Shown here one piece after another: positions 1 to 64,000 of a DNA stretch of 64,000 nt. Source of the DNA: Selaginella moellendorffii (Eukaryota > Plantae > Lycopodiophyta); the NCBI RefSeq assembly GCF_000143415.4, contig NW_003314290.1:124001-188000 (forward strand), given 5' to 3'. The notes under the pieces were generated by a model. It had not been told where the DNA came from. It saw only the letters and a program-made list of their open reading frames with translations, and did not search any database. A program made the translations under genes and the position numbers. Each line of letters starts with the position of its first letter. Position 1 is the stretch's first letter.

Positions 1-1877
1 CTACACGCTCCAAGAAACGCCCCCCAGGAAGCTCCGTCCGCCAGCCAAGGCATCACTTGGATCAAAGCCTCGGCCCGCTCCGTGTGCCCGGACTTCCCGA
101 GAATGTCAATCAAACAGCAGTAGTGCTCCTGCCGAGGAGTGATCCCGTAATCGCTTTCCATGGACCGGAAGAAGCAGCACCCTTGTTCGAGCATTCCTTC
201 GTGGCTACAAGCTCCTAGAACGCTCAACAAGCTCGTAGTATCCGGCTCCAAGCCCTCTTGCTCCATCCTCCTGAAGAGCTCCAGCGATCTTTTCCCGTGA
301 CCAAGCGCAACCACCATCGTCGTCCACGAAACTAGATCTTTCATTGGCATTTTTTCAAAGAACTGGCTCGCTAGCCCGGCTTGGGCATACCCTTTCAGCA
401 TTATATTCCATGCAAACATGCCCTTCTCGGGCATATCCTCCCAAATGCCATGAGCCTTGAGAAGATTCCCTGACCCGACGAGCATCTCCAGAACTATTGT
501 CCATGATACCAAATTCACATCTACCATCGATTTGAACATAGCCATGCCTTCCTCTATACATCCACTTCTTACAAAAGCGTGAAGTAAAGCATTATTTACT
601 TTGGCATTATGTATGGGCATCTTATCATACATGGATTTGGCCATCTCTAAGTCACCATTCTGCGAATATGCGGTGACCATAGACGTACACGCGACTAAGC
701 TTTGACTGGGCATCCGGTCAAACATAGTCTTTGCTTTGATCACGTTGCCACTCCTTGCGTAGGAAGCCAGCATGACGTTCCAACAGATTAAGTTCCATTC
801 GGGCATATTTTCAAAGAATGTGATCTCTGCTTGTTTTTCGTTTAAGGCTGCTAGCAATGTAGTCCATGAGACAATGTCATGTTGGGGCATAGAGTGAAAA
901 ACCCTTTTGGCGGTATCTATTTCGTTCGCATGAGAATATGCGTGGAGCAATGCTGCCCATGAAACAATGTCCCTCTCAGGCATGGAATCAAACAGTTCCT
1001 GAGCCTGATAGATATGCCCGTTTCGGGCATATTCTGAAAGGAGTATATTCCAGGACCTGAGATCCCATTGAGGAATCTGTCTAAAAAGGAGAACTGCCCG
1101 TGATTCATGTGCCTCACAGTAAGCTTGCAAAAGTATATTCCAAGCGAGAACAGTGTTGTGAGGCATTGAGTCGAAGACTTGTTTAGCTCCACTTAGATGC
1201 CCAGCACGGGTATATACTTGAAGGATTGTTATCCAAGATACAAGATTCCTTTCTGGCATTGCGTCAAAGGTTTCTGATGCTGCGGGAATGTTTCCAAGCT
1301 GGAAATATGCTGCAAGCATGGAGTTCCAAGATGCTAGATTCTTTTGTGGCATTTGTTCGAAGAGAATCTTGGCTGACTCAACATCACAGTTTCGACAATA
1401 GGCCGAAATCATAGTGTTGTATGAAACAACACTCCGATCTGGAAGTCCATCGAAAAGGGATTTGACCTCACTGAACTGGTCATTTTGTGAATATGCCGAT
1501 ATCAACGAGTTCCAAGAAACTACACTCCAAAAGGGCATCTTATCAAAAATATCCTTTGCTCCATTTAAATCCCCACTTTCTGCATAGGCCGCCAACATCG
1601 CATTCCACGAAACCTCATTCCGATCCGGCATTACATCAAAAAGATGCTTCGATTTAAGAAAATGCCTCTCTTGGGCATATGCCGAGAGCATTGTGTTCCA
1701 CGATACTATGCTCTTATGTGGAATGGAATTAAAACAAATTTCCGCCCCTCGTATATTCCCGTTCCTAGAATAAGCGGCTAAAAGTTTATTCCATGAAATG
1801 GTATCTTCTGGATTTGCAGGCACACACACGCACTCGATCTTTTCTAGATGCCCATTGTGGGCATAATTCGTAGACAT
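1..1877 (-). CDS. PLS-class PPR protein (tandem short motifs plus E domain), runs off the left edge of the window
   Basis: Hand translation gives one uninterrupted frame from ATG at 1877 to the edge (>620 aa). It has repeated 'FDxMPxxxxVSWNxMLxAYAxxG' units and ends in SVLGACSHEG...YGITPRQEHYCCLIDILGKSG...MPWLADGASWGAFLGAC. Absent from the ORF track, probably because no stop lies in the window. Confidence 0.9.
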   Translation of the reverse strand, partial: MSTNYAHNGHLEKIECVCVPANPEDTISWNKLLAAYSRNGNIRGAEICFNSIPHKSIVSWNTMLSAYAQERHFLKSKHLFDVMPDRNEVSWNAMLAAYAESGDLNGAKDIFDKMPFWSVVSWNSLISAYSQNDQFSEVKSLFDGLPDRSVVSYNTMISAYCRNCDVESAKILFEQMPQKNLASWNSMLAAYFQLGNIPAASETFDAMPERNLVSWITILQVYTRAGHLSGAKQVFDSMPHNTVLAWNILLQAYCEAHESRAVLLFRQIPQWDLRSWNILLSEYARNGHIYQAQELFDSMPERDIVSWAALLHAYSHANEIDTAKRVFHSMPQHDIVSWTTLLAALNEKQAEITFFENMPEWNLICWNVMLASYARSGNVIKAKTMFDRMPSQSLVACTSMVTAYSQNGDLEMAKSMYDKMPIHNAKVNNALLHAFVRSGCIEEGMAMFKSMVDVNLVSWTIVLEMLVGSGNLLKAHGIWEDMPEKGMFAWNIMLKGYAQAGLASQFFEKMPMKDLVSWTTMVVALGHGKRSLELFRRMEQEGLEPDTTSLLSVLGACSHEGMLEQGCCFFRSMESDYGITPRQEHYCCLIDILGKSGHTERAEALIQVMPWLADGASWGAFLGAC

Positions 1878-1971
1878 TGAGAATTTGGAGCTTGCAATAA
1901 AGTCAAAACTGGCACTAAAATATAATAGTTAAAATAGATTAATACGGTATTGCGTTTGTTTTTAAAAATGT

Positions 1972-1977
1972 GGCCCA
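1972..1977. promoter_or_regulatory. Site II element (GGCCCA) in the ~350-bp divergent intergenic region between the PPR and HMA5-like genes
   Basis: Sequence tggcccattt between two head-to-head genes. Confidence 0.35.
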
Positions 1978-2225
1978 TTTAAATCGACGGTAGAGATTGG
2001 GGACGAGGGTTTTTTCAAACGCAAAGCTCCCGGCATCTGCTCACGCATGATCGCATCGCATTGACTGATCGGTGGCGCTGCGCAGGCGCTGTCACTGGCA
2101 ATCGCGAGCTCGCATTCCCTCCATCCTTTTCTCTTCGATCTTGGAGCGCCTAGGGTATTGTGGCCATAATCACAGGCTTTCTTGTTTGAATTTCACTCAA
2201 TTCCTCGTCGATCCCAGGTCTCGCA

Positions 2226-5200
2226 ATGTCGAATCGCGGCATCGACATGGTTCTTGTCAAGACGATCGACGGATCGCCGTCGCCCGATCCGGCGGCGGTG
2301 CTACTGCCCGCTCGCTATCCATCCATGCCGAGGTATCCTCCCTCGCCGCCCAGGCCCGACATCGACGCCGCGCAAATCCAGAGCGTCTCCTTCAAGGTAA
2401 CGGGCATGAAATGCACTGCCTGTGCTGGATCTATCGAAAAGGCTCTCAAAAGACTCCCGGGGATCAAAGAGGCGGCGGTGGCGGTGATCCAAGAGAAGGC
2501 CCAGGTTGTCTTTCACCCAGCTTTCGTTGACGTAAGTTCTTTCTTTATTCTTTAGAAGCGAAGAACTTTTCTTTCGATCTAAAAGTCGTCGTTGTCCTGT
2601 TTTCCCACTTCCCAGGTAGAGACTATCCGCGAAGCCATTGTCGACGCTGGCTTTGACGCGGCCCTCTTGGAAGATCCTGTCGAGCAGTCGACCAACACAG
2701 TGTGTCGTCTCCGTGTCAGAGGCATGACTTGCACGTCGTGCTCGGGTTCGATCGAGGCGGCGCTCAGGAAGATCCAGGGGGTGAAAACTGCGGTGGTGGC
2801 TCTCGCCACCGAGCAGGCTGAGATCCTCCATGACCCCAGAGTGGTGAGCTGCGCGAAACTTATGGAAGCTGTGGAGGATGTTGGCTTCGAGGCCGAGTTG
2901 ATCAGCGCCGGAGAGGAGAGGAACAAGGTCCACTTGCAGCTGGAAGGGGTGCATTCGCAAGAAGGCTTTCGAAACATCGTCACCTCGCTCGAGGCTTTGG
3001 CTGGGGTGACGGAGGTGGAGCTTTTCCCTACGGAGGAAAGAGTGGTGGTTTCTTACGACCCGGACTTAACAGGACCGCGATGTTTCATAGAGATCATCGA
3101 GCAGACGGGACCGGCGAATATGTACAAAGCTCGTTTGGCTATGGGAGCAGACCGTCGTCCGGATATGAAGACCGAGATCAAGCACTACTGGAACCTCTTC
3201 TTATGGAGCATAATCTTCACGGTTCCGGTGTTCTTGCTGGGGATGGTGTTCATGTACACTCCGGGCATCAAGAGACACATCGAGAAGAAGGTGATCAACA
3301 TGTTGTCCATCGGACAGATACTGCGCTGGGTCTTGTCTACACCAGTCCAGTTCATCATTGGGTGGCGTTTCTACGTCGGGGCTTACAATGCGCTGCGACA
3401 TGGCTCGGCCAACATGGACGTTCTCATAGCTCTCGGAACGAATGCTGCGTACTTCTACTCGGTCTACACTGTTCTACGATCTGCGACGTCCCATTCCTTC
3501 GAAGGGACGGACTTTTTCGAGACGAGTTCCATGCTCATATCGTTTATCTTGCTGGGGAAGTTCCTGGAGGTTCTGGCCAAAGGGAAAACGTCGGAGGCCA
3601 TTGCGAAACTTATGAGTCTTACGCCGGATACGGCCATCCTTCTCACGGTGGACGAGGGAGGAAGCGTTGTTTCCGAGCGTGAAATAAGTACGCAGCTCAT
3701 ACAACGAAACGACATCGTCAAAGTCTTGCCTGGTTCCAAAGTGCCAGCGGATGGAGAGGTCACTTGGGGACAGAGTCATGTAAACGAGAGCATGATTACT
3801 GGTGAAGCTCGACCGGTTGCAAAACACGGCGGAGACAAAGTCATTGGTGGAACTATGAACGAAAACGGGGTGCTTCACGTACGGGCAACTCATGTTGGAT
3901 CCGAGACGGCTCTTGCACAGATCGTTAGACTGGTGGAGGCGGCACAAATGGCCAAAGCTCCCGTTCAGAAGTTCGCTGATCGTATATCTCGATACTTCGT
4001 TCCCATGGTACGCGTATGTGTTTCGCTGTTGTGTGACTGATGGTTCTTCTTTTACTTCTTTCAGGTTGTTCTTGCATCAGCTTTAACATGGGGTCTGTGG
4101 TTTGCTGCTGGAAAAGCTAGCTGGTATCCCAAGTCTTGGATCCCATCGAGCATGGACGAATTCGAACTGGCACTTCAATTCGGCATCGCTGTGCTGGTCA
4201 TTGCATGTCCTTGCGCCCTGGGGCTTGCTACGCCTACTGCTGTCATGGTTTCAACTGGAAAAGGAGCCACGCAAGGTGTTCTTATCAAAGGTGGTGCTGC
4301 TTTGGAGATGGCACGCAACGTAAGTAGTTCACGTCCGAGAGAGTTGTACTTGAGCTGTTTATTTTCAGGTTGACTGCATTGTGTTCGACAAGACGGGTAC
4401 ACTTACGAAGGGAGAGCCGAGTGTTGTTAACACGAAGCTATTTCAGAACATTGCTCTGAAGGTGTTCTTTACGATCGTTGCTAGTGCCGAGGTACGAGGG
4501 ATGTGTTTCCGTCTCGACAAGTATTTTAACATGTTTGGTTTTGTTGTCGCAGGCCAACAGCGAGCATCCCCTAGCCAAGGCAATAGTCGAGTATGCAAAA
4601 GGTCTGAGCGCAGAAGAACCCTTTGAGCAGCAGCAAGTGGAGGATTTCAAAGCTATCCCTGGACAGGGAATTCAAGCAGTTGTGATGGGAAAAGGACTGC
4701 TGGTTGGGAACCAAAAACTCATGTCTGAGAACGGGGTCTCACTTCCTCTGGAAGCCTCAGAGCAGCTCAAGGACGTTGAAGTGCTGGCCAGGACGGCGGT
4801 GCTGGTTGCAGTCGACGGGGAACTCACGGGCATCATCTCCATAGCAGACCCGATCAAACCAGAGGCGCCGGCAGTGATCTCCATGCTCAAGCTGATGAAG
4901 ATCAAGAGCATCATAGTGACTGGAGATAACCGAGGCACAGCTCTCGCGGTTGCTCGAGAGGTTGGTATCCGGACGGAGGACGTGATAGCCGAGGCCGATC
5001 CAAAAGCCAAGGCCGAGAGAGTCAAGGAGTTGCAAGTAAGTTGGCCATTTCTCTTTCCAAGCTCGAGACTAATGCTTTGGTTTTGAAACTTTAGAGCGCG
5101 GGCATGGTGATCGCAATGGTCGGAGATGGTATCAACGATTCCCCAGCTCTGGTTGCCGCGGACGTTGGAGTTGCCATTGGTGCCGGCACGGACATAGCGA

Positions 5201-5493
5201 TCGAGGCCGCGGACATAGTTCTCATGAAGAGCCACCTCGAGGACGTGGTCACCGCCATCGATTTGTCCAGGAAGACGTTCTCGAGGATCCGACTCAACTA
5301 CGTCTGGGCTCTGGGATACAACGTCCTGGGAATCCCAATCGCGGCTGGAGCGCTCTATCCTTCCGCGAGGTTCCGGCTTCCACCATGGATCGCTGGAGCT
5401 GCCATGGCGGCCTCGTCCGTGAGCGTCGTGTGCTCGTCGCTGCTACTCAAATACTACAAGAGGCCGAAGAAGCTGGAGCACATCGTCCACTAA
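2226..5493 (+). CDS. HMA5: Copper-transporting P1B-type ATPase (HMA5-like); exons 2226-2531, 2616-4007, 4065-4319, 4369-4491, 4553-5035, 5095-5493
   Basis: Two CxxC HMA domains (GMKCTAC, GMTCTSC) plus a degenerate third, then [35 protein letters not shown] and MAASS. All introns are GT-AG and keep the frame. Confidence 0.93.
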
Positions 5494-5843
5494 AGAACGA
5501 TCGATCGAAGGTTTGGATTTCTAGTTTCTAGCACTACCTACTTGTACAGGTGATAGCTCTTTGGCGAGTAACCGATGATCTTGCTATCCTTTGCCTTTTC
5601 TTGCGAGCTCGATCGCTTCGTCCAGCAGACCTTTCAAAGACCGGGCCATTTGTCTAGAGGAAAAGAGATGGAGTGAGAATGGCGAGAAAGAGAGAAAGAG
5701 AGAAGACTACCTGGTGGATTCGATGTTGTCGAAGATAAACTTGGCTCTATCTTGGAGAGCGCCCACTGCCCATCTCTTGATCAAGTACCTTTGCTTCTTT
5801 GCCGGGAGTGGATGCTTTGTCCTGGGCATAGAAAAGATTTATT

Positions 5844-5851
5844 TAGGGTTT
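5844..5851. promoter_or_regulatory. Telo-box (TAGGGTTT) just upstream of the APO start codon
   Basis: atttagggtttatag, ~14 nt before ATG 5865. Confidence 0.5.
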
Positions 5852-5864
5852 ATAGTGACTGGCT

Positions 5865-7543
5865 ATGGCGGGGGAGAGCAATGCGGCCCTGGCCAGCGGA
5901 TGCCCGTGCTCGTTTCTAGGCGCTCGGAGCCGGATTTCCTCGCAGCGGCATTGCGCGCCTGGATTTCAGGTGAGTGGCTCTGATTTTGGCGTTTCTCCTT
6001 GTGAAAATGCGATGCGTTTGTTCTGAAGATTTCGAGTGCTTTGCATTGCATTTGTCTCACTTGTTCTTCTGTTTTCTCGATCCAGATCATCGGAAAAGGA
6101 AGAAAAATCTCCAGACTCTACTCCGTTAGAATGTGCCAGCAAAGTTCTCCCGGATCAAAGGATGTTTTCCACTCGGTCCCAGAGTACGTGTTCCCGCAGA
6201 ACCTCGATCTACCGCCGGTTCTCCCGACCAACAAGAAGAGACCATACGTGAGGCCGATCAAGCTCGTCCTCCGGGAGAGTCGACGAAGGAAGAAGCTGGG
6301 GCTGATACCACACTTTTGGGACGCTCCACGCAACGGGATGCTCGTGGAGCGCCTCATTCCCGTGGCGTACGAGGTGATGAAGCAGCTGGGAATCCTGGAA
6401 GAAGGGGTGAAGAAACTCATGGAAGTTGTTCCAGTGCAAGCTTGCAGGTAACTCTCTCGTCTCTCGTCTCTGCTTGTATTCATTTCTAAAGTCTTGACAG
6501 TGTGATCTTCACACAGTTGCTGCAAAGACATCCATGTTGGAGCGTCCGGCCACCTGATAAGAACTTGCAAAGGCTCCGGCTGTGCTTCACGGCGAGGCGC
6601 TCACGCGTGGATAAAAGCCTATCCCCCGGACGTGCTCGTTCCAACAGAGTGCTACCACATCCTGGATAGGCTGGCTTCTCCGATCATCCACGAACAAAGG
6701 TTCTCGGTTCCCAGGCTGTGTGCCATCACCGAGCTCTGCATCCAAGCTGGCTACGAGCATCCGGACTATCCGGTGGTGAGATGGGCCAGGATATCCGGCA
6801 GGCAGGTCGGCAGCGGCCGAGCTCAAGTTGCCGAGTCCCGGCTGCTCAAGCCGTATACGGGATTTCCTGGCGATTCCGGGCACACTGCGGGCAGGAAAGA
6901 CTCGACCAAGGAAGGGAGATTTGTCCGCAAGATGCTAAGGCCAGGGACTGACAACACCATCTTTGGGGAGCCGAACGAAGCCGAGGATGGGGACGAAGAG
7001 CTGGAAACCACTAACAGGGAAGAAGACGAAGAAGAAGAAGAAGACCAAGTTGGCGGAATCGAAGAAGAGGCCCAAGGTAGTGAAGAGAGCTTCCTGGAGG
7101 GAAGAGTTTTTGATCCGGCAAGAGACGAGATAGTGGCGACGGCCGAGAGAACTATCGAGGCGTTCCACACGGTGAGGAAGGGCATCCAGCTGATGATGAA
7201 GAAGTACGTTGTCAAGGCGTGCGGTTACTGCCCCGAGATCCACGTCGGGCCTCGCGGCCACCGGGTGAAGATTTGCGGAGCTTTCAAGCACCAGCAGCGG
7301 GATGGCAAGCACGGGTGGCAAGAGGCCGCGCTGAGCGATATCTTTCCTCCGAATTTCGTGTGGCACGTCCCGAGCGGCCATAGCCCGGCTCTGCGGCCGG
7401 AGCTGCGGCGGTACTATGGACAGGCACCCGCAGTGGTGGAGCTGTGTGTGCAAGCAGGTGCTCGGGTGCCCGTGAAGTGGAAGCCTTTTATGAGGAGCGA
7501 TGTTGTCATACCGGATGTAGAAGAGAAGAGTGTTGTATGCTGA
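5865..7543 (+). CDS. APO-domain (DUF794) zinc-binding RNA-binding protein, APO1-like plastid group II intron splicing factor; exons 5865-5969, 6086-6447, 6517-7543
   Basis: Ser/Arg/Ala-rich transit-peptide-like N-terminus, PQNLDLPPVLPTNKKRPY, and two APO repeats (CSCCKDIHVGASGHLIRTC; CGYCPEIHVGPRGHRVKIC...HGWQ...YYGQAPAVVELC). Confidence 0.88.
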
Positions 7544-7666
7544 CGAAAATAGCGTCTCAAAATTTCCAAAAAGTTTGTAAAAGCATTCTAGCTGTGAATA
7601 ATTTGTTCGTGAACAATAGTATACAGCATATTACGTTATAGTAGAGACTTTTTAACTACTTCAACA

Positions 7667-8795
7667 ATGAGCAAGGTTTTAAGGTGGTTTATCGACTCGT
7701 CACAATTCTCAAGCTGCCTCGGTTCTTGCAGGTTTTTGCTTTTGTTTTTGTGTATGGCAGCAAGCCAGCGCGCTGTGAGATACTCTAGATACTCTCATGA
7801 CACCATCTCTAGCAGCCACCAACATTGGCACTCCCAGATCCTGAGTTGGAAGAAGTGGCGAGAATGGAGTGTCCACCACCTTGGTGTGTCAAGAGAGCTG
7901 CGAAGTTTCCATCTCTAGCAGCACCAACATTGGCACTCCGGATCCCGAGTTGGAAGAAGTGGTGAGAATGGAGTCGCCACCACCTTGGTGTGTCATGAGA
8001 TCCATCTCTAGCAGCACCAACCTTGGCACTCCCGTTGGCGAGAATGGAGTCTCTGCCACCTTGGCGTGTCAAGGATCCGCCACCTGGGGACTCCCGTCCT
8101 CAACTAGCTCGGACTCGCCGGATTGCACAGGAAAAAGATCCATCTCTAGGTCAACCGGTGGCTCTCCCTGATCCAGCAGGAGTGGTAAAAGTCGATCACG
8201 CAGTGATTCGGTCGACTCTCAAGGGTGGTGTTCAAGCAGCAGCTCTTCTCGATCAGGATATGATTTTATCGACTCTTAAGGATGCAGCTCTTCCCGAGAT
8301 AGTGGAAGAAGTGGCGAGAATGGGACTCCCCTCCTCAACCAGCGCGCAGGAGAAGCTCTGGTCGACACCACCAGCGAGGGACGCGTCGGTCTCGAGTTTG
8401 GAAGCAGCTCCGGTCGACATCGCCAGCGAGGGACGCGTCGGTCTCGCGTTTTCCATATCCTCTCGAAGAAGGCCGCGGTGTTACTGAGCAGGAAGTGGAT
8501 CGATCCTTGTGGGAGAACCGGCGGAGCTTGCTTTGCCTGTATCCCTTGGGCATCACCCCCGGCGCTAGCATTTGCAGCGAGAGCAGCTCGCGCTTGAGGT
8601 CTTGGAGCAGCGGCAGTGGCATCAGGACTAGTGCTGCCTCCGGTCGTTGCGCTGCCCGCCTTCGTCTTCATCCTGTGTTGCATCTCCGTGCTCGTCGGCA
8701 TGAGGAAGTCGGACTTAACGCCTTGGCGGAAGCGTGAGAGGAATCGTGTGAACTCGTCGGCTCTAAATTACTCAGTTTATTCTTCTTTTGATTGA
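7667..8795 (+). pseudogene. Orphan repeat-containing membrane-protein gene, probably frameshifted
   Basis: Signal-peptide-like start MSKVLR|FLLLFLCMAASQRA (48-nt intron 7684-7731). Three ~95-bp repeats encode ISSSTNIGTPDPELEEVVRMESPPPWCV, with an indel in the first. RRSLL motif at ~8519. A C-terminal hydrophobic helix plus basic tail (GLVLPPVVALPAFVFILCCISVLVGMRK) lies in a different frame. Confidence 0.45.
7803..8095 (+). repeat. Tandem repeat, 3 copies of ~95-105 bp
   Basis: Unit ccatctctagcagcaccaac(a/c)ttggcactcc...gagaatggagt...ccaccttgg(t/c)gtgtca at ~7803, 7909 and 8002; partial copy at 8140. Confidence 0.85.
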
Positions 8796-8859
8796 TCCCG
8801 ATATGCATTTTAGCCCTCAGTTAAAATGCCCTAAACTCTAGGGCTTTTGGGGCGGAAAA

Positions 8860-9085
8860 ATGGAGCACAAGAGCAGTGCTAGATTCCATCGCCATGCTGC
8901 CGCGGACAATCCCACGCTCGTAAGATACGTTCCTTTCCTCGTTGTGGCGCTCGTCGTGGCGCATCTTCTCGCATTTGTAAGCTCTTTGGCTATCTTTTCT
9001 TTCTTTTGTTTATCCGTCCAAGCAGGCATTTTGGATCTACAAGGTCATGACAGAGAAACCCAGACAACGAAGAAAGACGCACTGA
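8860..9085 (+). CDS. 58-aa single-pass membrane microprotein; exons 8860-8976 and 9026-9085
   Basis: Splicing the 49-nt GTAAG...CAG intron gives MEHKSSARFHRHAAADNPTLVRYVPFLVVALVVAHLLAFAFWIYKVMTEKPRQRRKTH*. From memory, it resembles a conserved small plant protein with 'AHxLAxxxWIYxxxTEK'. Confidence 0.75.
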
Positions 9086-9383
9086 TCGATCAAAGGTTTA
9101 AATTCCTTGCGGCAGGACGCAAGGATTTTTGTGCTTGCGACAATTCACGTTTTTGTACACTTGACTTGTTCTTGTTTGTTCCTTCGAAAATCGCAATCCT
9201 GGCATGCTTCAACGTAAAATTCTTGACTTGAACTCCGAGTATGTGATGTCATCTGATTTGGACAAAACGGAAGTCCTTTGCCTGCCAAATCGTTTTCATA
9301 TCCTCAAAAGACTTGGAACTTGACTGCAAGAGCTCTAAAAGCGATAAGCTTTGGGAGTACGCAATACCGAACTCTACATTCTC

Positions 9384-11129
9384 ATGGAATCCTTTGGAAA
9401 TAGAAGCTCTAGAACTAGTGCAATGGAAGATCAGATTAGTAGAGTTTTCCTCCGGCGAGGCTCCGCGTTTGATGCATGGCTCACAGCCACTACTGTGCAA
9501 GTAAATGCTTCTCTACAGCACATTTTAGTTTGTAGATTTGGAATTTTCTTCACTCTTGTAGGTAGCGCAAGTTCTTCTTACACTCCCACACTCTTTTGCT
9601 CAAATGGGGCTGGCATCAGGAGTGGTATTTCAGCTTTTATATGGTGCTCTTGGATGTTGGAGCTGCTATATGACTACATCCCTGTATGCTGATTATATTT
9701 GGATATTAGACTCGCAAAAATTGCGAAAAGAAAATCATATTATTCAGGTCTGAAAAGGAATGAATTTCTCATAAGATCTTCTATGAACAAATGCTTTGGT
9801 GGCAGTGGTATGAAGTTTTGGAAGCCCTTTTGGGTCGATGGTGGAAAGCACTTGGTTTGCTATTCAACTGCATGCTGATGTTGAGTGCTGCAACAATTCA
9901 GTTGGTAGCTTGTGGGAAGTGAGTATTTTAATAAGGATCTTGTATAATTCTTAAAATTGGACTACAGCACTGTATGGTACATAAATGACAACCTTGATAA
10001 AAGGACTTGGACATATATTTTTGGAGCTATATGTTTCTCTACATTATTCATTCGAATGGCTCGCAATTATCACCTTTGGATGTTCTTAGGTGTTTTTATG
10101 ACAAGTTACACTGCTTGGTACATGACAATTGCTGCACTATTTTTTGAGAAGGTAGGAGATTCTGAAAATTAAACTCTGGAATATATAATGTTTGCTTTGC
10201 AGCATCAGAATGCTGTACATACAGGCCCAACAAGCTCAGTTGAGTACTTCACAGGAACTACAAATATTATATACACATTTGGCAGTCATGCTCTAACCCT
10301 GTAAGCATCAATAAAATCATATTTCCAAAGCATTTGTACTTAGGCCTTATACTTTCACTGAAGGGAGATAATAGAAGCTATGGATCAGCCAAGAAAATTC
10401 AAGTTTGTTTATGTTTATGCCATTCTCTATATTCTCACACTTACATTACCATCAGCAATAAGTGTATATTGGAGGTTTGGAGATAAAATGCTTGAACATC
10501 CAAATGCTCTTGCCGTTTTTTCTCCATCTAAATTTAAGACTATAGCAGTAATTCTCATGCTAGCTCATCAGGTCAAAATGTTTATTCATAAGTTTACATT
10601 GTAATTCACAAACTTTTATTGTGCAGATAATTGAGTTTGCAGCATTTATAGTTCCCGTTTTTGCAATGTGGGAAAAGATGCTAGGCATTCATCACTCCAA
10701 TAACCAAACTATAAAATATCTTGCAAGGATACCAATTGTGCTTATAATATGTTTATTTGCACTTATGCTACCATTTTTTGGATCGATAAACTCAGTTGTG
10801 GGATCTTTCCTCTCCAGTATAGCAGTTTATATTCTTCCTTGTGTTGCATTTATGGTTATTAGACGACATGAAGAATCAAGAGAGGTAATTAAAACAATTT
10901 TTATAAGCAAATAAGTTAACTACTAAATAAATTTCAGAATGCTATAGAACAACCTCCAGTTTGGATTTTTAATAGTTGGGTGGGAGTTTACTGCATTAAT
11001 CTTGGGATTGTCCTATGGGTGGCAATTGTAGGTATGGGTTTTGGTGCATGGGCAAGCATGTATAGTTTATTTCACAAAGTTGAGCGCTTTGGATTGTTTT
11101 CTAAATGCTTTGAATGTAATAAACTTTAA
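9384..11129 (+). CDS. AUX1/LAX-like transporter, copy A (intact, divergent); exons 9384-9500, 9562-9747, 9806-9918, 9968-10151, 10203-10300, 10364-10571, 10627-10884, 10938-11129
   Basis: DAW..QVAQVLLTLP, NHIIQWYEVL, YINDNLDKRTWTYIFGA, YFTGTTNIIYTFGSHA, PFFGSINS, FGLFSKCFEC. The frame is intact across 8 exons. Confidence 0.9.
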
Positions 11130-13372
11130 AATATTAACTTTAAAATTATAATTTTTTGGAATTTTTTGCTAAATAAACAAGGGTTAGTGATAATCATCAG
11201 ATATCGAAAGTCTTACTATTCTATGAAAAAAAAACCTTCTAGAAAGTGGTAGATTAAAACACTTATCACCTGACACAAAGAAGGCATAAAGATGTTTCTA
11301 AAGCCACTTATGATTAAATTCATTTAGATTATATGATATTTTAAAAATAAAAGAACATGAATTAATAAGATAAAAAAAAATTGGTTTCTATTTAAATGTT
11401 AAATTCTAAACATTTATTCTGATTTGGACCATTGCTCGTGCATGGTAAGAAAAAAAATCCATTCTCTTGTTCGCCAGTTCCATGTGCTTGATCACGAATT
11501 TTTATGATGTCTCTAGTAGAAAAATCGTAATTTTCACTTGGAGGACTTTTACCGTTGTGACGAATCGTAAAAGCTCTGTTCCAATCCAAGCCATGAGAAA
11601 AGTCCGTGAGAAAAGAAACGATGCTTACCTCCAAGCTCCAAAATCAACACACTCCATCCTTGAAAACATGGAATCGACTTGCGTCTCGGCAAACCACGAC
11701 TCGGTGCTCGATCTGCAAATCCATCAAATATGTTGCCAGTTTGTGCCCAGGGTCAAGCCGAAGAATCAATCTTGTTGTTTTTGGGTCAGCATTGTTAGAA
11801 CTCCATCATCATCGTCACCATGAAAATGACAGGCTCGTCCTCGAGATCCACGCTTGAAGAGATGGACCAGGAAGTCCCTGGCACGTGGTCCATGCAGTCA
11901 CGTCACACGCTCACACTTGCAATCTAATATCGCGTGGAAGCATCATCGATCGTCGAAGGAATGAGAGATGAGAGTGATGCCTAATCTTAACTTGCAAAAA
12001 TATAGTTGTTTTGTGCTTATGAAATTCTTCCAATGCTTCAGCTTGAATCTGCTTTGGCATTTGCTTCTTGTAGTCCAAATCAGAGGCTACAAGAGGCAAA
12101 TTAAGCACCACTTGGGTTTACTTGGATTAACACGTTCCCAATGAATTAAAGTTAGTAGAAATTTTGCTAGACTCTATTGATGAACTAAATCATTCACCAT
12201 TTTGGTCACTATTGATCTGCGTTTATTAGGATACCAATCAAGGATAAACTATCTTACTCAACTAGATCCAAAACAACAGTTGCTGGAAAAGAAAAACCAT
12301 TGCCAAATGAACTCTCTAAGACTTAAATAATTATATGCTATAATTCATAAATTTCTATCAATTTTTTCTTTTCATTTGTTTTGTAGAAATTGCCCAGAAA
12401 ATACAGGTTTTTTTTTTTAAGACTTCTACCTTTCGCACTCAATCACCAACTCCCTTGCACAGTTGAGTAGTGCCATAGTCTGCTCCTCAAGCAAGTAAGC
12501 TAACAATGGATTCAGCTTGGCTCCCCTGTCCATGATGATATGCCCCTCCATATGAACATCCTCAGCCTTCGGACTAAGCTGGAACAATCCAAAAGTAAGC
12601 CAAAAAAGCACACCAATAACTTACATCCTCACTCCACCCTATAATCAATCTGTGCCTCCTAGTATACTCTTAGAATTGGTAGAGGGCTGAAGGCATTTTG
12701 CATTACATTGCTGAAATCGTTGAAAGATCATCTTACAGTCCATTACTCTTCCTCCTTGGGAGAAGAGTATCCACATATCAGCTGCCACCGTTCTCGATGC
12801 CTTGCTGAATAGTACTCTATCCTACAGAGAACAAAGTTCCTTTCAAAGTTAGATATGAAACAAAATGACCAAAGCAAGGCAGTATGAAGAAGACATTTAT
12901 TTATAATACATTATTACTTATGGCTAGATTTGATGTAATTTGATCATGAGCCTTGGGAACCACTAGTGACGCAAGTTCCAGCGATCGTCCACACAGGTTC
13001 AAACGTAAGATATTTTCTTGATTGTTCCTTTTTTTTCCTTTTTTTTTTTTTTTTTGCTAAGCTCGTTCTTGTGCTATCCAGGGCGAAGCATTTTGCACAT
13101 ATGTCTCTGCTTACTTGGATCTGTCAAATTTTGCTTACAAAAAATCTGTCGACTATTCTGGTTCACATCAATAAGTAACAGGATCTTTGCATTAGGTTAT
13201 AAAGAAGAAATGCTTAGTGTGAAGAAATCTTTTGACACCAAGAAATGTAGATTATCTTCTCAATTCAGGCAAGAAAATGTCGAATTACTCTCAGTGAAGA
13301 AGTGTCTTTGATTCCAAACATCTTGGAAGAGTATGTTCCCTCTCTACTTTGTTGGAGAGGGTTTCTTCTTGG

Positions 13373-15271
13373 TCACTGTTGGGTCCTGGCCAACTTCCAA
13401 GCGTCAACGCAAAGTCCCTGTCCCCCGGTCGCCGACAGCAGCGACCGCCAGTCCACAATGTCGGGGACGTACGGCATGGCCGAGACCAAGCTCCGCGCGT
13501 CGTCCGCGTGGCCGCCCCGCCCCAGCAAGCTCACCACGCACTGGAAATGCTGCTTGCTGGGGGCCATCCCAAAATCCAACCCCATGGATCGAAAGTAGTG
13601 GCAGCCCTCGCGCAATCTCCCGGCGTGGCTGGATCCCAGCAGCAAGCAATCGAAGGAGATCTCGTCCGCCCCGATCCCCTCGGCTTGCATCCTCTGGAAG
13701 ATCTCCACCGCCTCGCGGGCGGCGCCGCGCTGGGCTTGCGCCGCCAGCGCCACGCCCCACGAGACGCGATTCCTCTCCGGCATGGCGTCGAAGATCGCGG
13801 ACGCGCGGTCGGGGAAGCCGGCGTGGGCATAGGCGGCGGCCATCGCTGTCCAGGAGACGAGATCTCTCTCCGGCATCGCCCACGAGAAGATCTTCGCGGC
13901 GTGATCGAGATCACCCGCCTGGGCGTACGCTGCGAGGAGCGCGTTCCACGAGACGACGTCGTGCTGCGGCATGGAATCGAAGATCCAGCGCGCCTCGTCG
14001 ATGCGGCCCGAGCGCGCGTAGGCGCTGAGCATCGAGTTCCAGGACGAGATGTCGCGGTGGAGCATCGATTGGAAGACGCGCTCGCCGTGATCGAGCGCGC
14101 TTGCTGCCATGATCGCGTTGGAGAGGCGGAGATCGAGGTCGCTCACGCGCTTGGAAACGATCCTGGCGTGATCAAGCTCGCCTCTGTGCGCTAGCGCCAC
14201 GACCAGCGCTGTCCAGGAGACTAGATCCCACTCGGGCATTCGCGAGAGAAGGAGCTCCACACTCTCTACATCTCCTTCCTGGGCATTTGCCGCAAGCATG
14301 GTGTTCCAAGCCACGCGATTCCTCTCTGGCATCTCTTCAAAGATCTCTTTAGCTTGGTTGATCCTCCCCAGCTGTGAGTAGCATGCCAACATCGCCGTCC
14401 AGGAAACGATGCTTCGATCTGGCATACTGTCAAATATTTTCTGAGCTTGTAGCAAATGCCCGTTCTGAGCAAATGCTACAATCATCGCTGTCAGCGCGAC
14501 TAGATCCCTGTAGAGCATCGATCGAAAGATAGAAATCGCTTCTTCGAGGAATCCCTTCTGAGAGAAGATGACAATCATCGCGGTCGACGCTACCATGTTC
14601 CACTCCGGCATGGAATCAAACGCGCGCTTGGCGCTGTCTAGATGCCCGTTATCGGCAAATCCCACCAGAAGCGTCGTCCACGCCACCAGATCGTGCAGCG
14701 GCATCTCCAGGAACAGCGCCATCGCGCCCTCCAAATCCACGGCGTCAACGCACGCAACCAGCATAGCGCTCCAGGAAACGAGGCTCGGATCCGGCATCGC
14801 GCGGAAGATCGCAGCGGCGAGGCGCGTCTCGCCGATCTGCGCGTAGGCGGACAGCATCGCCGTCCAGGAGATCGTGTTCCTGGCCGGCATCGCGTCGAAG
14901 ATCCTCTGCGCGTCGCCGATCCGGCCGATCCGTGCGTATGAGGCGAGCATCGCGTTCCAGGAGGCCAGGTTCTTGTCGGGGATGCGATCGAAGAGGGCGA
15001 TGGCGTCGTCGATCTGGTCGTTGCGGGCGTAGGCGGTGAGCAAGAGATTGTAGGAGAAGACGTTCTTCACGTCCAGGGCGTCGAAGACGCGGCGGGAGTG
15101 GGCGGTGCTGCCACACCGGCCATACATCTGGATGAGGAGATTGGAGAGGAAGAGGCCCGAATCGATCATGCGCGGGCTGCGCGCCACTCGCGCGTGGATG
15201 ATCTTGGCATCCGGAAGTGTCGTGCACGAGGATATGAGATCTACGCATTCCCCCCGGCTCAACTCTTTCAT
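13373..15271 (-). CDS. PLS-class PPR protein (632 aa, tandem short motifs, truncated E domain, no DYW)
   Basis: Intronless ORF with many FDxMPxxxxVSWxAML motifs, then SHAGRLREG...QHFQCVVSLLGRGG...MPYVPDIVDWRSLLSA. Confidence 0.92.
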   Translation of the reverse strand: MKELSRGECVDLISSCTTLPDAKIIHARVARSPRMIDSGLFLSNLLIQMYGRCGSTAHSRRVFDALDVKNVFSYNLLLTAYARNDQIDDAIALFDRIPDKNLASWNAMLASYARIGRIGDAQRIFDAMPARNTISWTAMLSAYAQIGETRLAAAIFRAMPDPSLVSWSAMLVACVDAVDLEGAMALFLEMPLHDLVAWTTLLVGFADNGHLDSAKRAFDSMPEWNMVASTAMIVIFSQKGFLEEAISIFRSMLYRDLVALTAMIVAFAQNGHLLQAQKIFDSMPDRSIVSWTAMLACYSQLGRINQAKEIFEEMPERNRVAWNTMLAANAQEGDVESVELLLSRMPEWDLVSWTALVVALAHRGELDHARIVSKRVSDLDLRLSNAIMAASALDHGERVFQSMLHRDISSWNSMLSAYARSGRIDEARWIFDSMPQHDVVSWNALLAAYAQAGDLDHAAKIFSWAMPERDLVSWTAMAAAYAHAGFPDRASAIFDAMPERNRVSWGVALAAQAQRGAAREAVEIFQRMQAEGIGADEISFDCLLLGSSHAGRLREGCHYFRSMGLDFGMAPSKQHFQCVVSLLGRGGHADDARSLVSAMPYVPDIVDWRSLLSATGGQGLCVDAWKLARTQQ

Positions 15272-15273
15272 GC

Positions 15274-15358
15274 AGGGTTTAGGGTTTCAAAATTTAGGTT
15301 ATGACCGTTGGAATTGGACGGCCAGGACTGGTTTCCTACCATCGACGGCGGTAGATCA
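15274..15358. promoter_or_regulatory. Double telo-box (AGGGTTTAGGGTTT) and MSA-like AACGG motifs upstream of the PPR gene
   Basis: agggtttagggttt at 15274-15287. tgaccgttgga (reverse complement TCCAACGGTCA) fits the YCYAACGGYY consensus. Confidence 0.45.
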
Positions 15359-15419
15359 GCATTAAAAATGTGAGCCATAACATCAATAGAATCTTTTTTA
15401 GAAAATGGGCTTTGTCATC

Positions 15420-15725
15420 ACAAAGACGGTGTTTGATTGAATTCCGGGAATCTAGTGAGCTTCTCGGCGATGCTGGCAGCGTATGCCCAAAACGGGCATC
15501 TGGATGAAGCAAAGGCGATGTTTGATCATGGCTTTGATCGAAATTTGATCTTCTGTAATATCATATTCCATGGATACACCTCAAACTTGAAGCTCCGAGA
15601 GGAAAAATATATCTATGTCAAAATGCCTGAGAGGGATGTAGTGGCATTGGACGTCTATACTTGCAGCAAATACCCAAGAAAGGCATATTGATGAGGTTAA
15701 AGCTGTGTTTGCAGCCATACCCGTG
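15420..15725 (+). pseudogene. PPR gene fragment
   Basis: NLVSFSAMLAAYAQNGHLDEAKAMFD...MPERDVVA followed by a frameshift; no valid start. Confidence 0.7.
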
Positions 15726-17407
15726 TCATTGATCTTTTACTGCTCAGTGGAGTGCGGTTGCGTGATTCCTGTGTTTTGAAGGTATTTAGAGAGAAGAGTG
15801 GTTGGTTCTAGACAAGAGAAGGAGAAACATCCCGAGCTAGAATCGCCACAGGCAGCATTGTGGAGCTCGCGAGTTGTGACAGTCTTCTCTCCTTTGTCTT
15901 TTTTTCCCTTTGCGAACAAATTATTTCTCCTTTACTCGTTTCCGTGAAACATTGCTTTGCTCAGGGGAGGACCATCTTGCTGAAAATCCATCACTGTGGA
16001 AGCTGCGATTGTGTTGGTATGTTTGTACGAGTAATTTTCCATTTGAAGGGCATGTTTTTTAAGGTTCTTTGTCTCAAGGCTTGGACGCAGTATGTGCCAA
16101 ACTCAGGGTTGTGCGCACCGGTGGTGGTCTCGGGTTTTGTATTGTCACGAAACCATCTGGCGAAAGTAAGTCTTTCTTGATTGCTGTCAGGTTTTACTGT
16201 TTCGGTCTTGTTTGCTCTTCTACTCTTAAAGCTGCTGATGACTTGCTTCTCTGAAAGAAGACTCATCTTTTTTGCAAGTTATGTGAGGTTCACGAGACAT
16301 TACTAACAAGAGACTGATATCTGTAAGTTGCGGCATTGCTTCCAGTTTCTGACAATTGCCATCGTCTTTTACAGGTGATGGAACTACTGAATTCTCTATA
16401 TCAGAAATGGTAGGATACGTTTCTCTACTTCATTCATTTACTACCATTCGGTTCTGCTCAGATCCTTGGGCTATCGGTCGCTCGCCTCAACATGATTACC
16501 ATCTCGTTTCTGGTGTATACGTCTCGATACTAATAGTTGTGAGCAAGACAGGCAGGAACTGATGCAAATCAAAGCGAGCACGAAAGGATGAAATTCACTA
16601 CCGTGACTCCCACATTCACCGTTCTGCATCAAAATCAGAGCCTCGGCAGCTTGGTTGAGTTCGAGAAATCCAGCAAGCACAAGCAAACAGCTACATGGAA
16701 CCACACGAAGCAAACAAGGTGCAACCGTTGCCTTATGACCCTGCTGCAGTGCCTAACAACGGCGTTCTAAGGATGAGAATCGACGCGGTGGCTCCGACTT
16801 GATCCAAGACAGAAATAGCAACAGGCCAGAGCAATCTCTGTCGCAACGAGCTGCGTAAGTTTCCATTTGGTTTGTTCTTACATTAGTTTCATCAGGGAAA
16901 CGGGTGAACTCCTCCATCGGTGGAGATGTGCTTTCAAGGGGGTTCGTATAAAGGACGTTGTGGAGGAGGACAACCGGAAATGAATGAAGTAACGATCGTA
17001 AATCCCTTCGTCTCTTTTCGTCGCGTGATTCTACGTTTCCAAGGTCGATGGACGATCTTCTAGGACGGAAATTGGTCCAAGGCAAGACCAATACGTTTTA
17101 CTATACAAATGGCGACGTCTACCAAGGTCTCATCCATGGAAAGGCAAAGAAGAGCGAGACTTAGAAAAATGCGAGGCGCAGCGATTTTTGAGGTTCTTTT
17201 CTATTGATCACCCTTGGTGACGTGTTTGCCGAAAGATTAGCAGTAGAAGACGCGGGATGCCGGTAGAAAGAATGATCCTCAGATTCGCGAGCTGTCAAAT
17301 CAAGTTAAAAAATCGAGCTTGAGATCCAAGCAAATCTCTTTACATATATTCCTTCTATAATATTCCTCGTCTCTCACGATCTTCTAAATCGATACTTTAC
17401 AGCGGCG

Positions 17408-19425
17408 ATGGAAGCTCTAGCATTGGCGTTCTCCTGGTTGCGACGCGCTCCAGCGCAGGCAAGCACACAGGCAAGCACACAGGCAACAGGATTGAAGGTC
17501 CTCCTCCTTGAGGTGTGTACAGCTCGCTTGTTTCTGTCATTTTTTCTTGTTCCTTGACATTTTTCGCGTGCGGGCAGACTCCTGCCGCAACAGCGGACAA
17601 GAAAGTGGAGGATTTCCCAGCGCAGCTCGAGGCAGTGATCGCCAGCAGTGACCCAGCATCAAGTGTTCCCGAGTATGATGCACCTGTACTCGAAGAGGAT
17701 GACGAGCATGACTTGCAAGAGGTAACTCCAGATGTAGCTAATCTTCTCTTGCAGTCGGTTGCTCCAATCGAGCTGGAGGATTCGTCCTCGCCAGCACCAC
17801 CCTCGCACCTCGAGGCAGTTATAACCGGAGCAGCATCAAGTGTTCCCGAGTATGATCCACCACCGTTACCTGTACTCGAGGATGAAAACCATGATTCGCA
17901 AGAGGTAACTTAAGAGCTTAGATGGTTTGTCTGGAACCGCACCAACCTTCTCTTGCAGCTAGAGGCGGTCATGGTTGGCGCTGTGGATTCAGTTCGGTAT
18001 ACTTCTCTTGGTGGCAAGACGCTTGCAATTGACGACGACGACGACAACCTGAGCTGGGAGGATATCGAGAGCTATTTTCGGACCTGGACATTCCCGTCGG
18101 TGCAGCTACCGTCCAGAGCCGACATGCATCTGGAGGTGGAGGAACTTAAGGAGCTAGTTGGAGAGTGGACTTGGAAGCTACCGACCACTCTTCAGTCGAT
18201 AAAAGAAGAAATGTGGAGTAGGCTTTTGAACGCGGGCTTGGAGGAGGACGAGGTGACGTCCCAGGAATTATGGGAAGAACTCAAGAACTTCTTGGGGTGG
18301 TATCGATTCCCAGTTATCAGTTCCCGACGGATGCTTCTGGAAGCAGCGCCAGGTCCTCCTATCTTCGTCTCCAGCGAGAATGGACCTTCGGTGGATGGCT
18401 TCATAGCTCCACTGCGCGCACAACAAGATGGAGAAGAACAAGCTTCAGTCTTTTGGCAGAGGTTGAGAGGCGATGGCACTAGCAGCGTGAGAAAGCACAG
18501 GAGGCCTCCAGACAAGAATAGTGAAGGACAAGAACTTGTGGCAGCAATGGCCGAGGAGTCATCCTACAAGGTATGTCTCTGTTGACAGGAATCAGATATG
18601 TATTCATACTAAAATCTACGCTGAACAGGTGCTAAAGTCTCATGCAGCAGCAGGATCTCGAAAGTTGTTGAGGCAAGCTGATGTTTCATCGACACCAGCT
18701 TCAGTCTTTTGGCGGAGCTTGCGAGGTGATGGTGTGGGAACGCACAGGAGGCTTCCATACAAGAATAGTGAAGAACTTGCAGCAGCAATGGCCGACGAGT
18801 CATCCTACAAGGTATGCCTCTGCTGACAGGAACCAGATATATTCGTACTAAAATGGACATTGAACAGGTGCTAAAGTCCCATGCAGCCACGGGATTTCCA
18901 TCTCAGAAGTTACTGGCTGGCGGCACTGGTGACACTAAGGAGGCTAGCAGCAATGCTTCACCACCACCAGCATCTCCACCACCTTTTATGTGGCGGTGGT
19001 TCCCTCGAAGCTTGAGCGAGGATGGTGGGAAGGCCAAGAGGATCAACACCGAAACGTTTCAAGAAGCTGAAGGGACTTCAATATCGAGCTCTCAGAGTTC
19101 AGTGAATGACGTCGGGGTGAGCAGCAGCAGTGCCAGTGCCAGTGATTTCATCGAGTTATTTGAAGGAGAAGGCATTAGCAGCAGTGATGCCTTCCTGAAC
19201 TCGCTGTTGGAAGGTGAAGGTGGCGGCAGCAGCAGCAATGCGTATCTTCAGCTGGCTTCCTCCAATGATCTCAACTTGCAAGCGACGGCTGTGGCGGCAA
19301 CCCCGCTGCTTCTTCCAATCCTTGCCGGGCTGCTGGTTGCGCTGCTCGTCCTCTTCTTCCTCTACTTCCTCTCGGTGATCAGGAGGAGGTGGGGGAGGAG
19401 GAAGATAGGGCTCCTGCCTCACTGA
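17408..19425 (+). CDS. Orphan modular protein (~590 aa) with duplicated exon modules and a C-terminal TM anchor; exons 17408-17512, 17578-17904 (possible 33-nt intron 17722-17754), 17959-18570, 18629-18811, 18868-19425
   Basis: TATA-like ctataa at ~17354. Phase-0 GT-AG introns join the track ORFs in frame. Duplicated modules LEAVIxxxxSSVPEYD and ASVFWxxLRGDG...AAMAxESSYK|VLKSHAA. C-terminus LLLPILAGLLVALLVLFFLYFLSVIRRRWGRRK. Confidence 0.7.
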
Positions 19426-19949
19426 GTTCCAGCTTTCGATGCAAATGCATCGGACAGGATCAAGTTGTCGCAGGCATGGCTAGGTACTTGGATCTAAACT
19501 TGAAGCCGGTGGCTTAACACTCCGTGATGATCCCCATCGGGAGTGACAGAACTTCGGTGGCAGATTTTCATCGGCTGGAGAGAAGGTGGCTCTAACGTCA
19601 TCAAGGCAAGAAGTGAGCGGAGATATCTTACAAAACAGAGGTTGCTGGTGGTTCCGGAGCGTTGTCTAACTTTCTACACCGATTGATGGTGTAAGTCCAA
19701 GCTAGGAAGGAAGATCATATACTGAGTGTTTGTAGCATTTAAACTTTGCTGATTCAGAAAAACAGTTTTTTGTTTTCTTCAAGGCTTGGTGGGAAACAAA
19801 AAGAGTTGCCAAGACTAGAAGTGACTATCACCGGCTTGTGTTCATGAGATGAGTTATTACCCTGTGTGAGAAGCAAATCGATGGAAGGAAGCAATAGTTA
19901 CAATTCCAGTAGCTTTATGTTGCAGCTAATGCCAAAGGCCTAGAAAGGA

Positions 19950-20330
19950 TGCGTGCGAAGCCCTCGTGCGTTCCAATCTTCGCACTGGTTATGGCGTGGG
20001 AGTCACGAACGAAAGGAAGAACATTAAGTGAAGGAAACTGTTTTGTCAGCTTTTCTTGACGCTAGATGGAGCTGCGCCATGAACATCGCCTTAAGAGTGA
20101 ATGCGCAAACAATGGCCTCCATCAAGCCCCCACACAAAGGTTTTGCCACCGTTTGTAGTGGCAGCCAAGAGCGTTCCATCCTCACTATATCAAAACAAAG
20201 CTGTGTGATCAACATAAGTTCTAGAAAAACTACGCAATGGATCCAGAGAGCCACTTAGTACCTGAAGTCTAGGGACTTCAACTCAGCCGATCCAATCGCA
20301 GTGTTCATCAAGCAAAAGCTCCATGGAGTT
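19950..20330 (-). pseudogene. Possible degraded WD40-repeat gene fragment
   Basis: Spliced reading SAELKSLDFR|DGTLLAATTNGGKTFVWGLDG resembles a WD40 blade; stops nearby. Confidence 0.3.
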
Positions 20331-21418
20331 GTCGTGTGAAAAACATCCGAGATAAAAACTATGGAAATGATCTGCAAACCATTCCCTCAATTTCAAACGT
20401 TGTTCTGTCCACAGCTCTCTCCATGGAGGAGCAAGTTCCATTGGAATGCTTCCAAAACCTGATTTTAATTTGATTTAAACCGACTGTTGAAATCGGACGG
20501 CCAGGATTCTAATTGTGACCGTTGGAATCGGACGACCAGGAGTGGAACCCTACCATCAACGGCCACCATTTCATCCCTCAAGAACCAGATATGTTAATGA
20601 GTGTGTGGGTGTTTTTAGGGATGAAGGCTCCATGTCCTAGACCATGACGTGCGGTATGAGGAAGGTGCCAATGGGGTGGACACAGGGAATATGAGGTGCT
20701 TGAGGTCTGACTCACATACCATATTGAGGTTGGTCAATGGCTAACATAATATGGCTTCAAGCTCTCATAATGTTGAAATCAAGATGGGTTGTAGTCAACT
20801 TTCCATATAAGTCCACCTTGTTTAAAAACTAGTGACATAATAAAGTGCTACCTAAAAACATTCAAGTCAATGTGTTTAATGCAATCTATAGTCACTGAGG
20901 TGCTCATGTTTGATATCCTTTTTGTTGGTGATACTCTTGTATTATTTATATTATAAATAAAAGCAATGAGATTATATTTACCAATTACATAATGAAATAA
21001 CAAATGACCAATGTAAATATTAAAATTTGCTATACATTGCATGCAGTAATGTTTGGTTTTCTTAATAATAGTGTTATTCCTACTTATTAATCTAATTGAT
21101 CAAATAAATTTTATAATTGTTTTTACTTTATAAACACAAGATTAAGCTTATTGCATATCAACCATTAGATGGTAGAATAAAAAAAAATATACTAGAAAAG
21201 GTTTGAAAAAGTTTATAAATTATAAATATAAGATTAATCTAAATGAATAACAATCATTAGATGGTATAATATCCTAGAATATCTAAGTATATTCTAGGTA
21301 TATTCACTATCATACAGATTTGCTTAAGCAAACCAAAAACAACTATTATCACTTAAAGGCTATTAATTACTTCACTATATGCAGCACACATAACTGATCA
21401 GTGTTGATGGTATAAAGT

Positions 21419-21820
21419 ATATACTACCTAAGAATCATGACAGAACTGTCTTAATTGCCGAATTTAATCAGATACCAATGCAGAAAGTGCATACTACTTA
21501 AGAACCATGACAGAACCACTTCAACCACTACAAAAAACGTATACTACTTAGGAACCACTTCAACCATAGAATTAAATCAGATATCAGTGTAGAAAATGCA
21601 TACTACTTAGAACATTTTAACCACTAAATTCAATCAGAAACTTCTGAAAAAAATGCACACTACTTATGAATTTTGATAGAACCACTTCAATCGTTGAATT
21701 CAATCATATATAAAGTATACTACTTAAGAACCATGACAAAACCACTTTGACCATAGATTTCAATCAGATTCAAATCTATAAAATATATACTATTACAAAT
21801 TTCCAATGCATAAAATGCAG
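21419..21820 (+). repeat. Degenerate minisatellite, ~6-7 units of 50-70 bp
   Basis: Recurring atactactta(a)gaacca(tgacagaacca)cttcaacca...aatcaga at ~21419, 21490, 21540, 21600, 21657, 21717 and 21785. Confidence 0.8.
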
Positions 21821-21949
21821 CCTACATAAAATTAGTTTATAAACAAATGCAAACTAGACTAGTTCAAGTCTGACCACTGAAGACTTAGAACTCAACAAAG
21901 AAAAGTGAGATGTACTTGATTAAAAATCAGCCATCACTTGCTTTATCTC

Positions 21950-23100
21950 ATTAACTCCACTAGATACTTATTTCTACCTCCTAGAGTCCACAATCTCTTG
22001 TTCTCCACAACTTCTCACCAATGAGCTCTTGTAGTAAAGGAAATTGTTGCAAAAGGTGTTGAGTCGTTCACTTTTCTCTTGCCCAATACAACAGCTAATA
22101 TAACTCACTTTGCCACAAGTTGATTGTCACTGTGGACACCTTTGATCTTTTCACACACTTTCCTAATATTTGCCACAATTTCACAGCAAATATTGCTCTC
22201 TTGATCCAAGAACTGTGTAATCTAGAAAAGCAAAATGCTCAAAACTAAAAGAGAAAGAGTTTTAGGACTTCCTTCCACACATCCACTGAAAACCCTTTGC
22301 AATAGTGATCAAAAGAAATTGCTACCTTTCTTGCCACTGCTCGAAGAGTGCTTAGTGGTGCACCACTCACAGGAAAGCTAGCTGCTGCTATAACTCATTA
22401 GTTGATGCCATTGCCATGACTAATCTTCTTAATCGTAATACTAAACTGCTTTGTGGACTAACAGAAAACTGCTAGACCCTTCTCAGGACCAAGCAATATT
22501 CGATGCAATCAAATGCTTTTGTTAGAATGCTGTGAAACTTAGTGGATGTTGTTTGCTTCAAGCTGAATTCAGTTCATATGTGACGGGCATGAATACAAAG
22601 CTCAATGAAAGAAACCTGCCATGCGCAGCTGGAGCGTGTCCAACAGATCCATCGCCACCCTCTTTGCAGCTGTAACCTCTACTGCTGCATTAGATTAGTG
22701 GATTTTTTTGCAAAACACTGCGTTTGTGAACTAAGAGCACCTCTACAAGAAATTTAACTTGTATTGCTCAAGGCTTGAAGCCCGCAACAGCCATGGCGCT
22801 ATGGCTACAGAGCGGGTTTTTCCTTGCAATCTATCAATACAATCAAAGAGTTGTGAAGAACAGAGTTTTACAAGCTGACGTCTCCATCTTGGTAGCAGTC
22901 GAGACTACCACTCGCTCTCACTCGCACACATCCGTAATTTCTCTGCTCGTTTGAATCGTCCCTGAATGAAAACCTTATCTTAGAGAGGGATGGAAAACAA
23001 CAACCAAAAGAAAAAAGCTCAGCCGATTAGAGCACAAATACACACCTTGCCCCAAGCGTCTCGTTAACCCAATCACTGCGATGGAGCCTTATTGTCACAA
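21950..23100 (-). pseudogene. Degenerate multi-exon coding relic of unknown family (possibly a DNA-transposon transposase)
   Basis: Coding-like stretches with splice signals and in-frame stops (ITQFLDQESNICCEIVANIRKVCEKIKG...*VILAVVLG). Confidence 0.25.
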
Positions 23101-23224
23101 CCCGAGCCAAAACAACAAACTAGTAAACTTTCATGGTTGCAGATGAGCCGTTAGATTGGAACAAACCATCAGCGGTGAGGAGCCTTCAAGCATATTCTTT
23201 TCAGCCCTAAACCTCTTTGAGGCA

Positions 23225-26046
23225 ATGCCGACGGTGAGCGTCGCCAGGGAGTTGCTCCATACGATGCTGGGGAGGGTTTACAGTAAGAAAATTCTGATGT
23301 GCGCATCAGCGCTCTGATGTTCGCCTGGCAGCGCAAGAGGAATTCGACGAGCTGTGCTTCGTGATTGGAATCGAGCTGGACGATGTGGTGAGTGTGAAAT
23401 TCGCTACATTGCCGCTGCTTGATGACTCTGGCCTTTTTCCAGACGACAGAGAAAGCTATAATCAGGAAAGAGAAGCATTTGCAGGAGAATGAAGCGGACG
23501 AGGACGAAGAGGTTATCTACAAGATCGAGGTTCCTGCAAACCGGTATGGAAACTCTCCTGCATTTGTTCTGGAAAATCTTTCTTCCTTCTGTATTGAAGC
23601 TTTTTCTTTGTTTCCAGATATGATCTCCTTTGTCCGGAGGGGATTTGTCGGCAATTGCGAATCTTCTTGCGGGTCGAGAAAATGCCAACTTACAGACTTT
23701 CGAGACTTCCCGACTCCTCAATCCTGAAGATGATCGTGAAACCAGAGGTAGTATTAATTTTATTTGGTCTTTTGTTGAAGTTTTCTTCCTGGTTGTTTAG
23801 ACTGCAGTGATCAGGCCGTTTGTAGTTTGCGCCATTCTCAGGGGTATCACTTTCGATCAAGCACGCTACGCCAGTTTCATCGACCTCCAAGACAGACTCC
23901 ATCAAAATATTTGCAGGTAATTTTCGTAAACGTGAAGCATATGTTCCACTCGATATTATTTTTAAGGAAGAGAACCTTGGTTGCAATTGGAACTCATGAT
24001 CTGGACACACTACAGGGACCTTTCACTTACGAAGTTCGTTCGTTTTTAAAACTGTTGGAAACCTTTATTCTTACTTCTAAATATTCATTCACTTTGCAGG
24101 CTCTTCCTCCATCAGAAATAAAGTTCATCCCATTAAAGCAGGTACCGAATTCAATTCATGGGGCGTAACTTTGTCTTGCTTTTTTGGTGGCAGGCACAAG
24201 AGTTTACAGCAAAAGAATTGATGGAGTTTTACAAGGTAGCCGTGTGTCTACAATGTGTTTGCGAATCAGCTTTTCTAACACTGTGGTCTTAACAGTCGGA
24301 TTTGAAGCTAAAGAAATTTCTCCACATTATAGAGGACTCGCCGGTCTTCCCTGTGATATACGACAGCAACAGGTAAAACTCAACTCATCGTTCATTAACT
24401 CTCATCTTTCGTTCGTTCTTTTCTTTTCGTTATTAATCACCAGGACAGTTCTTTCGCTGCCGCCGATTATAAACGGTGCCCATTCGGCTATCAGCTTGAA
24501 CACCAAGAACGTTCTCATAGAATGTACCGCCACGGATTTAACCAAGGCTAAAATCGTATTAAACACGATGGTAAGTGCTGCTTTTACAACTTGGAGTTAC
24601 TGAGATTTGCCAGCAGGTTGCAATGTTTTCCGGGTACTGCGATGAGAAATTCGAAGTTGAACCGGTCGATGTGGTGGATCCAGTTGGAAGAGTCACGAGA
24701 TATCCTGATCTTTCCTTGCGCACCATGGACGTAGATTTATCATACATTAAGAAATCCGTTGGAGTACCACTTCAAGCTGGAGAGGTAATGTATCTTCTTT
24801 CCTTAATCTGCGTCCTTTACTATAAAACGTTTTGACTCTTCCAGATTGTGGATCTGCTGAGCAAAATGCAATTGACGTCTAAGGAGATAGATGGGGACAA
24901 AATCCAAGTGTCTATACCGCCAACAAGAAGTGATATTCTGCATCCTTGCGATGTAATGGAGGTACTGTCTTTGTTTCATCCGTCTCAAAGCTCAATCTTT
25001 CGGCTATAGGACGTTGCTGTTGCGTATGGCTTTAACAACATTCCAAAGACTAGACCAAAAACCAGCACTGAAGGGAGGCAGCAACCCCTTAACGAGTTCA
25101 GTGACTTGCTAAGACTTGAGGTATTTTGGTCGACTTGAGAAATCGAAAGCAACTCAATTTGTGGCCTTGTTTCGCAGCTGGCAATGGCCGGGTTCAGCGA
25201 AGTCCTTAACTGGGTCCTAGTGTCCAAGAAGGAAAACTTTACGTTGTTGAACAGGAAGGATGACGACAAGATTGCTGCAATAGTTAGCAATCCTCGAAGC
25301 AGCGACTTTGAGGTGGGTATAAAGAGCCCTTTGTTTCACTGTTTCGTTAATTCTCTGGCTTTTCAGGTTCTGCGGACGAGTCTTCTGCCTGGTATTCTAA
25401 AAGTCATGGAACACAGCAAAGATGTTCCTCGTCCAGTGAAGGTATTGATCAAGATACTATCATCTCTTCGAACTTTTCTTCGTCTCCCCGCGCTTGCTTG
25501 CCCCGCTTTGATCCATCGCATCGGTTTTTCTCTAAATTCGTCCTATCTTTATGCAGGTTTTCGAGATCTCTGACGTAGTTCTCCTGGATCCCAGTAAGGA
25601 TGTAGGAGCTGCAAATTCCCGTCATCTGGCTGCTTTGTACTGCAGCACCACGTCTGGCTTCGAAGTAAGCTAATGTTGTCTGTAGAACAAATGGAATGAC
25701 CAAGCCTGCCTTGCAGATCATACACGGCCTCCTGGATAGAATCATGAACGTTCTCAATGTTCCAGTCGACGGCTACACCGTGGGGCCATCCAATGTAAGG
25801 AAAAGTTCTTATCGTTTGTAATGTAATACTAAGCTCGTTTCGCTGCAGGAACCGGAGCTTTTCAAGGGTCGTCAAGCCAAGATTTTCTACAAAGGCTCCT
25901 GCGTTGGATCCTTTGGAATTATCCATCCTCAGGTACGTAACCTCGTCATGTGGTCTCTCTTAAGCTCCGCTCTGCAGGTGCTCAAGAACTTCGACATTCC
26001 GGATCCTTGTTCTTACATTGAGATGGAAATCGAACGCTTTTTGTAG
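23225..26046 (+). CDS. Phenylalanine--tRNA ligase beta subunit, cytosolic; about 19 exons
   Basis: MPTVSV...[115 protein letters not shown] introns of ~45-115 nt. Confidence 0.93.
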
Positions 26047-26627
26047 CCTAGAGCACGAAAGAAAAAGATTTTCCCCACGATTTGTTCAGTTTCTCATTTC
26101 GTCACCTTGAATTCTCTGAGCCTCACGGGAAAGCCCTGGTAATCAGGTGAAATACCAAAACCGCGCTTGATAAGAGGAGCCATGTCATGTATGGCCTCAA
26201 CCATGGACAAGAGAACCGCCGCCACCTTGAAACAAACCTGAGTAGGTGGTAATCCACATAACACTTGGATAAACATCTTGATCCTCAGCAAATCGTAGTG
26301 TATGAGTTTTGAAAAATTTTGGACTAGCATTCTGTTTAACTGCAATCCAAAACAGCTTCTCGAAATTACAATTCTGGATGCCAATTTTCAAGCTGAACAA
26401 TTTCCATTCCATACAGAAACTTCTAGCTACTCAAGACTTTCTATATTATAGGACAAGAACACTAGGTCTGTTTGCAAATTGACTCTGCAAGGATGACTCA
26501 ATTGGAATGTTGCAAGAAGCATCCGAAGTGAAAATTACTAGCCACGACTCCAAGTAAAACTCTGCCAGAATATTTTATTCAAAATCTATATAGGTTTGTT
26601 TATGTGGCCATGGACGTTTTCACTTTC

Positions 26628-27329
26628 TTAAGTGGCAGCTGTAGCAGCAGATTGCTGCTGCTGAGTACCTGCATCTAAATTCAATAAAATTACAGTATAA
26701 GTAGAGTTTAAACCTTGACCTGGCAAATGAGTTCCACCAGCCTGCTGAGCAAACTGGATGTTGATGTTCTTCACATCGGGCTTCTGTTCAGCAGATTTGA
26801 TCTTGGCGATTGTGACAGTGAGTACACCATCTTCCATGGTGGCCGTAATCTCGTCTATCTTTGCATCCTTGGGCATCCGAAAGGATCTTGAAAACTCGCC
26901 TCCGAATCGCTCATAGAATCTCGCCTTCTCGCCTTTCTCCTTATCAGGCTTGTCCCGGTGCTTCTCCCCACAGATCACCAGCATCCTGTTGCCTTCGACC
27001 TTCAAATGGAGTCGATCTTTCTTCACACCTGGTTCACAACAGATTCACTTTGAAATATTTAGAGGATCCCGGAGGATCCTGCATTCCTCAAGGTTTTAAG
27101 AGAGGAAAGAAAGAACTCCCTCACCAGGCAGATCGATCTGGAGGATGTGATGATCAGCCGTTTCGATCCAATCGACACGAATCCATCTTCCAATGTGCTG
27201 CTGCTTGCCACGGCGAGGTTGCTCTCCTCCTCGCCGACCCCCGCCTCCTCGTCTTCCCCGATGGAACTCTGGCCAGTCCTCCTCCCAGAACTCCTCGAAC
27301 TCCTCTTCAGATTCATCCACAAACTCCAT
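26628..27329 (-). CDS. Small heat-shock protein (HSP20/alpha-crystallin domain); exons 27329-27125 and 27028-26628 (possible in-frame 45-nt intron near the 3' end)
   Basis: RVDWIETADHHILQIDLP|GVKKD...VEGNRMLVICGE...ERFGGEFSRSFRMP...I.ATMEDGVLTVTIAK, the alpha-crystallin consensus. Confidence 0.88.
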
Positions 27330-28249
27330 CAGATTCAAGAACCAGATTCTCAAAGCTCACACAACTCTACTGACAATCTCTAGAAACTTTCACTCGCTCT
27401 ACCTGCTTGCTACAACTTTCGTTGGACGAGCATCACTTCTTATAGCGTGGGGGGACTTGCGTATAACATGCATTAAGTGCTCATGGCACACGTTCAATAT
27501 CACCACTTGTCAACAAACCGGGCTTCCTCTAGAGACTTCTATGAAAAAATATTCTTCCAACAAAGCAGAGTCAAAAGCAAAATTATTTTACATTTGTTTT
27601 GAAAGTCCCGGCTTCTTAAAGGTCGAGCACTTCTTGTGGAAACTCGCAGTTAGTAGTGATGAAAAAATAGCAGCTCGATCGATCATGTGAACCAAACAGT
27701 CGTTTCCTCTTATATTTATATCTCGTGATCCAGCCTGCTGTTGGTGATGGACATGTCGTTTTCATATTGGAACTTGTGGCGCTCTGTCAGAGGTTTCTAT
27801 TTCTTTGTCACCTTGTCATTTGTTCTTGAATTCCGTAAGCCGCCGTTCTCGCTCTTATAGTGGAATATGGCTCCTTTCATCAAGCGTTCACCCAATCACC
27901 AATGCGAAAGGCACCTAAAGTGGCCTTGAATCCAAGGTCGAAAGACTTCCGACGTGAATGGTGTGCAGTAATCCACTTCCAGCCTCTTTCTTGACCATAA
28001 CACTCAAGATCATGGATTTGATCGTAGACAGCAAATCGTCCGGGGCATACGCCACTGCTAAGATAGAAACCCTAAAGTTTCGGAAGACTCGACTAGGCTT
28101 CTCCAAATGGGTCCAAAGAAACTTCCTTTTAGTTACTCAGGTCACTTTCATTTCCACAGGACTTGCTTTTTCGCAGGACTTTTAATTTGTCTTTCTTGAG
28201 ACTTGGACCTTCAAAAGATCACTATAGGTTGCGCTTCTGTTCGCAAATC

Positions 28250-30014
28250 ATGGAATCCTTCTGCAAGGATGAGTCTACAGTAGGAATTGAAATGCAAATT
28301 ACAAATGTCGAAGAGAGTAACAATTTCACAGCTGGAAGAAGCATCCAAGAGAAAATTACTGGAGCTTTCCTTGTAGGAGGTTCTTCATTTGATGCATGGC
28401 TCACTACAACCACAGCACAGGTAGCCTTCTCTAGAATTATATTCGAAATCTATGGAGAAATTTACCTTGCAGGTAGCACAAGTTCTCCTCACTCTTCCAC
28501 ACACTCTTGCACAAATGGGAATTACATCCGGAATAGGATTTCAACTTCTATATGGTGCTCTTGGTTGTTGGAGCTGCTATATAACTATGTGCCTGTATAT
28601 GGATTATGTGGCAATTCTTGAAAGGCACAACGCTCGTAGGAAGAATCACATAATTCAGGTAACAAAACTAAAAACTTCTTCTGGTGTCGCCTGAAAAAAA
28701 AATAAAAAAAATTGATGATAGTGGTATGAAGTATTAGATGGTCATTTGGGTCGATGGTGGAGAGCATCTGGATTGTTATTCAATTGTGCATTGATGGTGA
28801 GCAGTGCAACAATTCAACTTATAGCTTGTGCAAAGTAAGTTACATATAGAAAACAAAAATCTCTAAAATTTTGGTGGACAGCACAATCTGGTACATGAAT
28901 AATAGCCTTGACAAAAGGACTTGGACATATATATTTGGAGCTTTATGTTTTCTCACTGTACTTATTCCCACAGCAAGGAATTATAGACTTTGGGTGTTTA
29001 TTGGCATATTCATGACAACCTATACAGCTTGGTATTTCACCATTGCATCTATATTTTTTGAAAAGGTATGTCCTAGCTTTATCAATATTTTAAATTTAGT
29101 AACTTTCACAGCATGATAAGCATGTGCAACACTCAGGTCCAGTAAGTAAAATCCAGTATTTTACAGGTGCTACAAATAATATTTATACATTTGGTAATCA
29201 TGCTTTGACACTGTAAGTTAAAATATGATCTGCTTTACTGCTATTAACGTCAGCTTTCAGAGAAATTGTTGAAGCTATGGATAAACCAAGGAAGTATAAG
29301 ATAACTAATGTGTATGCAATCCTTTATATCTTCACACTTACACTCCCATCAGCAGTGAGTGTGTATTGGAGATTTGGTGATCAGATGCTGAATTATCCAA
29401 ATGCCCTAGCAGTGCTCTCCCCATCCAAGTTCAGAAATGTAGCTATCATCCTTATGCTTACCCATCAGGTGGACTTAAACTCTCAATGATAATTTCAACG
29501 TTTAATTTTTAATTTTTTCTGCAGTTTATTGAGTTTGCTGCATTTGTGGTTCCAGTATTTGCAATGTGGGAGAAATTACTAGGCATCCACTGCTCCCAAA
29601 ACTACATCTTAAAATGTATAGCCAGAATGCCAATTGTGTTGGGCATTTGTTTTCTAGCTATTATGCTCCCATTCTTTGGTTCCATCAACTCAGTGGTGGG
29701 CGCTATCATCTCCAGCATTGGTGTCTACATTCTCCCCTGCCTTGCTTTCATGGTCATAAGGAGGCACAAAGAATCAAGAGAGGTATAGGCCACACTTTTC
29801 TTTCAACTATTTTCCATATCACAACATTTTTATTTCAGAATGCGGTAGAGCAGCCACCCTTTTGGATCAAGAGCTGGGTGGGTGTTTACTGCATCAATCT
29901 TGGATTGGTTCTTTGGGTTGGAATCATAGGCGCTTCGGTTCCTGGGCAAGCATGCACAATCTAATGCACAAAGTGGAAAAATTTGGACTGTTTGCAAAAT
30001 GTTTCCAATGTTAA
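28250..30014 (+). pseudogene. AUX1/LAX-like copy B; 8 exons, with a 4-nt deletion in the last exon (~29932) giving a premature stop at 29964
   Basis: Closely similar to copy D. ggaatcataggc[atag]gcttcgg deletion relative to D; the original FGLFAKCFQC* (to 30014) is now out of frame. Confidence 0.82.
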
Positions 30015-30059
30015 GAACTTAACTCATTAGTGTGAAAAACTTACTATACAATACCTTTT

Positions 30060-30749
30060 GCCATCAGCTCTGGTAAAAGAGAATGCCAGCCCTAGATCCA
30101 AAGCCATCATTCTCTCAAATGCAAGCACTGCACATTCTTCCACTTGCAACACGTGGCGAACAAGCACGTCCAAGTCTCAATACTGGCCTTGAAAGGCATG
30201 GCTTCCGCGGATAGCATCGCCTCCTCTAGCTGGTTTGCGCGATCAACCATGCAGTGGTAGTGCTCAGGATAGAACTTACCGCTGCCATTCCCTGGAAGAC
30301 CTCTCAGTCCAGCCCGGCCACAAGCTCGAGATGGCGAGAGCTCCAGCGCCAGCTTACATCTCCAATATCCTACTATGAGTGCCGTCCATGCCACCGAGTC
30401 CTTGTCACGAGTCCATGGCTCTCTCCTCTGCCGAGTTTAAGACACGACGAGCAGCGTCCATGCTGCCACACTTGACATGGAAATCTGTTGCGACGAGACA
30501 AGAGCCTCCGAGTCGAGCCCGGCCTTGCAAGTGCTAGTGTGGACGGCCTTCCCGGCTTGCAAGTCTGCCACATTGCCGCAAGCTTTGAGAACTGCTACTA
30601 GAGTCTGGTAGTCGGGCCTGGAGCCATACTGCAACTTGATCATCCTTACGAAGACCTTGTAGGCAGCTGTCTCCTGGCCGTTGTCCATGTAGCTGAGGAT
30701 GAGAGAGTTCCATGACACCGAGCTGTGAACTGGCATCTGGTCGAAGACC
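30060..30749 (-). pseudogene. Decayed 3' fragment of the PPR gene at 54572-57199
   Basis: MPVHSSVSWNSLIL...YGSRPDYQTLVAVLKACGNVADLQAGKAVH...EHYHCMVD...CCKWKNV, matching 54700-55460 with many deletions. Confidence 0.88.
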
Positions 30750-32049
30750 CTAGCTCCCAGCACCCAAGGGAAGGGGTGAGGGGGAGGGCACACAAAAGCC
30801 AAAGCACAAAGACATTTGCTAGCACTATATAAACTGTAGACATTTGCCCCTATTTTCTTACACCAAATCATAGGATAAGCTCTAGGCCTCCACTACAATG
30901 TCAAGAGAAACACTAGAATGCATTCCAAGTGGACATGGAGCAGCAAACTTACAGCAAATGCCTATTGTTGTGGACTGTGGAGCTCGGCTCTTTGTACATC
31001 CACCGCCCCTTAGTTGCCAATGCACCTTCCCCTAGAGTGTCCTCACATGTTGAGGCTGGGCTAGCATATGCATGCAGTGGCAACAATCGAGAATGAACAA
31101 CCTCTGAACATCTGAATGACATGCAAAAGTCATAAAATGTTTCTTCATAGGCATAGGAAAAATGTAAAGGCACTACATTGTAGCATAGAGAAGGCCACAT
31201 ACTCAATCTGATGGGTAGTATTTGTGCCACCACAATCTCTTACTAGAGAAATGTGGTGACAGTGGCATTCCTAGTCTGGGAGGAGTTGTCAGTGGTATTT
31301 TGAGCTACATATCACAAACATAATTATGTGACATCCCAGAGGCATGCTCTAAGACATTGTACCCCTTGACTGTGACTCTCTTGAGAGAAAGAAACCTATT
31401 TTTCCTGTCTAGCTCTATGTCATTCACTGAGATCTTGATTGCTTCCTCTCTACTCTTGGCTGCAATTGCAAAGAAAAAAAAAAGGCAAAGCTAGGATTTT
31501 GGAATACCAGCTGTTACATTTGAGCACTACCAAACTCTTATTGATGAAGATAAGAAAAGGAAGAGACACAGCTAACATCAAAGAATCATGATGGTCAAGT
31601 TGGCATGAGGTAAGCTGGAACATTCCCACAATTGTGATACTTGCCTTTTACATGCAAAGAGCTTGTGTATGTCTCCCAAATATTGTTAGTGGAAGTGCAT
31701 TCATGAATATGTCCAATGTTGGTCTTGATCATTCCGAATGGCAACCAGGTGATCAGTCTACCGTGGTTATCAAGCAGCTATGAAAGTGCTGAATGGTTGA
31801 TCAGTTGACAATTTTTTTTTTGATTGATGCCAAATGGGCATGTTTGAAATACTTCAATGTTATGGCTAGAAATTTTAGCAAAATATTTTGATGGATTTCC
31901 ATACATTTTTCCACAATAGTTAAACCTTTAAACTTTGCTCAACTGTGCTAGAATTGCTAAAATCCAATCATTGCAATAGTTTGCATTTTAGGGCATAAAT
32001 GCGGTCAGGACCAACAATGAATATGTCTAGCACTATTTCTGCTGTGACA

Positions 32050-33140
32050 TAGCAAAAAAGTTCCACTTTCTCATTTGCCACCTATTAATAAATAAAATGA
32101 AACCAAACTTGGATATGCTTTGTCATATGATGAAACCATAGATTTTTCATTGATGCAATGGCTCTTACAATGAAGGATTATTGCCTCTCCTTGCTTGTAG
32201 CAAAGTCTTAAGTCAAAGAATCTCCTTGGCTGTTTATATCATCCTAACATACTTTGCCTTTGTGCTTGAAAGTGCCACAATTGGCTGCTGCTCACTACTC
32301 TACATAACTACTGCACTGCCCAAGCTAAAGACATAGCCAAAAGTTGGTTTTCTCTTATCACCTTCTCATGCCTAGTTTGCATCTAAGTATCCTTGCAGCT
32401 TGAGTTGAGGCTACACTCTTGTTTTGTGTAACACAAACATAATCTATTGTTCCCTTTACATAACAAGACACCTGCTTGATTGCTTGCTAGTGTGGAAAGC
32501 TAGGATTTGCCAGGAACTATGAGACAACTCCTACTGCGTAGGTATATTTGGCCTAAAAAAAATTATGAGGTAGACTAAGCTACCTACCACCTTTTTATAT
32601 GGAATCCTATCCATCACTACCTTTTCAGCCTTTGTGCCTAGGGCTATATTGTAAGTAGCCAAGTTGTTTTTTCCTATCCTAGTATCTTGTTCATTGATGA
32701 TTTGTAGGGCCATTTTGGCCAAAAAGGCAAAGACATAAATGGAATATTCTAGACCTTACATTCTTGATTTAACAAATGACAATATCCTCATTGTCCTTTG
32801 ATACCAATATTAAGATTTGGCACTAAAAGACAAATATCTAGTCTCTCTAGACTATATTACACCTCCTCTTGAGGTTATTTAGCACTTAGTCACCCCCAAA
32901 CTACCTCAAAAACTCCACTATAGTGCCACTCTATTATGAGCTTTAAGTTAAGTTCCTTACCCTAACATGCCTTAATATACCCTTGAGCTTCTTGTTTGCT
33001 CCTTTTGACTATAATGATAAAGTCTATAAAGATATTACACCAATAGATATAAGAACAAGTAAAAGTTGCAAAAGACCCTTTGGCTTCTCCCATAGCACTT
33101 TTACTTGCTAACAAAGCTTATATAGTTTACAATACTCAAG
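32050..33140 (-). mobile_element. Ty1/Copia retrotransposon relic (RT C-terminus and RNase H, tRNA-Met PBS)
   Basis: IPYKKVVGSLVYLIIFFRPNI and GYLDAN...TFGYVFSLGSAVV..SSEQQPIVALSSTKAKY with stops; tgatacca at 32799-32806. Confidence 0.75.
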
Positions 33141-33149
33141 GATATTAAC

Positions 33150-33721
33150 TGTAAGCTCTTTAATTTGAAATTTTTGAGAAGTCACCCAACCCAGTACTAT
33201 TCAAACCCAAAGACACTTAACCCTATAAGTATCCTAAAACCCTTAACTGATTCACTCTTATTCATGAGCCTTTTTCCTCTATATATAAATTTCATGGATC
33301 ATTTTCCAAGTCATTCTCTTTGGTTGTTTACAATCTACCACACTTGTAAGTTCATGCTTTTGTGAATGAAAGTTGAAAGCCATAACTCTTTTAAGAGCCC
33401 CACTCCTTTGACACCTTACCCTTTGGGTTGAACCCAGTCGAAACAAACTAAACTTACTAAATATCAATCAATATATAATGTGATTCCCTTAGTCAACCAA
33501 TAGAGTCAGACTCAAGACTCTCTCTGATACTAAATATAAGCTCCTTAATTTGGACTTTCCAAGGAGGTCACCCAACTTAATATTATTCAAGGATGCTTAA
33601 CCCCAAGTATCCCAAGACCTTTAATCGATTGGAAAGGGGGTGCACTTTTATTTATAGGATTTTTCCTATTATATTTGAACCCATGGATTGTTTTTCAAGT
33701 TATTCTTTTTGGTTTTTTACA
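33150..33721 (-). mobile_element. TRIM with 5S-rRNA-like LTRs (Cassandra-like), copy 1
   Basis: LTRs at 33535-33721 and 33150-33331; PBS-like ctctgatactaaa at ~33522; near-TSD ttaac/ttagc. The LTR reverse complement reads ggttaagtgtctttgggtttgaatagtactgggttgggtgac, similar to the 5S internal promoter region. Confidence 0.8.
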
Positions 33722-33896
33722 TTAGCTTTCATATTGAAAACTATAGTGAGCAACATATGGCTTCTTATGAGCTTTACGTAAAAGCATAGTTCAAATGTCC
33801 TTAGATGAAGGAGATCATGGAAATAAAGAAAATTCTCATAAAGAGAATAATTCTTATACAAAGAGATTTTAGTCTCTAAATGTAGCTCATGCTTAA

Positions 33897-33950
33897 AACT
33901 CTCATAAATAACTCTCATAAATAACTCTCATAAACTCTCATAAATAGCTC
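33897..33950 (+). repeat. 13-bp tandem repeat (aactctcataaat), about 4 copies
   Basis: Direct reading. Confidence 0.8.
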
Positions 33951-34139
33951 TAGAATCAGTCATATACTTATATGGAAAAGACGCTACAAAATTAGTGAGA
34001 ACCACTAAAATAGCATTAATGTATCTGACTTAGTGGATCAGCCACTAAATTTTTATTACCAGAAATATGAATGATCTTAAAATGAAAATTAGCAAGGAAG
34101 GCCAACTAACAAGCCCGTCACTTATTCATAACTAGTTGG

Positions 34140-37100
34140 TGTAAGATATAAATCCCTAAACCCCAAAGTGGAGCCGAAAGGGTGTCACGTGATAGTGGCC
34201 AAAGCGAAAGCCAAATGAGCGTAACACGTTTGGACTAAAAGCTCTGACTTGAAAAGTCAAGAGCGGGACTGAAACTCCCAACGAAGTGTTTGAGGAACAA
34301 GCACGAAACGAGCAATAAGTGAGTCTCTAGAAAAGGGACACAAGAGGACTAACACATGACACGTGGAAGTGTCCAAGATGGAGTGGTGGTTTGGCTAGGA
34401 AAGGCCAGTTTGGCCCAGGAAGGCCATACCCAACTATTAGGTGATGAGATGACCACTGGGACGTCCAAGGCTAAAGTGAATACCGTGGGGTAGCTTGGTG
34501 AAGTGTTCAAGAACCGACTTTAGTTCCCCCAGGAGATCAAACGGTCGATGCTCCCAGTTTAAGTGTGGGTGGCACTACCTACTTGGATACCTGGTATGGC
34601 TCAACGGAACCTCGCTCTAAGCCCATGGCTAAAGCACCCAAACGCAGAAGGCAGGGAGAGTACCTATAAGGCCCACGTAGGGCCATAGTGTTCTGAAATG
34701 TTGTCCCTAAGTCCCGGACTATGGAAAGGAAGAGGAGCAGTCCTCTGGTGTGGTGACCAAGGATACAGTCACACGGTGAGGAAGTCCCAAAGGATAGTGG
34801 GACTTAATGGTCAAGCCTGTGGGCTTTGATTTAGAGGCAGTATTGGCGAACACGGCCATGGATAAAAAAAGACTTGGTAGGGATTGTAAAAGGGATATTG
34901 GGGAAGGTTGTACCCCATGTCTGCATGCATCCTAAGGATGCTAAGAAGTGGATTTGGGTGGAAGCAACCAAAGAGAACGACTTGAGAGATGATCCGTTAG
35001 GGTTTAAATATAGGGTTGGGTGACTTCCCGGGAAGTCCAAATTCAGGAGCTTACATTTGGTATCAAAGAGGTCTCGGGTCCGACTCTGTTGGTTGGCTAT
35101 AAGCTGGTCCAGTTTGCTCCCGCTGGGCTCGACCCGAGGGGTAGGGTGTCAAGAGAGCGGGGCTCTCGGGAGAGTTGTGACTCTCAGCTTCTGTTCACGA
35201 GGGCGTGAACTTGCAGGGAAGCGTGGTGGATTGTAAACAACCAAAGAGAACGACTTGAGAGACCAGCTTCTGTTCACAAGGGTGTGAACTTGCAGGGCAA
35301 CATGGTGGATTGTAAGCAACCAAAGAGAAAGATTTGAGAGATGATCCGTTAGGGTTCAAATATAGAGGGAAAGGGCCCATGAATAAGAATGCACCCCTTT
35401 TTCCAAAATGGTTAAGGGTCTTGGGATATTTGGGATTAAGTGTCATTGGGTGTGAATAATATTGGGTTGGGTGACCTCCTGAGAAGTCCAAATTCAAGAG
35501 CTTACACTGGGGTGATCATTCATGGATGGATGGCCCGTCTTTGAAAGACGGGACTGTGATGTAGGTGGACCAAGTGCAAAGGTTGAGCAGCATGGATGCC
35601 ATTCTCGGGGCTAGCAAACCCCAAGTCCTAAATTGAACTTATGGAGGTTGTGAATGAGACTTCTCTAAGTGGTCGGAGTGTGGTTAGGTGACTAAAGTAG
35701 AATGGAAAAATTAATCGCTTACAATTTGGTATCAGAGTTGTTCTTTAATCTGACTTTTATTGGTGCTCAAGTATATCACCACTTGTATTGGCATTGGAAG
35801 GTCCGAGGAGTGGGTCTATCCTTGAAGAGTAGTAGGTCGAGAGGACATAACTCTCCACTGTAGTTCATGTATGAATTTGTAGTCATAACTCTCCACTGTA
35901 GTTCATGTATGAATTTGTAGTCAAGGTGGTGGATAGAAAAGGGCTAATAAAGGAACAATTTTGGGATCTTGGGGACAATATAAGATTTTCCTCAGAGAGT
36001 TGAGGATGTGATCTAGATTAGCATTTGACCCAGCAAACTGGCTAATGTAGTTATGGTAAAGAATTATAGTTGGGATCACGGGAAAGATAAAGACTCCAAA
36101 ATAATAAAGGAGTCACAAGATTATCCTCATATAGTTGAGGTTGGTGCTCATGAATTTGAGATCAGAATTAATGAACATAGGAGGTCAAATACGAAAGAGG
36201 ACACAAGTCCTTGAAATGGTAGCCAAGGCTACCCTTAATAAATGCTAGAACAACCCAAGAGATTGGGGGTGTATTTAGAGGATGAGTTGGTATTTTCATC
36301 ACATGGACAAATAGTCCTAAAGGGCAAACGTAGCCCATATGGAACAAAGAATAATCAAGTGTCGGAGTAACACTTGTAGGAATTGTTTTTATAAGTAGGA
36401 CATGAATATGAGAAGTTGTACTCTAACGAGCTGGCACCTAAAAAATGGGACCTTATAAGTCGTCGGATTAACAAAGTCCAAAAAACTACATGATTCGAGT
36501 GGAGTCAAAAAATGGTCCTAGAGGACTAATGGAAGCATTTGGACTAAGGTGTATTATACCCTACGAAGGATGGGGAGGATCATAAAATCCAAGTATGAAA
36601 ATAGTGGGTATTTTATTGATGGCAAAATGTGCTATACTAAAATTATGGGAAAAAGGTTCCCAGAAGAAAGCAACTTTGACATAAAGTTGTATGTAAACTA
36701 TATGATGCAATGCTAATAGATAATTGGCATGAGAAATGACTATATTAGTCTTAGCAAAGACCTAGACACAAGTAAGAAGTGTCATAAAGGTACGCTCGTG
36801 AAGTTGATGGTGTGGAGGCACCAAATATGCCAAGGCGTGATGCCTTGAAGTCAAGTTGATAGGTTCATGAGAACCCCTTCCCAAAGGAATCCTAATGGAA
36901 ATGGGAATGGCATAGCCTAAGCTAGAAAGCATGCAATTAGAGTGTGGTGACCCAAAAATAATGATGAAGGTGTAGAAGCACTAACAATGAGTTGTAGGAC
37001 TTAACAACTATAAAACAACTAAGCAAAATGTGCAAAATAATTAATTAAACTAGTAAAAGGTAACTACCTAAGACTTTTTATTGAGATAAAGAAGTTACAT

Positions 37101-39719
37101 ATACGAGGGATAAATTACTCATGTTGCGATATAGTAAGTCAATGTCATAAAAGAAATGCTCATTATCAAAGAAAGCCATCATTGGGACACCCAAACGCTC
37201 TAAAACACCAAAAAATGGTGTTTGTTGTCGTGAGGGCATTAGATAAGGACTAAAAGACTAAGTCCCTAGTGAATGATGGATAGGAGGTGCTATCTAAACA
37301 TCTAAGGTTGCAAAGATAGGAAAAGATTGTCTACCCGAATTGGATAAAGCAAAAAATGGAATTTTGGCAAGGCTAATGATGGGCATATAAAGGCCCATAA
37401 GTAGCAACGTTAATCCTGGTATGTGGGATTATAAAGTGAGCATACCTGAATTGAAGAACCACTCCCTAGGCTATCGGGTGGGTTCATCCCTAAGAATACT
37501 TGCTAAGGCATGGTAGAAAGTGCAAAGCTATCCTCCTAGTTTGGAGGCAAATAACTGAAGGAAATGTGTGAGGCCAAAAACAAGTAGTAAGAGGATAGAA
37601 CTAAATTATAGGAATTGAAGAGCATAACCAAGAGTGGTTATGTTAGTTGAGAATGGAGAATCAAGTGGGCACTCAAACATATTATTATAAGCAATTGTGA
37701 TGCCATGGAGAGTCTAAATATGAAATTATCCATGTTAAACCATATGGTAATTAAAAATCTTGCAAAAAGGAGAAGCCTTAGCAAGCTAAGGGACAAAATT
37801 CCTTCAAGGTTCCCAAAGATAATTTTAGGTAACTTAATATCTAAAAAGCGAAGTGTAAATGGTTCATAGAACGTGCAAAATCAGAGTGGCACAGCAAAAG
37901 TGTAGTCTTAAAGCTTGCCATAAGGTAATGCTATCAAGGTTGGGGAAGTAATTCCCGAGTGTTCAAAGAGAGGGTTTTGAATGAAAGTTGATGGTTAAAG
38001 ACTTTCACGGTTGAACCATATTACAGTGGTCAGATGACTTCTTAGATGCGATTGGCAAGTCAGGGGAACAAATACCCTAATTGAAAGTGCTAACTTCAAA
38101 AGGGGTGGCCCATGGGGCCATGCATAGAGGAGTCCATGCATGATTACAGACATGCCAAGTTAAAGGACTTGGTAGTGTAGAAGAACTAAGTTCCTAAGCT
38201 GTGTTGTGGCGTGTTTTAAGTATAAATTGGTGCACCAGTGTGGGGAATCACGCTAGGCATCATGTGTGATGTCATTTGTAGATGCATATATAAATGTTGG
38301 GTTCGAGTCCTGACCCTTTAGTGCTTGGGTTTGAGTCCCAACTCACTAAGGCACAGTGATGGTTTGGAATATGAGGACACTTATTTTTCGGTGGTCATAG
38401 ACTCTTAGTAAGGAGACTATCTTGGGCACACTACCAAGTGGGGGATGCCCCGGAGTTGTGATGCATGGTTAAATTGCTTAGTGTGAAAACTTAGCATATC
38501 TAACTTGAACACTTTAGTGCAAGTGGCACCAAGGACGTGGTGAATGAGATGGGGACACATAGTCTCAATTGTTATGGACCCTTGGCAGGAAAGGCTAACT
38601 TATGCGTACTGCCAAGTGTGGGGGATGCCCCTAGGGTCATGGTTAACAATTTAAATGTCTAGAAGATTTAGTATCTATTGGCAAACTTATTAAGGTGTCA
38701 AGAGTAAATTGCTAAGTGATCTTATGGCTAAGCAAGGACAAGGTTCTTGTGAAGTTATGGAATAAGATTCCTAGTTCAAAGTGTTGATTTGAACTATTGA
38801 TGATGGTGTGGTTTGGTCAAGGTGACCAAGTGGGAAAAACACCTAAGGGAAATGAGTTGTGTCAAGGCGATGGCATAACAAGTTCACAGAAAGTAGTCTT
38901 TATAAAAGACTAATGGGAGGGTAGATAAATCCCACAGCAGAAAATGCTAAAGAAACGTACTAGGGATGAACACCCCCTGGACTTGGCAAAGCAAAGTCTT
39001 TGCTATGAAACCGAAAGGATACTTCAAGAATGGAGGTAGCGATCCTATATTGCTAGGTGCAACAATCAAAGGATAGGAGCAAAGATTAGTGGCTAAGTAA
39101 AAAGCTATGGGAATCATGGGAAGGAATCCAAATGGCAAAGTAAAGTCCCAAACTGTGAAAAAGAAGAGGAGCAATCCTCTGGTGTAGAAACCAAGGATAC
39201 AGTCATGTGAGGAGGAAGTCCCAAAGGACCGTGGGACTTAGTGGTCGGGCCTGTGGACCTTGATCCAGTGGCAGTGTTAGCGAACACGACCATAGATAGA
39301 AAGGGACTTGGTGGGGATCGAAAAAGGGATATTGGGGAAGGCTATTCCCCATGCCTGCAAGCATCTTAAGGATGCTAAGGAGTGGATTTGGGATGACCAC
39401 TCATGGATGGATAGCCCAGTCTTTAAGAGATGGGACTATGATGCAGGTGGTGTTAGACCACTAGTGTGACCAAGGTGAAGGGGCATAACCTTAGTGTAAC
39501 AGGCTGGTATGTCAGTGGTACTTTGGAAGGGTCGGTCATGGGATTGGACACATGGAACACTTGGGCCAAGTGTAAAGTTTGAGTGGTAGGGATGCTATTC
39601 TCGTGGCTAGCAAGCCCAAGTCTAGAATAGGACTTATGGAGGTTGTGCATGAGACTCTGACAAGTGGTCAGAAGTGTGGTTAAGTGACTAAAGTAGAATG
39701 GAAAAATTAGTCACTTATA
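34140..39719 (+). mobile_element. Non-autonomous LTR retroelement, family B, copy B1 (5' LTR 34140-35723, PBS 35727-35737, degenerate internal region, partial 3' LTR ~39165-39719)
   Basis: TG...CA LTR followed by tggtatcagag. The internal region is the reverse complement of ~42480-45876 and has no long ORF. Confidence 0.82.
34959..35506 (+). mobile_element. TRIM with 5S-rRNA-like LTRs (Cassandra-like), copy 2, nested in the B1 5' LTR
   Basis: Internally deleted 5' LTR 34959-35055, PBS tggtatcaaagag, 3' LTR 35311-35506 (tgtaagc...gcttaca), TSD ttggg/ctggg. Contains ttaagtgtcattgggtgtgaataatattgggttgggtgacctcctgagaagtcc. Confidence 0.85.
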
Positions 39720-40431
39720 GAGATTCATTTGGCTATTCGTGGTGGTTTTCTCCTTTTATTGGTTTAGTTCTCGCTAAACCCCTTAGAGACACCTTCTTTA
39801 TCTCAATCCCACTATTCATTCACGAGTAGTCTTAGTTTTTATCAATATAACTTTTGCACTTTGGAACTCTTAATTTTGACTTCTCGAAGTCGATTTCCTA
39901 GGTGTCTCTAACACTTTGCATTGCGCATATTGTGCAACTCCACTTCCCCATCTTTACTTAAGGGCACCATCATCTTCTTTTCTATTTCATGTCACATTTG
40001 GCATTAAGTTCCAGTTATCATAATTCGTGCTAGGGCTGTCCATGGCCCTATCATTTGACTATTTTATTGCTCCCTCCTTTGGAGCTTTCATTTTCACCAA
40101 ATTAGAGCAATTAGGAATCCATCATTAGAAACCCTTTACCTTTCTCACAATTCGTTAACATCCAACTCCTTGGTGTTCCTGGCCTAGGGACAACATTTCG
40201 GAACACCGTAGCCCTATGCGAGCCTCATGGGTACTCTCCCCACCTTCCACCTTTGGATGCTCTAGCCATGGGCTTAGAGTGAGGCTCCATTGAGCCATGT
40301 CAAGTATCCAAGTAGGTAGTGCCACCCACACTTGGACTGGGAGCATTAACCATTCGATCTCCTAGGGGAACTAAAGCCGGCTCTTGAACACTTCACCAAG
40401 CTACCTCGCTTGTCGGTCCGTATTCACTCTA
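39720..40431 (-). mobile_element. Scrambled family-B fragments (internal 3' piece plus LTR piece)
   Basis: 39720-40155 resembles ~42000-42445; 40165-40431 resembles ~46450-46700. Confidence 0.7.
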
Positions 40432-43400
40432 GCTTTGCACTTGGTCCAAGTGCTCCCCGCGTCCGCTCCCATGACTGACACCCCAAGGCACCACCAACAT
40501 ACTAGCCCGTTACGCTAGGCCATGCCCAATCACCTTGGTCACATCGGTGGTCCAACACCACCTGCATTGCAATCCCGTCTCTTCAAGATTGGGCCATCCG
40601 TCCATGAGTGGTCATCCCAGATCCACTCCTTAGCATCCTTAGGATGCCTGTAGACATGGGGAATAGCCTTCCCCAATATCTCCTTTCTAGTCCCCACCAA
40701 GTCCCTTTCTATCCTTGGCTGTGTTCCCCAACACTGCCATTGGATCAAGGCTCACAGGCCCGACCACTAAGTCCCACGGTCCTCTGGGACTTCTTCATTG
40801 CATGACTATATCCTTGGTCACTACACCAAATGACTACTCCTCTTCCTTTCCACAGTCTGGGCCTTTGGGACAACATTTCGGAACACCGTGGCCTTACGCA
40901 AGCCTCGTGGGTACTCTCCCCGCCTTCCACCTTTGGGTGCTCTAGCCATGGGCTTAGAGCGAGGTTCCGTTGAGCCATGTTTGGTATCCAAGTAGGTAGT
41001 GCCACCCACACTTGGATTGGGAGCATCGGCCAGTCGATCTCCCGGGGGAACTAGAGCCAGCTCTTGAACACTTCACCAAACTACCCCGCTTGTCAGTTCG
41101 TATTCACTCTAGTCTTGGACTTCCCAGTGGGCAGCTCATCACCCAACACAGGGTACAGCCTTTTTGGGCCAAACTGGCCTTTCCTGACTAAACTGGCTCC
41201 ACTGCAGTCCTCCCCCTTACTATACTTTTGGAGCTCACCAAACCCCCTAGGGTCTGGGAGACGAACGCTTTGGGCTTTCACCTTCTCAGACTCGAACTCG
41301 GACTCGGACTCGGACTCGGACTCGGACTCGGACTCAGACTCAGACTCGGACTTGGACTCGGACTCGGGCTCGGGCTCGGGCTCGGTCTCGGCCTTGGCCT
41401 CGGTCTCGGTCTCGGTCCCGATCTCGGTCTCGGTCTCGGTCTCAATCCTGGTCTCGGTCTCGACCTCGGACTCCATCTCGGGTCCTTCTCGGACTCCATC
41501 TCGGATTCCATCTCGGACTCCGTCTCGGTCCATCTCGGACTTCATCTCGGACTCCATCTCAGTCCATCTCGGACTCCATCTCGAACACTTTCACGTGTCA
41601 TGTGTTGGTCCTTTTGGGTCCCTTTTTAGAGCCTTGCTTATTGCTTGCTTCGTGCTCATTCCTCAAGCACTTTGTTGGGAGTTCCACTCCCGCTCTCAAC
41701 CTTTCAAGGCGGAGCTTTTAGTCCAAATGTGTTACGCTTCTTTGGCTTTCGCTTCGGCCACTACCATGTGGCGCCCTTCCGGCTCCACTTTGGGGCCTAG
41801 GGATTTTGTGTCTCACAACTCCACCACCCATAGATAAAGTTCAATGTCTTCATCGAATGGTAAACCCTTTTATAAAGTAACACCCGCATGTATTACCATT
41901 TCCATCCTTGACACCCAGCCAATATTTGACTATGGTTTGACACCGAAGGCTCACCATGCCTTGTTTATCCCCTAAAGAGCATAGTCTTTTCAACATAGAG
42001 ACTCACTCGACTATCTGGGGTGGTTTGCTCCCTTTTATTGGTTCAATTCTTGCTAAACCTGTTAGAAACACCCTCTTTAACTCAATGCCACTACTCATTC
42101 TCGAGTAGTCTCTCTTTCCATCAATATAACCTTTGCACTTTGGAGCTTTTTAATTCTGACTTCTCAAAGTCAATTTCCTAAGTGTCTTCGACACCTTGCA
42201 TTGCACATATTGTGCAACTCCATTTCCCCATCCTAGGAAATTCTCTATTTGAGGGCACCATCATCCTTTCTTTTATTTCGTGCCACCTTAGGCACTAAGT
42301 TCCAGTTATCATACTTTGTGCTAGGGCTATCCATAGCCCTATCATTTAGCTACCTTTCCGCTCCCTCCTTTGGAGCTTCCACTTTTGCCAAATCAAAGCA
42401 ATTGGGAATCCATCCTTGGAAACACAGTCTTTCCCACAATTTGTTAGCACCCAACACATTAGTGTTCCTAGTTTAACTTTGCCTTTTGGATTCTTTTTCA
42501 TGATTCCCATGGCTTTTTTCTTAGCCACTAGTTTTTTTGCTCCTATCCTTGATTGTTGCACCCAGCAACATAGGATCGCTACCTCCATTTTTGAGGTTTC
42601 CTTTCAGTTCCATAGCAACACTTTGCTTTGCCAAGTCCAAAGGGTGTTCACCCCTAGTACGTCTCTTTAACATTTTCTACTGTGGGCTCTATCCACGGCC
42701 CAACTTTTGAGACCCTCCCTTGGATCTCTTGTAGAGATTACTTTCCTCATACTTACTATGCCATCACATTGACATAGCTCATTTCCCTTATGTGTTCTTC
42801 CCACTTGGTCACCTTGACTAAGCCACACCATCATCAATAGTTCAAATCAACACTTTTGAACTAAGAACTTTATCCCTTAAACTCACAAAGACTTTGTCCT
42901 TATTTTAGCCATAAGACCACCTAGTGATCTAACCTTGGCACCTTAACAAGTTTGCCAATAGGTACTAGGTCTTCCAAACCTTTAAGTTGTTCATCATGAC
43001 TCTGGGGGCATCCCCCACACTTGGCGGTGCACCCAAGCCAGCCCTTCCGGCTAAGGGTCTATAGCAACTGAAACTGGGTGTCCCCATCTCATTCACCACG
43101 TTCTTGGTGCCACTCGCACCAAAGTGTTTAAGTTAGATATGCTGAGCCACACTAAGCAATCTAACCGTGCATCACGACTCCGAGGCATCCCTCGCTTGGC
43201 GGTGTGCCCAAACCAGTCTCCTCACTGAAAGTCCATGACCACCGAAAAATGAGTGTCCTCATATTCCAAACCATCACTACGCCCTAGTGATTTGGGGCTC
43301 AAACCCAAGCACTAGAGGGTCGGGACTCAAACCCAACCTCCGTATATACATTTACGGATGGCATCACATAGGATGCCTGGCGTGACTCCCTATGCTGGTG

Positions 43401-46400
43401 CACCATCATGTACTTAAAACGCACTATAGATCACAGCTTAGGAACCTAGTTCCTCCGCACTGCCAAGTCCTCTCATTTGACAAGTCTGTGATCATGCATG
43501 AACTCCTCCATACTTGGCCCTATGGGCCACCCCTTTTGAAGTTAGCACCTTCAACTAGGGGGTTTGTTCCCCTGACTTGCTAATCTCACTTAGCAAGTCA
43601 TCCGGCCACCATACATGGTTCATGCATAAGTGTGAAAGTTTTTAACCATCGACTTTCATTCAAAGCCCCCTCTTTGAACACTCGGGAATTACTTCCCCAA
43701 CCTTGATAGCCTCGCTTTATGGCCAGCTTCAAGACCACGCTTTTGCTGCGCCACTCTGATTTCGCGCACTCTAGAAACCATTTACACTTGGCTTTCTAGA
43801 TACTTCTCTACCTAGAATTGTTTTTGGGAACCTTCAAGGAACTCTGTTCCTTAGCTTGCCAAGGCTTCTCCTTCGCAAGCTCCCTACTCCCTATATGGTC
43901 TAACATGGATAATTCTATATTTTAGATTCTCCATGGCATCGCAATTGCTAGTAGCAACATCCTTGAGCACCTTCTTAATTTTCCACTCCCAACTTGCATA
44001 ACCACCGTTGGTTATGCCCTTCGATTTCTATGGTTTAGTTCCATCCCAATATTACTTGCCTTTTGGCTTCATATGTTTCCTTTGGTTATTCTCCTCAAAA
44101 CTAAGAGGATAACTTTATACATTTTACCATGCCTTAACAAGTATTCATAGGGATGAACCTACCCAATAGCTTAAGGAGTGGTTCCTCAATCTGGGCATGC
44201 TCACTTTATAATCCCACACACCGGGATTAACATTGCTACTTATGGGCCTTTATATGCCCATTACTAGCCTTGCCAAAATCCCATTTTTGGCTTTGTCCAA
44301 ATCGGGTAGACGGATTTCTCCCGTCTTCAGAACCTTGGACATTTGGATAGCACCTCTTATCCATCATTCGCTAGGGACTTAGTCCCTTGGGCATTATCTA
44401 ATGCCCTTGTGACTTCAAACACCACCTCTTGGGGTTGTAGAGTGTTTGGGTGTCCCAATGATGGCGTCCTTGACAATGAGTATTTCCTTTTATGATATTG
44501 ATTTATTATATCGCAACATAAGCAACTTATCCCCGATAAGGGTATATTTAACTTCTTTATGCCATTAAAAAGTCTTGGGTAGCTACCTTCTACCCGTTTA
44601 ACCAATTACCTGCACCTCATGCTTAGTTGCCTCATAGTTGTCAAGTCCTACAACTCATTGCTTAGTGCTTCCACACCTCCATCATTATCTGGGTCACCAC
44701 ACTCCAACCACATGCCTTCTAACATAGGCTATGCCATTCCCATTTCCATTGGGATTCTCTTGGCAAGGGGTTCTTATAAACCCATCAACATATCCTCAAG
44801 GCATCACACCTTGGCCCATTTGGTGTCTTCACACCATCGGCTCCATGCGTCTGCCTTTATGACACTTTGCACTTATGTCTAGGTCTTTGCTAAAACTAAC
44901 CCAGTCGTTTCTCATGCCAACCATCCGTTAGCACTACACCATAGTGTTCGCACACCACTTTGCACCAAAGTTGTTTTTTCTAGGAACACCTATCCCAAAA
45001 CTTTAGCATGGCACATTCTGCCATCGATGAGATACCCTCTGTTCTCATCCTTGGATTCTATGATCCCCCCCCATCATTCGTGGGGTATAACACACCTCAG
45101 TCCAAATGCTTCCATCAATCTTTCAGGATTATTCTTTGACTCTATTTGAGTCCTCCAGCTTGTTGGACTTTGTCATCCGACAACCCATGAGGTCCCACCT
45201 TTGAGGTGCCAGTTCACTGGAATACAACTTCTTGTATTCAAGTCCTACTCACAAGGACCATCTTTGCAAGTGTTACTCCGACACTTGATTTGTTCTCTTG
45301 GGGCAACTTTTTTCCCCTTATGACCACTTGTCCATGTGATGAGAATACCAACTCATCCTCTAAGTACACCCCCAACTCCTTGGGTTGTTCTAGCATTTAT
45401 TAGAGGTAACCCTGGCTACCATTTCAAGGACTTGTGTCCTCTTCCGTATTTGACCTTCCACGGTCATTAATTTTGGTCTTAAATTCATGAGCACCAGCCT
45501 CAACTATATGAGGGTAATCTTGTGACTCCACTATCGTCTTGGAGTTTGCATCTTTCCCGTGATCCCAACTATAGTTGTTTACCACAACTACATTAGTCTG
45601 TTTGCTGCATCAAACGCTCATCTGGATCACATCCTCAACTCTCTGAAGAAACCCTCATACTATTCCCAAGATCCCAAAGTCGTTCCCTTATTAGCCCTTT
45701 TCCATCCACCACATCGTGCACAAGTTCACGCATGAACTCAAGTGGAGAGCCATGTCCTCTCGACATGCTACTCCTTGAGGATAGGTCCATACCTAGGACT
45801 TTCCAATTCCAATACAAGTGGTGATATGCTTGGCCACCAATAAGAGTCGGACTAAGGAACAGCTCCGATACCAAATTGTAAGAGACTAAATTTTTCCATT
45901 CTACTTTAGTCATTTAACCACACCTTCGACCACTTGGAGGAGTCTCATTCACAACCTCCATAAGTCCCACTCAAGACTTGGGCTTGCTAGCCCCGAGAAT
46001 GGCATCTATGCCACTCAACCTTTGCACTTGGTCCAAGTGCTCCACGTGTCCGGTCCCATGACTGACACCCCAAGGCACCACCAACATACCAGCCCATTAC
46101 GTTAGGCCATGCCCAATCACTTTGGTCATATCAATGGTCCAACACCACCTGCATTGCAATCCCGTCTCTCCAAGATTGGGCCATTCGTCCATAAGTGGTC
46201 ATCCCAAATCCACTCCTTAGCATCTTTAGGATTCCTGCAGACATGGGGAATAACCTTCCCCAATATCTCCTTTTTGGTCCCCACAAAGTCCCTTTCTATC
46301 CTTGGCTGTGTTCGCCAACACTGCCATTGGATCAAGGCTCACAGGCCTGACCACTAAGTCCCACAGTCCTCTGGGACTTCTTCATTGCATGACTATATCC

Positions 46401-47356
46401 TTGGTCACTACACCAAATGACTACTCCTCTTCCTTTCCACAGTCTGGGCCTTTGGGACAACATTTCGGAACACCGTGGCCTTACGCAAGCCTCGTGGGTA
46501 CTCTCCCCGCCTTCCACCTTTGGGTGCTCTAGCCATGGGCTTAGAGCGAGGTTCCGTTGAGCCATGCCTGGTATCCAAGTAGGTAGTGCCACCCACACTT
46601 GGATTGGGAGCATCGGCCAGTCGATCTCCCGGGGGAACTAGAGCCGGCTCTTGAACACTTCACCAAGCTACCCCGCTTGTTAGTCTGTATTCACTCTAAT
46701 CTTGGACTTCCCAATGGGCAGCTCATCACCCAACATAGGGTACAGCCTTTCTGGGCTAAACTGGCCTTTCCTGGCCAAACTGGCTCCACTGCAATCCTCC
46801 CCCTTACTATACTTTTGGAGCTCACCAAACCCCCCAGGGTCTGGGAGATGAACACTTTGGGCTTTCACCCTTTTAGACTTGAACTCGAACTCGAACTCGG
46901 ACTCGGACTCAGGCTCGGCCTCGGCCTCGGTCTTGGCCTCAGCCTCGGTCTCGGTCTCGGTCCCGATCTCGGTCTCGGTCTCAGTCTCGGTCTTGGTCTC
47001 GGTCTCAGTCCTGATCTCGGTCTCGACCTCAGACTCCATCTCGGGTCCTTCTCGGACTCCATCTCGGATTCCATCTCGGACTTTGTCTTAGTCCATCTCG
47101 GACTCCGTCTCGGTCCATCTCGGACACTTCCACGTGTCATGTGTTGGTCCTTTTGGGTCCCTTTTTAGAGCCTTGCTTATTGCTCACTTCATGCTCATTC
47201 CTCGAGCACTTTGTTGGGAGTTCCACTCCCGCTCTCAACCTTTCAAGGCGGAGCTTTTAGTTTAAACGTGTTACGCTCGTTTGGCTTTCGCTTCGGCCAC
47301 TACCATGTGGCGCCCTTCCGGCTCCACTTTGGGGCCTGGGGATTTTGTGTCTCACA
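40432..47356 (-). mobile_element. Family-B LTR element, copy B2 (5' LTR 45877-47356, PBS 45862-45873, PPT ~41818-41833, truncated 3' LTR 40432-41817)
   Basis: Highly similar LTR pair (near-identical ORF translations at 40.5-41.8 kb and 46.1-47.3 kb); gctccgatacca PBS; ~4-kb internal region with no intact gag/pol. Confidence 0.85.
41286..41585. repeat. Hexamer microsatellite (GACTCG/GTCTCG)n inside the family-B LTR; paralogous tracts at ~46875-47120 and ~62680-62925
   Basis: Source of the SD/ES/GL low-complexity ORFs in the track. Confidence 0.85.
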
Positions 47357-48365
47357 CAGAGACCAAGACCAAGTATGAATCCGAGACCAAGATCGAGTTC
47401 GAGTCCAAAGCGATCAACCCCTGAGGGGTGTTCAGGGGGTTCCAAAAGTAGGGAGAGTGTGGGGGTTGGACCCTAGTGGAGCTAATTTGGCCTAGGAAAG
47501 CCATACTCAGCTGTTGGGTGATGGGATGACCACTGGGAAGGCTAGAGTGAATACAAACCAACAAACGGGATAGCTTGGTGAAGTGTTCAAGAATCGGCTT
47601 TAGTTCCTTCAGGAGATCGAATGGTCGATGCTCCCAATCCAAGTATGGGTAGCACTACCTACTTGGATACCTGGCATGGCTCAACAAAACCTTGCTCTAA
47701 GCCCATGGCTAGAGCACCCAAAGGCGAAAGGCAGGAAGAGTACCCATGAGGCCTGCATAGGGCCACGGTGTTCCGAAATGTTATCCCCAAGTCCCGGACT
47801 ATGGAAAGGAAGAAGAATAGTCCTCTGGTGTGGTGACCAAGGAAATAGTCACATAGTGAGGAAGTCCTAAAGGATAGTGGGATTTAATGGTCGGGCTTGT
47901 GGGCCTTGATCCAGAGGTAGTGTTGGCGAACACGGCTACGGACAGAAAGGGACTTGGTGGGGATTGTAAAAGGGATATTGAGGAAGACTGTACCCTATGT
48001 CTGCAGGCATCCTAAGGATGCTAAAGAGTGGATTTGGGGTGATCACTCATGGACGGATGACCCAGTCTTTGAGAGACGGGACTGTGATGCAGGTGGTGTT
48101 GGACCACCGGTGTGACCAAAGTGAATAGGCATGGTCTTAGCGTAATAGGCTGATATGTCGGTGGTATCTTGGGGTATCGATCATGGGATCAAACACGTGG
48201 AGCACTTGGACCAAGTGCAAAGGTTGAGTGGCATGGATGCAATTCTCGGGGCTAGCAAACCCCAAGTCCTGAATTGAATTTATGGAGGTTGTGAATGAAA
48301 CTCCTCCAAGTGGTCAGAGGTATAGTTAAGTGACTAAAGTAGAATGGAAAAATTAATCACTTACA
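47357..48365 (+). mobile_element. 5'-truncated family-B LTR (solo-type), abutting B2 back-to-back
   Basis: Ends ...gtagaatggaaaaattaatcacttaca like the B1 LTR; no PBS follows. Confidence 0.8.
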
Positions 48366-49650
48366 ATTGGGTAAAATAATGCTGTAGCACATGAATGTAC
48401 TTCAAAATCCACCCCTATGAAAGAGTGTTTCCACTTTTGCAAGATAAATCATGGCAAGAAATTCTTTATTATAAACTGAGTAATGAGATTCTGCACTTGA
48501 AAATTTATAGCTTTCAAAAGCGATTACATGATTGTCTTACATAAGTATAACACTGATTCTGGCATAATCACTATGAAAATAAAAGTTGTCATCATTGCCA
48601 TCTTAAGTTGTGCAAAGCTAGAAGCTGCTGCTTCATTCCACTAAAAAAGAGCATTCTTATAAAGTAAATTACTCAAGGAAGATGCTATCACAGAAAAATA
48701 CTTGATAAGCTTGCAATAGAATACTACAAGACCCAAAAACGAGTGGACTTCATGTGGATTGTGAAGATTTTGCCACATCCTTATTGCCTTGACCTTGTGA
48801 GCATTCCCCTAGAGGTCAGCACATGCCCAAGATACTCAATATAATCTTGAAAGAAGAAACTCTTCTTTGGATTCAAATAGAACTTATTTTTCTTGAGCAA
48901 GTTAAGCACATTATATGCCAATTGAACATGTTCTTCTTCAATCTTAGTGTAGATGAGTATATCATCCAAGTATACAAACTCCTTTTTGCAAATGATTTTG
49001 AAATAAATTGTTTATAGCTGCCATAAATGTTCCAGGAGCATTAGTGAGTCCAACGGGCATGACCAAATATTCATAGTGGCCAAAAGCAATCTAAAATGCT
49101 ATCTTAAATTCATCTCTTGCCTTAATTCAAACTTGGTGATAGCCACTCTTAAGATAAATCTTAGAAAAGTAACATGCACCTTGAAGACAATCTAAAAGAT
49201 TGTCAATATGTGGTGAAGGATAAGAATTCTTCACAGTCATTTTATTGAGAGCTCGATAGCTAACACAAAGTTGCATGGAGCCATCCTTTTTCATGACCAG
49301 CAGTTCTAAAGCTCCAAAAAGACTTTGACTTGGCTGAATATAACCTTTCGCTTGTAGGTCTTTTAGCTGATGTTCTTTAGTTGTAAGTGATTTTGCATGA
49401 GAAACTTGATAGAGAGCTCTAGACATTGGTTGTAAGCTTAGTTCAAGCTCAATAGCATGATCTACCATTTGTTGTGGTGGTAGATCTGAACTTGATTCTT
49501 GCTATAAGTAATCTTCATATTCTCGTAAAGGAAAAGATATTGGAAACAATGGACTTTCCTTTACTAGTGCTTTAATCTTTATTGCAAAAAGCACAATACC
49601 TTTCCTAAACTTGTGTAGCTGTGATAAGTGGAGTCAAAAGCAAATTGTGT
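48366..49650 (-). mobile_element. Ty3/Gypsy pol relic (RT and RNase H)
   Basis: VDHAIEL...[87 protein letters not shown]...YSVYNKEFLA; multiple stops. Confidence 0.9.
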
Positions 49651-50107
49651 TCACCCTTCCAGACTTTCTGGCCACCTTCAGTTTAAGAATGTGCTTGTAA
49701 AAGTAAAAGTAAAAGGCTTTGGAAGCAAACACTAAATTATATAACTAACTTAAATAGCCTTGACAAAAATGATGTAATTATCATCAAAATGTATAAATGT
49801 GTACTTGAAGACATATAGAAGAAGACTCCAATCTTTATGTAAACCATTATACCACTACAACATTATCCTTTGAAGACATATAGGAAACTCACACAAATAC
49901 TAAATATCATCCTAAGAATGATAAGTGGCAATCACCATAAAGTGATCAGATTAATAATACATATCACCAAAAGTCATACAGAAGAGTAAAAGTTACATAC
50001 ATTAATTGAGTTTGATTGTTCAACTATAACCATATAGCATCAAGTAACTGTACCAATTGTTGCTCTAAAAGAGGAGGAGGAGGTTGCTTTGCCATGAAGA
50101 TGAATAT

Positions 50108-50881
50108 TACACACACACACACAGATATATATACATATATATATATATACATATACATATATACATATACACAAGGTAAAAGTAAAAGTAAAAGGCTTTG
50201 GAAGCAAACACTAAATTATGTATATGTATTCCTATATACATACATATATATACATACATACATACATACATATACATACATACATACATATACATACATA
50301 CATACATACATATACATATATATACATACATACATACATATACATACATATACATACATACACACATATACATACATACACACATACATACACACACATA
50401 CACACATATACATACATACACACATACACACATACATACATACACACATACATATACATACATACATACATACATACATACATACATACATACATACACA
50501 CATACATATACATACATACACATACATACATATATACATATACATACATATACATACATATATACATATATATATACAGATATACATATATATATACATA
50601 TATACAGATATACATACATATATACAGATATATATACATATATATACAGATACATATATACAGATATATACATATACATATATACATATATATATATATA
50701 CATATACATATACATATACATATATATACATATACATATACATACATATACATATACATATACATATATATACATATACATATACATATACATAGATATA
50801 CATATACATACATATACATATACATAGATATACATAGATATACATATACATAGATATACATATACATATACATAGATATAC

Positions 50882-50913
<32 letters not shown>

Positions 50914-51136
50914 ATGTATGTATGTATGTATGTATATATATGTATATGTATGTATGTATGTATATATATGTATATGTATGTATGTATATGTATATGTATA
51001 TGTATATATATATGTATATATATATGTATGTATATGTATATGTATGTATATATATATATATGTATGTATATATATATGTATGTGTATATATATATGTATA
51101 TGTGTATATATATATATATATGTATGTATATATATA

Positions 51137-51185
<49 letters not shown>

Positions 51186-51496
51186 GTATATGTATATATG
51201 TATATGTATATATGTATATGTATATGTATATATATATGTATATATGTATATGTATATGTATATATATATGTATATATGTATATGTATATATATATGTATA
51301 TATGTATATGTATATATATATGTATATATGTATATGTATATATATATGTATATATGTATATGTATATATATATGTATATATGTATATATATATGTATATG
51401 TATATATGTATATATGTATATATGTATATGTATATGTATATATGTATATGTATATATGTATATATATGTATATGTATATGTATATATGTATATATG

Positions 51497-51527
<31 letters not shown>

Positions 51528-51624
51528 GTATATGTATATGTATATATATATGTATGTATATATATATATATGTATGTATATATATATATATATGTATATA
51601 TATATGTATATGTATATATATATA
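50108..51624. repeat. Compound (TA)/(TACA)/(TATG) microsatellite, ~1.5 kb, strand-inverted at ~50906
   Basis: Left arm TACA/TA, right arm TATG/TA, junction tacatgta. Confidence 0.95.
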
Positions 51625-53287
51625 AGCCATCAAAACTATAAATATTTAATATGAATCACATTCAATCTCTAGATTCCTTGACCTTATACTCTTCTACTAT
51701 AATTATATTTGATCTACTTTCATTAATTTTTACAATTCTTCTTGGACCACCAGTTTTTTTACTGCCTTGTTGCCAGGCTAAATGACAAAATAACTAACTC
51801 TAAATCAGTAATAATAAATTTTAATTAGTAAATATTGTTAATTGGAATATAATTTTGTAATTAACAAATATCTATGTTCCTTCTTACATTCTATTTCTTC
51901 ATTTTCTTTAGTAGATTGGAATATGTAGATCATGCGTAAGATAGTAATATTTCTTTCTCTAGTTTTATTGAGAGAATTAATAGTAAGATATTTTATTTTA
52001 TTTTATTTTGTATAATGGTTGATCTTCTTCTAGAAAAAATAGAATGTAAAAGATGCTATCAATCATTGATATATGGATATGATAATTGAGGTTATAAAAA
52101 TGGTTAAAAGTGGAATTGTAAAAATTGCAATACAACAAAATCACTTAGAACTAGTACTTAGTTTATAATAGCAATTTTACATTTGCTCAAATAGCTTCAA
52201 ATGATATATTACTAATGCATTAAAATGCCATAAAATCAAGCTTATATTGAGTTTAATTTTAAAAGTGAGCACATGACAATGAATTGGTATGAAAATATAA
52301 TTGTGATAGAAGATCAAAAGGTCAATGAGTCTATAAAGGAATTGAATGTGATTTAGATTAATTGTTTATGATTCTAGTGGCTAATTATACATTATAACTT
52401 TATTTTATGTATTATATACATATATAGAACCACAATAAGTTTTATTTCTATTATTATAATTTTAGAATTAAATAATAATTATAATTAATATTTTGGAACA
52501 ATCATATATAGAAATTATTATTATAACTAAGAGTGATTGGATCAGTTGAACTTCACTTATTATACAATCAACCACTTAAAATTTTGTTAAGTTTTGTTAG
52601 TTCCTCACTATGGTACAATGAAGGATTATACACCTCTTACTTTCAAGAATATATTTTCTAAAAAAATGAAGGAAATTTTATTTAATATTCTATATAATTA
52701 AAGTAGAATAAAATATATTTTTTAATTTGTACTTTTAAATACTTTAATCTTGACAGCTACCTCAACCCAAACTAATCTTTAACATAAGCAATGAGGGATA
52801 CACTTGATTCTCAATTTGAAAGAGATCATTCATTGTATTCTGCAATCACATGATGGAGTGTTTTCATCTTGAGGGCCTTGAGAGTGGTCGAGCCATACAA
52901 TATTTGTAGTAAGGATCTAAAGAACTCCTCAAAAAGTTTTTATTTCTCAGCTTTCTAAACTCGTCACCCTGCCATTTGTTGAATTCTCTAAACCTCAAGC
53001 GCAGTACCACACAGCCCACGCAAGTTCTCGAGCGTGGCACCGCCGTCACTTTTGCCTTGAATCCACGTGGTATCTAAGAGATTGGGCTATTAATCTGTGG
53101 AAGAGATCACCGCCAAAGAGATTTTCATCAAAGCCACTTCGGTTAAGATTCGGAGAAGCTACTGCGATACTTGGCCTTGGACCAAAGGCAAAAGTTACAC
53201 TCAATCTTTTTCATCTCCGAAAGACTTGGCTTTTTGAATGACTTTTGTCCCTTGACAAAATCTTTAGGGTGCTTCTGCTGTGTGGTC

Positions 53288-54556
53288 ATGGAATCCTTTT
53301 GCAAGGACGAGTATAACGTAGGAACAACTACAAGTAGCATCCATGAGCAAATTACCAGAGTTCACTTTGAAGGAGGTTCTTCATTTGATGCATGGCACCG
53401 CAGGCAGCTCTCACTACAAATTTTTCAAATTTTAGAAAGAATCATTAATCCAAACGTTTCTCCTTTTCCTCGTCCAAAATTTATCGAAAGAAGGATTTAT
53501 CCCTTACAAATTGTGTGCAGATTTTCACACTCTGGCAAAAATGGGACCTACATCTGGAATAATATATAAACTTTTTTATGGTGCGTTTGGCTGCTATATA
53601 ACTATGTGCTTGTACATGGACTATGTGCAAATTCTTGAAAGACACAATTCTCGTAGGAAAAATCACATTATTCAAGTAGAAAAGCAAGAAAGAAATTATT
53701 TCGATAGCTTTAAAATATGATAGGTATGAAGTTTTAGATGGTCTTCTAGGACGGTGGTGGAGAGCAGCTGGTTTGTTATTAACTGTGCCTTGATGGTGAG
53801 CACCTCAACAATTCAACTCATAGCTTGTGGGAAGCAGGTAATCCAGAACAGCATCATCTGGTACATAAATAGGACATATGTATTTGGGGCTCTTTGTTTT
53901 TCAGCAATACTTATTCCAACAGCACAGAATTATAGACTTCGGGTGTTTTCCGGAATGTTTATGACAAGCTATACAGCTTGGTATTTGACTATTGCATCTA
54001 TATTCTTTGAAAAGGTACGCCTAAGTTCATTGCTATTTTGAGTTTAGAAACTTTCACAGAATGTACAACACTCAGCACTATTATCTATGCATTTGGTATT
54101 CATGCTTTAACATTATAAGAAAAATACTTTAAGTTTGTTTCTTCCTCGACAAAGCTATAACCTACAGAGAAATTGTTGAAGCTATGGATAAACCAAGAAA
54201 GGACAAGACAATCTATGTCTATGCAATCCATATCTTCACACTTACACTCCCATCTGCAGTAAGTGTGTATTGGAGATTTGGTGATCAAATGTTCTTTCCC
54301 ATCAGGTGGACTTAAAAACTTCATGATAATCTATTTTGCTTTCTTTTTTCAGTTCAGGTAGGCACACTTTTCTTTCAAGTATCTTCCATATCATAACATT
54401 TTCATTTCAAATAGAGCAGCCACCCTTTTGGATCAAGAGCTGGGTGGGTGTTTACTGCATCAACCTTGGATTGGTTGGAATCATAGGCATAGGCTTTGGT
54501 TCCTGATGCACAAGGTGCAAAAATTTAAATTGTTTGCCAAATGTTTCCAATGTTAA
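53288..54556 (+). pseudogene. AUX1/LAX-like copy C, heavily deleted pseudogene
   Basis: MESFCKDE...GGSSFDAW, RKNHIIQ, YTAWYLTIASIFFEK. Deletions remove most of exon 7; frameshifts are present. Confidence 0.88.
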
Positions 54557-54571
54557 CTCAATAACCTGCCA

Positions 54572-57199
54572 TTAACGTGAAGAAAAACCATTAGCTTCCA
54601 TAGCCAAAAGCATCCTGGATTGATCCTCCCACAAGCCCAAGCTCTCGTACAAGCTCGCCATGAGCACATACGCCGCCGCCAGCCCTCGATCCAAAGCCAT
54701 CACCCTCTCAAACGCGAGCACTGCAAGCTCCACATTCTTCCACTTGCAACACGCGGCCAGCAAGCTCGTCCAAGTCTCCACGCCGGCCTCGAAAGGCATG
54801 GTTTCCGCGACGAGCATCGCCTCCTCAAGCTCGTTCGCGCGTCCCAGAAGATCAACCATGCAGTGGTAGTGCTCAATCCTGGCCACCACCTCGCCGGAGC
54901 TACAACTCGCCGCTACCATTCCCTGGAAGATCTCTCTCCCAGCGTCCACCAGCCCAGCCCGGCCGCAAGCGCTCAGGATGGCGAGAAAGGTGACACCGTC
55001 TGGAGGGCGAGATCTGGAAGAGGCCATCTCCCGGAAGAGCTCCAGCGCCAGCTTCGTCTCTCCCTCGCGGCTATACCCTGCTATGAGCGCCGTCCATGCC
55101 ACCGAGTCCGTGCCTCTCGCCTCGGCCGAGTCGAAGACGCGACGAGCAGCGTCCGTGCTGCCACACTTGCCGTAGAAATCCACCAGTCCTGTTACGACGA
55201 GAGCCTCCGAGTCGAGTCCGGCCTTACAAGCGCTCGCGTGGACGGCCTTCCCGGCTTGCAAGTCCGCCGCGTTGCCGCAAGCTTTGAGAACCGCTACCAG
55301 AGTCCGGCAGTCGGGCCTGGAGCCATACCCGGCCTCCTGCGAGTCGATCATCCTCACGAAGACCTCGTACGCGGCTCTCTCCTGGCCGTTGTCCGTGTAG
55401 CCGAGGATGAGCGAGTTCCATGACACTGAGCTGTGAACCGGCATCCCGTCGAAGACCATCCGAGCGTCGCTCATGCTGCCGCACTTGCCGTATAAGTCCA
55501 CCAGGCTGCTGCTCACGAACAGGTCCTTGTCGAATCCAGTCTTGGCAACGGCAGCGTGGAGAGCCATGCACCTCTCCAGTCCAGCCAGCTTCTTCGCGTC
55601 GGCTCGAGTGTTGAGTGCCTCGACGCTGCTTTCACTCGCTGCCGCCACCAAGCCCGTGCAAGCCTTGAGAGCAGCAACGAACGTCCGGGAGTCTGGAGAT
55701 ATTTCCTGCTCTGTGATCATCCGTTCGAAAAGGTGGAGAGCTTGTTCGGCTTGTCCGTTCTCTGCGTATCCCAGTATCAGCGTGTTCCAGAGCACTAGAC
55801 CGCGCTGCTGCTGCTTCACGCCGTCGAAAACTCTGTACGCAGCATCCATGCAGCCGCACTTGGAGTACATTTCCACCAGCGAGCTGCAAACGAAGCTGTC
55901 CGACTCGCACTTGTGCTTGATGACTTGAGAGTGAATAGCCATTCCCTTGTCCAGAGCTGCCTGCTTTGACGCTCCGTGCTTGGCGCCTTGTTCTTCACTC
56001 GCTAAAGTAGAGCAGGCCTTGAGCAGTGCCACGAAGGTCCGAGCGTCTGGTTGACAACGCGCCTCCGCTTGCATGGCCGAGAAGAGACGAAGAACTTCAT
56101 AGCTGGAGCTCACGGACTTCGACTCAGCATATCCCAGCAATAAAATGTTCCAGGAGACCACGTCGTGCTGCTCCGTGCGGTCGAAGACACCGTGAGCTTC
56201 CACCATTCTTCCGCACTTCACGTACAGATCGACGAGAGTGTTGGCCACAAAGATGTTGGAGTCCCAGCCGTGAAGACACGCTCGAGCATGAATCGCCATG
56301 CCCCTCTCGAGAGCAAGAAAGCTGTTTTTCCTGGCCAGCTCCATGTCGTTTACTGAGACCTTGGTCGCTTCCTCTCTACTCGCGGCTGCAATCCCAGCAC
56401 AGGCCTTCAATGCAGCGACGAAACTTCGATGGTCACACTCGCAGTCGGAGGAGGTGACCATCGTCACAAACAGCTGCAGTGCTTCCTCGAGGTCTTCTCG
56501 GTGCTCGGCGTACCCGGATATGAGGCAGTTCCACGAAACAGCATCGCGGAAGGCCATTCCATCGAAGATCTTCCTCGCTTCCGCCATGTTCCCGCACTTG
56601 GAGTACATGTCAAGGAGCGTGTTGGCGACGAAGATGTCGGTGTCAAATCCCCCGCTTGCAGCCCGTGCATGAACTTTCATCCCTCTCTTCAAGGCCCTGA
56701 CTTTCACCATCCTGTTGCTGCTGCCAACTTGCGTTGCTTCTTCGTTCGCAGCCAAGGTCGAGCAGGCCTTCACGGCAGCGACAAATGTTCTCGAGTTTGG
56801 CTCACAGCCCGAGGCTTGCATTTGCTGAAGCAAATCCAGAGCCACGTCGCCTTCGCCATTGTCAGCATGTCCCAGGACGAGGACATTCCAGAGGACGACG
56901 TCGGGGTGGTGGACTTTGTCGAAAGCCGTACGGGCGTCTGCCGTGCTGCCGCACTTGGCATACATTTCCACCAGCTTGCTGGCCACGAATATGTTGGTGT
57001 CGGCCCCTGCTTTGCTTGCCTCGGAGTGGATTCTTCTGCCTCGTTCTAGGTCTTTTGTGCTCGTGCATGCCTTCAAGGTGTTGAGTAGCAGCGGGATATT
57101 TGTCGGCAATTTCTTCTGTCTCCCTCTAGACCTTTCAATTCCCCCCTCTTCTCGATTCGAGTGAGGGCGACAAGTCTGAGGCTCATCCAGAAGAGCCAT
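54572..57199 (-). CDS. PLS-E class PPR protein (875 aa) with long insertions in its L motifs
   Basis: P-L-S triplets (MYSKCG...VSWN...PDxRTFVAALKAC), then EHYHCMVDLLGRA...TWTSLLAAC...AAYVLMASLY. Confidence 0.93.
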   Translation of the reverse strand: MALLDEPQTCRPHSNREEGGIERSRGRQKKLPTNIPLLLNTLKACTSTKDLERGRRIHSEASKAGADTNIFVASKLVEMYAKCGSTADARTAFDKVHHPDVVLWNVLVLGHADNGEGDVALDLLQQMQASGCEPNSRTFVAAVKACSTLAANEEATQVGSSNRMVKVRALKRGMKVHARAASGGFDTDIFVANTLLDMYSKCGNMAEARKIFDGMAFRDAVSWNCLISGYAEHREDLEEALQLFVTMVTSSDCECDHRSFVAALKACAGIAAASREEATKVSVNDMELARKNSFLALERGMAIHARACLHGWDSNIFVANTLVDLYVKCGRMVEAHGVFDRTEQHDVVSWNILLLGYAESKSVSSSYEVLRLFSAMQAEARCQPDARTFVALLKACSTLASEEQGAKHGASKQAALDKGMAIHSQVIKHKCESDSFVCSSLVEMYSKCGCMDAAYRVFDGVKQQQRGLVLWNTLILGYAENGQAEQALHLFERMITEQEISPDSRTFVAALKACTGLVAAASESSVEALNTRADAKKLAGLERCMALHAAVAKTGFDKDLFVSSSLVDLYGKCGSMSDARMVFDGMPVHSSVSWNSLILGYTDNGQERAAYEVFVRMIDSQEAGYGSRPDCRTLVAVLKACGNAADLQAGKAVHASACKAGLDSEALVVTGLVDFYGKCGSTDAARRVFDSAEARGTDSVAWTALIAGYSREGETKLALELFREMASSRSRPPDGVTFLAILSACGRAGLVDAGREIFQGMVAASCSSGEVVARIEHYHCMVDLLGRANELEEAMLVAETMPFEAGVETWTSLLAACCKWKNVELAVLAFERVMALDRGLAAAYVLMASLYESLGLWEDQSRMLLAMEANGFSSR

Positions 57200-57272
57200 G
57201 GCTATGGCGCCTCATGTGATTTCAGCAGGCGATTGGTCGTAAGAAAGTCAGTCAAAATCGTTTTCACAAATC

Positions 57273-58375
57273 TTACTTCTGTGCTAGAAAGCACTCCAGC
57301 TGCTTGATAATTGCTCTGAAACAGAACCAGTATTGCTCCTGCAATGGACAGAATATCATTTAGACAAAAGGGAAAAAAAGAGAGTAAAAAACCAAGGGCT
57401 TGGCTTACGCTCGTCTCGACTAATCCACCTCGCTGCTGTCGGAGGTACTGAACTACATCAGCAACACTCACGGCACTCAGGTCTCCACTTTGAATCCTTC
57501 TTAAAATATGGTCAATGGTAATAAAAGTTCCCGAACGACCGATTCCAGCCCTGGCATGCAAGCAGACTTAGATTCCAAGGAACACGGGCCAAGAAAAGAA
57601 AGAAAAAAAGATAAACAAGGAAGAAAGGAAGAAGATAAAGCACGAACCTGCAGTGAACGACATATGAGCATCCAGGTTGAAGCTTGTAGAGCTCCTTGAA
57701 AATTTCGAGGACGGGCTCTACCAACCTTGGGACTCCAAAGTCCGTCCACGAGTATTGAAAGTGCTCAACGCCAAAGGCCTCATGGCCGGGGGATTCCACT
57801 TCCAAAACACGCTTGGAAACTCCAAACCGACTGTGCTGCAAGCTCTTGTTCGTCACTCTGATATCTCCAAAGTTCTCGAATTCTCCTGGCCTTGATGGAA
57901 AGTAATCAGCGTAGCATTCCTACAAAACCAAAAAATAAAATAAAAAAATCGAGTAATACTCCCTCGAGCAATCGAGCAAGACACTCACAGCAGTAAGTTT
58001 GACGATTGCTCGACAGCGCTGCTGCACGATCATCTCCCAGAAACGATCTGGCGCGTCGGGATTTCCAGCGCAGATCGCCGTCGGCCCCCCGGACAGAGCC
58101 TTGTGCCGGATGAAATTCGCATTGACGAAACCGGTGGTGTCGCGGACGCCGTGAAGCTCTACCCGCGTCGCTGCCTTACAATACGGATGATCCCCTAAGT
58201 TCTGGAGCAGCTCCTTGGCCTCGATAATCCTGAGATCGTCTAGAACAAGAGATTCAGCGCTCGATTCACAATCCAAAAGAGATCACTCACTGTATTCTGC
58301 GATTGCCTGATCATGCGTCTTCGTCTTGAGCGCATCCAGCGCCTGGCGGCACCACTCGAGCTGCGCCTCCTCCAT
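57273..58375 (-). CDS. Classical protein tyrosine phosphatase (PTP1-like), divergent; 5 exons
   Basis: Spliced product contains FVNANFI, FWEMIVQQ, IVKLT, WTDFGVP, VVHCR|AGIGRSG, LRQQRGGLVET and EQYWFCF. ATG at 58375, stop at 57273-57275. Confidence 0.85.
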
Positions 58376-58459
58376 CGCCAAATTCTAGGGTTCTTGGTGG
58401 GATAGTTCTTTAGACCCTTATTATAAATAACATTGACTGTCAAATTAATAAGCGAGGAG

Positions 58460-59150
58460 AGTTTTGTGAAGCTCGGGGCGTTCCGCCGACGTTCTCAAAT
58501 TTGATGGCGGAGATGGGCAGTATGCATCCAGTTTTATTACATGAGAATGAGAATCGAAGTGAATTTCAGGTTGAATCCGACCACTATAGCAGAGATTCAT
58601 TCAGCAATCTCTCTTTCAGTCACGCAAATTCTTTTGCACTTCCAGGTTGAGGATGATCCCAAGGCAGCTGCTTTGATCACTACGAATGAGGTAAACAATC
58701 TAGGAGGAAGGAGAAAGATTTTGAATTTTTTTTTCTTTGGACAGGGAAAGTTTTTCTCGAATGGTCTTGACTTGCGATTCGCACAAAGTCGCCCGCGGAA
58801 TTTTAAGGCTTGTAGTACCAATATTAGGTCTTGAAGTTTCTTTCAACTTGAGTTGTTTTTTCCTATCGCAATCTCCTCGATCCCAGCAATCTGGTCGGTT
58901 TTCCGTGCTGACACGTTTCCTGGATCGGTTGTCAGTGGCCATGCTTCAGCCGGAGGATTTGCAATGAATCCATTCCTGGAGTTGTATGGAGGTTGATCTC
59001 CACCTGTGAAACCGTGAGAAAAGTTTTGTACAAGGAAGAGAAAACCTGCCTCGTTCATGAAAATATAGCCACGGTCAATTCGCACCACCCGGTAGTCGTG
59101 TGCAAGTGCGAGCATGCGCTACCAGTCTCCACTTTCCACAAAACTCTCCT
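58460..59150 (+). pseudogene. Delta3,Delta2-enoyl-CoA isomerase (crotonase family) pseudogene with an inverted internal segment at 58961-59115
   Basis: + strand: RLNPTTIAEIHSA, ALITTNE|GKFFSNGLDL, VSGHASAGGF. - strand: MLALAHDYRVVRIDRGYIFMNE|VEI. Confidence 0.8.
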
Positions 59151-59254
59151 CTCCTCATAAGTCCCTTCTTTCATTTTCAAGTGAAAGAGAGCTATTTGTG
59201 CCTGGTCGAAGAAAACAAAACAATGTCACTCTCTCTACATTGACATGACTGTTT

Positions 59255-59450
59255 CGCTGCCTCGCACAGGAATCGGAGCTTTCAAGGGTCGTCAGCCAAA
59301 CTTTTCTACAAAGGCTCCTGCGTTGGATCCTTTGGAATCATCCATCCTCAGGTAATTAAATTCGTCACGAGATCTCTTTTAAGCTCGGTTGCTCAAGAAC
59401 TTCGACATTCCGGATGCCTGCTCTTACATTGAGATGGAAATAGAAGAGCA
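59255..59450 (+). pseudogene. Duplicated, decayed last two exons of the PheRS beta gene
   Basis: Near copy of 25840-26035 with frameshifts and a lost splice acceptor. Confidence 0.88.
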
Positions 59451-59917
59451 AAAGGTGCGAAAGAAAAAGATGAAAAAGACGTTTAGCCACGATTTGTTCA
59501 GTGGCTTTTATTTCTCATTTTGATCTTCTTTTTCAGCTTCGTGGAATTCTCTAAGCCTCACGGGAAAGCCCTCCTCGCATTGGTAATTGGGTGAAATACC
59601 AACAACGCGCTTGATGAGAGGAGCCATATCATGTAACGAGCATACACTACCACCACCACCTTTGCCAAGAAGGAAACCAACCGACCTCCGACATGTGAAA
59701 TGGTGATCTACTTCCAACCTCTTCCTTGCATCCGCGTTGCTACCATAACACTCAAGATCATTGATCCTAGACAGCAAATCGCCTGCCATTGCCCAGACAG
59801 AAAAACCCTAAAGTTAAGGAAATGCCCGGGAAGACTTTCATTTCCAAAGGACTTGCTGTTTCGCAGGACTTGTAATTTGTCTTTATTGACTATAGGTTGC
59901 TCTTCTGTTTGCAAATC

Positions 59918-61669
59918 ATGGAATCCTTCTGCAAGGACGAGTCTAGGGTAGGCATTGAAATGCAAATTACGAATGTTGAAGAGAGTAACAATTTCACAGC
60001 TGCAAGAAGCATCCAAAAGAAAATTGGAGCTTTCCTTGTAGGAGGTTCTTCATTTGACGCTTGGCTCACTACAACCACAGCACAGGTAAAACTTCTCTAG
60101 AATTATATTCAGAAATACTCATTTACCCTTATGCAGGTAGCACAAGTTCTCCTCACTCTTCCACACACTATTGCACAAATGGGAATTACATCTGGAATAG
60201 GATTTCAACTTCTATACGGTGCTCTTGGTTGTTGGAGCTGTTATATAACTATGTGCCTGTATATGGATTATGTGAAAATTCTTGAAAGGCACAACGCTCG
60301 TAGGAAGAGTCACATAATTCAGGTAACGAAACTCTAAACTTCTGATGTCGCCTGAAAAAAAAAAAAACAAAAATTGATGATAGTGGTATGAAGTATTAAA
60401 TGGTCTTTTGGGTCGATGGTGGAGAGCACCTGGATTGCTATTCAATTGTGCATTGCTGGTGAGCACTGCAACAATTCAACTCATAGCTTGTGCAAAGTAA
60501 GTTACATATAGAAAACAAAAATCACTAACATTCCAGTGGACAGCACAATCTGGTACATGAATAATAGCCTTGACAAAAGGACTTGGACCTATATATTTGG
60601 AGCTCTTTGTTTTCTCACAGTACTTATTCCCACAGCACGGAATTATAGACTTTGGGTGTTTTTTGGCATATTCATGACAACCTATACAGCTTGGTATTTC
60701 ACTATTGCATCTATATTTTTTGAAAAGGTATGTCTCAGCTTTATCAATATTTTAAATTTGATAACTTTCACAGCATGATAAGCATGTGCAACACTCAGCT
60801 CCAGGAAGTACAATTCAATATTTTTCAGGTGCTACAAATATTCTATTTACATTTGGTAACCATGCTTTGACACTGTAAGTTCAATATGATCTACTTTACT
60901 GCTATTAAGTTTCAGCTTTCAGAGAGATTGCTGAAGCTATGGATACACCAAGAAAATACAAGACAACCAATGTGTATGCAATCCTTTATACCTTCACACT
61001 TACACTCCCATCTGCAGTGAGTGTGTATTGGAGATTTGGTGATCAAATGCTAGATCATCCAAATGCCCTAGCAGTGTTTTCCCCATCCAAGTTCAAAAAT
61101 GTAGCTATCATCCTTATGCTTACCCATCAGGTGAACTTAAAATCTCAATGATAATCTTAACATTTAATCTTTTATTTTCTTGCAGTTCATTGAGTTTGCT
61201 GCACTTGTGGTTCCAGTATTTGCAATGTGGGAGAAATTACTAGGCATCCACTGCTCCCAAAACTACACCTTAAAGTGTGTAGCCAGGATGCCAATTGTGT
61301 TGGGCATTTGTTTTCTTGCTATTATGCTTCCATTCTTTGGTTCTATCAACTCAGTGGTGGGTGCTACGCTCTCCAGCATTGGCATATATATTCTCCCATG
61401 CCTTGCTTTCATGGTAATAAGGCAGCACAAAGAATCAAGAGAGGTACAAGCCACACTTTTCTGTCCATATCAAAAAATTTTGATTTCAGAATGCAGTAGA
61501 GCAACCACCGTTTTGGATCAAGAGTTGGGTGGGTGTTTATTGCATCAACCTTGGATTGGTTATTTGGGTTGGAATCATAGGCATAGGCTTTGGTTCCTGG
61601 GCAAGCATGCACAATCTAATGCAGAAGGTAGAAAAATTTGGATGGTTTGCAAAATGTTTCCAGTGTTAA
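59918..61669 (+). CDS. AUX1/LAX-like copy D (intact, divergent); exons 59918-60085, 60137-60322, 60384-60496, 60544-60727, 60774-60874, 60923-61130, 61186-61443, 61490-61669
   Basis: Full frame through 8 exons, ending FGWFAKCFQC*. Confidence 0.9.
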
Positions 61670-62130
61670 AAACTTAACTCATTAATGTGAAAAAATTAGT
61701 GTACAATAGCTTGCCTTTTTCTCTTCCATAGCCAAAAGCATCCTTAACCTAACCTCTCATATAGGCACACTTATTACAACTCATAGGTGACCAAATTTGC
61801 TACCATTCTCAAACTGAATATATTTTTTTGCATTGGGTGAGTTTGTAGATTTAAAGTTAATTTGGAGTCAAATACAACTGAGTGTAATGCATATGGTTTT
61901 CACCCTTTACCCTATAATAACTTACTATATGGAGTAAAACATAACCCTTAGACATAATGAAACAAGATTTAAATTTTAGGGCCTTATGCCACTAAACAAA
62001 GGGATAGATTGAGTTTTTGAGCATATAGACAAAGAGCGAAAGAACAAAAATATAGAATAACACCCGAGTGTCAAGTTAAAACAAGAGGATATTAAAAAGT
62101 CCTAGAGTATCTAGTATTTCAATGCCAAGA

Positions 62131-62306
62131 TGTAAATAATTAAAGAGAATAATTTAAAAAGATGATTTATTAGGGTTCAAATATAAAGAGAAATTGCTCA
62201 TGAATAAAAATGCATTCCTTTTTCAATTGGTTGAATGTCTTGAAATATTTAGTGAGTAATATTGGGTTAGATGAACTCCTAGGAAGTCCAAATTCAAAAG
62301 TGTATA
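62131..62306 (+). mobile_element. Degenerate solo LTR of the Cassandra-like TRIM
   Basis: Collinear with 35311-35506, including attgggttagatgaactcctaggaagtccaaattc; no clear TSD. Confidence 0.7.
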
Positions 62307-62431
62307 GGAGGATATGGATACTCCCCTAATATCATTAACATATAAGGCATGATTACAAGATTAAATATCCTTAGCAAAAAATACATAAAAGTTCTTATTC
62401 TATATTTATCTTATATTCGTGATATTCTCCC

Positions 62432-63407
62432 TATAAGACACAAATCTTTAAGCCTCAAACTGGAGCCAAAAGTGTGCTACATGGTAGTGGTCAAAGAAGA
62501 AGTCTAGTAAGCATAATATATTTAGACCAAAAGTTTTGACTTGGAAAGTCGAGAGTGCAAGTGAAACTCCCAATAAAGTGTTTAAGAAATGAGTATGAAA
62601 CAATTGATGAATGAGTCTCTAAAAAGGGACACAAGAAGGATTGACATATAGTAAGCGTCATGACACATTGAAGTGTTAGGACCAAGTCTGAAAAGGAGTC
62701 TAAGATGAAATTTGAGTCTGAGGTGGAATTCAAGATGGACTCAAAATGGAGTCCAAAATGGAGTTTGAAATGGAGTTCGGATGGAGGTTGAAATTAGGTT
62801 TGAGATGGAGTTCAAGACTGGGTTTGAGACTAAAACTGAGATCGAGACCAAGACTAAGTCTTAGTTTGAGTCCAAGTTCAAATTCAAGTCCAAGTCCAAG
62901 CTTGAGTTCGAGACTGAGTTCAAATACTAATATATATTATAGGGTGAAAGCCCAAAACAATCATTCCTTGAGGGGTGCAGGGGATATTCCAAAAGTATAA
63001 CAGGGAGAGTATGGGGGTTGAACTCTAATAAAACCAATTTGGCTAGGAAAGGCTAGTATGACCTAGAAAGGTTATAATTATGTGGTGGGTGATGATATAA
63101 CTAATAAAGAGTTTAAGGCTAGAGTGAATACGGATGAACAAGTGGGGTAACTTGGTGAAGTGTTCAAGAGTTGGTTCTAACTCTCCCGGGAAATCAAATG
63201 GTCAATACTCCCAATTTAAGTGTGGGTGGCACTATTTACTTAGATACCTGGTGTGGCTCATCAAAGCTTCACTTTAGCCACATGGCTAGGGCACATAAAG
63301 GTGGAAGGTGGGGGAAGTACTTATGAGGCTTATATAGCACTATGTTGTTTCAAAATGCGTTCTAAAGTCCTAGATTTTGTAAAGAAGAGGAGCAATCCTT
63401 TTGTATA
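62432..63407 (+). mobile_element. Degenerate family-B LTR (5' part)
   Basis: Collinear with the B LTR start and its hexamer tract. Confidence 0.75.
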
Positions 63408-64000
63408 TGTAAGTGACTAAATTTTCCATTCTACTTTAGTTATTTAATCACACCTTTGACCATTTGGAAGAGTCTTACTTACAATCTTTATAAATTTTAT
63501 TCCCGACTTAGGGACATGCTAGCCCCGTGAATGGCATTTATTACCAAATGCTCTACATGTTCAATCCTACCAACACCCCAAAGGTACCATTAACATCTCA
63601 ACCCATTACACTAAGGCCATGTCCATTTACCCTTATTTCATTAGTAGTTCAAAACCACTATTATCATAGTCCCATCTCTCCAAGATTGGGTCATCTATCC
63701 ATAAGTGGTCATTCTAGGATCACACTTTAGCATCCTTTGGATGCTCGGAGACAAGGGGAACACCCTTCCTCAATGTCCCTTTTTTAGTTCCTACCAAATC
63801 CCTCTTCATCCATGGCCATTTTCACCAACACTGCACTGAGTTAGGGCTTGAAGGTCCAACCACTAAGTCCCATTAACCTCTGGGACTTCCTCACCACGTG
63901 ATTATGCCTTTGGTCACTATGTAAGAGGATTGTTCCTCTTCTTTTCCACAGTCTAGAACTTTGGGATAACATTTTGAAACACTATAGCCTTACACAAGCC
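63408..64000 (-). mobile_element. Family-B LTR in the opposite orientation, inserted into the preceding LTR; runs off the window
   Basis: Starts tgtaagtgactaaattttccattctactttag, like 45877. Confidence 0.78.

Follow-up and report, generated by a model that had tools for sequence, protein, structure and literature searches.

The AUX1/LAX homologues of the array and their gene models

The stretch of DNA that we analysed (the window) comprises 64,000 nucleotides from Selaginella moellendorffii (contig NW_003314290.1, positions 124,001 to 188,000), in which tblastn places four AUX1/LAX homologues, arranged in tandem and all on the forward strand (Table 1). Spliced models of the copies, here called A to D, have eight exons, GT-AG at all junctions and introns of 46-63 bp. 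Copies A and D are intact, copy B is broken in the window haplotype only, and copy C is dead. Spliced models and alignments thus bear out the preliminary description, which had claimed four eight-exon paralogues at these places, with A and D intact, B frameshifted at its C-terminus, and C dead. The copy A protein is completely identical to SELMODRAFT_104259 (P0152); SELMODRAFT_175182 (P0283) starts at an internal Met of copy D and is identical to it over the 451 aa compared; P0002 shows 100% identity to copy B across the exons that P0002 includes. All seven intron positions of copy A, and their phases (0,0,2,0,2,0,0), are those of the canonical Selaginella gene Sm112710 (locus L002). We searched the surroundings of the copies for a biosynthetic gene cluster and found none, with no dioxygenase or methyltransferase neighbours; the neighbours are only a heavy-metal ATPase, an APO protein, PPR genes, PheRS-beta, a tyrosine phosphatase and transposons.

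Table 1. Positions in the window of the four copies, their exons and selected codons (residue equivalents in AtAUX1 numbering)
Feature	Position	Strand	Basis
Copy A, intact, 451 aa, SELMODRAFT_104259	9384-11129	+	junction search and assembled CDS
Copy A exons	9384-9500, 9562-9747, 9806-9918, 9968-10151, 10203-10300, 10364-10571, 10627-10884, 10938-11129	+	
Copy A V38 (AUX1 N58)	9495-9497	+	
Copy A H229 (AUX1 H249)	10287-10289	+	
Copy A H301 (AUX1 H321)	10566-10568	+	
Copy A Glu305 (AUX1 T325), clade hallmark	10633-10635	+	
Copy A A308/F309 (AUX1 F328/A329)	10642-10647	+	
Copy B, partial model SELMODRAFT_415922 over it	28250-30014	+	assembled CDS, alignments
Copy B exons	28250-28420, 28473-28658, 28722-28834, 28882-29065, 29112-29212, 29261-29468, 29525-29782, 29839 onward	+	
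Copy B 4-bp deletion, exon 8	29931/29932	+	alignment with D
Copy C, pseudogene	53288-54574	+	three-way DNA alignment with B and D
Copy D, intact, 465 aa	59918-61669	+	assembled CDS, alignment
Copy D exons	59918-60085, 60137-60322, 60384-60496, 60544-60727, 60774-60874, 60923-61130, 61186-61443, 61490-61669	+	
Copy D Phe at AUX1 Y244 position	60846-60848	+	
Copy D Glu at AUX1 T325 position	61192-61194	+	

At the site of the copy B deletion (29931-29932) the window reads GGC joined to GCTTCGG, and the other haplotype reads GGCGCAGGCTTCGG. The resulting frameshift leads to a stop codon at 29962-29964, such that the C-terminal KCFQC is lost; the ancestral stop is at 30012-30014. The B allele on the other haplotype (locus L001) has an intact 466-aa ORF without the 4-bp deletion, and Sm84463 is an allele of copy B. 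Copy C is damaged by frameshifts and by deletions: pieces of exons 1 and 2 are gone, as are the DKRTW motif, a portion of exon 5, the 3' end of exon 6 and the greater part of exon 7. Its L001 allele is broken as well, containing stops and sharing the DKRTW deletion; copy C is a pseudogene in both haplotypes. Copies A and D are working genes, as is B on the other haplotype.

Purifying selection acts on copies A, B and D. By NG86, dN/dS is 0.124 for A-D (dS 1.55), 0.113 for A-B and 0.19 for B-D, the pairs with A being saturated, and is 0.215 for B against its allele. Indeed, the preliminary description had argued for selection rather than decay; instead of a dN/dS of about 1 without expression, we find 0.12 for A-D and 0.11-0.21 among A, B and D, and A is transcribed. 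RNA contigs of runs X1 and X3, from two studies, have all seven introns of A removed at the modelled positions, and the same spliced RNA assemblies contain 53% (X1) and 41% (X3) of the sampled 31-mers of copy D. Two raw RNA-seq runs, X23 and X24, have zero reads on copy A, suggesting that its expression is restricted.

Fold, motifs and pocket residues

An AlphaFold2 model of copy A (pLDDT 90.6), read at the level of the fold and without side-chain geometry, has its best PDB matches in LAX3 (9h61 and 9h63; TM 0.88-0.97, rmsd 1.7-1.8 Å, 51% identity), and also matches AUX1; the closest solved folds beyond AUX/LAX are SLC38A9, AdiC and LeuT. Pfam Aa_trans (PF01490) is recorded for P0152 (copy A), P0002 (copy B) and P0151. 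Domain and model together assign copy A to the AAAP superfamily, with a predicted LeuT-APC fold of 10+1 helices in which TM1 and TM6 are broken. With Arabidopsis AUX1 and LAX3 (9jdr, 9lva, 9h61, 9h63) the copies have in common an 11-helix LeuT/APC fold, at 49-51% identity, the residues H249, H321, Q62, A61, Q153, Y244 (F in D), the gate Q59, E254 and P332, and the motifs DKRTW and CxxC (positions are given in AtAUX1 numbering unless LAX3 is named). Unlike AUX1 and LAX3, they have a shorter N-terminus and no tail beyond CxxC, and fall outside the canonical clade.

The canonical motifs are without variation in 21 canonical land-plant sequences, in line with the extreme conservation that had been ascribed to land-plant AUX1/LAX. 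Every motif change quoted in the preliminary description is present in the copies: WFSCASNQ is WLTATTVQ or WLTTTTAQ; NCTFLLFG is NCMLMLSA, NCALMVSS or NCALLVST; YTFGGHA is YTFGSHA, YTFGNHA or FTFGNHA; and HQFITFGFA is HQIIEFAAF, HQFIEFAAF or HQFIEFAAL. The elements that it listed as kept, namely the His, DKRTWTYIFGA and the terminal CxxC (KCFEC in A, KCFQC in D), are seen in the A and D models. Five residues are replaced, N58 by V or A, F145 by L, T325 by E, F328 by A and A329 by F or L, such that the F328/A329 pair is A/F in A and B and A/L in D. These five form the canonical auxin ring pocket, which is absent from A, B and D; in the 21 canonical sequences, which range from liverworts to angiosperms, there is no variation at N58, T325, F328 or A329, and F occupies position 145, with Y or M as rare alternatives. 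Further changes in the copies are F148 to S, G248 to S or N, and H191 to R, with G327 and G149 filled in, and R194 is H in copy A.

The altered motifs coincide with IAA-contacting residues in the AUX1/LAX3 structures (PMC12337342, PMC12364708), placing the changes in the pocket, as had been suggested. In AUX1, the proposed hydrogen-bond partners of the indole NH are N58 and T325 (PMC12337342), and in oocytes IAA uptake is abolished by each of the LAX3 substitutions F326A, A327F and Y242F (PMC12364708). Copies A and B naturally carry the equivalents of F326A and A327F; copy D carries those of F326A and Y242F, with L at the A327 position, and is therefore without the Tyr244 hydroxyl that LAX3 requires. 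F328A and A329F co-occur and might compensate each other, a point against reading the copies as carriers of something other than IAA. Pocket positions are not enriched for change (4 of 12, against 29-30% of the other canonical-invariant columns; p ~0.5). With the pocket changed no more than other parts of the protein, some of the substitutions could reflect general divergence.

The E325 clade

Copies A, B and D have the HQxIE motif in TM8, have lost N58, have kept A61, and are monophyletic with other Selaginella and Diphasiastrum proteins, in a group that we name the E325 clade after this motif. At least 18 proteins belong to the clade, each of them from Selaginella or Diphasiastrum; besides the window copies they include SELMODRAFT_100516, 78094 and 133400, XP_024543525, and ten Diphasiastrum complanatum O6H91 proteins. 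Common to the window copies and these other members are T325E, loss of N58, F145L/Y, a hydrophobic 328/329 pair, and retention of the proton and carboxylate residues. The window copies and Sm84463 form a young sub-branch, with Sm100516 as its sister, which differs from other members in S57T, F148S, G248S/N, V251L and G327A/S, and in having A328 with F or L at 329 where the others mostly have L-L. Among 14 clade members that we scored, the carboxylate and proton positions are invariant with the exception of Y244F; the histidines of the Na1- and Na2-like sites, H249 and H321, are found in all 14 as in A, B and D. Nearly all of the 14 have other residues in place of N58, F328 and A329, and T325 is replaced in every one, by E in 13 and by V in the other. 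Y244 is kept in A and B, and is F in D, in D's allele and in two Diphasiastrum proteins. The pattern is repeated in all 18 clade rows of a larger set, with position 325 more variable.

Our phylogeny places the E325 clade as sister of all canonical land-plant AUX/LAX, with support of 100/99 for each of the two clades. In AU tests, a tree that groups all lycophyte sequences together is rejected (p 0.0135 and 0.003), and one that joins the copies to canonical tracheophytes is weakly rejected (p 0.03). Root-to-tip distance is ~1.7 for the E325 clade and 0.6 for the canonical clade, indicating that the former has evolved about three times faster. Fully canonical genes are also present in Selaginella (Sm112710, P0289) and Diphasiastrum (Dc08G099200). 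In a clade-profile search for members outside the lycophytes, only Selaginella and Diphasiastrum proteins outscored canonical ones; the top Momordica match was rejected as a clade member, since it is a canonical protein in which one segment is duplicated internally. Further relatives are a third land-plant AUX/LAX-like clade, with an algal-type Gly61 (for example SELMODRAFT_184022, Ceratodon M758_1G049300, Sphagnum, Calypogeia, Ginkgo Gb_28004 and Araucaria), and chlorophyte homologues (Coccomyxa, Trebouxia, Micractinium). These proteins resemble the E325 clade in family, fold, H249, H321, Q153 and E254, in a hydrophobic or aromatic residue at 329, and in the absence of N58 and T325, but differ in having a glycine at 61 and one of A, G, V or S at 325, and they branch outside the canonical/E325 pair. 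We did not find a description of the E325 clade in a literature search; an earlier description is possible, e.g. in Vosolsobe et al. 2020 (J Exp Bot).

The idea of a lineage-specific subfamily therefore stands insofar as the copies are separate from, and not nested in, the canonical LAX clades, but the subfamily extends beyond this cluster. Its description as having a "remodelled" pocket is called into question by the tree: a lineage that is sister to the whole canonical family may have had a non-canonical pocket from the start.

Candidate substrates and significance for the AUX/LAX family

With modest confidence, we propose that the copies couple proton movement to the import of a carboxylate that is not IAA. 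The proton/carboxylate half of the pocket is kept and the auxin-ring half is replaced, such that import is probably of something other than auxin. The proteins would be plasma-membrane proton symporters, both proton coupling and membrane location being predicted, that bind the carboxylate as AUX1/LAX3 do, through Q59, the A61 backbone, Q62, Q153, Y244 and H249; retained as well are H321, at the Na2-like site, E254 and P332. The cavity for the rest of the substrate would be altered by the loss of both indole NH partners, a Glu at 325 lying one helical turn below H321, the F328/A329 swap, the reduction of F145 and F148 to L and S, and the filling of G248, G327 and G149; as a result, the imported substrate would be expected to be an organic acid different from IAA. 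The alternative suggestion that the copies couple protons differently is without direct support, since both histidines and the carboxylate ligands are invariant and only the ring-holding half differs. More tentatively, we suggest that the E325 clade may predate the bryophyte/vascular split, may have survived and expanded only in lycophytes, and may carry a non-auxin organic acid.

It is unlikely, in our view, that the copies still import auxin, whether IAA or another indolic or aryl acid auxin, through a rewired pocket. Glu325 would then replace N58 and T325 as acceptor for the indole NH, so that IAA would stay a substrate, and the A328/F329 swap would preserve cavity volume. The wholly invariant carboxylate and proton half of the site, the co-occurrence of N58 loss and E325 gain throughout the clade, the closeness to LAX3 (51% identity, rmsd 1.7 Å), and the fact that lycophytes both respond to and transport auxin (PMC8521068) are all consistent with this. 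Nonetheless, Selaginella and Diphasiastrum each retain fully canonical genes, single substitutions of the kind found in the copies abolish IAA uptake by LAX3, the ring-lining positions 58, 145, 328 and 329 vary within the clade, unlike those of a one-ligand site, and a buried carboxylate would be unfavourable beside an anionic ligand unless protonated. We consider it quite unlikely that the substrate is zwitterionic or cationic, for example an aromatic amino acid or an acid that bears an amine, in which case Glu325 would pair with the amine group and Q62, Q153, Y244 and H249 would bind the carboxylate. The clade would then have moved back towards the role of amino-acid permease seen in the AAAP family at large, and this reading could account for a new acidic residue in the substrate cavity, kept in 13 of the 14 members; the Aa_trans domain, and the amino-acid transporters SLC38A9 and AdiC as nearest solved folds after AUX/LAX, point the same way. 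However, position 325 is in the ring region rather than beside the carboxylate site, making the geometry for an alpha-amino acid doubtful, and the algal-like relatives have no acid there. Lastly, drift of redundant duplicates towards loss, with the motif changes as decay, holds for C and would fit the frameshift in B, the runs without reads on A and the fast evolution of the clade, but is rejected for A and D, and is highly improbable for the copies as a whole, given the intact eight-exon ORFs of A and D at a dS of 1.55, their low dN/dS, the correct splicing of A, the intact B allele, and the conservation of the substitutions in Diphasiastrum across a very old split.

AUX/LAX proteins are regarded as a single family of auxin importers with uniform conservation. 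Selaginella AUX/LAX sequences commonly serve simply as an outgroup (PMC5927418), and the 2025 structure papers state that all pocket residues are conserved across plants. The E325 clade is a natural counter-example to uniform pocket conservation: it is expressed and selected, keeps the coupling machinery, and carries substitutions equivalent to those that abolish IAA transport by LAX3, making it a ready-made specificity-swap system. Lycophyte "AUX/LAX" genes should hence not be counted automatically as auxin carriers. The clade also informs the timing of the origin of auxin-specific import. If it is indeed ancient and non-auxin, the IAA ring pocket (N58, T325, F328, A329) would be an innovation of the canonical lineage alone, and the variants would show how a LeuT-fold carboxylate symporter can be retuned with its proton-coupling core fixed.

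The gene copies and their alleles

Four homologous loci, A to D, all on the forward strand (see table), were located in the window by tblastn, for which the queries were a canonical AUX/LAX protein and a local gene model. Spliced models, for which GT..AG pairs were enumerated between in-frame anchors, give eight exons each for A, B and D. Splice sites in these models are canonical, the introns measure only 46-63 bp, and the four copies share an upstream MESF start. The 451-aa product of A is identical to SELMODRAFT_104259 (protein P0152); the 465-aa product of D shows full identity over 451 aa with SELMODRAFT_175182, a model that begins at an internal Met. B lacks 4 bp of exon 8 after position 29931 relative to D, and the altered frame runs to a stop at 29962-29964, with loss of the TM11 end and the KCFQC motif. 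C carries several deletions and frameshifts: exons 1, 2, 5 and 6 are each incomplete, most of exon 7 is gone, and DKRTW is absent. The B-D duplication spans the gene alone (28221-30057 versus 59889-61712, 90.6%).

The allelic locus on the other haplotype (GL377571.1) aligns with the window around B at 96-97%. Its B allele, SELMODRAFT_84463, has an intact 466-aa ORF with the exon structure of B, reading GGCGCAGGCTTCGG at the deletion site where the window has GGC directly followed by GCTTCGG; 18 of the 1392 coding bases compared differ (dN/dS 0.215). The B lesion is thus a null allele of recent origin confined to this haplotype; an assembly error is a possible alternative. The C allele is broken as well: it contains stops and has the DKRTW deletion in common with the window copy. 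Two repeat tracts between B and C, absent from the allelic locus, are found only in the window's haplotype; TRIM-like elements occur among the nested repeats, and allelic identity across this region is just 89-97%.

Features of the window
Feature	Position	Strand
Heavy-metal P-type ATPase (HMA and E1-E2 domains)	2592-5086	+
APO RNA-binding protein	6632-7543	+
Expressed gene, no family assigned	end near 9190	+
Copy A	9.4-11.1 kb	+
PPR gene or fragment downstream of A	13373-15271	-
Phenylalanyl-tRNA synthetase beta chain (PheRS-beta)	23827-25573	+
Copy B	28.25-30.0 kb	+
PPR gene or fragment downstream of B	30437-30871	-
Nested repeats (~18 kb)	31100-49050	
(ATAC)n/(TATATG)n microsatellite (1.4 kb)	50170-51530	
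Copy C	53.3-54.6 kb	+
PPR gene or fragment downstream of C	54572-57199	-
Protein tyrosine phosphatase	57202-58276	-
Copy D	59.9-61.7 kb	+

Transposons are also among the neighbours, and none of the copies' neighbours is an enzyme that would point to a metabolic cluster. The PPR fragment at 30398-30749 is 83% identical to 55092-55457.

Constraint and transcription

By the Nei-Gojobori method, dN/dS is 0.124 between A and D (dS 1.55, near saturation), 0.113 between A and B, and 0.19 between B and D (dS 0.20). Four runs were aligned to 8900-11700. In contigs of X1 and X3, which come from two different studies, the seven introns of A are all spliced out at precisely the modelled positions, so these runs are RNA assemblies and A is transcribed and correctly spliced. 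The same assemblies contain 0.53 (X1) and 0.41 (X3) of the 31-mers of D, where fully spliced mRNA would reach a ceiling of about 0.67, indicating that D is transcribed too. Raw RNA-seq runs X23 and X24, of each of which about 12% was read, yielded no reads from A and abundant reads from the gene upstream; A is therefore expressed only in certain tissues or conditions. Decay of the copies, as an alternative account of their divergence, is true of C and of this haplotype's B but is limited to those two.

The strongly expressed forward-strand gene at 8900-9200 has no Pfam match, contains an intron at 8977-9025 and ends about 190 bp upstream of the ATG of A. One X3 RNA contig links its last exon to the first exon of A, reflecting either read-through or overlapping UTRs in a compact genome. 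Within A's exon 7, the two RNA assemblies both differ from the window at 10720 (C>T, Leu to Phe) and 10734 (A>C, silent), probably representing the other haplotype's allele.

A lycophyte clade beside canonical AUX/LAX

Only 152 cluster representatives came from an exhaustive HMMER search that used A's exon 7 as query; full-length relatives were collected by word-indexed searches with B's model, a clade profile and a moss homologue. In IQ-TREE LG+C20 trees of 47 and 63 rows, A, B, D and Sm84463 (B's allele) group most closely, joined by Sm100516 and then by Sm133400, Sm78094, the very divergent XP_024543525 and ten Diphasiastrum complanatum proteins; the 47-row tree also places XP_024536360 here. 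This E325 clade, named for its TM8 HQxIE motif, comprises 18 rows, all lycophyte (support 100/99). It is sister to the canonical clade (also 100/99), which holds liverworts, mosses, Selaginella Sm112710 and P0289, Diphasiastrum Dc08G099200, a fern and angiosperms. The separate subfamily proposed in the preliminary description is thus recovered, outside rather than within the canonical proteins.

A tree uniting all lycophyte proteins was rejected in two tests (AU p 0.0135 and p 0.003), and one joining the E325 clade to canonical tracheophytes was weakly rejected (AU p 0.03). Since the tested groups were named post hoc, with the tree already seen, and the E325 clade has about three times the evolutionary rate of the canonical clade, there is some chance that the sister position is a rate artefact after a lycophyte-specific duplication. 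The duplication itself occurred at the DNA level, as all seven intron positions and phases match between A and canonical Sm112710.

A third, uncharacterised land-plant clade lies outside both, has the algal-type G61 and lacks N58, T325 and A329 (AtAUX1 numbering). It ranges over mosses, liverworts, lycophytes and gymnosperms: P0377 (SELMODRAFT_184022, Sm184022), P0370, P0386, DcY092600, P0050/P0333 (Ceratodon), P0365 (Sphagnum), P0378/P0379 (Calypogeia), P0382 (Ginkgo) and P0385 (Araucaria). No angiosperm member was among the 120 matches listed for the moss query. Chlorophyte homologues branch beyond this clade. The canonical entry P0154 (Momordica charantia Q2UZS5, 614 aa) has an internally duplicated segment of ~130 residues, which inflates its profile score and looks like a cloning or assembly artefact.

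The substrate pocket and what it may carry

An AlphaFold2 model of A, built on a 47-sequence alignment (mean pLDDT 90.6, pTM 0.89), best matches LAX3 (PDB 9h61 and 9h63; TM 0.88-0.97, rmsd 1.7-1.8 A, 51% identity) and then AUX1, with SLC38A9, AdiC and LeuT much weaker. TM1, TM3, TM6 and TM8 align without gaps, and side-chain geometry was deduced from that alignment. In IAA-bound AUX1, Y244, Q62 and Q153 bond the carboxylate, N58 and T325 bond the indole NH, van der Waals contacts come from A61, H249 and A329, and the gate is Q59 (PMC12337342). In LAX3, the hydrophobic ring pocket consists of the equivalents of F145, L146, V251, F328, A329 and P332, the Na1-like and Na2-like proton sites are occupied by those of H249 and H321, IAA uptake is abolished by Y242F, F326A, A327F (LAX3 numbering) and histidine mutants, and every pocket residue is asserted to be conserved across plants (PMC12364708).

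All motif strings quoted in the preliminary description are present in the sequence. In an alignment to 21 canonical sequences that span liverworts to angiosperms, A, B and D retain Q59, A61, Q62, Q153, H249, E254, H321 and P332. They replace N58 with V or A, F145 with L, T325 with E, F328 with A, and A329 with F (A, B) or L (D); further substitutions are F148 to S, G248 to S or N, V251 to L, G327 to A, T331 to V and H191 to R, plus R194 to H in A alone and Y244 to F in D alone. By these lists, the half of the site that handles carboxylate and proton is untouched and the ring half is rebuilt. A and B naturally hold the equivalents of the LAX3 loss-of-uptake mutants F326A and A327F, and D those of F326A and Y242F. 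Pocket columns show no excess of change over other canonical-invariant columns (4/12 versus 29-30%, Fisher p about 0.5), and divergence affects the whole protein, not the pocket alone.

T325E occurs in 13 of the 14 E325 clade members scored; N58 is lost across the clade and 328/329 form a hydrophobic pair, with extra changes in the window copies. At positions 58, 328 and 329 the clade is closer to algal-type relatives (A or G; L; F or Y) than to canonical proteins, so a pocket that was never canonical would fit at least as well as remodelling from a canonical one. In the papers searched, Selaginella AUX/LAX serves as a basal group or outgroup, and the altered pocket finds no mention; NCBI names these proteins 'auxin transporter-like protein'.

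Less probable alternatives are that auxin transport was retained, with E325 as a candidate acceptor of the indole NH, and that the substrate bears an amine. The acidic residue lies on TM8 one helical turn from H321, a position from which it could modulate the Na2-like proton site or pair with part of the substrate. What the analysis shows directly is the fold, the retention of the histidines and carboxylate ligands, the replacement of the ring ligands, constraint and transcription. From the AUX1 and LAX3 work we infer that the copies are putative proton-coupled importers that would still bind a carboxylate, and would not hold IAA in its canonical pose.
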